From: Octopus sinensis
Lineage: Eukaryota
Direction: 5' to 3'
Assembly: GCF_006345805.1 (NCBI RefSeq)
Contig: NC_042998.1
Coordinates: 197,594,001-197,658,000, forward strand
DNA length: 64,000 nucleotides
Part shown: positions 1 to 64,000 of the stretch, piece after piece
Position numbering within the stretch: the first letter of the stretch is position 1
Layout of the letters: every line of letters begins with the position of its first letter
The notes under the pieces: generated by a model
The model's database searches: none
What the model was told of the DNA's origin: nothing
Seen by the model: only the letters and a program-made list of their open reading frames with translations
Program-made: the position numbers and the translations under genes

Positions 1-66
1 GAATATTTTCTTCAGGGGATTCAAGAGAAGGAACTCCATCTGGAATATTCCCTTCTGGCATCAGAC
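1..66 (-). CDS. AK5: AK5-like adenylate kinase, probable exon 3 (runs off the left edge)
   Basis: Minus-strand polypyrimidine acceptor tttttgtttctttactccctctgtaag|GT. Phase 1 matches the end of exon 2. Open frame (G)LMPEGNIPDGVPSLESPEENI to the window edge, resembling VMPENSNFP at the start of the equivalent human AK5 segment (recalled). Confidence 0.6.
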
Positions 67-2023
67 CTTACAGAGGGAGTAAAGAAACAAAAATGTGGGT
101 CAAGACAACTGTTAATTACACACACACACACTCACATAGACATATGAATATCCATTCACTTATTTTACTCTTTGTCTAGTTTCAGTCACCGGACTATGGC
201 TATATTGGGGAACCACATTCAAAAAGTGAGTGAAAGGTAGAAGAAATCCAACTATACATCTAACTGGTTGGGCTTGGTGCCTTTATTTCATATGGATGGA
301 AGCACTCCGTCGGTTACAACGATGAGGGTTCCGGTTGATCCGAATCAACGGAACAGCCTGCTCGTGAAATTAACGTGTAAGTGGCTGAGCACTCCACAGA
401 CACGTGTACCCTTAACGTAGTTCTCGAGGAGATTCAGCGTGACACAGAGAGTGACAAGGCTGGCCCTTTGAAATACAGGTACAACAGAAACAGGAAGTAA
501 GAGTGAGAGAAAGTTGTGGTGAAAGAGTACAGCAGGGATCACCACCATCCCCTGCCGGAGCCTCGTGGAGCTTTAGGTGTTTTCGCTCAAGAAACACTCA
601 CAACGCCCGGTCTGGGAATCGAAACTGTGATCCTACGACCGCGAGTCCGCTGCCCTAACGACTGGGCCATTGCGCCTCCTATTTCATATATACAAAAGTA
701 TACATATAGTCATAAACACACACACACACACACATACTAAAAATATATGCAGTACCAAACAGACTGATTGTTCAATAATATGTTCAAGCATTCTATGTAT
801 ATCATCTCATCTAGGTCATCTCATAGGATGCCCTAAGATTGTTTCCACGGGTTTTCCCCTTTCATCTTGATCTTCCACAATGGTCCTCAGCTCCTGTACT
901 CCTTCCATACCAGTATCCTCCAGCAAGTTGTCAATATCGGTCATCTTCCGCAAGATATATACCCACGCCCCCGACCCCATCAGTGTTCCCTGCACAGAAA
1001 ATCTTGTACCTGTGTTCTTTGCCTGTGAGGAACCTAGCGGAACCTCCTCTCCATCTTACTTCTTGGATGCAGCACATATCGTGTCGATGTCTATATGCGA
1101 TTATATTTCACTTAGGCATTGACTTCTACATGAATAGAACTCAGTATACTCGATATATGTATGCCTCTGAACGAAGCATTATTTGACTACAGAAGGGTAA
1201 TAAGGAAAGAGATGACAAAAGCATAAACGATTATCTTATGAACACCTATTCCCACTATAAGACATGTGGTGGACTATGAATGCAGCACATCTTGATGATA
1301 ATCTCATGGATAATTGTTTATTTCTTTGTCAGCCTTTTCCTTGTGTAATTATATGTCTGCAATTGTATGTTCATGACACATCATCATCATCATCATCATC
1401 ATCGTCATCATTTAACATCCTCCTTCCATGCTGGTATGGTTTGGATGGTTTGGCAGGAGCTGGCCATCCAGTAGCCTGCACCATACTTCTGTGTCTGTTT
1501 TGGCATGGATTTTTATGGCTGGGTACCCTTCCTACTCCACAATGTAGGCTGAGTGCTTTTTAAAGGGCATCAGCACAGACGAGGTAAGTTTTGGCCTGGT
1601 TTTTACAGCTGGATGCCATTCTTAATGCCAACCCCTTTATAGCGTGAACCAGATGCTTTTTAAGTGGCCCTTGCACTGGCAGGGTCACCAAGTAATTTTG
1701 CAAGACAAGGAATATTTAAGAAGGTTGAGGACACTGAAGGAGGTGATCTTGTGCTAAATGATGAAGGTTATGGTGTGGTGTGACAGAGAGGCAGAAACAG
1801 GGGTCTTGCTGTTTAATGGGTATAATAATGGAAAATTTTCTATTTTCGCATGATTCCAATATCAACTTTTTATTGAATATTCTAGAAAGAAATGCAATTC
1901 ACTCTATATGAAAAAACAAACCCTTAAATTTTAAGTCAGTTTGATAAGTGCCATGTATGAAACTCTAGGTCCTGGTATCACTTCTGTAACTTTCTGCCTT
2001 ATAAAAAAATAAAAATGTGTGTA

Positions 2024-2326
2024 TACCTACCTACTTACCTACCTAGCTACCTACCTAGCTACCTACCTAGCTACCTACCTACCTACCTACCTACCTACCT
2101 ACCTACCTACCTACCTACCTACCTACCTACATACCTACCTACCTACCTACCTACCTACCTACCTACCTGTCTACCTACCTACATGCCTACCTACCCTCCT
2201 ACCTACCTACCTACCTACCTACCTACCTACCTGCCTGCCTGCCTACCTACCTACCTACCTACCTACCTACCTATCTACCTACCTGCCTACTACCTACCAG
2301 CCAGCCAGCCAGCCAACCAACCAACC
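2024..2326. repeat. (CTAC)n tetranucleotide microsatellite
   Basis: Direct reading; explains the YLPT ORFs. Confidence 0.97.
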
Positions 2327-4199
2327 AAGATAAATACAAATATGTCAAATAAAATACAACATAGATTATTCAATTATTAGACTATGGACACATAAAACTT
2401 GCAGTGGAATCACAGGAAGTAGTTTGTCTGTGACAGGTGTGCAGGAGCAATAAATAATGTGAGCACATGAGAAATAAATGTTCTGAAATGTCTAGGAGGA
2501 ATCCTAGAAGTAGAAAATAGTTTCTTTTATGTAGGTAACCTAATTAGTATTGGGGGAGGATGAGCAGAAAATATAGTTGTTAGAATAAGAACTCATCATC
2601 ATCATCATCAATGTTTAATATCCGCTTTCCATGCTAGCAGGGGTTGGACGATTTTGACTGAGGGCTGGCGAACCAGATGGCTGCACCAGGCTCCAATCTT
2701 GATCTGGCAGAGTTTCTACAGCTGGATGCCATTCCTAACGCCAACCACTCCCAGAGTGTAGTGGATGCTTTTTGCGTGCCACCGGCATGGGGGCCAGTCA
2801 GGTGGTACTGGCAATGACCTCGCTCGAATCTTTTTACACGTGCCACCTGCACAGGTGCCAGTAAGGCGACGTTAGTAACAATCACGCTCGAATGGTTGGA
2901 GAAAATTCAGCTAAGTTTTTCCTCTGTTGGTAACAAAAGGCCTCTTTCTCAGAGTGAAAGAAGGCAGATAGTTTGCTGCCTGTGTATGAAGAGCAATGAT
3001 TACATAGCTGTGAAACTTCTGTTTTGAATGCAGAGGACAGGCAAAGACTGGAAAGAAATGAAACTAGGATGTTCCAATGGATGTGATGTGCATGTACAAC
3101 AAAGTAATATTGCAGAGAGAAAAACTAGGCATAAGAGGTATCGAATGTGGTGTGCAAGAGATGATTGCCCTGGTATGGTCATGTGATGTGTATGGGTGAA
3201 GACATCTGTGTAGTCGATTGCTGAATATGAAAGGTGCCTGTAGAAGAAGAAGACCCAGGAAGATTTGGGATGAAGTGGTGAAGACCATCCTGAAGATGAT
3301 GAAGAACTAAGATGAATGGCAAAATGTGATGCTTGAGAAGACCTGTCCATTTCAGCAGAACTGAGGTTCTGTCAAATCTTCCCCAACAACGCATCTTTTA
3401 ACACCTGTTCTGCCAACAATCGTCTACATTACCCTATTTCCTTCCTTCACTCCTCTGCTAAACTGAGATATCCAACTCATTCCCGATCTCTGACCATCTG
3501 CCACACTATTTCTACTCAGTGCGTTTACCTACATATCCATCGTTTCTGCTCCTCTATCCTATTCTGTCTCTCATATTCACCTTGTACATTTGACCTCAAA
3601 TCTTACTCTTTCTCTCTCTCTCTCTCTCCAGCAAGATACTTGCTCTTGTCTCTCTATCCTAGTTTCTTGTCCCTCTATTTTTTACCCATCTCAGTTGAGG
3701 AGTCTTGTTTTGGTGACCTCACTGGTGCTAGAAACACGAGAAAAGGCCCAGTACACACTGTGAAGCAGTTAGTGATATGAAGGGCATCCTGCTGTAAAAA
3801 CCATGTCAATGCAGACATAGAATCTGGCGTGGCCCCCTGACTCTACTATTCTTGTCAAACCATTCAACTGGACGATGAGGATTAAGATTAATTCTACCTC
3901 TACAGGGTGTGTCATGAGAAGAAATAATCCCAAGAATGAAGCATTCTTTAAAATTGACATGTCATTAAAAAAGATAGGATTTTTGCCTGGAGATAAGAGG
4001 TCTGTCAAGACTGAAGACAAATGTAATTCTTCACCCCTGGGAAGCAGGAATCTGTTATGGTCATTTGGTTAGTAAGTCACCAAAGAATAAATACTTTGGG
4101 GTATTTATTCTGTGGTTATTCAACGGCTAGTTTATAAATCCAATAATAATAGTGTGCTTTGCTGGATGTGCAATGTCAGTGTGTATGTTCAACAAAGTG

Positions 4200-4460
4200 T
4201 AAGCATCTTGAAAGAAAAGTTAGACATTAGAGACATCAGATGCAGTGTGCAAGAGAGACGATTGTGCTGATATGGTCATGTCATGTGTATGTATGAGGAC
4301 AGTTGTGTAAAGAAGTGTCAATCTCTAACTGTGGAGGGAACCTGTGGTAGAGGTAGACCCAGGAAGACATGGAATGAGGTGGTGAAGTATGATCTTTGAA
4401 CTTTGAGCCTCGTAGAGGCAATGACTAGTGACCTTTGGCGATGTGCTGTGCTTGGGAGGA
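4200..4460 (+). mobile_element. RTE-type LINE 3' fragment
   Basis: RRLC-YGHV...VEGTCGRGRPRKTWNEVVKYDL. Similar fragments at about 3090-3360 (+), 7080-7400 (-) and 11150-11420 (-). Confidence 0.7.
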
Positions 4461-4832
4461 CCCATCAAGCCAAGTACACCTCTACTGGTGGCATGTAAAG
4501 AACACCTTTCAAGTGTTGGGCTTCATGGAAGCAATGACCAAGACCTTTGGCATTATATTGTACTTGATAAGAAGACCCAGTAGTGGAAGATACCGGTGTC
4601 ACAAGAATTGGCACTCCTGTGAGTGACATGTAAAAGTACCCCAGTGTCACACAAATGGCACCTGTACTGGTGGCACTTAAAAACACCCATTACGCTCTTG
4701 GAGTGTTTGGCATTAGGAAGGGTATCCAGCCATAGAAACCATGCCAAATCAGACTGGAGTCTGGTGCGGCCTTCCAGCGTCCCAGCCTGGTCAACCCATC
4801 CAACACAAGCCAGCAAGGACAATGGACGTTAA

Positions 4833-4864
<32 letters not shown>

Positions 4865-5926
4865 ATATAAATAGTAAAGTTTATTTGCCAGCATAAGGTG
4901 GCTGTTCTATCCAGAACTACCTGCTGGCTATCCAGTACCAATGATGGGAAAAGACCTAGAAACCATGGTCGACTGGTCCTGCTAAAGCTAGAGGGGAGTA
5001 GTTCATTCCCTTGCTCACAATATATCAGACACAGGTTGTGTGTTGATAACCAGCTGGGAAAGATGTTTTCCTGGGGTTAAAAGCTAGTAACATAGTCCTG
5101 GATAGAACAGCCACCTTATGTTGGATGCTGGCAAACAAACTTTACTGTTTAGCATTGTTACTACTCATATCTCATTTAGAAATTTTAAACTAGCCATTTT
5201 GCTTTCATCATCATTTAACGTCCGCTTTCCATGCTGGCATGGGTTGGACGATTTGACTGAGGACTGGCGAACCAGATGGCTGCAACATGCTCCAATCTGA
5301 TCTGGCAGAGTTTCTACAGCTGGATGCCCTTCCTAATGCCAACCACTCTGAGAGTGTAGTGGGTGCTTTTACATGCCACCGGCACGAGAGCCAGTCTGGC
5401 AGTACTGGCAATGGCCATGCTCAAATAGTGCTTTCTATGTGCCACTTACACAGGAGTCAGTCCAGCGGCACTGCCAACGACCTCGCTCTATGTTTTGTTC
5501 ACGTGCCAGTAAGGCAACGCAGGTAATGATCATGCTCAAATGGTGCCTTTTACGTGCCACTAGCACGGAGGTCAAACAGTTGCTCTGGCAGTGATCCTGC
5601 TTGGATGGGGCTGTTAGCGCTCCACTGGCACAGGTGCCAGTCATCGAATTTGGTTCAATTTCGATTTCACTTGCTTTATATATATATATATATATTTAAA
5701 AATAGGAGATGTGGAACACGAGTTGTGATATATAAAAAAAGGAAATGAAGAAAATGCTGACAAAATAATTTAAGTAAGGGAGAGTGTATTTAATTAGGTG
5801 AAAGTTCTTTTTACCGGTTGCGCATTTGTTATGCTTATCAAAAGATATTTTTTAAAGAGAGATAGAGTTCCTTTCTGATAGATTTTTTTTCTCTTATATA
5901 TATATTAGTAAATAGCAAACACTTAC

Positions 5927-6125
5927 CTGGGATTTCCATAAATGTCATATTAGACTTTATTTCTCGAGGCAACTCTTCCGGTATCGGAGAAACTCGAGGT
6001 TTGCCATCAAAAAAGTCCTTCCATGTTATTGATTGTATATCCTGGTTTCGGATATTCTGTAGACTTTCAATGAGGTAGGTAACAGGTGATGAAGGTTTGG
6101 ATAATATTAACCCAAACATTAGTCC
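5927..6125 (-). CDS. AK5: AK5-like adenylate kinase exon 2 (RIIa/Dpy-30-like docking domain)
   Basis: Acceptor ttgttacttag|GGA and donor CCAG|gtaagt; 199 nt, phase 0 to 1. GLMFGLILSKPSSPVTYLIESLQNIRNQDIQSITWKDFF aligns with human AK5 SLLNGLMCSKPEDPVEYLESCLQKVKELGGCDKVKWDTFV (recalled). Confidence 0.85.
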
Positions 6126-9100
6126 CTAAGTAACAAACCAAAATATACATTTTGTTTAAACCAATATAACTGTGATAATCAATGTAAAACAGAGGTTTTA
6201 GGAAAAAAAATTATCAGATGATTGTCGTACAAACACCATATTAAGATATGGAAATGGAATTCTTTAGAACACATTTTGTTATCTTTGCAAAGTTTCATCT
6301 CCAATTAAAACATCTCAAACACGTAAAAAGCACCCACTACACTCACGAAGTGGTTGGCGTTAGGAAGGGCATCCAACTGTAGAAACACTGCCAGATCAGA
6401 CTGGGGCTGGTGCAGCCTCCTGGCTTCCCAGATCCCCGGTCGAACCGTCCAACCCATGCTAGCATGGAGAACGGACGTTAAACGGTGATGATGATGATGA
6501 AACTCATCACCTCCTCTCTTCTATTATTGTGAGTGGAATTGGTTGGCAGCAAATAAAACTTCCTGTGAAGTTTGGCAGCCTCAGCTTCTACTTAGCATCT
6601 CATCATCATCATCGTTTAACGTCCGTTTTCCATGCTAGCAAGGGTTGGATGGTTTGACTGAGAACTGGCGAACCAGATGGCTGCACCAGACTCCAAATCT
6701 GATCTGGTAGAGTTTCTACAGCTGAATGCCCTTCCTAATGCAAACCATTCCGAGAGTGTAGTGGGTGCTTTTACGTGCCACTGGCATGAGGGCCAGTCAG
6801 GTGGTACTGGCAACAGCCACGCTCAAATGGTGCTTTTTATGTGCCTCCTGCACAGGAGCCAGTCCAGCGGCACTGGCAACGACTTCGCTTGAATGTTTTT
6901 TCATGTGCCACCAGCACAAGTGCCAGTAAGGCGACGCAGGTAACGATCACGCTCGAATGGTGTTTTTTATGTGCCACGGCATAGAGGCCAGCTTGTTGCT
7001 CTGGTAACGATCACGCTCGTATGGTACTCTTAGCGCTCTACAAGCAACAGATGCCAGTCATCGAATCTGATTTCGATTTCACTTGCCTCAACAGATCTTC
7101 GCAAGCAGAGTTTAGTGTCCAATGAAGGAGAGGTACACATAAGTGGACTGGTTATACCCCTGGCATAAGCCACAAGGTTATGGTCTCACTTGAGTTTGCT
7201 GAGTCTTCTCAAGCACAGCATATTTCCAAAGGTCCCGGTCACTAGTCATTGCCTCAGTGAAGCCCAATGTTTGAAGGTCATGCTTCACTACCTCATCTCA
7301 GGTCTTCCTGGGTCTACCTCTTCCACAGATTCCCTCAACCACTAGGGTGTGGCACATTTTCACACATCCATTCTCGCCACATGGCCCATACCAGCACATG
7401 GAATAACTGATTGCCCATCTTTCATGCAACATCTGTGGCTGAACACTGTAGTATTGTAAAGCATTTAAACAAAACACAGTAAACATACTTGTAATGTATT
7501 GATTGAACAAGCTATCCAGAATTCATTACATATGTAACGAGCGTGATCGTTACCAACGTCGCCTTACTGGCACCTGTGCCGGTGGCATGTGTAAAAAGAT
7601 TCGAGCGAGGTCATTGCCAGTACCACCTGACTGGCCCCCGTGCCATGGCACGTAAAAGGGCACCATTCAAGCGTGATCATTACCAATGTCGCCTTACTGG
7701 CACCTGTGCCGGTGGCATGTGTAAAAAGATTCGAGCGAGGTCATTGCCAGTACAGCCTGACTGGCCCCCGTGCTGATGGCACATAAAAAGCACCCACTAC
7801 ACTCTCGGAGTGGTTGGCATTAGGAAGGGCATCCAGCTGTAGAACCTCTGCCAGATCAAGATTGGAGCCTGGTGCAGCCATCTGGTTTGCCAGACCTCAG
7901 TCAAATCGTCCAACCCATGCTAGCACGGAATGCGGACGTTAAGCAATGATGATGATGATGATGATGTAAACTTCTCAGTCCATTTTACTTAAACCTCTTG
8001 TAATAGTGGGTCTATAAGCAGTATCTTCATGGATAGTTAAAGAGGGAACTCAGTCATCAAACAGGATGGGAGCTAGTCTGGTTGATCCTTCTTTTTCTAT
8101 CCACAAAGGTATGGTGTTTGTCTACACATAGTGTTGCAGGTCATTAGGTCATTTGCATCACAAAACTCTGTAAAGTGATTGGCGTTAGGAAGGGTGTCAA
8201 GACGTAGAAAGCATGCCAATGCAGACAGCATCGGCATGCTTTCTTATTTAATCGGGGTCAATTAAATAAGTACCAGTTATGCACTGGGGTCGTTGCAATC
8301 GATTTAATTTCTTTGTCTGTCCTTGTTTGTCCCCTCTATATTTAGCCTCTTGTGGGCAATAAAGAAATAAGAAATATTTAGATTCTGCTCTCATGAATGG
8401 AAAGTTGTTTTTAGTACCATTGCCGTTCTTCTTGAACTAAGGAGTTATATAAATGTCCACACTGCTTATACCCTTCAGCCATGGCTAATATTGATCCATA
8501 GGAGGCAACACTTTTTTACCCCCACTTCCCTCGAATATGCTATGACTTTTCACCCCATTTCACTCTGCTTCTTTCTACCTGCACTGAACCAGCGAAGACT
8601 ATGCATGCATTCAGCATAAAAAAGACTATGTGCTTCTGGCCAGCATGTCTGAGGAGTTATTGATATTGCCAAGGGCAGTAGTTGGCCTGAAACTGTAGAT
8701 TAACATTCTGACCAGTTATATGCCATAACCAATAATAGGCTGTTTGACAACGCACACATATACACATCGTTGTGTATCTTCACTCTCTTTACTCTTTTAC
8801 TTGTTTCAGTCATTTGACTGTAGCCATGCTGGAGCACCGCCTTTAATCGAGCAACTCGACCCCGGGACTTATTCTTTGTAAGACCAGTACTTATTCTATT
8901 GGTCTCTTTTGCCGAACCACTAAGTAACGGGGACGTAAACACACCAGCATCGATTGTCAAGCAATGCTAGGGGGACAAACACAGACACACATATATATAT
9001 ATATACATATATACGACAGGCTTCTTTCAGTTTCCGTCTACCAAATCCACTCACAAGGCATTGGTCGGCCCGGGGCTATAGCAGAAGACACTTGCCCAAG

Positions 9101-9403
9101 GTGCCACGCAGTGGGACTGAACCCGGAACCATGTGGTTGGTTAGCAAGCTACTTACCACACAGCCACTCCTGCGCCTATATCTAAAAAAAAAAAAAAAAA
9201 GCTGGACACTCTAAAGCATAGAGCAGAAATGTATTTATATGTAGTTGAGTCTATGTCTGGTCATAGAGTGACCAATGGTTTTAGCATCCACAAAGGGCTT
9301 AGCTCCAGAGATGGTTCATCAGACCTTAAAACTTTAGAGTCCGACAAGCCATCCATGGGGCTAAACCGTTTGTGGATGCGAAATGACTGGTCACTCTATG
9401 ACC

Positions 9404-9439
<36 letters not shown>

Positions 9440-9532
9440 TGAAAAAGTAGGGCAGAGATAGGAACTAGGTTTTGAGTGGTTGCCTTGTTAAGTTGGTTGG
9501 ATCACAAAAGCTTTTGTGATTGGTAATCGTCA

Positions 9533-9763
9533 GGCGGCGAGCTGGCAGAACCGTTTGCACGCCGGGCGAAATGCGTAGCCGTATTTCGTCTGTCGTTACG
9601 CTGTGAGTTCAAATTCCGCCGAGGTCGACTTTGCCTTTCATCCTTTCGGGGTCGATAAATTAAGTACCAGTTACGCACTGGGGTCGATGTAATCGACTTA
9701 ATACCTATGTCTGTCCTTGTTTGTCCCCTCTGTGTTTAGCCCCTTGTGGGTAATAAAGAAATA
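9533..9763 (+). mobile_element. tRNA-derived SINE family B (Nin/Deu-like central domain)
   Basis: ggcggcgagctggcagaa...gagttcaaattcc...gcctttcatcctttcggggtcgataaattaagtaccag...gtgggtaataaagaaatag. More than 10 copies, e.g. 28040-28231, 35160-36030, 43575-43975, 46540-46840, 52777-53006, 57270-57470. Confidence 0.88.
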
Positions 9764-9900
9764 GGTAATCGTCTCTTCATGATGATGACGACGATGATAA
9801 TGGCGACGACGACGACCAGGGCGACGTTGATGAAGATAATGAGTATTTATTCGGCTAACATGATACGTGATTACCACAACTTACGAATTTCTCCCCTTAC

Positions 9901-9960
9901 CTTGAATAACTCATGGATATTATATTTTGATAAATAGTCTTTAAACTCAGAGGCTTCCAT
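9901..9960 (-). CDS. AK5: AK5-like adenylate kinase exon 1
   Basis: ATG at 9960, 60 nt, donor AAG|gtaagg. MEASEFKDYLSKYNIHELFK matches human AK5 MNTNDAKEYLARREIPQLFE (recalled) and splices in frame to exon 2. The kinase domains are outside the window, so the AK5 name rests on the N-terminus only. Confidence 0.85.
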
Positions 9961-10331
9961 TCTAGCTGTTAGTATCTACTTTTCAAACGATAATGCTCAG
10001 AAGCAAAAATAAATGTATTCATTTAGAATACGTCGAAAGAATTCAATTTTTCAATTTCATTAAAAATAATAAACAAAACGAAATAGCGTTACGTCGCTAT
10101 TAGCAACATTTCAGTGACTGCTGAGAGTGTGACTTCCGGTTTGAAAACTACTATTGTGCTAAAATTAAAAAAAAATGACTTACTGTTTTTGCTCAACATA
10201 TATATAAAAAATATTATTTTAATATTAGAGTATCATATTTTTAATTATTACAGTCATATATGAAGAATAAAAGAATATATTTATTTATTGAGAGTAACGG
10301 TCCGGAAGTAGTTTTCCGTTTTTCCGCAAAC
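9961..10331. promoter_or_regulatory. Bidirectional promoter / 5' UTR region shared by AK5-like and PIGK
   Basis: 371 bp between divergent ATGs. Contains two oppositely oriented ETS-type motifs (ACTTCCGG 10132-10139, CCGGAAGT 10302-10309) and an RFX X-box-like GTCGCT-ATT-AGCAAC (10093-10107). This interval contains no SINE. Confidence 0.7.
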
Positions 10332-10427
10332 ATGGTGTCTATGTTGTCGTCTGTCATGGCTTTTGTCGGCAGTTTGGTGTTGTTCTTGTTGCTGTCGTCA
10401 TTCCACGGTGTCTGTGAAGCGAACGAG
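10332..10427 (+). CDS. PIGK: GPI-anchor transamidase PIGK exon 1 (signal peptide)
   Basis: caaacATG start; MVSMLSSVMAFVGSLVLFLLLSSFHGVCEANE is a hydrophobic signal peptide; donor GAG|gtaaat; 96 nt, in frame with exon 2. Confidence 0.9.
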
Positions 10428-13400
10428 GTAAATATATGCATATATAAATATGGCCAATATGGCGATCTTTCGTCTCTAGTAGACCTTTCCGTAAAAAACT
10501 TCTTTTTTTTTTACATATGGGCTTGCGGGAACTTTTGAAGTAATGAGAGCGAAAGAGACTAAGAGAAAGCGATTGTATGACGAGGGAAGTTCTTTTGAAG
10601 TTACCGTGCATGGGAAGCATTGGTGTACATGTGTGTGTGTGTGTTTGATGGGGTGTGGGAGACAGACAGTATGTTGTGTAAGTGAAGTGCTTCTGTTAGT
10701 GTGTGTGAAGAGACAGAGTAATGTGTGAAAGAAAGAGATAACTGAAATTTTTTACTCGGTGTATGTGTATATGTATGTATATTACTTCAAAAGTTCCCGC
10801 AAGCCCATATGTAAAAAACAAAAAAAAAATTTTACGGAAATCGACGGAAAGGTGTACTAGAGACGAAAGATCGCCATATATATATATATATATATATATA
10901 GAACTACTTTTAGCTTGGCGTTTTGGTTATTTCCGCGAATATTAACGAAAGTGCTTAACAATCGATTTACGGAAACGTATTCCTCTTGTAAGTTGTTATT
11001 TAAGCGTCAGGTCAGTCCTGGTCAAGCTGACCTATGGATGAAAAGTGCTCCAGCCGGCTTGAGACATGCATGTTTCTAGGTCAAGATTATCCGCTGTGTT
11101 CTTTTTCTCTAAGGAAATTATAACGACTATATAATGAATTATATATGAATGAAGGGTATTCATAACTGGGCTGATTACACTCACTGGCATGGGCCATGGG
11201 CTATGGTCTCACTTGGCTTGTCGGGTCTTCTCATCACAGCATATCTCCAATGGTCCCGGTCACTAGTCATTGCCTTGGTAAGGCCCAATGTTCAAAGGTC
11301 GTGGTTCACCACCTCCTCCCAGGTTTTCCTGGGTCTACCTCTTCCACAGGTTCCCTCAACTGCTAAAGTGTGACACTTTTTCACACAGCTGTCCTCATTC
11401 ATTCGCAATACATCACCATAGTACAATATAATGTTATATAGTTTATATGCAAAACATATGGCATACGGTTTATATGTGTACATGTACACATATTTCTCTT
11501 TTACTCTTTTCTCTTTTACTTGTTTCAGTCATTTGACTGCGGCCATGCTGGAGCACTGCCTTTAGTCGAGTAAATCGACCCCGAGACTTATTCTTTGTAA
11601 GCCCAGTACTTATTCTATCGGTCTCTTTTTTGCCGAACCGCTAAGTGACGGGGATGTAAACACACCAGCATCGGTTGTCAAGCGATGCTAGGGGGACAAA
11701 CACAGACACACAAACACACATATATATATATATACATATATACGACAGGCTTCTTTCAGTTTCCGTCTACCAAATCCACTCACAAGGCATTGGTCGGCCC
11801 GGGGCTATAGCAGAAGACACTTGCCCAAGATGCCACGCAGTGGGACTAAACCCGGAACCATGTGGTTGGTTAGCAAGCTACTTACCACACAGCCACTCCT
11901 GCGCCTATATATATATATATATATATAATAATAATAAATATTAGGGAATAAATCCAAATTTACAGGGAAAAATCAGATTTAGGATTAAATCGATTTTATA
12001 GTAAAATATTTTTGACTATTTATTAAAATTTTATGTATTGATTAAGTCTTTCCTTGTTTGTTTTGCAAAATAGTGGTTTTGTCTCTAATAATATTTTATA
12101 TATATATATATATAAAATCACCCACTACACTCTCGGAGTGGTTGGCGTTAGGAAGGGCATCCAGCTGTAGAAACACTGCCAGATCTGACTGGACTGGTGC
12201 AGCTTTCGGGCTCCCCAGACCCCAGTTGAACCGTCCAACCCATGCTAGCATGGAAAGCGGACGTTAAATGATGATGATGATGATGATGATGATATATATA
12301 TATCATCATTGTCATCATTTAACATCTGTTTTCTATGCTGGCATGGGTTGGATTGTTTGACAGGAGCTGGCCAGTTGAAGAGCTCCCCAGGCTCCCTGTC
12401 TGTTCTGGCATGGTTTCTATGGTTGGATACCCTTCCTAACACCAACCACTTTACTGAGTGTACTGGCTGCTTCTACACAGCATCAACACTGGTGCGTTTA
12501 TGTGGTACTGATACGGGTTTTTTTTTTCATGTGGCACCTGTATTTATGAGCACGCAAGATTAGGAATGGTCAGCTGGAGAGGGACGCAGGAGACAAGCCT
12601 GTATGCAAGGACGACCATGCTTTTACTTAGCTTGATATGTCTTTTCAAGCCCAGCAAACCACTAGGAGCCTTGGTCTCTTGTCATCACCTCTGTGAGTCC
12701 CAACATCTAGATTCTTCTTTAAGTTGTTGCGGTTTTTTAGTCTTGCCAACTATACGGTAGCTTCAGTAGCACTGGTCTCACAAGAATAACACCCAGTACA
12801 CTCTGTAAAGTGAAGATGGGCATCCAGCCATAGAAACCATGTCAAAACTGAGACATTGGAACACAGTGTAGTTCTCTGACTTGTCAGATCTTGTCAAATC
12901 ATCTAAGCCATACCAGCATGGAAGGCAAATATAAAATGATGATCACACACACACACATGCATGTGTGCATGCATGCATCGCCTTACTGGCACCTGTGCCG
13001 TTGGCATGTGTAAAAAGATTCGAGCGAGGTCATTGCCAGTACCGCCTGACTGGCCCCCGTGCCGTGGCACGTAAAAGGGAACTATTCGAGCATGATCGTT
13101 ACCAATGTTGCCTTACCGGCACCTGTGCCGGTGGCATGTGTAAAAAGATTCGAGCGAGATCATTGCCAGTACCGCCTGACTGGCCCCCGTGCCGTGGCAC
13201 GTAAAAGGGCGCCATTCGAGCGTGATCGTTACTAACGTCGCCTTACTGGCACCTGTGCCGGTGGCATGTGTAAAAAGATTCAAGCGAGGTCATTGCCAGT
13301 ACCGCCTGACTGACCCTAATGCCAGTGGCACGTAAAAAGCACCCACTACACTCTCAGAGTGGTTGGTGTTAGGAAGGGTATCCAGCTGTAGAAACACTGC

Positions 13401-13778
13401 CAAATTAAGATTGGAGCCTGGTGCAGCCATCTGGTTCGCCAGCCCTCAGTCAAAATCGTCCAACCCATGCTAGCATAGAAAGCGGACGTTAAACGATGAT
13501 GATGATGATGATCTATATGTTTGTCTGTGTGTATCTGTACACATGTTAATAATTGGTTTCCTCATTCAAGATAAAGCAGTTATTTATTCAGAAAGTATAA
13601 TCCCCTGATATATACAGTTAATCATGACAAGTTTGCTGGCCATATTTAATGTATGAGGAAGTACCGATTACCTTCCTGGAGCACAAGGTCATCGTGTGAA
13701 ACAAACAGAAACCTCAGTACAAGTGAGCCTCTACACGGTCATTTGAATTACTAGAAATAGCTGCCAAATTTCCTTTAA

Positions 13779-13999
13779 CCCTTTAGTGTTCGTATTATTC
13801 TGCCAAAATTAATACTTTTTTATCCTCATTGTTTTGAACTAATCATGCATTATCTTGTAGCTATGAGATTTTGATGAGGTAGCTGTTAATTTTTAAAACG
13901 ATATTGTAGGGTTGGTGTGAGAGACCAGATCTGGCCAGTTTGACCATAAAACAGGCAGAATACTTTTGGCCGGATATGGCCGGTTTAATTGCTAAAGGG
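13779..13999. mobile_element. piggyBac-type MITE family A
   Basis: TTAA|CCCTTTAG ... CTAAAGGG|TTAA. Further copies at 36228-36448 and 40365-40585; split copies at about 16100-16815 and 58370-58510. Confidence 0.85.
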
Positions 14000-15926
14000 T
14001 TAAATCACTCCCTGTTGTCTTATTGAAGGATACTTTGAACAGTGTATCCCTGTATATACAAAAAGAGCAGATTGTTACAACTGCAACACCTTTGATCATT
14101 GAACTGACCTGAGGTTAAACAGTAACAACTACTGGAACTAAGTGTGGTGCATGTAACAAAACTGGTTGTTGCTATGTAAATTGGCACCTGGGAATTGTGG
14201 TCATTGACAGTTCCAGGTAAATATGCACTCGTGAGTTGTAGTTGTTGCAGGTGCCATGCAAATAGCACCCATGAATTGTAGTCATGGTCACCACTGATAC
14301 CATGTAATTGGTATCTTATGGCAAAAAATGAGTTGGTCAAAGATTGCACCAATCCGACCGTGGCCGATGCCAGCCTCGCCTGGCACCTGTGCAGGTGGCA
14401 TGTAAAAAGCACCCACTACACTCACGGAGTGGTTGGCGTTAGGAAGGGCATCCAGCTGTAGAAACACTGCCAGATCAGACTGGAGCCTGGTGCAGCCTTC
14501 TGGCTTCCCAGATCCCCGGTCGAACCGTCCAACCCATGCTAGCATGGAAAGCGGACGCTAAACTATGATGGTGATGATGATGATGATGAAGTCTCTTGGA
14601 TCAGAGCTGACTTGAGGCAAAACAGCAACAACATTTAGTATATAGCCCTAAATATTTGCAACTCCTAAAACCTGTAGCTAATAATACATCCTTAATATTG
14701 TCAACACATCTTAACTATGGCTGCATTGAGTAACAGCCCTAAATATCATCAGCATGTCACCAAAACTTTTGTTACATGATGTTTCAGCCTTACACATAAT
14801 CAAAAAATCTAAACTTTGGTTACATGGAGTGGCAAGTCTTAACATGATTTAAATGTAAGCAATACATTTTGAGGAGGTAATCAACCCCGATACTTGATTG
14901 TTAATTACTTTATCAACCCTGTTAAACCAGAGGGATTTGAACTTAGCATGTAAAAGGATTTAACTGAATACCACGTATCATTTTGTCCTCTGTTGCTTTA
15001 TTGATTCTGTCAATCCACTATTTTAGATATGGTGAGGATGGCAACGACTGAATTTCAATGATGTTATTGGTGATTCTCATCATCATCAACATCAACATCA
15101 TTTAGTATCTATTTTCCCTGCTGGCATGGGTTAGACGGTTTGACAGGAAGTGGTAAGCTGGAGAATGTACCAGGTATCCAATCTGATTTTGGCATGGTTT
15201 CTATAGCTGGATGCCCTTCCTAACACCAATCACTCCAAGAGGGTAGTTCTAAGAATATAAAGTAGATTTAGAGCGATACGTTAACTGAATTTCAAAGGTG
15301 TACTTGTCATGCGAGTGATTTGATCTGAGATCATGTGTTGAAACTAAAATGATTGCAGCCTGGAAGATACATATTAGCCGTTCAGAATCACATGAAGATT
15401 GTCAACTTCACTTCAACGTTTATTATTTGCTGTCGGAATTTTTGTCACATAAACCAGGACCTGGTCACTGGTGTGTGTTTTGAATGGCTGAAGTTTGCAC
15501 AAATTCATCATCGTTTCATCGTTTAACGTCCGCTTTCCATGCTAGCGTGAGTTGGACGATTTTGACTGAGGGCTGGCGAACCAGATGGCTGCACCAGGCT
15601 CCAATCTTGATCTGGCAGAGTTTCTACAGCTGGATGCCCTTCCTAACGCCAACCACTCCGATAGTGCAGTGGGTGCTTTTTACGTGCCATCGGCACGGAG
15701 GCCAGTCAGGCGATACTAGCAACGACCTCGCTCGAATCTTTTTACGCATGCCACCGGTACAGGTGCCAGTAAGGCAACGCTGGTAACGATCACGCTCAAA
15801 TGGTGCCTTGTGATCAATAAATCTCATTTCTATTCTCTTATCTCCTGTTTACTTTAACGTCTTCTTTCACTTTCAATTTCCCATAAATCAAATCACTTGA
15901 CTGTTTTGTTTCTGTTTTACTTCTAG

Positions 15927-16072
15927 GACAAAGTTAATGAATTTTTCCAAAGTGGACACACAAATAACTGGGCTGTGCTTGTGGATACATCCCGGTTTTG
16001 GTTCAATTATCGTCATGTGGCCAATGTATTATCTATTTATCGAAGTGTAAAGCGATTAGGAATACCAGATAG
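15927..16072 (+). CDS. PIGK: PIGK exon 2
   Basis: ttctag|GAC ... GATAG|gtaaac; [48 protein letters not shown], the hallmark C13 peptidase/GPI8 N-terminal motif; 146 nt. Confidence 0.97.
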
Positions 16073-16178
16073 GTAAACAATTTGATCATGCATTTAACCT
16101 TTAAGCATTCAGATTACTCTGTGAAATCTAATGCTTCTTTATTCATGTTGTTTTGAATTAATTATGTATTATCGCATA

Positions 16179-16690
16179 CCGTAAATCCTCGAGTATAATC
16201 CGCATTTTCCCCCAAAAATTTAAAGGTCAAAATCCATAGTGCGTACTATATACGAGGTTAAAAATGAAAATTATTTTCTAAGCAATGTTCGAGTCTCTAT
16301 TTGCTGTCTGGCAATGTTTATTCAGACGCATTTTGTGATGTCGGGCGCGAAAATACCTTAAGCTAAGCCTGAAAGCAATGAAGCCATAAAAGAATCATCC
16401 ATAACTTGCAGTAAGCAACATTTATTAAACGTTATTACTGTTATTTCTTTATTTTCTGCAGACAAAATGCACAAAAACGCTACACGTTTGTATTATGTTA
16501 TATATACAATAATAATAAAGGACGTTACCGTATACATTTTTACAAACCATGGATGTTATATAGACCTCCTTGACTCAAGTTAGAGAAGGGGTGTGTATTA
16601 TACACAAGGTTTAGGTTTTTCAGAGATACAGTCCCCTAAAAATCCCCTGCGTATTATACTCAAGGGTGGACTATACTCGAGGATTTACGG
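16179..16690. mobile_element. Tc2/pogo-type MITE nested in a piggyBac MITE
   Basis: TA|CCGTAAATCCTCGAGTATA ... TATACTCGAGGATTTACGG|TA. Further copies and fragments at 58135-59405 and 61478-61690. Confidence 0.82.
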
Positions 16691-18834
16691 TAGCTGTGAG
16701 ATTTTGATGATGTGATATTATAGAATAGGTGGGAGTGACCAGATCTGGCTAGCTTAAACGTAAAACAGGTAGAATGTTTTGGGTTGGATTTGGCCAGTTT
16801 AAATGCTGAAGGGTCAAAGAGAGAGGCCTTCCCTACTTTTTAAAATTATTCCAGCAAATTATTTATTTTTTATTTTGTTTTATAGGTAAAATAAGATCCT
16901 ATTCTACAGACGACACAGATCTTATTCAAATTATTTTATTAAATTCAGAATGCAGTTGTTTATTGATGACTAAATTCTCTTGCAGTAGCCTCACTAGAAA
17001 TATGACATCAATAATTCAGCATCCTGATATACAAATAGCTGTTGGTCTTTATTTACTATGACTGTTAATCAATTTCTTTTCATGGAAACCTCTTTAAGTG
17101 TAATGTGCTAAAAGGAGTTTTTACTCAAATCATATTAAATTTAATCTGGAATAAAAAGAAAAGCTGTTAATGACAATATTTACAAGGAAGGCTTAGGAGG
17201 GGTTGCTAAAATTAAAACTAATTAAAAATTAAATTGAATTTGGAAATTGTAGTTGTGATCCCTGTGCTGGTTGCACGTAAAACGCACCATTCGAACGTGG
17301 CTGATGCCAGCACCGCCTTGACTGGCTTCCATGCCGGTGGCACGTAAAAAGCACCAACCGATCGTGGCTGTTGCCAGCCTCGCCTGGCACGTAAAAAGCA
17401 CCCACTACACATGGAAAACGGACGTTAAACGATGATGATGATGATGATGATGAAATATGCAGTATAGAGTGAGTTAGTTCAATGGTTAATTATGATGGCA
17501 GCCCTGAACACATTTCAGTCTTATTAAATTTCCTCAGGGAAGTATAATCTGACACTTACTAGATCATAGAACTGAGAAGTGATGTTTTTATTTAAAATTT
17601 GCCTAATAGGTGAATAATCTTCACTGATAAAACTATATATCTTTGTTCAGTTGTCCTGTGATCTTGTATGTGTTAAAGGAGGTCTATAAGGCTGAAATAT
17701 ATTCAGAATTGTCCCTGTCCATGCCAGAGATCAGACCCAATCACCATTGCATGGATATGTTTGTTTTAATCAGTTTAACTTTTGGAGTTCTTTCCTTGCC
17801 TTCTTTGGAAAAATTGTCATGAATGTCTTTTCATTACAAGTGTAATTTTGGTTGAATAAATATTCTTTTTGGCTCATTAGATGAGTATGTCAGACTGAAC
17901 TTTAATATATCCTGTCAATATTGGCATTGAAACGTTTTTTGCTCTGTGTGGGGTGGGATTCAAAATGGTGACATTGTGTATTATAGGCATCAAACAGGAA
18001 TGTGTGATTAAGTTGGGAGTGTAATACTTCATCATCATCATCATCATCATTATTTAACGTCCGTTTTCCATGCTAGCATGGGTTGGACAAAAAAAATATT
18101 GTTTTATCAGAAATAATTGAGCACTATTCATAACTCTTTTATGGTATCTGAGATCTGTATGGAGGAAATTCTTCTCGGGCCACTGATCTGGCTTGAATGT
18201 TTGCTAGGGTGAGGTGATGATGTGGAATCAGGTGACAGATCAAGTCTATAATCCAACAACAGGAACAGTCCCACAACAGGATCTACACAGTTTCTGTTTA
18301 CCAAATATCAGTCATTAGGTTCTGTCAACTTCAGGCTAGGATAAAAGACACTTATTGAACCTGTAACTACATAGATGCAAAGTGAACTTCTTAACCACAT
18401 AAAATCAATCATCATCATCATCATCATCATCGTTTAACGTCCGCTTTCCATGCTAGCATGGGTTGGACGATTTGACTGAGGACTGGCAAACCAGATGGCT
18501 GCACCAGGCTCCAATCTTGATCTGGCAGAGTTTCTACAGCTGGATGCCCTTCCTAATACCAACCACTCTGAGAGTGTATTGGGTGCTTTTATGTGCCACC
18601 GGCATAAGGGCCAGTTTGGTGGTACTGGCAACGGCCACGCCCAGACGGTCCTTTTTACGTGCCACCTGCACAGGAGCCAGTCCAGCGGCACTGGCGACAA
18701 CCTCGCTTGAATGTTTCACGTGCCACCAGCACAAGTTCAATGGATTAACAAAATATTAAAGCAATTAGAATGGTGTTTGTGTGGAGTAGTATTGGTTTCT
18801 TTGGAATAATGCAGTTTATTAATTTATTTTACAG

Positions 18835-18893
18835 TCACATTATATTGATGGTTGCTGATGATATGGCCTGTAATGCTAGGAACCCTCATCCTG
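18835..18893 (+). CDS. PIGK: PIGK exon 3
   Basis: ttttacag|T ... CCTG|gtgagt; (S)HIILMVADDMACNARNPHP, including the Cys equivalent to human C92 that bonds PIGT; 59 nt. Confidence 0.95.
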
Positions 18894-18989
18894 GTGAGTA
18901 GTTTAATAGCTTTTACTAAATATGTGTAGGTATATACGTCATCATCATCATCGTTTAACATCCGCCTTCCATGCTGGCATGGGTTGGAT

Positions 18990-19832
18990 GGTTTGATATC
19001 TATCTATTTAGTATGCTTTATTATTATTTTTATAAAGGGATTTAACGTATTACATATAATTTAATTTGAGAATTAATTTTGTTAGACAATACATTATTTA
19101 ATAATTAGGCGGTATATTTATCACGTAGTATTACATTTAAGTAAATTAGTTTTTATATTAATTCATATTTTGGTCAACTATATTATTGAATGATATATTA
19201 AATCTATAGATACTACGTATATATTAATTTTATAGTTAGTTTATATAATGGGTTTGTCTATATTTGAACCATTTCTTATTTTTGATTCCAGTATTTATGG
19301 CTTGTACTAGCATTGTGTATATTAATTAATTTTAACGTTTTTAGTATTAATTGCTTAATGGGTATTAGACTGTATTTGGATGTTTATTAAATATATATAT
19401 TAATTAATAATTTGATTTAATGTATATAATTCAAAGTGTTGTATTTAGTTTTCACGTAATGTATATTTTCTATCTTATATATATAGATATCTATTTTAAA
19501 GAATATATTTATATTTTAAAAGATTATTTATGTATATTTATTAATTAATTATTTTATTATTGTAGTTATTTTTAACCTGATGAGTGGCTATATTTATATT
19601 GAAGTGATTTTACTACTACTACTAATATTTTTACTATAATCATTTCTGAAATATAGCCACGAAACGCATGTTGTTATTCTACCAAATATATACGTTTTAT
19701 TTATTATTTTGCACATTACTTAATCATCGGTATATTTTTTTTATCGTATATTTAATATTTCTATTATATGTAATTTTCTAGATGGTGTAAATAAATTTTT
19801 CATTTTGAATTGATGAAAGGTGGTTTTTTCTA

Positions 19833-19835
<3 letters not shown>
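18990..19835. mobile_element. Very AT-rich Penelope-like element remnant
   Basis: Carries the hammerhead motif. Its right end (19750-19835) recurs at 30300-30400 and in inverted form at 30160-30290. Confidence 0.5.
19562..19682 (+). ncRNA. Type I hammerhead ribozyme motif in a Penelope-like AT-rich remnant (PIGK intron 3)
   Basis: Core CTGATGA 19577-19583; 12-bp stem II gtggctatattt/aaatatagccac with a further gaagtgatt/aatcatttc helix; GAAA 19661-19664; short stem III AC-gcat-GT; GUU triplet; stem I taac/gtta plus gtag/ctac. Confidence 0.65.
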
Positions 19836-19875
<40 letters not shown>

Positions 19876-20709
19876 GGCGCAGGAGTGGCTGTGTGGTAGG
19901 TAGCTTGTTTGCCAACCACATGGTTCTGGGTTCAGTCCCCCTGCGTGACATGTTGGGCAAGTGTCTTCTACTATAGCCTCGGGCCGACCAAAGCCTTGAG
20001 AGTGGATTTGGTAGACGGAAACTAAAAGAAGCCTGTCGTATATATGTATGTATATATATGTATGCGTGTGTGTGTTTGTATGTCTGTGTTTGTCCCCCTA
20101 GCATTGCTTGACAACCGATGCTGGTGTGTTTATGTCCCCGTTACTTAGCAGTTTGGCAAAAGAGATCAATAGAATAAGTACTGGGCTTACAAAAGAATAA
20201 GTCCCGGGGTCGAGTTGCTCGATTAAAGGCGGTGCTCCAGCATGGCCGCAGTAAAAAACGACTGAAACAAGTAAAAGAATAAAAGAAAGAAAGAATATAT
20301 ATGAGGAAATACTTTGTGTGCATGCACACACACACACATGCGTATTTGCACAGCATTAGGTTTAGTCTATGAAGGTGTATGTTACAAGGCTGTGTTTGAA
20401 GCTGTCCAGCTGATACAAATCATTAAGTGAGAAAAGTATTTCCACACTTATTTGATAATGATAAATCAAAAAGCCATGTCCATAAATCGTAGTTTGTCGT
20501 CATACCTATATATATAATCTTGTGACTAGACGTGTGTGTGTGTGTGTGTATAATGGATTAAACTATGTATCTTCTTTTAACTAATTATACAGCTGTGTGA
20601 CAGAATCACAAGAAATTAGCTTAATGTAAAGAGAAAGAGATTTGAAGGAACATGATATAAGAGACTGCCTTTAGAGGATACCAAAAAGAAAAGCCTCTGC
20701 TAATGTTAA

Positions 20710-21099
20710 CCCTTTCGTTACTGTATTTATTTTGAGATGTTCTGTGTTTCTTTCACTTAATTTTAATTATAACAAAGAATTTAGTAAAATAACTTAGTCA
20801 TCATTTAGCTGGTGTTAGGAACATAAATTGTGACTAAGGTTTGATGGAAGATTTTAATTCAAAACTTATGAAAACAAGACATTTGTATTACAGAGCCAGA
20901 GCCGGTTTCAGCCGGGTTGGTAATGAAAGGGTTAAATATAACAAAAAATTTAGTAAAATAACTTAGTTATCATTAAACTAGTGTTGGGAACCTAAATTGT
21001 GACTAAGGTTTGGTGGAAGATTTTAATTCAAAACTTATGAAAACAAGACATTTGTACTCAGAGCCAGAGGCGGTTTCAGCCGGGTTGGTAACGAAAGGG
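20710..21099. mobile_element. piggyBac-type MITE family B with partial tandem duplication
   Basis: TTAA|CCCTTTCGTTAC ... GTAATGAAAGGG|TTAA (20710-20931), then a repeat of its 3' part to 21099. An inverted copy lies at 33274-33493. Confidence 0.82.
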
Positions 21100-21337
21100 T
21101 TAAGGCACCTATGTTGAAAAAACAAAGTGTATCATTTTATAGTGAGTTTCTACAAAGTTCTCATCTCTTTTCCTTCATATTTTGGTACAAAGGCTATCAA
21201 AATAGATACAAAGTTTAAGCAGAGATACTGTAAAATTGAATCCAGGGAGTGATCTGCTACACAAGTTTATATTTTTAAACATTTCAGTTTAAAAGTCAAT
21301 GCACAAGAGATAATATTGCTACTTTTGGTTTTTTCAG

Positions 21338-21414
21338 GTACTGTATTTAATAATGCTAACCAGCACATAAACGTTTATGGTGATGATGTTGAAGTGGATT
21401 ACCGTGGATACGAG
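21338..21414 (+). CDS. PIGK: PIGK exon 4
   Basis: ttttcag|GT ... GAG|gtaggg; (G)TVFNNANQHINVYGDDVEVDYRGYE; 77 nt. Confidence 0.95.
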
Positions 21415-24400
21415 GTAGGGATCTGCCAAACACATTTTAGTTAAACTTTGACTAATATTTTGTTGTGTCTGGGGAGCAATTTTACATTAAACTGAAGGAT
21501 TACTCAATACTTTTTGTAAAATGCATATTTACAATAATTTTTTCAAGAAGAGTGAAGGCATCCACTCCAAAGCTTTGGCCTCCTAACCTTCAATGGACTG
21601 TCTAATCACAAACACACACACACACATACACACACACACACGACAGGCTTCTTTCAGTTTCTGTCTACCAAATCCACTCACAAGGTTTTGGTTCACTCAA
21701 GGCTACAGTAGAAGACACTTTCCCAAGGTGCCATGCAGTGGGACTGAACCTAGAACCATGTGGTTGGGAAGCAAGCTTCTTAACACACAGCCACTCTTGT
21801 GCTTGTGTATCTTGGAAAATATTTTATATTTTTAGTCAGATGGGAAAGTATTGCTTGTGACTTCTCACTTTGAGTTTTCTAGGAAGGTATCCTAAAATTG
21901 GAGACTTGGTTCAAATGCTTGCAACAGAGTGGACTCTGCTAAATGTATTTAAGGGACCAGGAGCTGGTGTTAAACTGGGTAACAGGTTAAGTCCATCACC
22001 CAAGTAAGCTTTTAACAATATGATTTTAACTCAAAATGCAAAGAGCTGAAACAATTACTGCTAGATATCATCATCATCGTTTAACGTCCGCTTTCCATGC
22101 TAGCATGGGTTTGACGGTTTGACTGAGGGCTGGCGAACCAGATATGGCTGCACCAGGCTCCAATCTTGATCTGGCACAGTTGTAGAAACTCTGCCAGATC
22201 AAGATTGGAGCCTGGTACAGCCATCTGGTTCGCCAGCCCTCAGTCAAATTGTCCAACCCGTTCTAGCATGGAAAGCGGACGGTAAACGATGATGATGATG
22301 ATCATCATCATCGTTTAACATCCGTTCTCCATGCTAGCATGGGTTGGAAGGTTCGACCGGGGATCTGGGAAGCCAGAAGGCTGCACCAGGCTCCAGTCTT
22401 ATCTGGCAGAGTTTCTACAGCTGGATGCCCTTCCTAACGCCAACCACTCCGTGAGTGTAGTGGGTGCTTTTTACGTGCCACCTGCACAGGTGCCAGGCGA
22501 GGCTGGCAACGGCCACGGTCGGATTGGTGCAATTTACGTGCCACCGGCACGGAAGCCAGTCGAGGCGGCGCTGGCATCGGCCACGAGTCGGATAGTGCTT
22601 TTTACGTACCACCAGTCCAGGGTTCCTGGCATCTGTCGGGTGCCAGTCATAGGATTGGTTGAATTCGATTTCGATTTCACTTGCCCCAACATGTCTTCGC
22701 AAGCAAAGGGGGTTGGCATGGGTGCCTGTCGTCGGATGGTCCAATATTCTTACACTGTTGCCAATCCATTGCCCTGAATTAGTGCTTTTTTATTGCCTTC
22801 AGTAGGATGAAAATCAAAGTTGATCTCAGTGGGATTTGAGCATAGAGTGCTGATTTTTAAAGCAAATGCCACGTGGCAGTCTCTCTGTTCTTGTTGTTAA
22901 GACTCTGCTTATTTGAAACCTGTTTGCTACTGAGACATATTTTCATGAGTAACTGAAACACATTTGTGTGCAACCTTGGCTGTGGGGTAAAGATATTTAT
23001 GTTTCAGGCACATGGTTTTGGGTTCATTTCCATACTGTGACACCATGGGCTATTATGTTTACTAAAGCCTTGGGCTAGCCAATGCTTTGTGAGGGAAATT
23101 GGTTGGTGGACACTTAACAGAAGCTTGTTCTGTGTGTGTCTTCCCAGTTGTATCTTAGCAGACTATTTATAAATACATCGAAATTGAACCAAATTCAATG
23201 ACTGGCACCCATGCCAGTGGAGCGCCAACAGCTCCATCCAAGTGGGATCACTGCCAGAGCAGCTGTCTGGGATGTAAGGAGCACCACTTGAGTGTGATCG
23301 TTGTCAGCATTGCCTCACTGGCACTTGTGACGGTGGCATGTGAACAAAACATTCAAGCGAGGTCGTTGCCAGTGCTGCTGGACTGGCTCCTGTGCAGGTG
23401 GCACATAAAAAACACCATTTTCAAGCATTGCCTGACTGGCCATCGTGCCGGTGGCACTTTAAAAGCACCCACTACACTCTCGGAGTGGTTGGCGTTAGGA
23501 AGGGCATCCAACTGTAGAAACTCTACCAGATCAAGATTGGAGTCCGGTGCAGCCATCTGGTTCGCCAGACCTCAGTCAAATCGTCCAACCCATGCTAGCA
23601 TGGAAAGCAGACGTTAAACGTTGATGATGATGAACATCACTGTTTAAATGATGAGGTCATAGTTTATGTCTGCTGCAAAAATGTCCCTCTGTAGAGCAAT
23701 TTGCCATTCAAAACATTAAGGGAATAAGAATGTGGTTTAGAAACATGTATGAACTGGTAACAGGAAGAACATCCAGCTATAGAAAAACTACCTCTATAAA
23801 TCTTGTATAACCCATGGTAAAATGGGAAAAGCAGATGTTAAAATGATGAAGATGTGGCATGCTTCTTGCTGATATCCTCTCATTTGCAAAACATGAGAGG
23901 AATCTAGTAATTAGTTTGTCTCTCTTGCTCAGAAACTCGGTCATCTACACTCTCACTTAAACTCCTACTTGTGAAGACCTGTTGAGGCAAGTGAGAATCG
24001 AAATCGATCAACATCAATGGAAATTGCAGCTGTGATACCAGTGCCGGTGGCATGTTAGAGAACCATCCAAATGTGGCCGTTGTCAGCACCGCCCTGACTG
24101 GCCTCGTGCTGGTGGCACGTAAAAAGCATCATCCGTTCGTGGCCGTTGCCAGCCTCGCCTGGCCCCTGTGCTGGTGGCACGTAAAAGCACCATCCGATCA
24201 TGGCCGTTTGCCAGCCTCACCTGGCCCCTGTGCCATAGGCATGTAAAAGCACCACCCGATCGTGGCTGTTCGCCAGCCTCGTTTGGCACCTGTGCCGGTG
24301 GCACGTAAAAAGCACCCACTACACTCACGGAGTGGTTGGCGTTAGGAAGGGCATCCAGCTGTAGAAACACTGCCAGATCAGACTGGGTCTGGTGCAGCCT

Positions 24401-25093
24401 TCTGGCTTCCCAGACCCCAGTTGAACCGTCCAACCCATGCTAGCATGGAAAGCGGACGCTAAACAATGATGATGACTCCTGCTTATAGGTATATAAGTAG
24501 ACAGCCTTACGGTACACTCACACACTTTCACAAATAAACCCTTTTTCTCACTCTCACAGACTTTCTCCCTTCTTACTAATTTCTCTGCCACCTCTACCTT
24601 GTCTTGATACTCACCTTGCAGTCATTTGTGTACTCACTACATTCTTACATGCTTCCAAACTGAGCCACTCACGCACATCATCATCATCATCATCATCATT
24701 TAATGTCTGTTTTCCGCGCTAGCACGGGTTGGACGGTTCGACCGGGGTCTGGGAAGCCAGGGGCTGCTCCAGGCTCCAGTCTGATCTGGCAGAGTTTCTA
24801 CGGCTGGATGCCCTTCCTAACGCCAACCAATCCGCGAGTGTAGTGGGTGGTTTTTACGTGCCACCGACACAGGTGCCAGTGGGGGGGCGGGGGTCCGGCA
24901 TCGTCCACGATCGGTTGGAGCTTTTAACATGTCAGTGGCACGGAAGCCAGCCAAGGCAGCGCTGGCAACGTTCGGATGGTGCTTTTTATGTGCCACCGGC
25001 ACAGAAGCCAGTCGGGGCGGCGCTGGCATCGGCTTGTTAATTCCCTGGCATCGGCCTGTTAATTCCTTGTTAATTCCCTGTTTCTCTTTCCAG

Positions 25094-25205
25094 GTAACTG
25101 TGGAGAACTTTGTACGTGTCTTGACTGGCCGTCTTCCTCCCAGCACTCCGCGATCCAAAAGACTGTTGTCTGATGAGAGAAGCAATATTTTAGTCTACAT
25201 GACTG
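25094..25205 (+). CDS. PIGK: PIGK exon 5
   Basis: ctctttccag|GTA ... ACTG|gtaagt; VTVENFVRVLTGRLPPSTPRSKRLLSDERSNILVYMT; 112 nt. Confidence 0.97.
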
Positions 25206-26145
25206 GTAAGTTTCTTTAGTATTACTTCAGTGTTGCTAAAAACAAATTACAAAATAAGTGTGATTGTGTGGTAAGAAGATTGCATGCCAATCATATGGTT
25301 CCAGGTTCAGTCCCACTGTGTAGCAGGGTATATGTGGGTATATGTCTTCTACTAAAATGCCAGGCTGAGCAAGGCCTTCATCATCATCATCATCATCGTT
25401 TAACGTCCGTTTTCCATGCTAGCATGGGTTGGACGGTTCAACTGGGGTCTGGGAAGCCAGGGGCTGCACCAGGCCCAGTCTGATCTGGCAATGTTTCTAC
25501 GGCTAGATGCCCTTCCTAACGCCAACCACTCCGAGAGTGTTGTGGGTGCTTTTTATGTGCCACCTGCACAGGTGCCAGGGGGGTCCGGCAAACGGCCACA
25601 ATCGGATTGGTGCATTTTACGTGCCACCGAAGTGGATTTAGTTGACAGAAACTGAAAAAGCCCATTATATATATATCGCAGGTGTGGCTGTGTGGTAAGA
25701 AGCTTGCTCCCCATTCACATGTTTCTGGGTTCAGTCCCACTGTGTGACACCTTGGGCAAGTGTCTTCTACTACAGCCTTGAGCAAACCAAAGTCTTGTGA
25801 ATAGATTTTGCACATAGAAACGGGAAGAAGCTTGTCTTATCTTATATATATATGTGAATTTTTCCCTGTAAGTTAGGATTAATATTCCTTCAAATAATTA
25901 TTATATATATATATGTATGTATGTATATATATGTCTATATATATGTATATAAATATATGTATATATATATGTGTGTCTGTGTATGTATATATATATGTAT
26001 ATAAATATATGTATATATATGTATATATATGTGTGTGTGTATATATATATATATAGTTAATCCAAACAAGAAAACACAAAAAAACACAACAATGCGAGGA
26101 CGTGGAACAAATATAGTATTATTGGACGCTCAGGAAAGAAGGAGG

Positions 26146-26180
26146 GTTTGACGTTTCGAGCGGAGCTCTTCGTCGGAAAC
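26146..26180 (-). ncRNA. Minimal hammerhead ribozyme motif (U4C variant) in a Penelope-like remnant
   Basis: Minus strand gttt-CCGACGA-a-gagc(tcc)gctc-GAAA-CG-TC-aaac: palindromic ACGT helix III and GUC site, typical of Penelope-like minimal hammerheads. Confidence 0.5.
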
Positions 26181-26709
26181 ATAGGAGAAGGAAAGATCCA
26201 GAAAAGGGAAGACAGAGGAAAAAAAATCGCCAACGGTACACATGAGGTCACATTTTGAAAATATATATATATATATATATATATAGGGAGAATTCACAAA
26301 AAACGAAAGACAAAGACAGGTGGTGTACACAACAAAACAGATGTATTAGTTTAACACTCAGGAAGTGAGAAAGTCTTTAAGTAACACGTTTGTTTCTGTA
26401 TTTTATGTTGTTTACTGTTGGTGACGTCCTGTACCCATATATGCACATACATATACATACATACATTTATATATATATACAACAATTGCAGCATGGAAGG
26501 TGTTTATAAGCCATTTAAGAAATACACAAAAAAACGTTAGATTCACTTTCACATCATTTAAATTTAATTTGTCGAAATATTTCCGTCGCTTTGAGACCGC
26601 GACCTTTTCACTGACAAAACTCCGTGCTGCACGGAGGTGCAGCATATACATACACATGCATACTTGCACAAAAAATGCACATATACCTCCCCAAACAACC
26701 CCTCGTTCA

Positions 26710-27757
26710 CATACACACATACGCACACGCAAAATACACATGCCCATACATACACACACACACACACACATGTACACACGCACATACATTCACACACACA
26801 CACACACATGTACACACGCACATACATTCACACACACACATGTACACACGCACATACATTCACACACACACATGTACACACGCACATACATTCACACACA
26901 CACACACATGTACACACGCACATACATTCACACACACACATGTACACACGCACATACATTCACACACACACATGTACACACGCACATACATTCACACACA
27001 CACATGTACACACGCACATACATTCACACACACACATGTACACATGCCCATACATACACACACACACACACACATGTACACACGCACATACATTCACACA
27101 CACACATGTACACACGCACATACATTCACACACACACATGTACACACGCACATACATTCACACACACACATGTACACACGCACATACATTCACACACACA
27201 TGTACACATGCCCATACATACACACACACACACACACATGTACACACGCACATACATTCACACACACACATGTACACACGCACATACATTCACACACACA
27301 CATGTACACACGCACATACATTCACACACACACATGTACACACGCACATACATTCACACACACACACATGTACACACGCACATACATTCACACACACACA
27401 TGTACACACGCACATACATTCACACACACACACACATGTACTCACGCACATACATTCACACACACACACAAGCACATACACACACATGTACACACGCACA
27501 TACATTCACACACACACACATGCACATACACACACATGTACACACGCACATACATTCACACACACACACACATGTACACACGCACATACATTCACACACA
27601 CACACATGCACATACACACACATGTACACACGCACATACATTCACACACACATACATATATACACACGCGCACACATACACATGCACGCGCAAATGAACC
27701 CACACATACCTTTAATACACACACAACACACACTCATACATACACGCACACAATTAT

Positions 27758-27791
<34 letters not shown>

Positions 27792-27822
27792 GCGCATGCA
27801 CGCACGCACACACACACACACA
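26710..27822. repeat. CA-rich minisatellite, about 30-bp unit cacatgtacacacgcacatacattcacaca(ca)n
   Basis: Direct reading of roughly 30 units in PIGK intron 5; explains the 357-447 aa His/Thr ORFs. Confidence 0.95.
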
Positions 27823-28611
27823 GCTGAAATTAAAACTGTATGAAGGTTACGAAACGACGGCAATCGTATGAACATCAATATGGAAAAACGACTTCACCCC
27901 CCTCACCCCTTCTGGCTTTATAATATATAGGGGAGGTAATTTATGTCTGCATGCACGGGGTAGCAACACACAAGGGAAATAACCCTGTTGAGACTTGAAC
28001 AAAATGTGTTTTATGTTGGCTGATTGGTACCATGTGTGTAGCACGCCGGGCGAAATGCTGTTACGTTCTGAGTTCAAATTCCGCCGAGGTCGACTTTGCC
28101 TTTCGTCCTTTCGGGGTCGATTAAATAAGTACCAGTTACGCACTGGGGGTCGATGTAATCGGCTTAATACCTATGTCTGTCCTTGTTTGTCCCCTCTGTG
28201 TTTAGCCCCTTGTGGGTAATAAAGAAATAGGTACCATGTGTGTGAGGGGGGAACTAGAAGCTGAAGAATATTTGGGCTCAGCTGATAAACTGATGTACAC
28301 TATCATTTGCTATTGTTTTCATCGACTTCCGTATTGAAAGGGGTTCAGGTATGTCTTCAATATTGTGTTCCTCTGGTTATCTTAATTTTTTGAGTTCCAA
28401 ATTTGAAAAAGTCCATTGCTCCAGCTTGGGACATTGGATGCTTGATTGATGATGATAATATCAATTTTTTCTACTTTAAACATTTCTACCCTTTTTTTTT
28501 TTTTTTTTTAAAGATGTCAAGGTTTGATTTGAGGGAGATTTATTTGCTATTTTTAGTTAGTCAAGTGAATGCGTAGAAGATCCCTCACTGTGTTGATATT
28601 TTTTTGTACAG

Positions 28612-28708
28612 GACACGGAGGTGACGGATTCTTGAAGTTCCAGGACTCTGAAGAAATATCCAATGTAGAACTAGCTGATGCCTTTGAACAGATGTGGCAA
28701 AAGCGGAG
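28612..28708 (+). CDS. PIGK: PIGK exon 6 (catalytic His, GHGG)
   Basis: tttgtacag|GA ... CGGAG|gttggt; (G)HGGDGFLKFQDSEEISNVELADAFEQMWQKR; 97 nt. Confidence 0.97.
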
Positions 28709-29261
28709 GTTGGTCCCTTCTAGTTTTCTCCTCCCCTGCCTCTCTCACTCACTCATCACCACCACCACCACCACACCACTACTCCCACTATCATTGCCAT
28801 CATATCCTACTTTCACCATTAGGTCCCACTTTACACTCATTACTACTGCCAGTACAACTATCACCACTGCTGCTATCTCATCACTTCTACAACTACTACC
28901 ACCACCACTATCGGCACCACCACTCCTGCTAATTCTACATGTTTCTATTAGAAAACAGTACAGCTCCCATGAAACATTTTTTCACACTAAGAGTTGCTGA
29001 AGCATGGAACAAACTGCCAGCATCAGTTGTTAGTTGTCGGAGCAATGCATCCTTCAAAACTTCCATGCTTCCTGAGATTCGCCAACACTACACCTGATTT
29101 TCTCCCCTCCATACACTCGCAAGCATGTATCTGACTCATACACTGTTCACTTCCCAGACATTTGTACACCACTGCATGTGCTTTATACACACTTTTGACA
29201 AGTTGTGGTGCACCTGAACACTGTATACAATAATTTCATTATTATTATTATTATATTATAG

Positions 29262-29379
29262 GTACCATGAAATATTTTTCATGATAGACACATGCCAAGC
29301 TGAATCAATGTATCAGAAGTTTTATTCCCCCAATATTTTAGCTGTGGCCAGTAGCCATGTTGGAGAAGATTCACTCTCA
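29262..29379 (+). CDS. PIGK: PIGK exon 7 (catalytic Cys, DTCQ)
   Basis: attatag|G ... TCA|gtaagt; (R)YHEIFFMIDTCQAESMYQKFYSPNILAVASSHVGEDSLS; 118 nt. Confidence 0.97.
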
Positions 29380-30159
29380 GTAAGTGTCTCACTATTAACT
29401 ACCTTATACTTCACTAATAACTACTTTATACTTCACTATTTACTACTTTAAGCCTCTCTATTAACTATTTTATATTTCATTGCTTAATTACTTTATACCT
29501 TACTTTTAATTGCTTTAGTTCTCTTTTTGTTCTCTGGCATGTCTGTGCCGGTGGCACATAAAAAGCACCATCCGAATGTGGCTGATGCCAGTGCCGCCTT
29601 GTCTGGCTTCTGTGTCGGTGGCATGTAAAAAGCACCAACTGATTGTGGCCGCTGGCAGCCCCCCCTGGCACCTGTGCCAGTGGCACGTAAAAGGCACCCA
29701 CTACACTCATGGAGTGGTTGGCGTTAGGAAGGGCATCCAGCTGTTGAAACACTGCCAGATCAGACTGGAGCCTGGTGCAGCCTCCTGGCTTCCCAGACCC
29801 CGATCGAACCATCCAACCCACGCTAGCATGGAAAACGGACGTTAAACGATGATGATGATATTAATGTTATCAAGACTGAAAAAAAATATTGTCAACATCT
29901 CACTAATTGTCCTCAATACCTCACTTATTGTTCTGGGTTGATAAACTCCACTAGCTGCCAGCAGTTCCTCACTAAATATCCTTTCTTTATCAAAAGCATT
30001 ATAAAATGCTTTTGATGAAGAGACTTGCTCAAAAATTTACACAACCTTGATTTTATGCAATCACAGTGTAATTGTCATTGAAAGACGTGTGATGATGTTA
30101 TAAGTTGATTATTTCAAACTATATCCTCCTATGCTATTTGTGTGTGTGTGTATATATAA

Positions 30160-30490
30160 AAATTAGAAAAAACCAAAATGAACAATTAAATTACACCATC
30201 TAGAAAATTACATATAATAGAAATATTAAAAATGAAATAACAATAATGTACTAATGATTAAGTAAATTGCAAAATAATAATAAAAACGTATATATTTGGT
30301 ATTTTATTTTTAATATTTCTATTATATGTAATTTTCTAGATGGTGTAATTTAATTGTTCATTTTGAATTGATAAAGGTGGGTTTTTTTCTAATTTATATA
30401 TATATATTATATTTTGTGAAATTTGATTTAGTATTTCTAAATTGAATTTTTCACTGCAAGTTAGGAATAATAGTCCCTCAAATAATTATT
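30160..30490. mobile_element. Penelope-like end sequences in inverted arrangement
   Basis: aaaattagaaaaaacc...caccatctagaaaattacatataatagaaatattaaaa followed by its reverse complement; same sequence as 19750-19835. Confidence 0.45.
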
Positions 30491-30499
30491 ATATATATA

Positions 30500-31090
30500 T
30501 ATCATCATCATCATCATCATCATCGTTTAACGTCCGCTTTCCATGCTAGCATGGGTTGGACGATTTTGACTGAGGGCTGGCGAACCAGATGGCTGCACCA
30601 GGCTCCAATCTGATCTGGCAGAGTTTCTACAGCTGGATGCCCTTCCTAATGCCAACCACTCCGAGAGTGCAGTGGGTGCTTTTTACGTGCCACCGGCATG
30701 GGGGCCAGTCAGGCGGTACTGGCAACGACCTCGCTCGAATCTTTTTACACATTCCACCGGCACAGGTGCCAGTAAGGCGACGTTGGTAACGATCACGCTT
30801 GAATGGTGCCCTTTTACGTGCCACTGGCACGGAAACAAGTTGGCTGCTCTGGCAACGATCACGCTCGGATGGTGCTCTTGGTACCTTACTAGCATGGGCA
30901 CAAGTGCTAGTGAGGTGACGCTGGTAACGATCACACTCAAATGGTGCCTTTTAAGTGCCACTGGCTCAGAAGCCGGTTAGCCGCTCTGTCAATGATCATG
31001 CTCATATGGTGCTCTTTGCACCCTGCTAGCACGGACGCCAGTCATCGAATTTGTTTTGATCTTGATTTTGATTTTGATTGATTTCACTTG
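30500..31090 (-). mobile_element. Family D retroposon ((GAT)n tail, variable internal gtgccaccggcac modules)
   Basis: ...ggcgttaggaagggcatccagctgtagaaac...agcatggaaagcggacgttaaacgatgatgat. More than 25 copies across the window on both strands; this family is the source of most MAAPGS.../MLAWVG... ORFs. Confidence 0.88.
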
Positions 31091-31305
31091 TCTATATATA
31101 TATATATATATACTTTATTTAAAGCAGCAGAAAATTCAACAAAACCTGTTACTCTGAGTTTCCTGTTGCTGTTCATCGGCAACGGGAAACTCAGAGTAAC
31201 AGGTTTTGTTGAATTTTCTGCTGCTTTAAATAAAGCATATTACTCTACCACTGGTATTTGAGTACTCTTTTTTTCCACCTTGTTTCACATTTATGTGTTT
31301 ACTCC

Positions 31306-31343
<38 letters not shown>

Positions 31344-31408
31344 TTAATGTGTGTTACTGTAAATCTCTAGTGTATTAATTACTGCAATGCTTCCTTCTTT
31401 GTTTGTAG

Positions 31409-31519
31409 CATCACGTTGACCCAGCTATTGGTGTATATGTCATTGATCGCTACACATACTATGCTTTAGAGTTCCTCGAACAAGTCACACCAACTAGTAA
31501 AAAAACACTCGGACAATTT
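31409..31519 (+). CDS. PIGK: PIGK exon 8
   Basis: tttgtag|CAT ... TTT|gtatgt; HHVDPAIGVYVIDRYTYYALEFLEQVTPTSKKTLGQF; 111 nt. Confidence 0.95.
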
Positions 31520-31628
31520 GTATGTATATCTACTGTTTTCTTTGTGTTTCTTTCATAAATATTGTGCTCGCTGCATTACATTTTACTGTAATAAATCTCA
31601 CTCTTTCTTCATCTGTTATTTCTATCAG

Positions 31629-31810
31629 TTGCGTGTTTGCCCTCAGAAGCAGTGCATTTCCCGTGTGGGTGTCCGAACAGACCTGTTCAAACGAGACACA
31701 GAGAAGGTTCTACTCACAGACTTTTTTGGCAGTGTTCGCAATGTGGAATTACTGTCTGATATCGTGGATTTAGAGAAAATTATTCCTGAGCAGAAAAATG
31801 TATCTTCTAG
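31629..31810 (+). CDS. PIGK: PIGK exon 9
   Basis: tctatcag|TTG ... TCTAG|gtaagt; LRVCPQKQCISRVGVRTDLFKRDTEKVLLTDFFGSVRNVELL...; 182 nt. Confidence 0.95.
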
Positions 31811-33553
31811 GTAAGTTGTTATTTAGTTATCAAGTCAGCTCTGATTCCAGAGGCCTATAAGTAGAAGGTGTTCTATAACCATTCCTCTTTTTGTATATCC
31901 AGGGCTATATTATCCAATACATTTGTAGTGACGTCATATTCCAGTGTGCGCACGCGCAACGCCATTCTTCAGTGTGCGTGTGTGGGGTTGGAACCTTCTG
32001 GAACCTTCTGGAAAGGCATAAGGAAGTTCCCTCATGCACATGCGCTAGAGACTGGGGAAGAAATTCTATCGCGTTCCTTAATAGCGTCGTTGACTTGAGA
32101 CACGGCTACAGAAGAGAAAGGACGTATTTTTAAACGTGTGATCAGCCTATTCTCCTGTCCCAGACGCTTAGGATTTAACCTGTTATATTAATGCTGAATT
32201 GTTGTAAGAAACTTACAAACGTTTGAATTCAGCCTTGCTGTGTTGAACTAGGTGGATACCAGTATACCATCGTGTTTCATTTGTGAATAAGAGAATAAAG
32301 AATTATATATATTTTTAAACTTGCGTTTCGTTCCTGATTGGTGGTTCTAGAAACAAAAAGAAAGGAAATTGTGTTGCACCCAAGTTGTACCCCAAAAGTG
32401 TAAAGAAGCAACCAGTTCCCTTTACACATTCTTCTGTTTTGGCAATGGATAATATACAACAGATGAATAATTGCCTTGTTGGCAATGGCTGATGGGAGGA
32501 TGGTTATCAATAAACCATACAGTTAACTGCATTGATCTCAGTCTTTTTATCCAGACAAAACTAATAAAAAATCCCAAAGCCCCTCACACCCATTGACATA
32601 TCTTGATAAGCATGTGGTAGCCATCTTCCTTTGTACAATGGAAATTGTAGCTGTGGTACCAGTGCCAGTGGCACATAAGAGAACCATCCGGACTTGGCCA
32701 TTGCCAGCGCCGCCCCGACTGGCCTCTGTGCTGGTGGCAGGTAAAAAGCACCATCTGATCGTGGCCATTGCCAGCCTCGTCTGTCTCCCGTGCCGGTGGC
32801 TGGTAATAAGAGCCCTATCCGATCGTGGCCGTTTGCCAGCCTCGTCTGGCCCCCGTGCCGGTGGCAGGTAATAAGAGCCCTATCCGATCGTGGCCATTGC
32901 CAGCCTCGTCTGGCCCCCGTGCCGGTGGCAGGTAAAAAGCACCATCTGATCGTGGCCGTTTGCCAGCCTCGTCTGGCCCCCATGCCGGTGGCAGGTAAAA
33001 AGCACCATCCGATCGTGGCCGTTTGCCAGCCTCGTCTGGCACCTGTGCAGGTGGCATGTAAAAAGCACCCACTACACTCACGGAGTGGTTGGCGTTAGGA
33101 AGGGCATCCAGCTGTAGAAACACTGCCAGATCAGACTGGAGCCTGGTGCAGCCTTCTGGCTCCCCCAGTCCTCAGTCAAACTGTCCAACCCATGCCAGCA
33201 TGGAAAGCGGACGTTAAATGATGATGATGATGATGATGATGATCATTATTTACTTTGTAGTTATAATTATTAACCCTTTCGTTACCAACCCGGCTGAAAC
33301 CGGCTCTGGCTCTTTAGTATAAATGTCTTGTTTTCATAAGTTTTGAATTCAAATCTTCCACCAAACCTTAGTCACAATATATTTTCCTAACACTAGTTGA
33401 ATGATAACCGAGTTATTTACTAAATTCTTTGTTATATTTAATGTAATTGAAAGAAACACAGAGCATCTCAAAATAAATACAGTAACGAAAGGGTTAATGT
33501 CTCTGTCTGTCCAACTTTAGGTTGATATGGTATCTTTATTTTCCTCTTTTCAG

Positions 33554-33620
33554 GTCCCATGTGACAGATGGACCAAAACCCCAAGAACGACTCACCTATG
33601 TCAATCAGTTTCCCGTATGA
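33554..33620 (+). CDS. PIGK: PIGK exon 10 (probable last coding exon)
   Basis: ttcctcttttcag|G; (R)SHVTDGPKPQERLTYVNQFPV then TGA TAA. ERLTYVNQFPV matches human EPLKYAEQLPV (recalled). Total CDS 354 aa. Confidence 0.8.
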
Positions 33621-33921
33621 TAAAGAATATATTTATACATTTCAAACGTGTTTGTCTTATTTTACTTACGAATCATGCAAGATCTACACTCTTTACTCTC
33701 TTTCACTCTTTTACTTGTTTCAGTCATTTGACTGTGGCCATGCTGGAGCACCACCTTTAGTCGAGCAAATCGACCCCAGGACTTATTCTTTGTAAGCCCA
33801 GTACTTATTCTATCGGTCTCTTTTGCCGAATCGCTAAGTGACGGGGATGTAAACACACCAGCATCGGTTGTCAAGCAATGCTAGAGGGACAAACACAGAC
33901 ACAGAAACATATACACACACA

Positions 33922-33962
<41 letters not shown>

Positions 33963-36900
33963 GACGGGCTTCTTTCAGTTTCCGTCTACCAAATCCACTC
34001 ACAAGGCATTGGTCGGCCCGGGGCTATAGCAGAAGACACTTGCCCAAGATGCCACGCAGTGGGACTGAACCCGGAACCATGTGGTGGGTTAGCAAGCTAC
34101 TTACCACACAGCCACTCCTGCGCCTATGTTTAGTATAAATACCGAATCTTAGGTCATTCATAATTATTTTCATTTTATTTGCAACAACTAACTGGAAAAG
34201 CTGGGATTCTTTAAAATGTTGGCACCACTGCCACAGCCATGATGACAATGGCTGTCATCATTACTGTCATCATTACTGTCATCATTACTGTCATAAGACA
34301 TAGACATTTTAAAAACAGTTTGAGGATTTTTAGAAATATTTTAATAGCCTAACCTTAGTTGATATGGTGGTGTCCATGATTATTGAGGTAGTGGAGGTTG
34401 GGTGATTCAGCTATATGATATCTTTTATCTCACTTCCTTATTACTAAACTCTGCTTGCAAAGACCTGTTGAGGCAAGTGAAATCAAAATCAAAATCAAAT
34501 TCGATGATTGGCATCCGTGCTAGCGGGGTGCAAAGAGCACCATACGAATGTAATTGTTGACAGAGCGGCTAACCGGCTTCCATGCCAGTGGCACATAAAA
34601 GGCACCATTCAAGTGTGATCGTTACCAGCGTCACCTTACTGGCACTTGTGCCAAGAGCACCATCCGAACATGATCGTTGCCAGAGCAGCTAACTGGCTTC
34701 CTTGCCGGTGGCACGTAAAAGGGCACCATTCGAGCGTGATTGTTACCAGCGTCGCCTTACTGGCACCTGTGCCGGTGGCATGTGTAAAAAGATTCGAATT
34801 GCCAGTACCACCTGACTGGCACCCGTGCCGGTGGCTCGTAAAAAGCACCCACTACACTCTCGGAGTGGTTGGTGTTAGGAAGGGCATCCAGCTGTAGAAA
34901 CTCTGCCAGATCAAAACTGGAGCCTGGTGCAGCCATCCGGTTTGCCAGTCCTCAGTCAAAATCGTCCAACCCATGCCAGCATGGAGAGCGGACGTTAAAC
35001 GATGATGATGATTCCTCTGTAAATACTACTTGCCTTATATCCTACTGTTATTGATGGCCCCTTCTTTACTTAAATTACTATTCTTTTCCTTCTGTTTGAT
35101 CATACAATTTTGTCTTATATTATTAGTCCTGCCATCCCCTACCATCACATCTCCATACCTATTTCTTTATTACCCACAAGGGGCTAAACATAGAGGGGAC
35201 AAACAAGGACAGACATAGGTATTAAGTCGATTACATCGACCCCAGTGTGTAACTGGTACTTAATTTATTGACCTTGAAAGGATGAAAGGCAGAGTCAACC
35301 TCGGTGGAATTTGAACTCACAACGTAACGGCAGACGAAATACCGCTAAGCATTTTGCCCGGCGTGCTAATGTTTCTGCCAGCTCTCCGCCATCACATGTC
35401 TATACCACCATCACCTACCTACCTCTGCTGTCACTATCATCACATGTCCATACCAACACCATCTACCTCAACTGTAGTTACCATCATATGTTCATACCAT
35501 CACCACTACCTATTCAGTAGCTACTCTCCACTAATATCACATGTTTATACTATCATCCCCTACCTCTATTTTAGCTACCATCTACTACCATCATGTATCT
35601 ATGTCACTATTACCTGTTTCTTTACTACCCACAAGGGGCTAAACACAGAGGGGACAAACAAGAACGGACAAATGGATTAAGTCGATTACATCGACCCCAG
35701 TGCCTAACTGGTACTTAATTTATCGACCCCGAAAGGATGAAAGGCAAAGTTGACCTCGGCGGAATTTGAACTCAGAACGTAATATATATATATATATATA
35801 TTTATTTCTTTACTACCCACAAGGGGCTAAACACAGAGAGGACAAACAAGAACAGACAAATGGATTAAGTTGATTACATCGACCCCAGTGCCTAACTGGT
35901 ACTTAATTTATCGACTCCGAAAGGATGAAAGGCAAAGTCGACCTTAGTGGAATTTGAACTCAAAACGCAGTGACGGACAAATTACCACAAAGCATTTTGC
36001 CCGGCGTGCTAACGTTTCTGCCAGCTCGCTGCCTTCTATTTTAGCTACCATCTACCACCATCATGTATCTATATCCCAGTTACCTACATCAACTGTAGCT
36101 ACCATTATGTGTCTTATTGGGCCTCGTCTGCTAAGCATAATCTAACTGTTACTTTGAATCTTTGCTTGAGTAGAGAGAAAGGGATAGGAGTTTTGCGGGG
36201 GGCCACTGTGTGGCATAATATCTTTAACCCTTTAGTGTTCGCATTATTCTGCCAAAATTAATCCTTTTTCCTCCACATTGTTTTGAACTAATCATGCATT
36301 ATCTTGTAGCTTTGAGATTTTGATGAGGTAGCTGTTAATTTTTAAAACGATATTGTAGGGTTGGTGTGAGAGACCAGATCTAGCTAGTTTGACCATGAAA
36401 CAGGCAGAATACTTTTGGCCGGATATGGCCGGTTTAAATGCTAAAGGGTTAAAGAACAAGAGGGAAAATATTTAAGGTTGTCTGGCTGATGAAAACTTTT
36501 ATAGGGAAGTGGGTGTTAGCATGTTTTATGTAATAAGCCAAGAAGTTAAAGAAAATCACACACTTTGTTGTTGATAATAAACTAATTATATTTGAAAAGT
36601 AAAATAACGTAAAGTATTACTCTTTACTCTTTTACTTGATTCAGTCATTTGACTGCGGCCATGCTGGAGCACTGCCTTTAGTCGAGTAAATCAACCCCAG
36701 GACTTATTCTTTGTAAGCCCAGTACTTATTCTATCGGTCTCTTTTGCCGAACCGCTAAGTGACGGGGACGTAAACACACCAGCATCAGTTGTCAAGCAAT
36801 GCTAGAGGGACAAACACAGACAAACATATACACACACATACATATACATATATACGACAGGCTTCTTTCAGTTTCCATCCACCAAATCCACTCACAAGGC

Positions 36901-38072
36901 TTTGGTCGGCCCGAGGCTATAGCAGAAGACACTTACCCAAGATGCCACGCAGTGGGACTGAACCTGGAACCATGTGGTTGGTTAGCAAGCTACTTACCAC
37001 ACAGCCACTCCTGCGCCTATAATTATCTTTTATCATGTGATTTTTTAAGGTGTCATATAACTTCCATGAGTTCAAATCTTGTCATAGCCATTGTGTTTTT
37101 CTCTTTCATATAGCAAAAAGAATTAAAAAAAAGTCTGTTTGCCTCAGTCAGTTTATCTTATAAATACATTCACTTCAGAGTTGGAGGGAGGGCCTCTTAC
37201 TGTGAAGCCAAGTACATTGAACACTATGCACATAGTCCAATGTGTGCATGTTACAATGTGCATATTACAACATGCACTTATTACAACATTTACGAAATTG
37301 ACTGTTCACAGCTTAAAAAGGCAAAATTGATGACAAAACAATTGTTACATTCATTATAAAAAAAAATTGGAAGTGCTGGTGGCATGTAAAATGCACCAAC
37401 TGATCGTGACTGTTGCCAGCCTCCCCTGGCACCTGGGCCAGTGGCATGTAAAAAGCACCATCTGTACATGGCCGATGCCAGTGCCACCTTGGCTGGCTTC
37501 CGTGGCGGTGGCACATAAAAAGCACCAACCGATCGTGACTGTTGCCAGCCTCCCCTGGCACCTGTGCCGGTGGCACGTAAAAAACCACCATCTGTATGTG
37601 GCCGATGCCAGCGCCGCCTTGACTGGCTTCCGTGCCGGTGACACGTAAAAAGCACCAACCGATCGTGGCCGTTGCCAGCCTCCCGTGGCACGTAAAAAGC
37701 ACCAACCAATCGTGGCTGTTGCCAGCCTCACCTGATACGTAAAAAGCACCAACCGATCGTGGCTGTTGCCAGCCTCCCCTGGCACCTGTGCCGGTGGCAC
37801 GTAAAAAGCACCCACTACACTCATGGAGTGGTTGGCGTTAGGAAGGGCACCCTGCTGTAGAAACACTGCCAGATCAGACTGGACCTGGTGCAGCCTTCGG
37901 GCTTCCCAGACCCCGATTAAACTGTCCAACCCATGCTAGCATGGAAAACGGACGTTAAACGATGATGATGATGATTATTATTATGTGAAGATTTGAAATA
38001 TATGCTTAGCTGATACAAAATGAAGTCTATTGAAAGAGTGAAGGCAGAACAACTGTGGATATAAATGAAGTA

Positions 38073-38078
38073 TTTATT
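38073..38078 (-). other. Candidate polyadenylation signal (AATAAA) of the lipocalin gene
   Basis: tttatt on the plus strand, downstream of the predicted TAA at 38212. Confidence 0.4.
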
Positions 38079-38211
38079 TAAATTTTCGTTTCTCAATTTA
38101 CTATTTTGCTAACGGGTACATTGAAATATCATAAACCATTTCATGCTCTCTGAAGCAATTAAGATCAATATTAAAAAACATCAATCTATTAGTGTTCTGT
38201 CACCGTGTCGT

Positions 38212-38285
38212 TTATCTGCTTTGTCTTTCTTTCTTCCAATCAGTACTCTTCACTGTGTTACAGCTATGGTTCACCTCACTTGCAG
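38212..38285 (-). CDS. Tandem-lipocalin gene, probable terminal exon
   Basis: taatattttctag|CT, phase 1; (S)ASEVNHSCNTVKSTDWKKERQSR-stop supplies the sixth Cys of domain 2; AATAAA lies about 135 nt downstream. Confidence 0.6.
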
Positions 38286-41200
38286 CTAGAAAATATTAAA
38301 CACAACACACAATTTATTAATAATATAAATGGGCAAAAATAGAAAAAAAAAATTACAATAGGCGTAGGAGTGGCTGTGTGGTAAGTAGCTTGTTTACCAA
38401 CCACATGGTTCCGGGTTCAGTCCCACGGCGTGGCATCTTGGGCAAGTGTCTTCTGCTATAGCCTCGGGCCGACCAATGCCTTGTGAGTGGATTTGGTAGA
38501 TGGAAACTGAAAGAAGCCCGTCATATGTATGTATATATATATATGCGTGTGTGTGTTTGTGTGTCTGTGTTTGTCCCCCTAGCATTGCTTGACAACCGAT
38601 GCTGGTGTGTTTAGGTCCCCGTCACTTAGCGGTTCGGCAAAAGAGACCGATAGAATAAGTACTGGGCTTACAAAAGAATAAGTCCTGGGGTCGAGTTGCT
38701 CGATTAAAGGCGGTGCTCCAGCATGGCCGCAGTCAAATGACTGAAACAAGTAAAAGAATAAATAGTGAATACATCAAGGATTGTCTATTGTGTAAATAAC
38801 TCTTCTGAGAAATACAGTTTCCACTTCGAAAAGTTATTCACAAGATTTGGGTATTACAACAACTACTGAGCTGTTTCTTTAAAAACACAAACACACTATA
38901 CAAGTATGCATTGCAAAGTTTGTGTATTCTGTATTCTAACACAACCTCCATGTTTAGTGAGAGATGAAGACCACCTTTTGATATTAATACTGCTTCTGTC
39001 TCAGTGTTAATAACGTTTTCTCTTTGTCTGCTTGTGATTCCAGAACAGTTTTTGTGTGACCATAGCTTACATTGAGAGTCTAGTGTTTGGCATTTATGCC
39101 TACTCCTTTTCTTCATATTGAGCAAGGCTAATTCCCTGAAGATATCAGACCCCTATTTTCTTTCCTGCTTACTGAAACCTTTGGTTAGAGCAGCGGACTC
39201 GTGGTCATAGGATTGCGGTTTCGATTCCCAGACTGGGCGTTGTGAGTGTTTATTGAGCGAAAACACCTAAAAGCTCCATGAGGCTCCGGCAGGGGATGGT
39301 GGTGATCCCTGCTGTACTCTTTCACCACAACTTTCTCTCTCACTCTTACTTCCTGTTTCTGTTGTACCTGTATTTCAAGGGGCCGGCCTTGTCACTCTCT
39401 GTGTCACGCTGAATATCCCCGAGAACTACGTTAAGGGTACGCGTGTCTGTGGAGTGCTCAGCCACTTACACATTAATTTCACGAGCAGGCTGTTCCGTTG
39501 ATTCGGATCAACCGGAACCCTCATCGTTGTAACCGATGGAGTGCTTCCATCCAGTCTTAGGAATGCTTACCTTGAAGTTCCTTGCTTCTAGGTTTAGTTT
39601 TCCCCTTTCGATTCAACTACGAGAAGTAGATAATGAGCATTTAGAGACAGTCTTGGTCTGTGTGACTTTTGATGAATACAAGAGGATTGAGGACTGCACT
39701 TGAATGGACCCCTCCCCTCAAATTCATCACTGAATTCATTACTCTTTACTCTTTTTACTCTTTTACTTGTTTCAGTCATTTGACTGCGGCCATGCTGGAG
39801 CACCGCCTTTAGTCGAGCAAATCGACCCCGGGACTTATTCTTTGTAAGCCCAGTACTTATTCTATCAGTGTCTTTTGCCGAACCGCTAAGTGATGGGGAC
39901 GTAAACACACCAGCATCGGTTGTCAAGCAATGCTAGGGGAACAAACACAGACACACAAACATATACACACACATACATATATATATATATATGTATACAT
40001 ATATACGACCGGCTTCTTTCAGTTTCCATCTACCAAATCCACTCATTAGCGTTGGTCGGCCCGGGGCTATAGCAAAAGACACTTGCCCAAGATGCCACGC
40101 AGTGGGACTGAACCCGGAACCATGTGGTTGGTTAGCAAGCTACTTACCACACAGCCACTCCTGCGCCTATTGTTGACTCTCTTTACTCTCCATACATAGC
40201 TTATAGAGTCCTCACAAGCCATTCGTCTACACCTAAGCCATTCATCTACATCTATCACTTTGTCTAATTATTCATTTATTCAGAGTTGTTAAAACTTCAC
40301 TGTTTTTACTCCGAGTTCAATGTGATGATGTTTGGAATAGTGACAAGACAGTGTTTTAGTTTAACCCTTTAGTGTTCAGATTATTCTGTTAACTGTAATA
40401 CTTTTTCACTCAAATTGTTTTGAATTAATCATGCATTAGCTTACAGCTTTGAGGTTTCAATGATGTGATTGTTTATTTTTAGAATGTCAATGTAGGTTAG
40501 GTGTGAGAGGCTAGATATGGCCAGTTCAAATATAAAACATGTAGAATATTTTGGACCGGATGTGGCCAGTTTAAACACTAAAGGGTTAAAATAACTAAAT
40601 ACACACACACACACTACTATTGTGTGAAAACTTATACACAGCCACACATACCCAATATAGTGATGAGATTAACCCCTTAAGTGGTAGACTACACAGTAAT
40701 ATCAAATAACTCACTCACAAAAATTCAGCAACAGACTCACATCACTAAATGTTCATTCATTACCATCAGCATCATTATCATCAGCATTTTCTTAGTGAGT
40801 AATGTTATTATCATCTTTAAAATCAAAATCAAATTCGATGACTGGCGTCCATGTTAGCAGGGTGCAAAGAGCACCATACGAGTGTGATCACTGACAGAGC
40901 GGCTACCAGCTTCCGTGTCAGTAGCACTTAAACGGTACCATTCGACCGTGATTGTTACTAGTATTGTGTTAAAGAGCACCATCCGAGTGTGATCGTTGCT
41001 AGAGCGGCTATCTGGCCTCCGTGCTGGTGGCACGTAAAAGACAGCATTCAAGCGTGATTGTTACCAACGTCGCCTTACTGGCACCTGTGCTGGTGGCATG
41101 TGTAAAAGATTCGAGTGAGGTCGTTGCCAGTACCGCCTGGCTGGCCCAGTGCTGGTGGCACGTAAAAGTACCCACCACACTCTCGGAATAGTTGGTGTTA

Positions 41201-41418
41201 GGAAGGGCATCCAGCTGTAGAAACTCTGCCAGATCAAGATTGAAGCCTGGTGCAGCCATCTGGTTCGCCAGCCCTCAGTCAAACCGTCCAACCCATGCTA
41301 GCATGGAAAGCGGACGTTAAACAATGATGATGATGATGATGATTATTCATCATTCACTGTTGCTATCATGCATTTAAGTAGCCTTTGAAAATAATATAAA
41401 GAAGCACTGTTTACTTAC

Positions 41419-41625
41419 AAACATCCTGCACTATCTGGATTTTATCTGGATTAACACAGACTTTACTGAAGGTGGATTCAGCCATGCTGAGCATGTGTGT
41501 TGTAAGTTCCATCTTTCTGCTCATTATGTGGACCATAGGCGTATGGCATTCACCGTAGTAGTTGGTGAAAGCGCAGACGAATATTATCGTGAGATTATCA
41601 TAATCCGTATACAGGATCTTTACAA
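41419..41625 (-). CDS. Tandem-lipocalin gene, domain 2 TDY exon
   Basis: ttattctttattgcag|TT ... GTTT|gtaagt; VKILYTDYDNLTIIFVCAFTNYYGECHTPMVHIMSRKMELTTHMLSMAESTFSKVCVNPDKIQIVQDV has SCR2 (TDY), C-x8-C and SCR3 (MSR); 207 nt, phase 1 to 1. Confidence 0.9.
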
Positions 41626-41909
41626 CTGCAATAAAGAATAAATATAGATTCAGAGAGAAAGGATCCTCACTAAAGGAAATATATTTATACACACACACAC
41701 ACACACACACAAGCATATATATATATATAGATAGATTCAAATAGTCAGATGCACCAGAATTTTGTATGGTGTTATCCATATAAATCCATGGCGTGATTAT
41801 AATCAAAGATAGCAACAAGAATATCTTCGGTAATTTGGTACAATCGTTTCATGCTACACCATGAAACGATTGTACCAAATTACCGAAGATATTCTTGTTG
41901 CTTACTTTG

Positions 41910-41951
<42 letters not shown>

Positions 41952-42208
41952 GGTTTGGAGATGATGTACAGGTGTTTAATATTAGAAGAAATGAGGTACT
42001 CACAAATTCGGATGGTTTTATATTTACAGATATTTATTTGTATATTACAAATAAATATCTGTAAATATATTTCTGAGTACCTCATTTTTTCTAATATATA
42101 TATATATATACACACACAGAGAGTGTGTAATAGAGAGAGAGAGAGAAAGGAGTTCACATCAAATGTAATACAGGATATATATTGACAATATTGTGTGCAA
42201 TATCTTAC

Positions 42209-42309
42209 GTGCAGAAAATGTGTACTTTGTTGTAAAATGTCCACTGAGATCATGAGCACATTGAGGTTGTATGTCACCAACAAATGCACCACTAGTGTCT
42301 GTCTTGTTG
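42209..42309 (-). CDS. Tandem-lipocalin gene, domain 2 middle exon
   Basis: ttcttgtttctttcag|C ... GCAC|gtaaga; NKTDTSGAFVGDIQPQCAHDLSGHFTTKYTFSA; 101 nt, phase 2 to 1. Confidence 0.82.
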
Positions 42310-42829
42310 CTGAAAGAAACAAGAATAGCAAAGATCATTTAGAAGAGGAATACTGTTAGGATACAAGATTGAACATCATCATCATCATCATCATCGTTTA
42401 ACATCTGCTTTCCATGCTGGCATGGGTTGGACAGTTTGACAGGAGCTGGCCAGGCAGAAGACTGCACCAGGCTTCAGTGTCTGTTTTGGCATGGATTTTT
42501 ACAGCTGGACGCCCTTCCTAACACCAACCACCCTGCAGAGTGGACTGAGTGTATTTTTTGCAGCACCATCACAGGCGAGGTCAGTTTTGGCATGGTTTTT
42601 ACAGCTGGATGCCCTTTCAAATGCCAACCACTTTACAGTGTGGACTGGGTGCTTTTTTTATGTGGCACCAAAACTGGCTGGGTCACCAAGTAACTTGCAA
42701 GTCCTTTGAGAGAGGGAGGGGGAATTGGAGGTGATGAAAGGTTAGAGTGTGGCAGAGAGACAGAAACAACTGAATCAGAGATAGGTAAAGAGAGAGAGAT
42801 GCAGATTGCACTACACTTTAAAACAACTT

Positions 42830-43290
42830 GCATTCCTGTATTTGTATTGCCCAGTGTCCTGGGCATGGACAGATTGAAACTCCGACGTCTGGCAGCTGAC
42901 TTGGCAGACACCCATAAAATTATTAACCATCTTACAATCAATAACTCCGAGCACCTTTTCAAACTCCACCTGTCTAACACCCATGGACATGTTTACAAAG
43001 TCAGAAAACAGCGCAGCTCCCATGACTTTCAGAAAAATTTTTTCACACTAAGAGTTGCTGAAGCATGGAACAAACTGCCGGTTGTTAGTTGTCGGAGCAC
43101 TGCATCCTTCAAAACTTCCATGCTTCCTGAGATTCGCCAACACTACACCTGATTTTCTCTCCCCTCCATACACACGCAAGCATGTATCTGACTCATACAC
43201 TGTTCGCTTTCCAGACATTTGTACATTACTGCATATACTTTATATGCACTTTTGACAAGTTGTGGTGCACCTGAGCACTGTATACAATAA
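42830..43290 (+). mobile_element. CR1-type LINE 3' fragment
   Basis: LKLRRLAADL...THGHVYKVRKQRSSHDFQKNFFTLRVAEAWNKLP is the CR1 ORF2 C-terminus. A shorter copy lies at 28960-29255. Confidence 0.8.
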
Positions 43291-44037
43291 TTTCTTTATT
43301 ATAATGTCATAGGATGGCTGGTATGGTGTAGTGTATTAGAATGGCTTGCACAATGTAAAAGGGCAGCTGGTACAGTGCATGGCCACAGCTGCTGTGATAC
43401 CCTGTATAAGGAGACTGGTGTGATATAGTGTATCACAACTAATATAGTACAGGAATTAGGAAAGCTCATGGAGTATTGTGTGGTGTAATATAATGCAATA
43501 GTAATATTGTGTTGTCTAATATAGCAGCCATACTATTAATGTATTTCTAACCAATGTCCATATCTCTGTCCCATGCGAAATGCTTAGCGGTATTTCGTCT
43601 GTCGTTACGTTCTGAGTTCAAATTCCGCCGAGGTCAACTTTACCTTTCATCCTTTCGGGGTCAATAAATAAAGTACCAATTTCGCACTGGGTGGGTGGGG
43701 GGTCGATGTAATCGACATAATCCCTTTGTCTGTCCTTGTTTGTCCCCTCTATGTTTAGCCCCTTGTGGGTAGTAAAGAAATAGGTATTTTGTCTGCCGTT
43801 ACGTTCTGAGTTCAAATTCCGCCGAGGTCAACTTTACCTTTCATCCTTTCGGGGTCGATAAATAAAGTACCAATTTCGCACTGGCGGGGGGGGGGGGGGC
43901 GATGTAATCGACTTAATCCCTTTGTCTGTCCTTGTTTGTCCCCTCTATGTTTAGCCCCTTGTGGGCAATAAAAAAAAAATACATATCTCTGTCCCATGGT
44001 AACAACACTTGTCTTACTATTGTAATGTAATACTTAC

Positions 44038-44174
44038 TTAGCATATTGATATCCAAGTTTTAAATGTCCATCTGTGTCCTCATAGAATTGAACTCTGTGT
44101 GTATGGTTTGCACCCCTCTTTCCTATTTGGTCAGGGATATCAGAATGCGCTACTTCATACCATGTTCCAAGAAG
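44038..44174 (-). CDS. Tandem-lipocalin gene, domain 2 GxWY exon
   Basis: caatcatttcag|CTT ... GCTAA|gtaagt; LLGTWYEVAHSDIPDQIGKRGANHTHRVQFYEDTDGHLKLGYQYA; 137 nt, phase 0 to 2. Confidence 0.9.
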
Positions 44175-44339
44175 CTGAAATGATTGAAGCAAATGTTGGC
44201 TATTAGCTGTAATAATTCAGGAAAATAAAGAATGCCATTTATCAATTTAGAAATGAAAGATTAGCAATTTAGGAAATTCAATTTCCTGTGTAATTATTTC
44301 CTTTATAGACACAAGAGTCTCTGCTTTTATAAGGTATAA

Positions 44340-44727
44340 AAGGAGGCGCAATGGCCCAGTGGTTAGGGCAGCGGACTCGCAGTCATAGGATCGCGGTTTC
44401 GATTCCCAGACCGGGCGTTGTGAGTGTTTATTGAGCGAAAACACCTAAAGCTCCACGAGGCTCTGGCAGGGGATGGTGGTGATCCCTGCTGTACTCTTTC
44501 ACCACAACTTTCTCTCACTCTTACTTCCTGTTTCTGTTGTACCTGTATTTCAAAGGGCTGGCCTTGTCACTCTCTGTGTCACGCTGAATATCTCTGAGAA
44601 CTACTTTAAGGGTACACGTGTCTGTGGAGTGCTCAGCCACTTACACGTTAATTTCACGAGTAGGCTGTTCCGTTGATTCAGATCAACCGGAACCCTCATT
44701 GTCGTAACTGATGGAGTGCTTCCATCA
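44340..44727 (+). mobile_element. tRNA(Arg)-derived SINE family C
   Basis: ggcccagtggttagggcagcggactcgc...gtttcgattcc head. Copies at about 300-675 (-), 39178-39550 (+) and 53635-54005 (-), and a relative at 44785-44990. Confidence 0.88.
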
Positions 44728-45425
44728 TCATAAGGTATAAAGCAGGTGGGATTTACTCAAGTAACCCTACTGAAATTGTGGAGGCACATGGCCTAGTGAT
44801 TCGAGCGGCGGACTCGCGGTCGAGGGATCATGGATTCGAATCTCAGACTGGGTGATGTGTGTGTTTATGAGCGAAACACCTAAGCTCCACGCGGCTCCGG
44901 CAGAAGGTAATGGTGAACTTTTGCTGACTCTTTTGCCACAATTTTCTCTCACTCTTTCCTCCTGCATCTTGCAGCTCACCAGCGTCCCATCCAGGTGAGG
45001 AACCTATACGCCAAGGAAACTGGGAAACCGGCCCTTATGAGCCAGGAGTGGCTTGAGAAGGAACAAACAAAAAAAAAAACTGAAATTGTAGCTATAAAAG
45101 TGGTAATCATTATAGTAGTATCGGTGCAAGTAACAAAGGTGTTCATGATAATAGTAGGAGTAGAATTAGTACTGGTTGTAGTAGTAGTAGTAGTTGTACT
45201 AGCACTGATGATTATATTAGTTGATTTAGTAATGGTATTGGTAATAGTAGAAGTATTAGTGACAATACTGGTGGTATTAGTGTTAGTAATAGTAGAAACT
45301 GGTATTAGTAATAGTGGTAACAGGTTGTAGTTTTGATGCTAATTGTAGTATTTATGGTGGGAATGTTAGTATTGATGACCAAAGAAGTAGTGGGCTGGCA
45401 GAATTATTAAGGCATTGAAATAAAT

Positions 45426-46147
45426 GAGGCATTTAGTAACAGACTGTTGAAAGCGCCAAAACTTAAAAGCCGAAAAAAGCACAGTTAAAGTTTTGCAACC
45501 TTCAGAATGCAATATCTTGGCAAGAAATGAAGTTAGGAAGCTAGTTTTGGTCTTAAAATGACCATGAAGACCTCCTCTAGTCATTCGACCTGTGTAAAAT
45601 TAATTATTATGTATGCGTCTGAAAGATGAAACAGTGACTGCATCTGTCTCATTTTATAGAATATCCTGGTACTATGAAACGGTGTACCAAATTACATATT
45701 TTAGCCACAATACCTAGAAAAAACATACAGAGACCCCACCCAAAGGTATTGTTTGTGCTTTAATATACCAAGGTAAGAATCTTTAAGTGGTAGGTAAAAC
45801 AAGATAATAAGACAATAGCCCATTATCGTTATGATGGTAACAAGGAATATTAACAAAATGAACCTTAACACCTTGAAAAACGATACAGGGACCACACCAA
45901 AGTTATTGATTGAGCATGTGGTGTGCTTACAATGGTGTGTTACTAAACTCTCTGGTCTGAGTTTGGGTGAGCGAGCATCGTGTTTGTAGCGTTGAGGTAT
46001 AATAATTTTTTTCAGCTGGATTTCAACCTTATTGCAAGCCTCATTGGTTCTTCCTCCCAACTTTTTCGGATTCTAGACGTTGAGACAAAGAAATTGAGAT
46101 ACTAACCTCGAAAATGTTGTGCTTATGACACTGTTACTAAATGCCTC
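45426..46147. mobile_element. Non-autonomous TIR element, Sola2-like
   Basis: Perfect 17-bp TIR GAGGCATTTAGTAACAG with a 4-bp TSD AAAT. GRG termini with 4-bp TSDs are typical of Sola2. Confidence 0.55.
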
Positions 46148-47705
46148 AAATGCTTTGCAGAATTTCTTCAGATTGTTCCGTGTTCCAGTCATGCTGAAGT
46201 CATCTTTTCTTTTCATCCTTTCAGGGTTGATAAAATAAAGTACCAGTCATGTACTGGAGTCAATGTGATCAACTAACCCCTTATTATTATTATTATGGGA
46301 TTTTCTTCTTCTTTCAAATTTGCTTCCATTTCTTGCCGAGTGTCTTCCCGACCCCTAGGGCAAAGAAACTCATAGTATACATTGGTAGGCCATTAGACTA
46401 AACTCACTAGTTCGTTCATTTTTTTTTTTTTTTTGATAGAAATAAAGTTAAATTAAAATACATGGGTAGTAATAGTTCTCACATCGACAATGCTCTTCTC
46501 AATACATGTGATGTACCAGTTAAGACAATCTTTTGCACTTCTTAATCTTCGACTTAATCTGTTTGTCTGTCCTTGTTTGTCCCCTCTATGTTTAGCCCCT
46601 TGTGGGTAGTAAAGAAATAGGTATTTCATCTGCCGCAACATTCTGAGTTCAAATTCCGCCGAGGTCGACTTTGCCTTTCATCCTTTCGGGGTCGATTAAA
46701 TAAGTACCAGTTACACACTGGGGTCGATGTAATCGACTTAATCCGTTTGTCTGTCCTTGTTTGTCCTCTCTGTGTTTAGCCCCTTGTGGGTAGTAAAGAC
46801 TCTGTGTTTAGCTCCTTGTGGGTGGTAAAGAAATAGGTAGGAGTCTGAGGAGTACTCGGTCACTTGCATGTTAATTTCATGAGTAGGCTTTTCTGTTGAC
46901 CAGATCAACTGGAACCCTTGTCGTTGTAACTGATGGAGGCCCAGTTTTCAGTTCTCTCTGTCCCCAATCAATTTATCATCTTAGTCTCTCTAGTTCCTGC
47001 CACGTTGTTGTATTTTCACTTTTTCATCTAATTACTCTTTTACTCTTTTACTTGTTTCAGTCATTTGACTACGGCCATGCTGGAGCACCGCCTTTAGTCG
47101 AGCAAATCGATCCCGGGACTTATTCTTTGTAAGCCCAGTACTTATTCTATCGGTCTCTTTTGCCGAACCGCTAAGTGACGGGGACATAAACACACCAGCA
47201 TCGGTTGTCAAGCAATGTTAGGGGAATAAACACAGACACACAAACATATACACACACATACATATATATATATACATATATACGACTGGCTTCTTTCAGT
47301 TTCCGTCTACCAAATCGACTCACAAGGCTTTGGTCAGCCCGAGGCTATAGTAGAAGACACTTGCCCAAGATGCCACGCAGTGGGACTGAACCCGGAACCA
47401 TGTGGTTGGTAAGCAAGCTACTTACCACACAGCCACTCTTATAATACATCAACATTGCCAGTGTAAAATTTCTCCAAACAGATATAATTAGGGAACCTTT
47501 ATGTGTGGTCACTTGACATGCTAGAAAGAGCAGTAAATTTTTCTTGAAATTACACCTGATCAGAAAAGGAAACATGCCCAGAAAAATGCAATTTGGTGCC
47601 TGGGAAAAAAAAAAAAAAATTTGATGGTCATGGCTGTAGTGTCTTGGACTACATTCCTACTTAGAGCTGAGTTAAAGCTAAAGAATATCAACAACAACAA
47701 CAAAC

Positions 47706-47797
47706 CTTTGACTGGTTGTAGTTTTCAATACCAGGAATATTTTCCACAGAGCATGTAGTATGTGTGTTGTTCGTCAATTTTGTAGGTTCTGTGAAAT
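47706..47797 (-). CDS. Tandem-lipocalin gene, linker plus domain 2 N-terminal Cys exon
   Basis: tatccttaattctag|AT ... AAG|gtttgt; (N)FTEPTKLTNNTHTTCSVENIPGIENYNQSK resembles RBP4 CRVSSFRVKENFDKAR (recalled); 92 nt, phase 1 to 0, joining the domains in frame. Confidence 0.78.
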
Positions 47798-47951
47798 CTA
47801 GAATTAAGGATATACAAAACTATATTATAGTGAAGATCAAATAGTGTGTGTGTTTAGTTGGCAAAGAAAAAAAACAAAACAAACCATCCTCAAGTATTAC
47901 AATGTCTGTTTAAACACACATTTTCACATGAAGAATTGTGCCAAACAATTA

Positions 47952-49709
47952 CGAGGTCTGATCAACAAGTATCTGGACTGGTGCTATAAAAACAAAACTA
48001 CAGCACATATCAATTTGGCATTTAATCTCCTTCAAACTAGTCCCCTTCAGAAGCCACACACTTAATCCAGTACCGTTTCCAATGATGGAAGCATTCCTGG
48101 AACTCGTTTTCTGAGATAATCAGCAGCCACCTCACTGCATTTACTTTGATTTCCTCGACATCCTGAAACCATCTTCCTTTCAAGTGGGATTTGATTTTTG
48201 GAAAGAGGAAAAAGTCGCAAGGGCAAGATTAAGGGAAAATGGTGGCTGTTGGACTTGGGAAATGCTCTGCCAAAAACTGCTGCACAAGCTGTGCTGAACA
48301 TGCAGGCGCGTTGTCATGATGAAATTGTCACTCACTGGAGACATGCAATTGTGGACTTTTCTGACAAATAGCATCTGCTATAGCCCCGGGCCGACCAATG
48401 CCTTGTGAGTGGATTTGGTAGACGGAAACTGAAAGAAGCCTGTCGTATATATGTATATATGTATGTGTGTGTGTGTTTGTCCCCCTAGCATTGCTTAACA
48501 ACCGATGCTGGTGTGTTTACGCCCCCGTTACTTAGCGGTTCGGCAAAAGAGACCGCTAGAATAAGTACTGGGCTTACAAAGAATAAGTCCCGGGGTCTAT
48601 TTGCTCGACTAAAGGCGGTGCTCCAGCATGGCCACAGTCAAATGACTGAAACAAGTAAAAGAGTAAAGAGAGTATGCAAATGCCACAAAATGTCATAGTA
48701 GTACTCCTTGTTTATTGTCTGACCTGGTGGAGAATACTCTTGATGAACAATCCCCTTGTGGTCGAAGAAAAGGGTCAACAGTGTCTTCAAATTACTTCAA
48801 ATCATTTGCGCTTTCTTCAATCTCTGAGAAATTGAGGTCTTCCACTGTGAAGACTGAGCCTTTGTTTCGGGGTCATAGCCATAGACCCATGATTCATCAC
48901 CTGTTATGACCGTTTTCAAAAAGTTTACATCGTTCTCAACACAATCAAGGAGATCTTATACAACTAAAACCGGAGTATCTTTTTGATCAGCTGAAAGCAG
49001 TTTTGGCACAATCTTAGCAGACACATGTCTCGTACCCAAATCTTCAGTGATAATGGACTGAACTGAACTGTAACTAATCTGCACATCCTCATCTTCATCA
49101 TCGTTTAACGTCCGCTTTCCATGCTAGCATGGGTTGGACGGTTTGACTGTGGACTGGCGAACCAGATGGCTGTACCAGGCTTCAATCTTGATCTGGCAGA
49201 GTTTCTACAGCTGGATGCCCTTCCTAACGCCAACCACTGGTAACTCATGGATGGCAATTCAATGATTTCTCCTCACAGCTGCACATACATCAGCAATGTT
49301 TCTTTCAGTTCTGCTGGTTGCTGGTCTCTCAGAACATTCATCACTATTGACATTTTTTCAGCCATCTTGGAAACGTCTGAACCTCTCATACACCTGTGTG
49401 TGGCTCATACACCCCTCTCCATACACTTTCTGTTACTTTGTGTAGGTCTCTGAGCAGGTTTCACCAAGCTTTTGGCAAAATTTGATGCAGATTCTCTGCT
49501 CAACTTTTTCTGTCATGGTCAATGGGATGATCACACACTACACATGTTCCTTCCAAGCACTGCCGTAAACAGCGGAAGTGAGATAGAACGTTAAAACTTA
49601 GTTGCATGCACAGCAGAGTTTAAGGTCAATCTGTGCCAAATGGCTTCATTTTGTGTGCCTTAGCTTCATTACTATGGCAACAGTTTGGATATTTATTGAT
49701 CAGACCACG
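47952..49709 (-). mobile_element. Decayed mariner (Tc1/mariner) transposon with transposase pseudogene and nested SINEs
   Basis: TA-flanked imperfect TIRs cgaggtctgatcaacaagtatc / cgtggtctgatcaataaatatc. Minus-strand remnants MTEKVEQRICIKFCQKLGETCSETY (HTH) and CDFFLFPKIKSHLKGRWFQDVEEIK...ECFHHWKRYWIKCVASEG carry stops. SINEs are inserted near 48380-48670 and 49090-49240. Confidence 0.9.
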
Positions 49710-49989
49710 TACATAAATATAATGAATTATAACAGTTTATTAGATTAGCTGGAGATAAAATTGTAATGGTGGATGTAGTTATAGTGGAAGATATAGATGT
49801 TGGTATGGAGGTGTATTAATGATGATGGATATTGTTGTAGTGGTATGACATTCAAATTGTGAATCATGAAAGTTTTTGGCTGAAGAAGAATGAGTGTGAG
49901 AGACACAAAGAAGGGGAATTAGATAGAAAGATAGACAGATTGGGAAAAAAGGAAGACAGATGTAGACAGTGAAATTGATTGGTATAGAG

Positions 49990-50213
49990 CAGGGGTGGGC
50001 AAACTACAGCCCGCAGATGTATGCGGCCCGCCATAGGTTTTCATGCGGCCCACCGAGAGCTTTTATGAATCCCAACTTCTATGCAGATACTTCGTAACTG
50101 TTTCAGTTGTACAGTAATTCACAATATTTTCACTTGATTTTTATAAATGAGGCCCGCCAAGGTTCCAAAGACGCACTGTGCGGCCCGCGATCAAAAAAGT
50201 TTGCCCACCCCTG
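49990..50213. mobile_element. hAT (Charlie-type) MITE
   Basis: TIR caggggtgggcaaact / agtttgcccacccctg with an exact 8-bp TSD GTATAGAG. Confidence 0.88.
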
Positions 50214-50396
50214 GTATAGAGGGATAAAGACTGGAAGAAGAAAGATAAAGAGCAATAGAGACAGATGAGGATAAAAACAAAGAAAAAGACGGAAGGAAAG
50301 AGAGATAGAGTAAGATTGTGAGAAATTAAGTTAGGACAGCTTGGGATGAGGGTAGATTGAAGAAACATTTCTGAAAAATGTACCAATTTTACTTAC

Positions 50397-50612
50397 TCAG
50401 TGATGGAAATGTTACTGTATTCAGTTGAGAAATATTCAAGCATAGGAATGGCTGAAAGTTTTTTAGTTTCTCCAGGGTACCGTTTGTCATTTGTTTTTGT
50501 CTGGAGTATACCATGAGTGAAACACTATTTGTATCACACTTTCCGGTACTTTCTTCTGGGCATGAGTATATGAATTGAGTGTCTTCATCAATGTAGGCCA
50601 CGTGATGTTCAT
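50397..50612 (-). CDS. Tandem-lipocalin gene, domain 1 C-terminal exon
   Basis: ttcttttcctccctag|AT ... CTGA|gtaagt; (Y)EHHVAYIDEDTQFIYSCPEESTGKCDTNSVSLMVYSRQKQMTNGTLEKLKNFQPFLCLNISQLNTVTFPSL has the YSC-x7-C loop and SCR3 (YSR); 216 nt, phase 1 to 1. Confidence 0.85.
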
Positions 50613-51633
50613 CTAGGGAGGAAAAGAATTATGTGTAATAATTTTATGGTAACATATCTCTTTAGTAATAATGGTATGCTTAATTAGGATGGTGTGTTAA
50701 TTGTGGCACACAAGTCATCATCATCATCATCGTCGTCGTTTAGCGTCCGCTTTCCATGCTAGCATGGGTTGGACGGTTCAACTGGGGTCTGGGAAGCCAG
50801 AAGGCTGCACCAGGCCCAGTCTGATCTGGCAATGTTTCTACGGCTGGATGCCCTTCCTAACGCCAACCACTCCATGAGTGTAGTGGGTGCTTTTTATGTG
50901 CCACCGGCACAGGTGCCAGACGAGGCTGGCAAACGGCCACGATTGGATAGCGCTTTTACATGCCACCGGCATGGGGGCCAGACGAGGCTGGCAACGGTCA
51001 CGAATGGATGGTGCTTTTTACGTGCCACCGGCACAAGGCCAAGCTCAATTTGCCTCGTATTCATGTGAGTCTGTTTATAAATGTCCTTCTGTGACATTTT
51101 GGCTGAGTGTCTTGCATTACAGCCTTCGGTTGACCCAAGAAGCTCTGAGAATGAAATTAAGCAAATAGAAACTATATAAAAGAACATCAGATGGATTATA
51201 TTTGCCTATGAGTTTGAATGGATTTGTTTAGCAGTGTGTGGTCTATGGATGTGATTTAAGGAGGTCTTTGACCTTAGAGAAACTCAACGTCTTTGTTGCT
51301 ACCCCTGACAGCAAAATCCTTTTAGTTGGGGTTTATTTTTCTCATTCTTCAACCAATCCTGGGAGATCCTGCAAAAGATCATGGATTTACTCTTCTTCCT
51401 TTACCAATTCATCTATGCCTGATTCTCTTCAGAATAAAGCAGTTTTATATTTCTAAGATGAGGAATTAGTGGCATTTCGTTCATCTTTATGTTCTGAGTT
51501 CAAATTCTGCTGAGGTTGACTTTGCCTTTCATCCTTTCGGGGTCGTTAAAATAAGTACCAATTGAGCATTGGGGATCGATATAACCAACTTAGCTCCTCC
51601 CCAAAATTTGCTAGTCTTGTGTCAAAATTTAGA

Positions 51634-51657
51634 ATTATTATTATTACTACTATTATT

Positions 51658-51724
<67 letters not shown>

Positions 51725-51799
51725 TCATCATCATCATCATCATCATTATTATTATTATTATTATTATTGTTATTATTATTACTGTTATTATTATTATTG

Positions 51800-51830
<31 letters not shown>

Positions 51831-51931
51831 CATTATTATTATTATTACTGTTGTTATTATTATTATTATTATTATTATATTATTATTATTATTATTATTA
51901 TTGTTATTATTATCATTATTATTATTATTAC

Positions 51932-51979
<48 letters not shown>

Positions 51980-51985
51980 TGTTAA

Positions 51986-52034
<49 letters not shown>

Positions 52035-52092
52035 GTTATTATTATTGTTATTATTATTATTATTATTATTATTGTTATTATTATTATTATTG
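51634..52092. repeat. Compound trinucleotide microsatellite (ATT/GTT/GTC/ATC/ATT)
   Basis: Direct reading; explains the poly-I/L/Y ORFs. Confidence 0.97.
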
Positions 52093-54890
52093 CCTTTGCA
52101 CAGCTTCTAACGCTGTAGATGTACTACAGTGTCAGCTGTTCACGACCAGTGAACTAAGGTAACACTTCTTATTTTTCAAGCACCTTCTGGAGTATTTGAG
52201 CGATTCCAAGCAGTGCTGTTTTCTACAAGTGCTCCACCCTTATTGCAGCCCCTATTTGTTCCATGTATTTCTCAAGACTTTTGCTCACTGTTCCCAGGGC
52301 TCCGACAAATACTATGTATCAATTGGAGTGGTGTTCTCATCTTGATTGTTGCTTTCATTATGTATCAGCTGTATACATTACAACCTTCTTCAGGTGTCTT
52401 GTGATTCACCTTTAGTGCTTTGCCTGTTGTTTGTTGTTTGCACCCTTTGCAAACAACACTAGGACACTGAGATAGTGTCTAAAGTCCTTCTGGTGACGTT
52501 GATCGCCTGGGGCTAAAAGCATCAGTAACACCCCCACCCCCACCCCCCCAGAGGCTAGCCACATTCAGATGGCTGATACCCCTTACGTTGTCGACCGGTT
52601 ACTGTTTATATCTCGTTCAGAGATTTATTATTGTTTTTATTGATTGTTCTCCCTTAAATTGGTTACAATACTACTACTAAGCATTAGCATGTATATGGAC
52701 TATTTTAGAAAAAATAACTTTTATATAAATAAACAAAATATTATATAAATATAAATAAACTAAATACTAAAGCAAAGGCGGCGAGCTGGCAGAACCATTA
52801 GCACGCTGGGCGAAATGCGTAGCCGTATTTCGTCTACTGTTACGTTCCGTGTTCAAATTCCGCCGAGGTCGACTTTGCCTTTCATCCTTTCGGGGTCGAT
52901 AAATTAAGTACCAGTTACGCACTGGAGTCGATATAATCGACTTAAATTCGTTTGTCTGTCCTTGTTTGTCCCCTCTATGTTTAGCCCCTTGTGGGTAGTA
53001 AAGAAACATAAATACTAAAGCAAAGGACCACTGATGAGGTCACAGGAGTGTGACGAAAGACCTCTGGCCGAAATAAGATTAAGATTACAAAATAAATAAC
53101 GCTGAAGCAAAGTAACACCAAATATATAGTGCGTGTGTTTTTATTGGCTAAACTGGCAAAATGACCATTCCTAAGTACAACAATAAACTAAATAATATTA
53201 TATATTTAATCTATTTGTGAGCAGGAATAGGATTGATGGCTACCAAGAGTCAGCAGACATTTGGAAGGAATGACAACAGAGCAGTGAAAGTTAGCAGCCC
53301 TATGTGCATCTTTTGAAAGGAAGAACCAACAGAAATGTATTTCCAATTTTAGGAAATATCCTCCAAGGATTCCTGAATGGGTTGGTGATGAGAATCTTAT
53401 TTGGTGGGCCAAAAGATATTAATGTTTGGTAACAGATTTATAGTAATGAAAATGAGATGTATTTGTAACAAAGTCTGTAAAAACTGGTATGGCCTGAAGA
53501 TTTAATAGGACAAGAGGAAATGTGCATAGATGGTAGTGAGATTCAGGGGAAGCCAAGCCTGAATTCATCTGCAGTTACTGGATACATAAGCCCAAACTTA
53601 TGCAGAGTAATAGAACATCATTGAATGATATATAGGAGCACTGTCGGTTCCGACGACGAGGGTTCCGGTTGATCCGATCAACGGAACAGCCTGCTCGTGG
53701 AATTAACGTGCATGTGGCTGAGCAATCCACAGACACGTGTACCCTTAACGTAGTTCTCGGGGATATTCAGCGCGACACAGAGTGTGACAAAGCTGGCCCT
53801 TTGAAATACAGGTACAACAGAAACAGGAAGAAAGAGTGAGAGAAAGTTGTGGTGAAAGAGTACAGCAGGGATCACCACCATCCACTGCAGGAGCCTTGTG
53901 AAGCTTTAGGTGTTTTCGCTCAATAAACACTCACAACGCCCGGTCTGGGAATCGAAACCGCGAACCTATGACCGCGAGTCCGCTGGCCTAACCACTGGGC
54001 CATTCTCCACCATTGAATGATATGGCCCTTAGCTATCAAAGGAAAGAGTAGCTCTAGTTTAATGTAAATGTTGATTCCATCTTGGAGGCAGTAGTTATGG
54101 GTGATGCTGATTGATGTCTCCAGATGGTTGCCACCTCAATCATTAGTCTTGAAACCGAGAAGTTCATGCTAAATAAGAAGACTACATCAAAATTTCCCTA
54201 CAGCATAAATGACAGAGCAAGTGAGATATACCAGTTCAAGCAAGAGCTGAAGAACTTGAGGTGGCAGCTGAGTGTGTACTTATGGGGTCAAATACAGTCA
54301 TCATCATTGCCTAACGTCTGCTTTCCATGCTAGCATGGGTTGGACGATTTTGACTGAGGGCTGGCGAACCAAATGGCTGCACCAGGCTCCAATCTTGATC
54401 TGGCAATGTTTCTACAGCTGGATGCCCTTCCTAATGCCAACCACTCCGAGAGTGTAGTGGGTGCTTTTTACATGCCACCGACATGGGGCCAGTCAGGCGG
54501 TACTGGCAATGACCTCGCTCGAATCTTTTTACACATGCCACCGGCACAGGTGCAAGTAAGGCGACATTGGTAACGATCATGCTCGAATGGTGCCCTTTTA
54601 CGTGCCATGGCACGGGGGCCAGTCAGGCAGTACTGGCAATGACCTCGCTTGAATCTTTTTACACATGCCACTGGCACAGGTGCCAGTAAGACGACGTTGG
54701 TCACGATCATGCTCGAATGGTGACCTTTTATGTGCCATGGCACGGGGGCCAGTCAGGCAGTACTGGCAATGACCTCGCTCGAATCTTTTTACACATGCCA
54801 CCGGCACAGGTGCCAGTAAGGCGACACTAGTACACAAGCACTCGTGCATGCACACGCGCGCACACACGCACACACGCACACACACACACA

Positions 54891-54921
<31 letters not shown>

Positions 54922-56702
54922 CAGAACAAAAAGCAGAAAAACCATAAATTTCACAAAGGTCATAGTTTGTGGTCGACAGCTGTTTCTTTGGCATCAAAAC
55001 AACATTATTTATGCATTTAAGGTATGTCAATAAAACACCTTTTTAACAAAAATTATGAAGTAATTTATGCTTTCCCTCCTATTATTCTAAATATGTTACT
55101 CTCAACAATCGTTAAAGCCACTTCTAATACGTGCAAGTTTGTTCTACAAGGGATTACTTGGCGTTTAACAATGGTTCATTTATTGAGATCTTCATTACTG
55201 TAAATATACTTTTCAATGTTTATATGTGAATTCGCTCTCTCTTGATATATATATATATATATGTATACATATATACATACCAGCTCTACCTGCAGAGCTC
55301 AGATCACCTGTTTATTATTCATCAATCACATTCTCTCTCTTGCCAGCTCACATCACCATTCTGTACTGCTGGTCCCACCCATACACCCATTTCTACAAAT
55401 ATCCATCATTTGCTCTCTTCTGCTGTTCTCTGCAACCACCATCTCTTTCTTTCTATCCTGGTATTAGAGACTCCTTGCCATAACTTCCTTTCTTTCATCA
55501 CCAGAGGGTTAGTACTCTCTTCCATTTCCAATCTACTTCTGTGATGTCAGCCCAACTAACTGTCTCCCCAACCATAGTCTTGTTTCAATCTTTTTTCCAC
55601 AGCACCACCTTGACTGGCTTCTGTGTTGGTGGCACATGACCTGGTGTGCTTGAGGAGACCTACTGAGTCTAGTACATCAACATCAAAATAAATATCAAAT
55701 GAAAATTGTAGTTGTGATCCCTGTGCCAGCAGCACGTAAAAAGCACCATCCGAATGTGGCTGATGCCAGCCTCCCCTGATACCTGTGCCGGTGGCACGTA
55801 AAAAGCACCCACTACAATCATGGAGTGGTTGGCGTTAGGAAGGGCATCCAGCTGTAGAAACCCTGCCAAATCAAGATTGGAGCTTGGTGCAGCCTCCTGG
55901 CTTCCCAGACCCCAGTCGAACCGTCCAACCCATGCTAGCATGGAAAACGGATGTTAAACGATGATGATGATGATGAGTTCACCTTCTACAACCAGCCTCT
56001 CTCTCACTTTCCTTCTGCTAGTCATCCCTGTTACCTTGATCCAATGGAGACAACACACAGTAGTAAGGATCTGTTGTGTCTTGCTGAGTAGAAGGTAATA
56101 TCAATATTGCTGGTGCCATGAGGAAAAGCACTCGGCACACTCAGTAAAGGGGTTGATGAATGAGTGGAGATAATATAAGCTTGAGAGGACTCCTTAGTTC
56201 TGTTTCCATTAAGGACAAGACAACCTCTTTTGTTGGTGGCATATTATTTCCACATTGTACATTTCCGAGCGTGGCCGTTCGCCAGCCTCGTCTGGCACCT
56301 GTGTCGGTGGCACATAAAAATCACCCACTACACTCACGGAGTGGTTGGCGTTAGGAAGGGCATCCAGCTGTAGAAACTCTGCTGGATATGACTGGCCTGG
56401 TGCAGCCTCCAGGCTTCCCAGACCCCAGTTAAACCGTCCAACCCATGCTAGCATGGAAAGCGGACGTTAAACGATGATGATGATGATGATGATGTACACT
56501 CTGTGAAGTGGTTGTTGCTAGAAAGTGCATTTGGCCATAAAGAGCATGCTAATTAAAACATGAACGAGACATATAGGAAGAGGTCAGTGACTCTAAATAA
56601 GAATCGACTTGGACTGTGACAAACCATCCGACCCATGACATCATGGAAAGTGGACATAAAATGACAACGAAGACATTGATAATGATGACGATGTTGTTGA
56701 TG

Positions 56703-56750
<48 letters not shown>

Positions 56751-57816
56751 TGCATGCATGCATGCACGTACGTGTGCATGCGGGTTTCTTTTTTGTTTAT
56801 CATCATCATCATCGTCGTCGTTTAACGTCCGTTTTCCATGCTAGCATGGGTTGGACGGTTCAACCTGGGATCTGGGAAGCCAGGAGGCTGCACCAGGCTC
56901 CAGTCTGATCTGGCAGTATTTCTACAGCTGGATGCCCTTCCTAACGCCAACCACTCCATGAGTGTAGTGGGTGCTTTTTATGTGCCACCCGCACAGGGGC
57001 CAGTCAAAATGCGTTGGCATTTATTCTTACTATGTGTTTGAAAATGCTTGTTTTGAAGGCCAAGGTTAATGTAATTGAAAATTATATTAAATTTAACTCT
57101 ACATAATAATGGTGGTGCTCCAGAATGACCGCAGATGCATGGCTGAAACAAGTAAAAGAGTATAAAAGAATAATCAGTTATATTGCATGTCCCTAACTGA
57201 TGTTTGTAACTTGCTTATTCTGTTACTTGTCATATTCTTCTTCCCCCTCCTCTACTACCATTACCTATTTCTTTTACTACCCACAAGGGGCCAAACAAGG
57301 ACAAACGGATTAAGTCGATTATATTGACCCCAGTGCGTAACTAGTACTTGATTTATTGACTCCGAAAGGATGAAAGGCAAAGTCGACCTCGGCGGAATCT
57401 GAACTCAGAACATAGCTGCAGATGAAATACAGCTACACATTTCACCCGGCGCGCTAACGTTTCTGCAGACGTGTTGATCTGATAGGGAGCTACCACGTGC
57501 AAATATTGACACAATAGATGATGACTGCATAAACTGACACAATATGCAGATGTTGACTGTACAGATAGACACAATGTGTAGATATTGACCATATAGAAGG
57601 ACATAGTGTGTAGGATTTGAGTAGAGAGATGTAGTGTGTAGATGTTTAGGGAGATTGATAGACACAACTGTAAATGATGACTGAACAAGCAGGCATTTAT
57701 GTAGATGGAGAGTGTCAGACAATTCGGTTAATCACTCAGAAACTCACATGCCACTTATTTTTTATGAAATTCCTGAAGCTTCATATATTTCACAATAATT
57801 CAGGTTAATGACTTAC

Positions 57817-57929
57817 ATATTGTACTGAAATTTTTTCCTGGAAGGTTCAGGTATGTTTCCATGAATTTTGCCTTTCCTGGACAGATTTGGGTATAGCTGC
57901 TTCTCCATTTCCATTGACAAGTATTGTCC
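57817..57929 (-). CDS. Tandem-lipocalin gene, domain 1 middle exon
   Basis: tttcattcttcatcag|G ... ATAT|gtaagt; DNTCQWKWRSSYTQICPGKAKFMETYLNLPGKNFSTI resembles RBP4 [23 protein letters not shown] (recalled); 113 nt, phase 2 to 1. Confidence 0.82.
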
Positions 57930-60113
57930 CTGATGAAGAATGAAATACATTTAAGTACAGAGCCCATGAATGAAATGGTTGCATTACAGACAATGTCTTT
58001 CAGTGAATCCTAATTTGTATTGTTGACCAGTTATTGTGAAGTATTATTGTGCATTTGTATTTGTCTGTTTATTCTTCTATGTTCTTCATTGTATAAGTTA
58101 TACATATCAGTGCAGTGGACAGTCACAGAGAAAGATGTATACCGTAAATCCTCGAGTATAGTCCGCCCTTGAGTATAATACACAGGGGATTTTTAGGGGG
58201 CTGTACCTCAGAAAAACCTAAACCTTGTGTATAATACGCACCCCTTCTCTAACTTGAATCAAGGAGGTCTATATACACTCCAACTTAATCACACATTCCT
58301 GTTTGATGCCTATAACACACAATGTCACCATTTTGAATTCCACTCCACACAGAGCAAAAAACGTTTCTTAAACCCTTCAGCATTTAAACTGGCCAAATCC
58401 GACCCAACCCATTCTACCTGTTTTATGTTTTAGCTAGATCTGGTCACCCACACCTATTCTATAATGTCATTTTAAAAATGAACAATCACATCATCAAAAT
58501 CTTGCAGCTACCGTAAATCCTCGAGTACAGTCCGCCCTTGAGTATAATACGCTGGGGATTTTTAGGGGGTTGTACCTCTGAAAAACTTAAACCTTGTGTA
58601 TAATACACACCCCTTCTATAACTTGAGTCAAAGAGGTCTATATAACGTCCTTGGTTTGTGAAACTGTATACGGTAACGTCCTTTATTATTATTGTATATA
58701 TAACATAATGCAAACGTGTAGCTTTTTTGTGCATTTTGTTCGCAGAAAATAAAGAAATAACAGTAATAACGTTTAATAAATGTTGCTTACTGCAAGTTAT
58801 GGATGATTCTTTTATGACTTCATTGCTTTCAGGCTTAGCTTAAGGTATTTTCGTGCCCGACATCACAAAAGTCATAGAGAAAGATGTATACTGTAAATCC
58901 TTGAGTATAGTCTTCCCTTGAGTATAATATGCAGGGGATTTTTAGGGGGCTGTATCTCAGAAAAACCTAAACCTTGTGTATAATACGCACTCCTTCTATA
59001 ACTTGAGTCAAGAAAGTCTATATAACGTCCTTGGTTTGTGAAAATGTATACGGTAACGTCCTTTATTATTATTGTATATATAACATAATGCAAACGTGTA
59101 GCTTTTTTGTGCATTTTGTTCGCAGAAAATAAAGAAATAACAGTAATAACGTTTAATAAATGTTGCTTATTGCAAGTTATGGATGATTCTTTTATGACTT
59201 CATTGCTTTCAGGCTTAGCTTAAGGTATTTTTGCGCCCAACATCACAAAATGCGTCTGAATAAACATTGCCAGACAGCAAATAGAGACTCGGACATTGCT
59301 CAGAAAATAATTTTCATTTTTAACCTCGTATATAGTACGCACTAGGGATTTTGACCTTTAAATTTTTTGGGGAAAAAAATGCTGATTATACTCGAGGATT
59401 TACGGCAGTTCATAACTTGTCCTCTGTATCTCATTGCATCTGTGGCTAAGACTCTTAACTTTGAAGTGCACTTAATTATGAACTAGGTACTGCAGTATGT
59501 TAACAACTTATTGCTTCAAACAACATCAATAAAGATTTATTAACTTCCAGCAACAAGTTCAATTTCAGCTTGGGGCAGACAGAGACTACTTTTCTCCTAT
59601 TCATAACACTTAATGCAGGTAAATTGAAAACAGTTTGCAAACTTCTGGATTATTGTGATTTGGAAATTCTTCGCTTTATTTTATTCTACAATGGTGTTCG
59701 TTTGCTGATCATGCGAATAAGTAAGTGTTTATGTTATAGTAGTTATGGTGCTAGATTGTAGTGCATCGAATAGGATGGACAGCAAAAAGAGACAGAAGAA
59801 GAGAGCAATTTGTGGTATTGCAGTAGAATACATTTTTTACACTAGTGCAACAGTAAGCTTATAAATGTAAATATGATGCAGTGACATTATGTTATTGTTG
59901 TCGGTCTTAAAGTCTTATATTGCGATGTTGAACATTCCAATATTGTTTGGGTGTAGCAATGTTAGAGTTGCAGTGTGGTTAAAGATGTTAGAAATGTTAG
60001 AACTGTAGTGTTATTAGTGGTGCAATTTAGATAGTATGCAGTGGTATCATTGGTGGTGTTATTAATACAGAAGTGTTTCTAGTTAAAAGTGTCGGTCTGA
60101 AATGGTATTAATA

Positions 60114-60530
60114 TAGGCGCAGGAGTGGCTGTGTGGTAAGTAGCTTGCTTACCAACCACATGGTTCCGGGTTCAGTCCCACTGCGTGGCATCTTGGGCAA
60201 GTGTCTTCTGCTATAGCCCAGGGCTGACCAATGCCTTGTGAGTGGATTTGGTAGACAGAAACTGAAAGAAGCCTGTCGTATATATGTATATATATATATA
60301 TATGTGTGTGTGTGTATGTGTTTGTGTGTCTGTGTTTGTTCCCCTAGCATTGCTTGACAACCGATGCTGGTGTGTTTACGTCCCCGTCACTTAGCGGTTC
60401 GGCAAAAGAGACTGATAGAATAAGTACTGGGCTTAGAAAGAATGAGCCCGGGGTCGATTTGCTCGACTAAAAGGCGGTGCTCCAGCATGGCCACAGTCAA
60501 ATGACTGAAACAAGTAAAAGAGTAAAAGAG
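60114..60530 (+). mobile_element. tRNA-derived SINE family A (central (TA)n, AAAGAGT tail)
   Basis: aggcgcaggagtggctgtgtggtaag...gttccgggttcagtccc (A/B boxes) ... gtaaaagagtaaaagag. Copies at about 8785-9180, 11500-11908, 19873-20290, 33695-34127, 36622-37020, 38358-38760, 39740-40170, 47035-47440 and 48380-48670. Confidence 0.9.
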
Positions 60531-61094
60531 TGATACTGTTGTGGCAATCATAGAATTATTGATGTTGCAAAGGTGTTTATATTGTAGTGTAGTAGTTGTA
60601 ATAGTATTAGTGTGCAATAGTGTCGGTATTGTAGTGCTGTTAATTCTACATTGATGTTAGTGTGCAGCATTATCAGTGGCGCTGTGGTGTTAATGCACAT
60701 TGGTATTAATGTACATGTAAACAGATGTTGGTGTCAAAATGATATAGTGTGCAAGTGTGACATGTGTAATCCAATATTGAGCACAAATACATGCGTATAT
60801 TTTGGTGTGGTGAAAATCTATATTGCATACATAATGCATTAGTGCAGGTGGTTTTAGTGACTGCACGCACAATAGTATCAATAGTCGTGTAAGCTGTGTA
60901 GTACATAAGAGGTGCAATCTTTTAAATGTGTCCACAAGGATCATCTTTGTGGTTGCATGGATGTACACAGAATGTTATGATGACATCTGGACAATTTATA
61001 AGTTACCATAGCAACGTATGGGATAGATGAGGGAAAACGAAGCAGTTAGCATGGATATATAATGACAACAGATGAATGATAAAAAGGTTGTTAC

Positions 61095-61201
61095 TTTGGT
61101 TGGCACCGGTCAATGATCAAAGTGTCTGGTAGTGTGGTGATGTTCACAACGGATCCTGGAATACTATTCATAGCAGCAACGACATACCAAATACCATCCA
61201 A
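61095..61201 (-). CDS. Tandem-lipocalin gene, domain 1 GxWY exon
   Basis: Acceptor ttttctcttctaaatctgtcacctag|TTG, donor CCAAA|gtaaca; LDGIWYVVAAMNSIPGSVVNITTLPDTLIIDRCQP contains lipocalin SCR1 (GxWY); 107 nt, phase 0 to 2. Confidence 0.8.
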
Positions 61202-62636
61202 CTAGGTGACAGATTTAGAAGAGAAAATGACAGTTAAGATTATTATTATTATTATCAAGCTTTACATGCACCAACGTTATCTTGAGGTTTGGTAACAACA
61301 AGTCTCCTCAAATGGTTGCATTACAGACAATGTCTTTCAGTGGATTCTAATTTGTGTTGTTGACCAGTTATTGTGAAGTGTTATTGTCCATTTGTATTTT
61401 TTCTGTTTATCCTTCTATGTTCTTCATTGTATAAGTTATACATATCAGTGCAGTGGACAGTCATAGAGAAAGATGTATACCGAAAATCCTTGAGTATAGT
61501 CCTCCCTTGAGTATAATACACAGGGGATTTTTAGGGGGCTGTACCTCAGAAAAACCTAAACCTTGTGTATAATACACACCCCTTCTATAACTTGAGTCAA
61601 AGAGGTCTATATAACGTCATTGGTTTGTAAAACTGTATACGGTAACGTCCTTTATTATTATTGTATATATAACATAATGCAAACGTGTTAGGCTATTTGC
61701 AGAATAAAGGATGGTACTTTTCAGTAGGTTGACAAAATGTGTTTTAATTTCAATCTCTTTCAGTCTTTTTAGGTAGCACTTTGGGTTCTGTGCCAAATGC
61801 ACAAATTACCACCATAGGAATAATTGTTTCTTAGACTTCCAGAGTCTTTTCAGCTCTTTGGCTAGATCCTGATATTTCTCAATTTTTTCAATTTCTTTGG
61901 TACCCACTCTATTATCATAGGGAATTGCAAAACCTCTGATCTTACACTGTTTAATTATTTTGCCCTCTATAATTATATCTGGTCTTCTTGCTTTCATAGT
62001 ATGGTCAGACTTTATGAAGAAGCCGTGTAAGATGGCTGCAGTCTAATGACTGAAACCAGTGAACGATCAAAACTATAGAGGCGCCCTGATGCAGTACCAG
62101 GCAGTGGCTCTCATGGCTTCTGATCTTAACTGATTGGAAGTGTTATCATGTACATTGTTTTGTCTTGGTATAAAAGATAGGCTACAGCAAATATTCTGCT
62201 CAATACCACAGATTTGCTTGTCAGTTGTTTGACCTTAACCAGTTGAGCATGTCCCTTAGTGGCTGACGATATGTGCATCTCTGATCACGAGCAGAAGTAG
62301 TGGGGGAGCATCATAGCCATGTGTTGAGAGGGAGTCTTTGGGGTTTGAATAGTTCACCTCTGGAAACATGGGTGGTTCTTTCAACATCCTTAAACAACCC
62401 TTATTCAGGGACCGTGTGAGCGGGATGAGCTACTCAACCTGAAGAAAATTCTAACTGGGCCCCACCTGCAAGGTCATGTGCTGTTTATCTTGATATGAGA
62501 TCACCATGTCGCGCACATATGGTTGTGATGCATGTGCCTGGTGTACCTTTATCAGACAGGTAGTCATGATGGGTATATTGGGCTTCGTATATTTTACCCC
62601 AGTGTCACTTTGATGGCATGAACTGCTCTCTCACTC

Positions 62637-62679
<43 letters not shown>

Positions 62680-62680
<1 letters not shown>

Positions 62681-63275
62681 TGACCACATCTCACTCCTCT
62701 GGAACTTCACCATTCAAACTAACAGAAAGATAGATGCAAATAGGCCAGACATCATATTGAAAGACTTCAAACAAAGAACATGCCTCCTCATTGATATGAC
62801 TGTCCCAATCGATATAAACGTATCTGTCAAGACCTACCAAAAACTGAGCAAATATAAAGATCTTGAAATAGAAATCAGCAAAATGTGGAAGCTGAAGACT
62901 AAAACAATACCTGTTGTCATAGGTGCCCTGGGAATGATAGCAAAAGGGGCTGATAGCTACCTAACTCAGATACCAGGAAACCCAAAAATGGCAGAAATTC
63001 AAAAGATAGTGCTCATGGGAACTGCTCATATCCTACGCAAAATACTTTCTATGTAATCTCAAGGTTTAAAGCAAACATAATTTTTGGTTTAAAAAAAAAA
63101 ACAAAAAAAAAAACATTTTTTTTTAGACATTCATTAGTACAACACCCCACCCCGCAAATATATGGCACACTAGGCATAACAACAACATGAACTTCCAAAC
63201 CTGTTGTCTCTTGAGGTCTCTGGGTGAGACTTGGAGCCAACTTGTACAAATATAAAGCAAAAGTCAAACATAGAA
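62680..63275 (+). mobile_element. 5'-truncated Dong/R4-type non-LTR retrotransposon (REL endonuclease end) in (TAA)n
   Basis: ORF end RPDIILKDFKQRTCLLIDMTVP...KLSKYKDL...PVVIGALG...QKIVLMGTAHILRKIL, flanked by TAA repeats. Related minus-strand fragments at about 61700-62010 and 52095-52290. Confidence 0.8.
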
Positions 63276-63301
63276 TAATAATAATAATAATATTATTATT
63301 A

Positions 63302-63343
<42 letters not shown>

Positions 63344-63509
63344 TATGTTTGACTTTTGCTTTATGTCTGTACAAGTTGGCTCCAAGTCTCACCCAGAGAC
63401 CTCAAGAGACAACAGGTTGGAAGTTCACGTTGTTATGCCTAGCGTGCCATATATATATATCTTTTTTTGGTGTTGTACTAGTGAATGTCTAATACATAAA
63501 AAAATATTA

Positions 63510-63554
<45 letters not shown>

Positions 63555-64000
63555 CATTATTATTCACTCTAGAGCTGCTTTTGGCTCTTTTACTGCAGAT
63601 TCTGCGTTTGCTGTCTGACTGAGTTTTGTTGCTCTTAGCCTTTGTTAGATTTGTCCAGATGGTCTGTTCCTGAGCATCTTTATCTCTTGTTTCAGGTTTC
63701 CATCGATCAGCCAAGTTATTATTAGTATTATAACTAAGGCAGTGAGCTGGCAGAATTGTTAGGATTCCAGGCAAAGTGCTTAGTGGCATTTCATTCATCG
63801 TTATGTTCTGAGTTTAAATTCTGCTGAGGTTGACTTTGCCTTTCATTTTTTCGGGGTCAGTAAAATAAGTACCAGTTGAGCACTGGGGATCAATATAACC
63901 GACTTAGCTCCTCCCCAAAATTTGCTAGTCTTGTGTCAAAATTTAGAATTACTATTATTATTATTATTATTTTATTGCCTTTGCACAGCTTCTAATGCTG

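Follow-up and report, generated by a model that had tools for sequence, protein, structure and literature searches.

In Octopus sinensis, the gene for PIGK and an AK5-like gene lie head-to-head, and we consider it quite probable that they form a conserved pair that is divergently transcribed from a compact promoter of about 370 bp and is of mollusc-annelid age or older. The octopus arrangement also occurs in a limpet, an oyster and an annelid and is thus a real, old conserved gene pair, which is no younger than the mollusc-annelid common ancestor and probably dates back to the bilaterian ancestor.

The coordinates given in the initial annotation of the window (the whole 64-kb stretch of DNA analysed) proved to be exact, with the AK5-like ATG at 9960 on the minus strand, the PIGK ATG at 10332 on the plus strand, and 371 bp between them (Table 1). 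Given this distance from ATG to ATG, the transcription start sites would be no farther apart, barring upstream non-coding exons. The limits of that annotation, 5927 and 33620, correspond to the final base of AK5-like exon 2 and the final base of the PIGK stop codon, respectively, and a partial AK5-like exon at 66-1 had been overlooked. This exon, detected with AK5 of O. bimaculoides (P0121) as query, is preceded by an AG acceptor at 68-67. The window harbors three AK5-like exons, the third of them partial, which encode the N-terminal docking domain, and no ADK exon was found within its 64 kb.

Table 1. Features of the PIGK/AK5-like locus (positions refer to the window)
Feature	Position	Strand	Remark
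AK5-like exon 3, partial, (G)LMPEGNIPDGVPSLESPEENI..., off left window edge	1..66	-	tblastn with P0121
AK5-like exon 2, remainder of RIIa/DPY30-like docking domain (GLMFGLILSKPSSPVTYLIESLQNIRNQDIQSITWKDFF...)	5927..6125	-	
AK5-like exon 1, ATG plus 20 codons (MEASEFKDYLSKYNIHELFK), phase-0 gtaag donor	9901..9960	-	
ATG-to-ATG interval, candidate bidirectional promoter, 371 bp	9961..10331	.	repeat-free, 27% G+C
X-box-like palindromic motif GTCGCTATTAGCAAC, 133 bp upstream of AK5-like ATG	10093..10107	.	
Candidate ETS/GABP-type site CCGGAAGT, facing AK5-like	10132..10139	-	
Candidate ETS/GABP-type site CCGGAAGT, facing PIGK, ends 22 bp before ATG	10302..10309	+	
PIGK exon 1 (signal peptide, MVSMLSSVMAFVGSLVLFLLLSSFHGVCEANE), then gtaaat	10332..10427	+	
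PIGK exon 2	15927..16072	+	
PIGK exon 3	18835..18893	+	
PIGK exon 4	21338..21414	+	
PIGK exon 5	25094..25205	+	
PIGK exon 6, catalytic His (TGHGGDGF)	28612..28708	+	
PIGK exon 7, catalytic Cys (IDTCQA)	29262..29379	+	
PIGK exon 8	31409..31519	+	
PIGK exon 9	31629..31810	+	
PIGK exon 10, C-terminus ...RLTYVNQFPV plus TGA stop	33554..33620	+	

Judging from its deduced protein, the plus-strand gene is PIGK, the catalytic subunit of the GPI-anchor transamidase, as had been proposed. Its product revealed 98% identity to the GPI-anchor transamidase of O. vulgaris (E=1.5e-217) and 69-78% identity to the PIGK proteins of eight further animals, among them amphioxus, echinoderms and a priapulid; the match is full-length, and the Peptidase_C13 domain (PF01650) was present on all PIGK matches listed. 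The gene lies entirely within the window, with 10 coding exons for 354 aa and a TGA stop ending at 33620, and its His-Cys dyad is intact (TGHGG in exon 6 and DTCQA in exon 7, both in invariant alignment columns). A C-terminal transmembrane helix of the human PIGK type is absent from the octopus protein, which ends in ...YVNQFPV; the PIGK models of limpet, oyster and Owenia have the same type of C-terminus, and the missing helix looks like a lineage feature, not a defect.

The tight head-to-head linkage recurred in further molluscs and an annelid: the partner of PIGK is a multi-ADK gene with a docking domain in Patella (1233 aa, ATG to ATG 363 bp), Crassostrea (997 aa, 355 bp) and Owenia (993 aa, 411 bp). 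All five lophotrochozoan loci (two Octopus, Patella, Crassostrea and Owenia) displayed the 5'-5' orientation, and the ATG-to-ATG distance stayed within 355-411 bp over cephalopod, gastropod, bivalve and annelid, with introns growing many-fold. In Sinanodonta the pair is adjacent according to the locus tags _040002 and _040003, and in Mizuhopecten both proteins were assigned to scaffolds of equal length (342,298 bp), which are most likely identical. Conserved ancestral microsyntenic pairs (CAMPs), e.g., HSPE1-HSPD1, were described by Irimia et al. (2012, Genome Res 22:2356, PMC3514665), who regard an intergenic distance of <1 kb as the hallmark of a bidirectional promoter. Like these, PIGK and AK5 are unrelated genes that are adjacent across phyla, and in lophotrochozoans they are oriented 5'-5' at <1 kb; their adjacency was found in lineages as distant as two Octopus, Patella, Crassostrea, Sinanodonta, Owenia, human and pigeon. 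The PIGK/AK5-like pair thus adds to the known class of conserved head-to-head microsyntenic pairs, though unlike HSPE1 and HSPD1 its members are 62.6 kb apart in human and their products have no obvious functional link. In the main texts searched, PIGK-AK5 was not mentioned in any synteny context.

The interval belongs to a unique, repeat-free block spanning 9773-10431 between flanks with 45-61% repeated DNA, which agrees with the earlier observation of a SINE-free interval in repeat-rich surroundings. This state is weak evidence, however, because 14% of random 371-bp windows of this sequence (5% at 659 bp) are equally repeat-free. Compared to O. vulgaris, the interval was 98.6% identical versus 97.3-97.7% for the flanking introns, with five mismatches versus about nine expected; the difference is not significant, and the divergence is too small for constraint on the interval to be demonstrable from these mismatches.

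The motif content of the interval, unlike its SINE-free state, exceeds chance. On both strands of the 64 kb, the ETS/GABP motif CCGGAAGT occurs in two copies versus 0.63 expected from shuffling, and both fall inside the 371-bp interval, oriented divergently. Crassostrea carries the same GACTTCCGGT at the position matching the octopus site at 10132..10139, and the intervals of Patella and Crassostrea are also enriched in ETS cores; no ETS core was found in the Owenia interval. An X-box-like pattern (GTHNYY N1-3 RRNAAC, chosen after the sequences had been inspected) had a match 90-133 bp ahead of the AK5-like start codon in five of five lophotrochozoan loci, whose background density of such matches is 0.23-0.72 per kb; one half-site of the octopus copy is weak, and the pattern had no match in Saccoglossus. 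In octopus, oyster and limpet, the X-box-like motif is followed 21-25 bp on by an ETS-type core (CGGAAG).

Based on this organization, we propose that the interval comprises two overlapping core promoters, which may both be driven by the divergent ETS/GABP-type sites, and that the AK5 side would also be driven by the X-box-like (RFX-type, ciliary-programme) element together with the ETS-type core beyond it. Within so short an interval, any insertion or breakpoint would impair one gene or both, and this may be the reason that the pair, with its spacing, outlasted the coleoid repeat expansion and rearrangement. Start sites, factor binding and co-regulation of the pair are predictions from the sequence. 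In mammals, GABP sites drive bidirectional transcription (Collins et al. 2007, PMC2077898). The octopus locus resembles such GABP/ETS bidirectional promoters in its divergent genes <1 kb apart and in CCGGAAGT facing both ways and being strongly enriched in the interval; however, the mammalian ones are usually CpG islands, whereas the octopus interval, a candidate bidirectional promoter, has 27% G+C, and the octopus sites read CCGGAAGTC and CCGGAAGTA instead of the strict CCGGAAGTG.

The minus-strand gene is, by its deduced N-terminus and its location, the positional orthologue of AK5, and this identity was preferred over that of another docking-domain protein on account of the O. vulgaris and O. 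bimaculoides orthologues and the shared genomic position. The O. vulgaris annotation has a 493-aa ADK-family protein with a faint ADK match that starts at the corresponding ATG, at a distance of 373 bp from PIGK. P0121, which bears the name adenylate kinase isoenzyme 5, comprises 533 aa with a docking domain and two ADK domains, whose two stretches (Pfam E=1.2e-15) are located beyond the exons of the window. The product of exons 1-2 can be aligned to the N-terminal sequences of proteins from scallop, starfish and acorn worm that NCBI names AK5-like, and the docking-domain profile matched axonemal EFCAB10 (E=5e-6) and the PKA RI docking domain (E=0.012). The PIGK partners share the N-terminal pattern M[ST][ST].DAKSYL..RE.P.LFE and are 65-70% identical to the presumed N-terminus of human AK5. 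The best adenylate kinase in PDB for P0121 was human AK5 (2BWJ, E=6e-7), with yeast UMP kinase scoring equal, and the ADK domains of the scallop orthologue matched AK1 (3e-71) better than AK5 (2e-51), so that it is the N-terminal domain, together with domain architecture and position in the genome, on which orthology to AK5 is based.

Like vertebrate AK5 and the sea urchin flagellar AK, the protein would combine an RIIa/DPY30-like N-terminal docking domain with tandem short-type ADK domains, and like human AK5 its gene adjoins PIGK. In limpet, oyster, scallop and Owenia, the orthologues measure roughly 1000 aa and comprise about four ADK domains, whereas human AK5 has two. AK5 was reported to be FOXJ1-induced (PMC2680645), in line with the X-box-like motif at the octopus locus, and a high-molecular-weight AK serves the cilia and flagella of sea urchins (Kinukawa et al. 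2007, as cited in PMC2680645). Unlike AK5 enzymes, the octopus protein, with two ADK domains, has lost P-loop glycines and catalytic Arg/Asp: in O. bimaculoides AK5, G18/G20/T23-type residues are missing in both domains and most of R44, R97, R138, D140, D141 and R149 are gone from both, residues of the P-loop and catalytic kind that all four scallop ADK domains retain. Due to these losses, the octopus AK5-like protein, as read from the O. bimaculoides orthologue, is probably not an active kinase. It is conceivable, though rather doubtful, that a module of about 370 bp (X-box, ETS core 21-25 bp on, second ETS site by the PIGK start) has persisted from the lophotrochozoan or bilaterian ancestor onwards and still locks PIGK to a catalytically dead AK5-like pseudo-kinase. 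If so, the constraint would be regulatory, with PIGK relying on elements of its neighbour's promoter, not on its neighbour's enzyme function.

In human, PIGK (chr1:77,088,989-77,219,430) and AK5 (77,282,019-77,559,966) are indeed neighbours at tens of kb, as stated in the initial annotation, presumably with PIGK on the minus and AK5 on the plus strand and hence divergent; the pigeon gene order is AK5, PIGK. No AK5 partner was found within 10 kb of PIGK in amphioxus, Patiria (starfish), Anneissia (crinoid), Saccoglossus (acorn worm), Priapulus and a spider, flanks of that length being too short to reveal neighbours at vertebrate-like distances. A link since the protostome-deuterostome split, which had been suggested for the pair, is therefore inferred from lophotrochozoans plus vertebrates only. 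Likewise, the compact promoter suggested as ancestral constraint fits the lophotrochozoans, with their uniform spacing and common motifs, but a shared core promoter cannot be what holds the human genes together at 62.6 kb.

The vertebrate adjacency could instead have arisen separately from a tight pair of the lophotrochozoan stem, so that no bilaterian microsynteny would exist. Intergenic distances differing about 170-fold and the lack of linkage in 10 kb among the invertebrate deuterostomes and ecdysozoans sampled speak for such independent juxtaposition, which we nevertheless regard as improbable, since, by our own estimate, two given genes are immediate neighbours by chance with a probability of about 1:10,000 per lineage, the order is conserved between human and pigeon, and the 10-kb flanks miss more distant neighbours. 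Very improbable is a minus-strand gene that encodes some other RIIa/DPY30-type docking protein or is a decaying pseudogene, leaving the promoter to PIGK alone. The window indeed offers a docking domain only, its N-terminus had no match in a word-indexed search, octopods own a second docking-domain family (P0262, P0265), and the O. bimaculoides and O. vulgaris proteins show the loss of nearly all catalytic residues and the faint ADK match, respectively. Against this stand the intact frames with docking and two ADK-fold domains in these two species and the position shared with bona fide multi-ADK genes of limpet, oyster and Owenia. Furthermore, the 60-nt first exon with its GT donor recurs in O. 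vulgaris, Patella, Crassostrea, Owenia and Saccoglossus, the phase-0 intron position behind it is identical across the species examined, and exons 1-2 differ from O. vulgaris at 1/259 bases versus about 2.3% in the intron (Poisson P ~0.015).

Neutral persistence appears unlikely too, if somewhat less so than independent juxtaposition: the pair would survive only because breakpoints and insertions seldom hit an interval of about 370 bp, and two independent promoters might simply abut without shared elements or co-regulation. Stretches of such length that are free of repeats are frequent in the window, and the functions are unlike, with GPI anchoring in the ER on one side and a ciliary-type kinase on the other. 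In addition, PIGK is head-to-head with an unrelated gene (DSPc phosphatase) in Priapulus (276 bp) and with a gene for 155 aa in amphioxus (479 bp), so that its promoter tolerates different neighbours. To some extent this account overlaps with the conserved divergent pair that we favour, because abutting core promoters are a constraint in themselves. What argues for the latter is the spacing, steady over four lineages despite the many-fold intron growth, and the order of X-box-like motif and ETS core common to octopus, oyster and limpet.

Annotation of the window revealed a complete plus-strand PIGK gene, encoding the GPI-anchor transamidase, that is oriented head-to-head with a minus-strand AK5-like gene, the two start codons enclosing an interval of 371 bp (positions 9961-10331). 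The 10 coding exons of PIGK specify a protein of 354 aa, in which the catalytic His/Cys dyad is intact. The coordinates of the initial annotation were all correct, its only omission being a partial third exon of the AK5-like gene. The deduced PIGK protein revealed 98% identity to the GPI-anchor transamidase of O. vulgaris and 69-78% to its counterparts in eight further animals belonging to several phyla. The PIGK models of molluscs and annelids (the window as well as P0006, P0021, and P0025) terminate in ...QFP(MP)V and are devoid of the C-terminal transmembrane helix of human PIGK. At the end of exon 5 (25195-25205), the O. vulgaris assembly (locus L001, ~28185-28197) differs by 2 bp (TACATGACTG to TATGACTG), so that the annotated O. 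vulgaris PIGK has VYDWGGHGG, not the universally conserved VYMTGHGG; this change reflects an error in the assembly or else a genuine lesion beside the catalytic His.

Features of the PIGK/AK5-like locus and surrounding repeats (window positions)
Feature	Position	Strand	Remarks
AK5-like exon 3, partial	66-1	-	crosses the left window edge; encodes (G)LMPEGNIPDGVPSLESPEENI...
AK5-like exon 2	6125-5927	-	
tRNA-type SINE	9532-9772		~130 bp downstream of AK5-like exon 1; left flank of the repeat-free block
AK5-like exon 1	9960-9901	-	encodes MEASEFKDYLSKYNIHELFK
Candidate ETS site	10132-10139	-	directed to the nearer gene, AK5-like
Candidate ETS site	10302-10309	+	directed to the nearer gene, PIGK
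PIGK exon 1	10332-10427	+	signal peptide
MITE-like element, terminal inverted repeats of ~100 bp	10446-10545 and 10775-10880		PIGK intron 1, ~20 bp past the exon 1 donor; right flank of the repeat-free block
PIGK exon 10 (last)	33554-33620	+	TGA stop at 33618-33620
Interspersed repeats, several families	8779-9200, 11495-11917, 19874-20294, 33687-34139, 36619-37026		
Interspersed repeats, several families (further)	38358-38792, 39743-40173, 47034-47438, 60106-60529		

A survey of the genomic neighbourhoods of PIGK or AK5-like proteins (10-kb flanks, with tblastn checks) revealed the same head-to-head organization in O. vulgaris, where a 493-aa ADK-family protein with faint ADK matches is annotated from the same ATG (373 bp from that of PIGK), and in Patella vulgata (ATG-to-ATG 363 bp, partner of 1233 aa), Crassostrea angulata (355 bp, 997 aa), and the annelid Owenia fusiformis (411 bp, 993 aa). 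For the latter three partners, AK5-type exons 1 and 2 as well as ADK exons were confirmed by tblastn. A human AK5 query that does not match a database sequence exactly served only as a tblastn probe. Furthermore, Sinanodonta woodiana harbored PIGK and AK5-like on consecutive locus tags, and in Mizuhopecten both were found on scaffolds of equal length (342,298 bp) that are most likely one and the same. Tight PIGK/AK5-like pairing is thereby shown in molluscs and annelids, with a spacing of 355-411 bp throughout cephalopod, gastropod, bivalve, and annelid.

Since the window encodes only the N-terminal docking domain of the AK5-like gene and no ADK exon was found within it, identification of this gene needed evidence from outside the window. 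The 86-aa octopus AK5-like N-terminus gave no matches in a word-indexed homology search, and a docking-domain profile search yielded nothing but short ORF fragments (50-156 aa); a full HMMER scan of representatives with the same 86 aa recovered AK5-like orthologues. One of them, XP_014775120.1 ("adenylate kinase isoenzyme 5 [Octopus bimaculoides]", 533 aa), has an N-terminus as in the window (76% identity) ahead of two ADK-fold domains (Pfam E=1.2e-15), and its best adenylate-kinase match was human AK5 (PDB 2BWJ). The other matches were multi-ADK proteins from scallop, starfish, and acorn worm, named AK5-like by NCBI, with the N-terminal pattern M[ST][ST].DAK.YL..REIP.LFESLMTGLMYHRP. In octopus, limpet, oyster, Owenia, and Saccoglossus, exon 1 is exactly 20 codons long, and a phase-0 GT donor adjoins it. 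Searches with the docking-domain profile led to axonemal RIIa/DPY30-type docking domains, namely EFCAB10 (entry 9fqr, E=5e-6) and, more weakly, the PKA RI-alpha docking domain (E=0.012) and Chlamydomonas FAP385 (E=0.022). As regards the catalytic domains, those of the scallop orthologue scored higher with AK1 than with AK5. Thus, orthology is based on the N-terminal domain together with domain architecture and genomic position, and not on a clean reciprocal best match. By these features, the AK5 identity proposed in the initial annotation holds, and four lines of evidence converge on the minus-strand gene as a putative AK5 orthologue. Octopods and other molluscs also possess a second, short docking-domain family (P0262 from O. 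bimaculoides, 113 aa; P0265 from Argonauta hians; P0260) with the pattern …GIPQLFECLL…PPDP…INWE[ST]F…, which is distinct from the gene adjoining PIGK.

Concerning the kinase domains, invertebrate AK5-like proteins (those of the Patella, Crassostrea, and Owenia loci, P0128, and P0124) harbored about four ADK domains each, at protein lengths of roughly 1000-1230 aa, and two-domain vertebrate AK5 may be a shortened form. In the scallop orthologue, the C-terminal two ADK domains were nearer to AK1 than to AK5. In the O. bimaculoides protein, neither ADK-like domain retains the P-loop glycines and threonine, and most equivalents of AK1 R44, R97, R138, D140, D141, and R149 are missing from both, while the scallop orthologue kept the same P-loop and catalytic residues in four of four domains. 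Based on this loss, the octopus partner is probably a docking-domain pseudo-kinase, as judged on O. bimaculoides, the ADK exons of the window species being located outside the window.

With regard to the age of the pair, the ancient bilaterian linkage suggested by the initial annotation agrees with the molluscs, the annelid, and the adjacency in human and pigeon; in six other taxa, no partner was seen within 10 kb. Human PIGK and AK5 are presumably divergent as well, on the minus and plus strand, respectively. According to hg38 coordinates from a GWAS paper, PIGK (chr1:77,088,989-77,219,430) and AK5 (chr1:77,282,019-77,559,966) are neighbours 62.6 kb apart, as the earlier estimate of tens of kb had it, and a pigeon QTL interval revealed the order USP33, ZZZ3, AK5, PIGK, ST6. 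No partner within 10 kb was seen in amphioxus, the starfish Patiria, the crinoid Anneissia, Saccoglossus (approached from the AK5 side), and a spider, whose AK5 N-terminus is an intronless copy; in Priapulus, no AK5-like gene was seen in this range, and PIGK is located head-to-head with a DSPc phosphatase gene at 276 bp (L008 1064-9725). These six negatives are weak, since 10-kb flanks are blind to a vertebrate-like spacing. Taking lophotrochozoans and vertebrates together, a bilaterian age of the pair would be the most parsimonious reading. In amphioxus, PIGK is head-to-head at 479 bp with a gene for 155 aa that gave no Pfam match (L004 7781-9522). These neighbours in Priapulus and amphioxus suggest a habitually bidirectional promoter of PIGK. 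A metagenome scan with a PIGK profile resulted in 80 loci, mostly intronless and probably of cDNA, fungal, or protist origin, none with a nearby ADK or AK5 N-terminus, and is uninformative for animals.

In human, ST6GALNAC5 also adjoins PIGK. Patiria carried a Glyco_transf_29 sialyltransferase gene tail-to-tail downstream of PIGK (L006 28527-32018), comparable to "PIGK, ST6" in the pigeon interval. PIGK and a sialyltransferase gene may represent a second, deuterostome-wide microsyntenic pair.

The interval (27% G+C) lies inside a 659-bp repeat-free block (9773-10431). Its lack of SINEs, pointed out in the initial annotation, is real but unremarkable as evidence, and repeat-freeness was rejected as a sign of constraint, since 14% of random 371-bp windows here are equally repeat-free (p ~0.14). 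Comparison with O. vulgaris chromosome OX597815.1 revealed 96-98% identity across the whole locus. The interval differed by 1.4%, which is not significantly below the two flanking introns compared (~2.3% and ~2.7% of aligned bases), so that its lower divergence was likewise rejected as a sign of constraint. For exons 1 and 2 of the AK5-like gene, only one of 259 bases differed (Poisson P ~0.015), which places the N-terminus under purifying selection.

The motif content of the interval is more telling than its repeat-freeness. On the two strands of the 64 kb, the ETS motif CCGGAAGT is present in two copies (0.63 expected), both located inside the interval. The sole CCGGAAGT of the 26-kb oyster locus falls in the interval as well, as do two of five CGGAAG cores in the 35-kb limpet locus, while no ETS core was found in the Owenia interval. 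An X-box-like pattern (GTHNYY N1-3 RRNAAC), picked after viewing the sequences, matched in each of the five loci (window, O. vulgaris, Patella, Crassostrea, and Owenia), 90-133 bp upstream of the AK5-like start codon, against a background there of 0.23-0.72 matches per kb. An ETS core lies 21-25 bp beyond the X-box-like motif in octopus, oyster, and limpet. GABP sites suffice to turn human promoters bidirectional (PMC2077898). A review lists AK5 as FOXJ1-induced and mentions high-molecular-weight adenylate kinases of cilia and flagella in sea urchin (PMC2680645), which would fit a putative RFX-type element.

The octopus genome is famous for rearrangement and repeat expansion, and the split between molluscs and annelids is estimated at more than half a billion years. 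Hundreds of conserved head-to-head gene pairs are known, and one more leaves the general picture unchanged; unusual are the spacing, stable for more than half a billion years, the persistence of the pair in a coleoid genome, and a partner that has apparently lost its catalytic activity. With fixed spacing, few mutable candidate elements, and a partner apparently inactive in octopus, the pair is a clean test case, and this combination would make it possible to test directly if such pairs are held together by shared promoter elements rather than by gene function. The pair further provides a positional anchor for naming invertebrate AK5 orthologues, where similarity of the catalytic domains alone indicates AK1. 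Irimia et al. 2012 (PMC3514665) described ~600 conserved ancestral microsyntenic pairs, enriched for 5'-5' orientation and short intergenic distances and credited in part to bidirectional promoters, and PIGK/AK5-like fits that class. The literature on PIGK or AK5 with synteny consisted of GWAS and QTL papers only, the pair being unmentioned in the main texts searched, and it was absent among the rows listed in cephalopod microsynteny tables.

About half of the window is DNA repeated within the window itself, and one ~400-bp interspersed repeat family is present in at least nine copies. A CA/TG-rich low-complexity block (26400-27900) displayed an extreme strand skew (GC skew -0.43, AT skew +0.34) and gives rise to a spurious 472-aa "HTHTHT" open reading frame. 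Long AAT/ATT-type microsatellites (51550-52120 and ~62620-63570) resulted in poly-Asn, poly-Ile, and poly-Tyr ORFs in all frames. Finally, two adjoining near-identical copies of ~350 bp (58489-58839 and 58875-59219, minus strand), each with an ORF of ~115 aa, appear to be tandemly duplicated (period ~386 bp).

Follow-up and report, generated by a model that had tools for sequence, protein, structure and literature searches.

What do eight small exons, spread over about 23 kb of octopus DNA, encode? They lie in a stretch of 64,000 nucleotides of Octopus sinensis (contig NC_042998.1, positions 197,594,001 to 197,658,000, referred to here as the window), and a sequence-only reading had assigned them to a hidden gene for a double lipocalin akin to retinol-binding protein 4 (RBP4). 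On the minus strand, the eight exons splice into an open frame of 348 codons (107+113+216+92+137+101+207+74 = 1047 nt) that ends with TAA. The chain was recovered at exactly the positions proposed, with internal exons flanked by AG and GT, donors that read GTAAG in most cases, and intron phases of (0),2,1,1,0,2,1,1, which give each of the two units in the window the claimed series 0,2,1,1. Repeated DNA makes up 49% of the window and overlaps none of the eight exons. The features are listed below, with the two units numbered 3 and 4 after their places in the whole protein.

61095..61201, minus strand: 107-nt exon, phase 0→2, with the GxW strand of unit 3 (LDGIWYVV...RCQP); residues 388-423 of XP_029650806.1
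57817..57929, minus strand: 113-nt exon, phase 2→1, for the central part of unit 3 (DNTCQWKWRSSYTQICPGKAKF...); matched by tblastn
50397..50612, minus strand: 216-nt exon, phase 1→1, for the second half of unit 3; YSC-x7-C, YSR and FLCLNIS
47706..47797, minus strand: 92-nt linker exon, phase 1→0; end of unit 3 together with the N-terminal segment of unit 4 (TTCSVENIPGIENYNQSK)
44038..44174, minus strand: 137-nt exon, phase 0→2, with the GxW motif of unit 4 (LLGTWYEVAHSDIP...); inside the Pfam PF00061 match
42209..42309, minus strand: 101-nt exon, phase 2→1, for the central part of unit 4 (NKTDTSGAFVGDIQPQC...); matched by tblastn
41419..41625, minus strand: 207-nt exon, phase 1→1, for the second half of unit 4; TDYDN, C-x8-C, MSR and KVC
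38212..38285, minus strand: last coding exon segment, 74 nt; SASEVNHSCNTVKSTDWKKERQSR and the TAA stop, hydrophilic C-terminus
38073..38078, minus strand: AATAAA polyadenylation signal, 133 nt 3′ of the stop codon

The first of these exons has AG/GT flanks and an open frame and is matched at 100% identity by tblastn with the RefSeq protein XP_029650806.1 (P0014). The exon boundaries and phases of unit 3 (0,2,1,1) are conserved in an independent contig from another species (L001), which keeps the acceptor position and phase of exon 61095..61201 and contains a 110-nt homologue of exon 57817..57929 with equal phases, as well as a 219-nt homologue of exon 50397..50612. The motifs ascribed to the two domains are also present, namely GIWY and GTWY, CPEESTGKC (C-x7-C) and CAFTNYYGEC (C-x8-C), and YSR and MSR. 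The exon chain is far beyond chance; its product matches an independent RefSeq protein at 100% as well as octopod orthologues. An alternative 101-nt exon (43293-43193) was rejected for its mismatch to the orthologous protein XP_029650806.1. The AATAAA at 38073..38078 is the probable mark of the gene end, and its position agrees with where the annotation ends the gene, 4.6 kb away from the convergent neighbour. A search of the window against Rfam gave no match.

The gene proved not to be hidden. It is an ordinary gene already present in RefSeq, as LOC115224175, and in UniProt, with orthologues annotated in three other octopods, that of O. bimaculoides bearing the UniProt label lipocalin-domain-containing. 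LOC115224175 spans 103.5 kb in GCA_006345805.1, of which the window holds the 3′ end, about 23 kb. The 348-aa product corresponds, with 100% identity, to residues 388-735 of XP_029650806.1 (Octopus sinensis, 735 aa). Instead of the two barrels first proposed, this protein carries four lipocalin-like units, of which units 3 and 4 are encoded in the window; the signal peptide and further domains that had been anticipated upstream of 61201 are both part of it, the remaining exons lying beyond the window. Its N-terminus (MSFGIVLLFVTVVSSLVTA) is signal-peptide-like by inspection, and its C-terminus (KSTDWKKERQSR) is hydrophilic, without an anchor signal. Given 21 N-x-S/T sequons, the four-unit protein is probably heavily N-glycosylated. 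LOC115224175 may or may not correspond to the synteny marker called 'FABP/lipocalin' at the Doppelganger-toxin locus of octopus.

The four-unit gene models are computational annotations that were made independently in four species. Over residues 388-735, the O. vulgaris protein differs from that of O. sinensis at 8 positions, and the 348-aa product shares 89% of its residues with the O. bimaculoides protein and 57% with that of Argonauta. The four-unit architecture is kept in both O. bimaculoides (88-89%) and Argonauta hians (56-57%). Each unit is laid out on a common plan of four exons with intron phases 0,2,1,1, a short linker exon joining consecutive units. The linker exon supplies the mature N-terminal segment of a unit, which a stand-alone lipocalin gene would place in its signal-peptide exon. 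The GxW strand falls to the second exon and the central part of the unit to the third; the large fourth exon specifies the C-x7/8-C hairpin, which is conserved, then the SR motif, and finally a helix.

That the units belong to one gene with consecutive lipocalin-type domains, as the sequence-only reading held, is supported by the XP_029650806.1 model, and the critical junction (50397>47797) is used in this protein and conserved in those of O. vulgaris, O. bimaculoides, and Argonauta hians. Its residues, SLNFTEP, are identical in XP_029650806.1 and conserved in the octopod proteins P0015 and P0002. Tandem clusters of lipocalin genes are common in vertebrates (PMC8420045), and translation continued past the donor of the 216-nt exon meets an in-frame stop two codons later (SLSK and stop), as might be expected if at least two separate single-domain genes stood in tandem and the fused model were an annotation artefact. 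However, this stop is incidental: it sits within the donor itself (GTAAGTAA) and is missing at the same site in L001, where the donor is retained. The linker exon 47706..47797, which includes the first Cys of unit 4, has neither an ATG nor a signal peptide, and 5′ of its acceptor the frame runs into a TAG. Signal-peptide exons were sought in the 2.6-kb intron before the linker exon, where none was convincing, and 5′ of 61201 within the window; only repeat- or microsatellite-derived frames were found in both places. Since the junction sequence is also kept in four octopod proteins annotated independently, and a mussel and two snails have relatives with several units as well, separate genes are scarcely credible, and we proceed with a single four-unit gene.

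With regard to the nature of the units, unit 4 matches Pfam PF00061 (Lipocalin) with 27.3-29 bits, above the gathering cut-off of 23, and contains all three conserved regions (GTWY, TDYD, and MSR). Unit 1 gave only weak Triabin and Lipocalin_2 matches in Pfam, and units 2 and 3, taken by themselves, match nothing in Pfam or the PDB. Unit 3 and unit 4 are hardly similar by BLASTP (E=10, weak), and are aligned collinearly by hhalign (E=0.0018). Against a profile made from 17 units of the mussel and the snails, without octopod sequences, octopus units 1-4 scored 49.9, 65.4, 41.4, and 84.9 bits, respectively; among 500 shuffles of each unit, the top score was at most 11.1 bits. In addition, a profile of the 29-unit family matches solved lipocalins with E-values down to 1e-16. 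The earlier assignment of the first domain in the window (unit 3) to the lipocalins therefore stands in part: a Pfam or PDB match of its own is absent, and its homology to lipocalins is shown indirectly, through the mollusc-unit profile (41.4 bits).

These differences between units raise the possibility, which we consider unlikely, that units 2 and 3 are degenerate lipocalin relics with a role in spacing or interaction, ligand binding being confined to unit 4 and perhaps unit 1. The missing Pfam and PDB matches are consistent with such decay, as are the GWF of unit 2 in place of GxWY and, in unit 3, which has GIWY and YSR, the degenerate TDY region (reading YIDED) and an extra C-x6-C pair. On the other hand, both units score 41-65 bits on the independent mollusc-unit profile and retain the glycine of GxW, the hairpin cysteines, and the arginine of SR, features that are invariant or nearly so across the 29 units; unit 3 is also 57% conserved between Octopus and Argonauta, with all of its Cys retained. 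Lipocalins fold as an eight-stranded antiparallel beta-barrel with a C-terminal helix; AlphaFold2, run on the full protein with a three-sequence alignment, gave a mean pLDDT of 32.5 and a low-confidence strand-strand-strand-helix-strand pattern for each unit. XP_029650806.1 has an odd total of 21 Cys, and the N-terminal Cys is missing from units 1 and 2, so that the disulfide scheme cannot match across all units. The folding of all four units as barrels, and the pairing of their cysteines, are best treated as predictions, and we retain the reading of four lipocalin-type units.

Relatives outside the octopods were difficult to detect. Word-indexed homologue searches yielded nothing with the 348-aa product and nothing with the second domain alone, whereas exhaustive phmmer with the contiguous frame of the 216-nt exon (50397..50612) led to relatives in Argonauta, a mussel, and snails. 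Among the 13 phmmer matches, one was an artefact of a simple tandem repeat (P0001), and P0003, P0004, P0006, P0008, P0009, P0012, and P0013 were artefacts of bacterial-type repetitive proteins. The relatives are XP_052091175.1 of Mytilus californianus, KAL8608206.1 of Nucella lapillus, and KAK7459419.1 of Batillaria attramentaria, which are annotated only as uncharacterized or hypothetical. They pass Pfam Lipocalin and share with the octopus protein the unit type, the Cys hairpin, and tandem repetition, with five units in the mussel and at least 6-8 in the snails compared with four in the octopus. The mussel protein aligns collinearly with that of the octopus over about 670 residues. The snail models, unlike the octopus protein, also bear immunoglobulin domains, and one has an N-terminal RNase_T domain, which may reflect a model fusion.

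Octopus units score 27-30 bits against their best mussel units and at most 14 bits against their sister units. Being closer to mussel units than to their own neighbours, they point to ancient duplications; the whole-domain duplication proposed earlier thus does not hold as a recent copying event. The region is very probably the 3′ part of LOC115224175, encoding a secreted four-unit lipocalin-type protein of a mollusc-wide multi-lipocalin family whose duplications precede the split of cephalopods and bivalves. Its architecture and its membership in this family are established by the comparisons above. The literature searched makes no mention of these loci or of mollusc multi-lipocalin proteins.

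The kinship of these units with RBP4 and purpurin is a separate question. RBP4 has three disulfides, C4-C160, C70-C174, and C120-C129. Domain 2 (unit 4) has the six Cys described for it, four of which align with C4, C120, C129, and C160 of RBP4; by a count on the sequence, the fourth Cys of unit 4 is shifted 12 residues from C70. In the family consensus, five Cys align with C4, C70, C120, C129, and C160. If the units were true relatives of RBP4 and purpurin, descended from a pre-vertebrate RBP4-type lipocalin, the protein could be the extracellular retinoid carrier of molluscs; lophotrochozoans are reported to be without RBP4 (PMC5821490; bioRxiv 10.64898/2025.12.01.691671). The consensus cysteines are in favour of this kinship, as is the gap-free alignment of exon 41419..41625 with the RBP4 segment TDYDTYAVQYSC...C...FSR, in which unit 4 follows TDYDTYAVQYSC-x8-C-x8-SR, and the C120-C129 bond has been singled out as distinctive of RBP4 (PMC8420045). 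RBP4 is also the top PDB match of the 29-unit family profile when its cysteines are unmasked (64 bits vs. 50 for ApoD).

However, once Cys was replaced with X in the profile, RBP4 (38.5 bits) fell below NGAL (53.9), sandercyanin (47.2), and ApoD (46.3), so the affinity lies in the cysteines alone, and the RBP4 likeness claimed earlier does not extend to the overall sequence. With unit 4 alone as the query, crustacyanin comes out first, and a three-species profile of unit 4 scores RBP4, crustacyanin, and ApoD about equally (28.5, 27.3, and 26.0 bits). The phases had likewise been taken as an RBP4 hallmark, but 0,2,1,1(,1) is a general lipocalin pattern, found in ApoM, Ptgds, and an amphioxus lipocalin and described as "different from vertebrate Rbp4 genes" (PMC3184775); the intron-phase argument for RBP4 therefore runs the wrong way, and the RBP4-type gene structure defined in that literature was not found in the octopus units. 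Taken together, true RBP4 kinship is improbable, and the RBP4-like cysteine framework of the mollusc units could be convergent. We give equally little credence to the stronger proposal that these are old, undescribed multi-barrel lipocalins of molluscs in which every unit has the full three-disulfide framework that is the hallmark of RBP4, including a hairpin of the C120-C129 type. Were the framework inherited and not convergent, an RBP4-type lipocalin would predate vertebrates, and the mollusc proteins would be candidates for the extracellular retinoid or carotenoid carriers said to be missing in lophotrochozoans.

Regarding function, each predicted barrel may bind a small hydrophobic ligand, in which case the four-unit protein would act as a multivalent extracellular carrier or scavenger, e.g., of carotenoids, retinoids, bilins, sterols, or fatty acids; ligand binding is here inferred. 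The retinoid, pigment, or chemosensory ligands named in the sequence-only reading are likewise candidates. Relative to the literature searched, what is new is a secreted mollusc family, present in cephalopods, a bivalve, and gastropods, in which the number of tandem lipocalin units runs from 4 to 8 or more, whose unit duplications predate the split of these classes, and whose disulfide framework is RBP4-like. The family offers a protostome data point for lipocalin evolution, and its members are testable candidates for extracellular carriers of hydrophobic ligands.

Among known systems, the lepidopteran polycalins (the Bombyx chlorophyllide-binding protein and those of Helicoverpa and Plutella) share with the octopus protein the arrangement of tandem lipocalin-like domains in one polypeptide. 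Insect polycalins are membrane-associated proteins of the midgut, which differs from the hydrophilic octopus C-terminus with no anchor signal. The name polycalin was coined for many tandem lipocalin-like domains per polypeptide, and insect polycalins have about 15 of them (PMC10145054), in contrast to the four octopus units, each of which carries the hairpin-SR signature. The two are likened by architecture and lipocalin fold, and may have independent origins. RBP4 and purpurin share with the mollusc units the N-terminal Cys 20 residues before the Trp, the pattern YSC-x8-C-x8-SR, and a Cys after the helix, although RBP4 is a retinol-binding plasma carrier of a single domain, compared with four units in octopus. 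ApoD, crustacyanin, and insect bilin-binding lipocalins have in common with the octopus units the generic intron phases; they are single-domain proteins, lack the C-x7/8-C hairpin of the octopus units, and possess a Cys in strand B soon after GxW that is missing from the octopus units.

The part of the gene that lies in the window, on the minus strand, comprises eight exons:

61201-61095, minus strand: exon of 107 nt, AG/GT bounds, open frame
57929-57817, minus strand: exon of 113 nt, AG/GT bounds, open frame
50612-50397, minus strand: exon of 216 nt, AG/GT bounds, open frame
47797-47706, minus strand: exon of 92 nt, AG/GT bounds, open frame, encodes TTCSVENIPGIENYNQSK
44174-44038, minus strand: exon of 137 nt, AG/GT bounds, open frame
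42309-42209, minus strand: exon of 101 nt, AG/GT bounds, open frame
41625-41419, minus strand: exon of 207 nt, AG/GT bounds, open frame
38285-38212, minus strand: exon of 74 nt, open frame ending in TAA

When rebuilt from the sequence, the chain reproduced all positions, lengths, frame, and phases of the sequence-only reading, and the observation is confirmed. Joined, the exons form a 1047-nt open frame with TAA at its end and an AATAAA 133 nt 3′ of the stop codon; the intron phases are (0),2,1,1,0,2,1,1. Polypyrimidine tracts and GTAAG donors occur at most segments, and none of the eight exons overlaps DNA repeated inside the window, despite 49% of the window being repeated. Every motif listed by that reading is present in the 348-aa product (GIWY and GTWY, C-x7-C and C-x8-C, YSR and MSR), while tblastn with this product detected no further paralogous exons in the window.

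Word-indexed homologue searches with the spliced product, or with its second domain alone, gave no match. Exhaustive phmmer with the unspliced frame that contains the 216-nt exon (50392-50628, minus strand) identified a 727-aa protein of Argonauta hians (GAB1598998.1, 55% identity), which as the next query led to two 735-aa proteins, O. sinensis XP_029650806.1 (LOC115224175 isoform X1) and O. bimaculoides XP_052821518.1 (LOC106871838; 'Lipocalin/cytosolic fatty-acid binding domain-containing protein' in UniProt). The gene had been considered hidden, but it is annotated as RefSeq LOC115224175: the 348-aa product matches XP_029650806.1 at 100% identity over residues 388-735. Its identity is 89% to the O. 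bimaculoides and 57% to the Argonauta protein, and O. vulgaris CAI9716937.1 has eight differences over the same stretch, which identifies the window as O. sinensis DNA. Since residues 1-387 do not map onto the window, only the last eight coding exons of a gene with an annotated span of 103.5 kb are present. The gene is thus known, though uncharacterized. No papers citing LOC115224175 or its octopod orthologue loci were found in the searched literature, and to the extent of that literature the family context is new.

The N-terminus of XP_029650806.1, MSFGIVLLFVTVVSSLVTA, is by inspection a signal peptide. C-x7/8-C-x8/10-SR occurs four times in the protein (residues 122, 293, 478, and 660), preceded by GxW(Y) in three cases and by GWF in the second. 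The protein thus has four units, not two consecutive domains; the third and fourth correspond to those previously termed domains 1 and 2. The accompanying guess that a signal peptide and more domains would be found upstream of 61201 proved right, as MSFGIVLLFVTVVSSLVTA and units 1 and 2 are located outside the window. Four exons encode each window unit: the linker exon closes in phase 0, the GxW exon in phase 2, and the middle and large exons both in phase 1. The whole protein has 21 Cys, 21 N-x-S/T sequons, and a hydrophilic C-terminus. The N-terminal Cys is missing in units 1 and 2, and an additional C-x6-C pair (C420, C427) is present in unit 3; given this uneven set and the odd count, at least one Cys is free, or bonded between units or chains. 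Isoform X2 (XP_036356566.1) differs from X1 solely by SAN>RTI at residues 235-237 (unit 2, upstream of the window), as would be expected if splice sites or a micro-exon were used alternatively.

The junction from 50397 to 47797 had been regarded as the weak point of the chain, across which two separate genes might be read. However, the RefSeq protein has exactly the residues predicted there, SLNFTEP, and an equivalent stretch occurs in all four octopod proteins. Read-through of the 216-nt exon donor gives SLSK and a stop, which sits within the donor GTAAGTAA itself. Homologues of the first three window exons, with the same acceptor/donor positions and phases, were found in a 35-kb contig (L001) that belongs to a different species and comes from an ENA assembly:

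5281-5390, 7503-7612, and 9990-10208 of ENA ERZ21867824, contig ctg82894l: unit 3 exons of 110, 110, and 219 nt, 43-60% identity

L001 retains the donor that follows its third exon, without an immediate stop behind it. This divergent orthologue sits in a contig filed as a metagenome assembly; the source is presumably another cephalopod. The product of the 92-nt exon, TTCSVENIPGIENYNQSK, corresponds to the segment between signal peptide and GxW in ordinary lipocalins. The exon contains no ATG, its frame is closed by a TAG some 25 nt before the acceptor, and the preceding intron contains no credible signal-peptide exon. Taken together, these features make two genes very unlikely and favor a single gene across the junction.

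Unit 4 passes Pfam PF00061 (27-29 bits, cut-off 23) and, as a single sequence, matches solved crustacyanin (E=3e-4), sandercyanin, ApoD, and RBP4. Unit 3 alone has no Pfam hit and no hit in PDB, three-species profile included. Between units 3 and 4, BLASTP gives E=10; when their profiles are compared, the match is collinear and full-length but weak (E=0.0018, probability 15%). The 216-nt exon phmmer search also matched multi-unit proteins of Mytilus californianus (XP_052091175.1, 912 aa), Nucella lapillus (KAL8608206.1, 2332 aa), and Batillaria attramentaria (KAK7459419.1, 2221 aa, partial), all of which pass Pfam Lipocalin, with 5 copies of the octopus-type unit in the mussel and at least 6-8 in the snails. 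Both snail models combine lipocalin units with immunoglobulin domains, and that of Nucella also has an N-terminal RNase_T exonuclease domain, probably a gene-model fusion. Against a profile of 17 mussel and snail units, octopods left out, octopus units 1-4 scored 49.9, 65.4, 41.4, and 84.9 bits, and none of the 500 shuffles run for each unit exceeded 11.1 bits. In a 29-unit alignment, the GxW glycine and both hairpin Cys are invariant and the SR arginine nearly so, and the corresponding profile matches solved lipocalins down to E=1e-16. These more distant relatives were decisive: all four units are homologous lipocalin-type domains. AlphaFold2 on the whole protein with a three-sequence alignment yielded a mean pLDDT of 32.5 and, at that low confidence, a repeated strand-strand-strand-helix-strand per unit.

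For each octopus unit, the best-matching mussel unit scores 27-30 bits and any other octopus unit at most 14 bits. The best mussel partners are unit 1 for octopus unit 1, unit 3 for units 2 and 3, and units 4 and 5 for unit 4, and the two proteins are collinear over ~670 residues. This closer similarity to mussel units, together with collinearity, shows that the multi-unit state is older than the cephalopod/bivalve divergence and does not stem from a recent duplication of whole domains.

Other features of the window are as follows:

15927-16073, 18749-18898, 21253-21441, and 31470-31811, plus strand: legumain-type (Peptidase_C13) exons, Pfam for the first two
48040-48228 (minus), 61806-61997 (minus), and 62757-63056 (plus): transposon-like remnants in introns and upstream of exon 1, by eye
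37824-37916, 41008-41320, 49105-49265, 54373-54743, 55669-55957, 56209-56470, and 56822-57041, for example, both orientations: short interspersed repeat
51745-52091: (ATT)116 microsatellite, intron between the 113-nt and 216-nt exons
58509-59250: 380-bp unit in tandem duplicate (94% identical), intron between the 107-nt and 113-nt exons

The first two Peptidase_C13 frames match PF01650 positions 1-35 and 32-56. Their gene converges on the lipocalin gene, and the annotated downstream neighbor of LOC115224175, 4.6 kb off on the opposite strand, is a Peptidase_C13 gene. By eye, one transposon-like frame resembles a mariner-type transposase C-terminus (FQECFHHWKRYWIKCVASEGD) and two resemble non-LTR retrotransposon ORF2 tails (…EKIEKYQDL…); a Pfam scan of the 48040-48228 and 61806-61997 frames gave nothing significant. 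The short interspersed repeat, with dozens of copies and the frames …HASMGWT… and …LDALPNANHS…, accounts for much of the 49% self-similarity, and Rfam assigned it neither to tRNAs nor to any other RNA family. A 'fatty-acid binding protein/lipocalin' gene, which may or may not be LOC115224175, has been used as a marker for the flank of the Doppelganger-toxin (SF1) gene cluster in octopods (2026 preprint, bioRxiv 10.64898/2026.02.02.703354).

With regard to function, we infer from the signal peptide, many sequons, lack of an anchor, and four lipocalin-type units that the protein may be secreted and serve as a multivalent carrier or scavenger for small hydrophobic molecules; on such sequence features, the chances of a carrier role appear evenly balanced, and retinoids specifically would be an improbable ligand. 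If true, the retinoid reading would be of interest, given that annelids are said to lack RBP4 and the nearest mollusc sequence so far is ApoD-like (PMC5821490; bioRxiv 10.64898/2025.12.01.691671).

The interpretation given in the sequence-only reading was partly supported overall, and its RBP4 claim likewise holds in part. In an HMM alignment with human RBP4, the first Cys of unit 4 aligns to C4 and the post-helix Cys to C160, and TDYDNLTIIFVC-x8-C-x8-SR aligns gap-free to TDYDTYAVQYSC(120)-x8-C(129)-x8-SR. The fourth Cys is displaced from C70 by 12 residues toward the C-terminus (hand count on sequence). The family consensus Cys align with C4, C70, C120, C129, and C160, and the third disulfide has been described as a distinct feature of RBP4 (review, PMC8420045). 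RBP4 is also the top match of the family profile (58-64 bits for chicken and human, versus 50 for ApoD). With Cys replaced by X in all 29 units, however, RBP4 (38.5 bits) falls below NGAL (53.9), sandercyanin (47.2), and ApoD (46.3); its lead thus rests entirely on the cysteines, although the alignment, too, was altered by masking. The intron phases were mistaken for an RBP4 character, since ApoM, Ptgds, and an amphioxus lipocalin are reported to have 0,2,1,1,1 phases, a series explicitly described as 'different from vertebrate Rbp4 genes' (PMC3184775). The likeness therefore holds for the Cys framework but not for the masked sequence or the phases, and the protein is correctly described as an otherwise generic lipocalin sequence whose cysteine framework, through either common ancestry or convergence, is RBP4-like.
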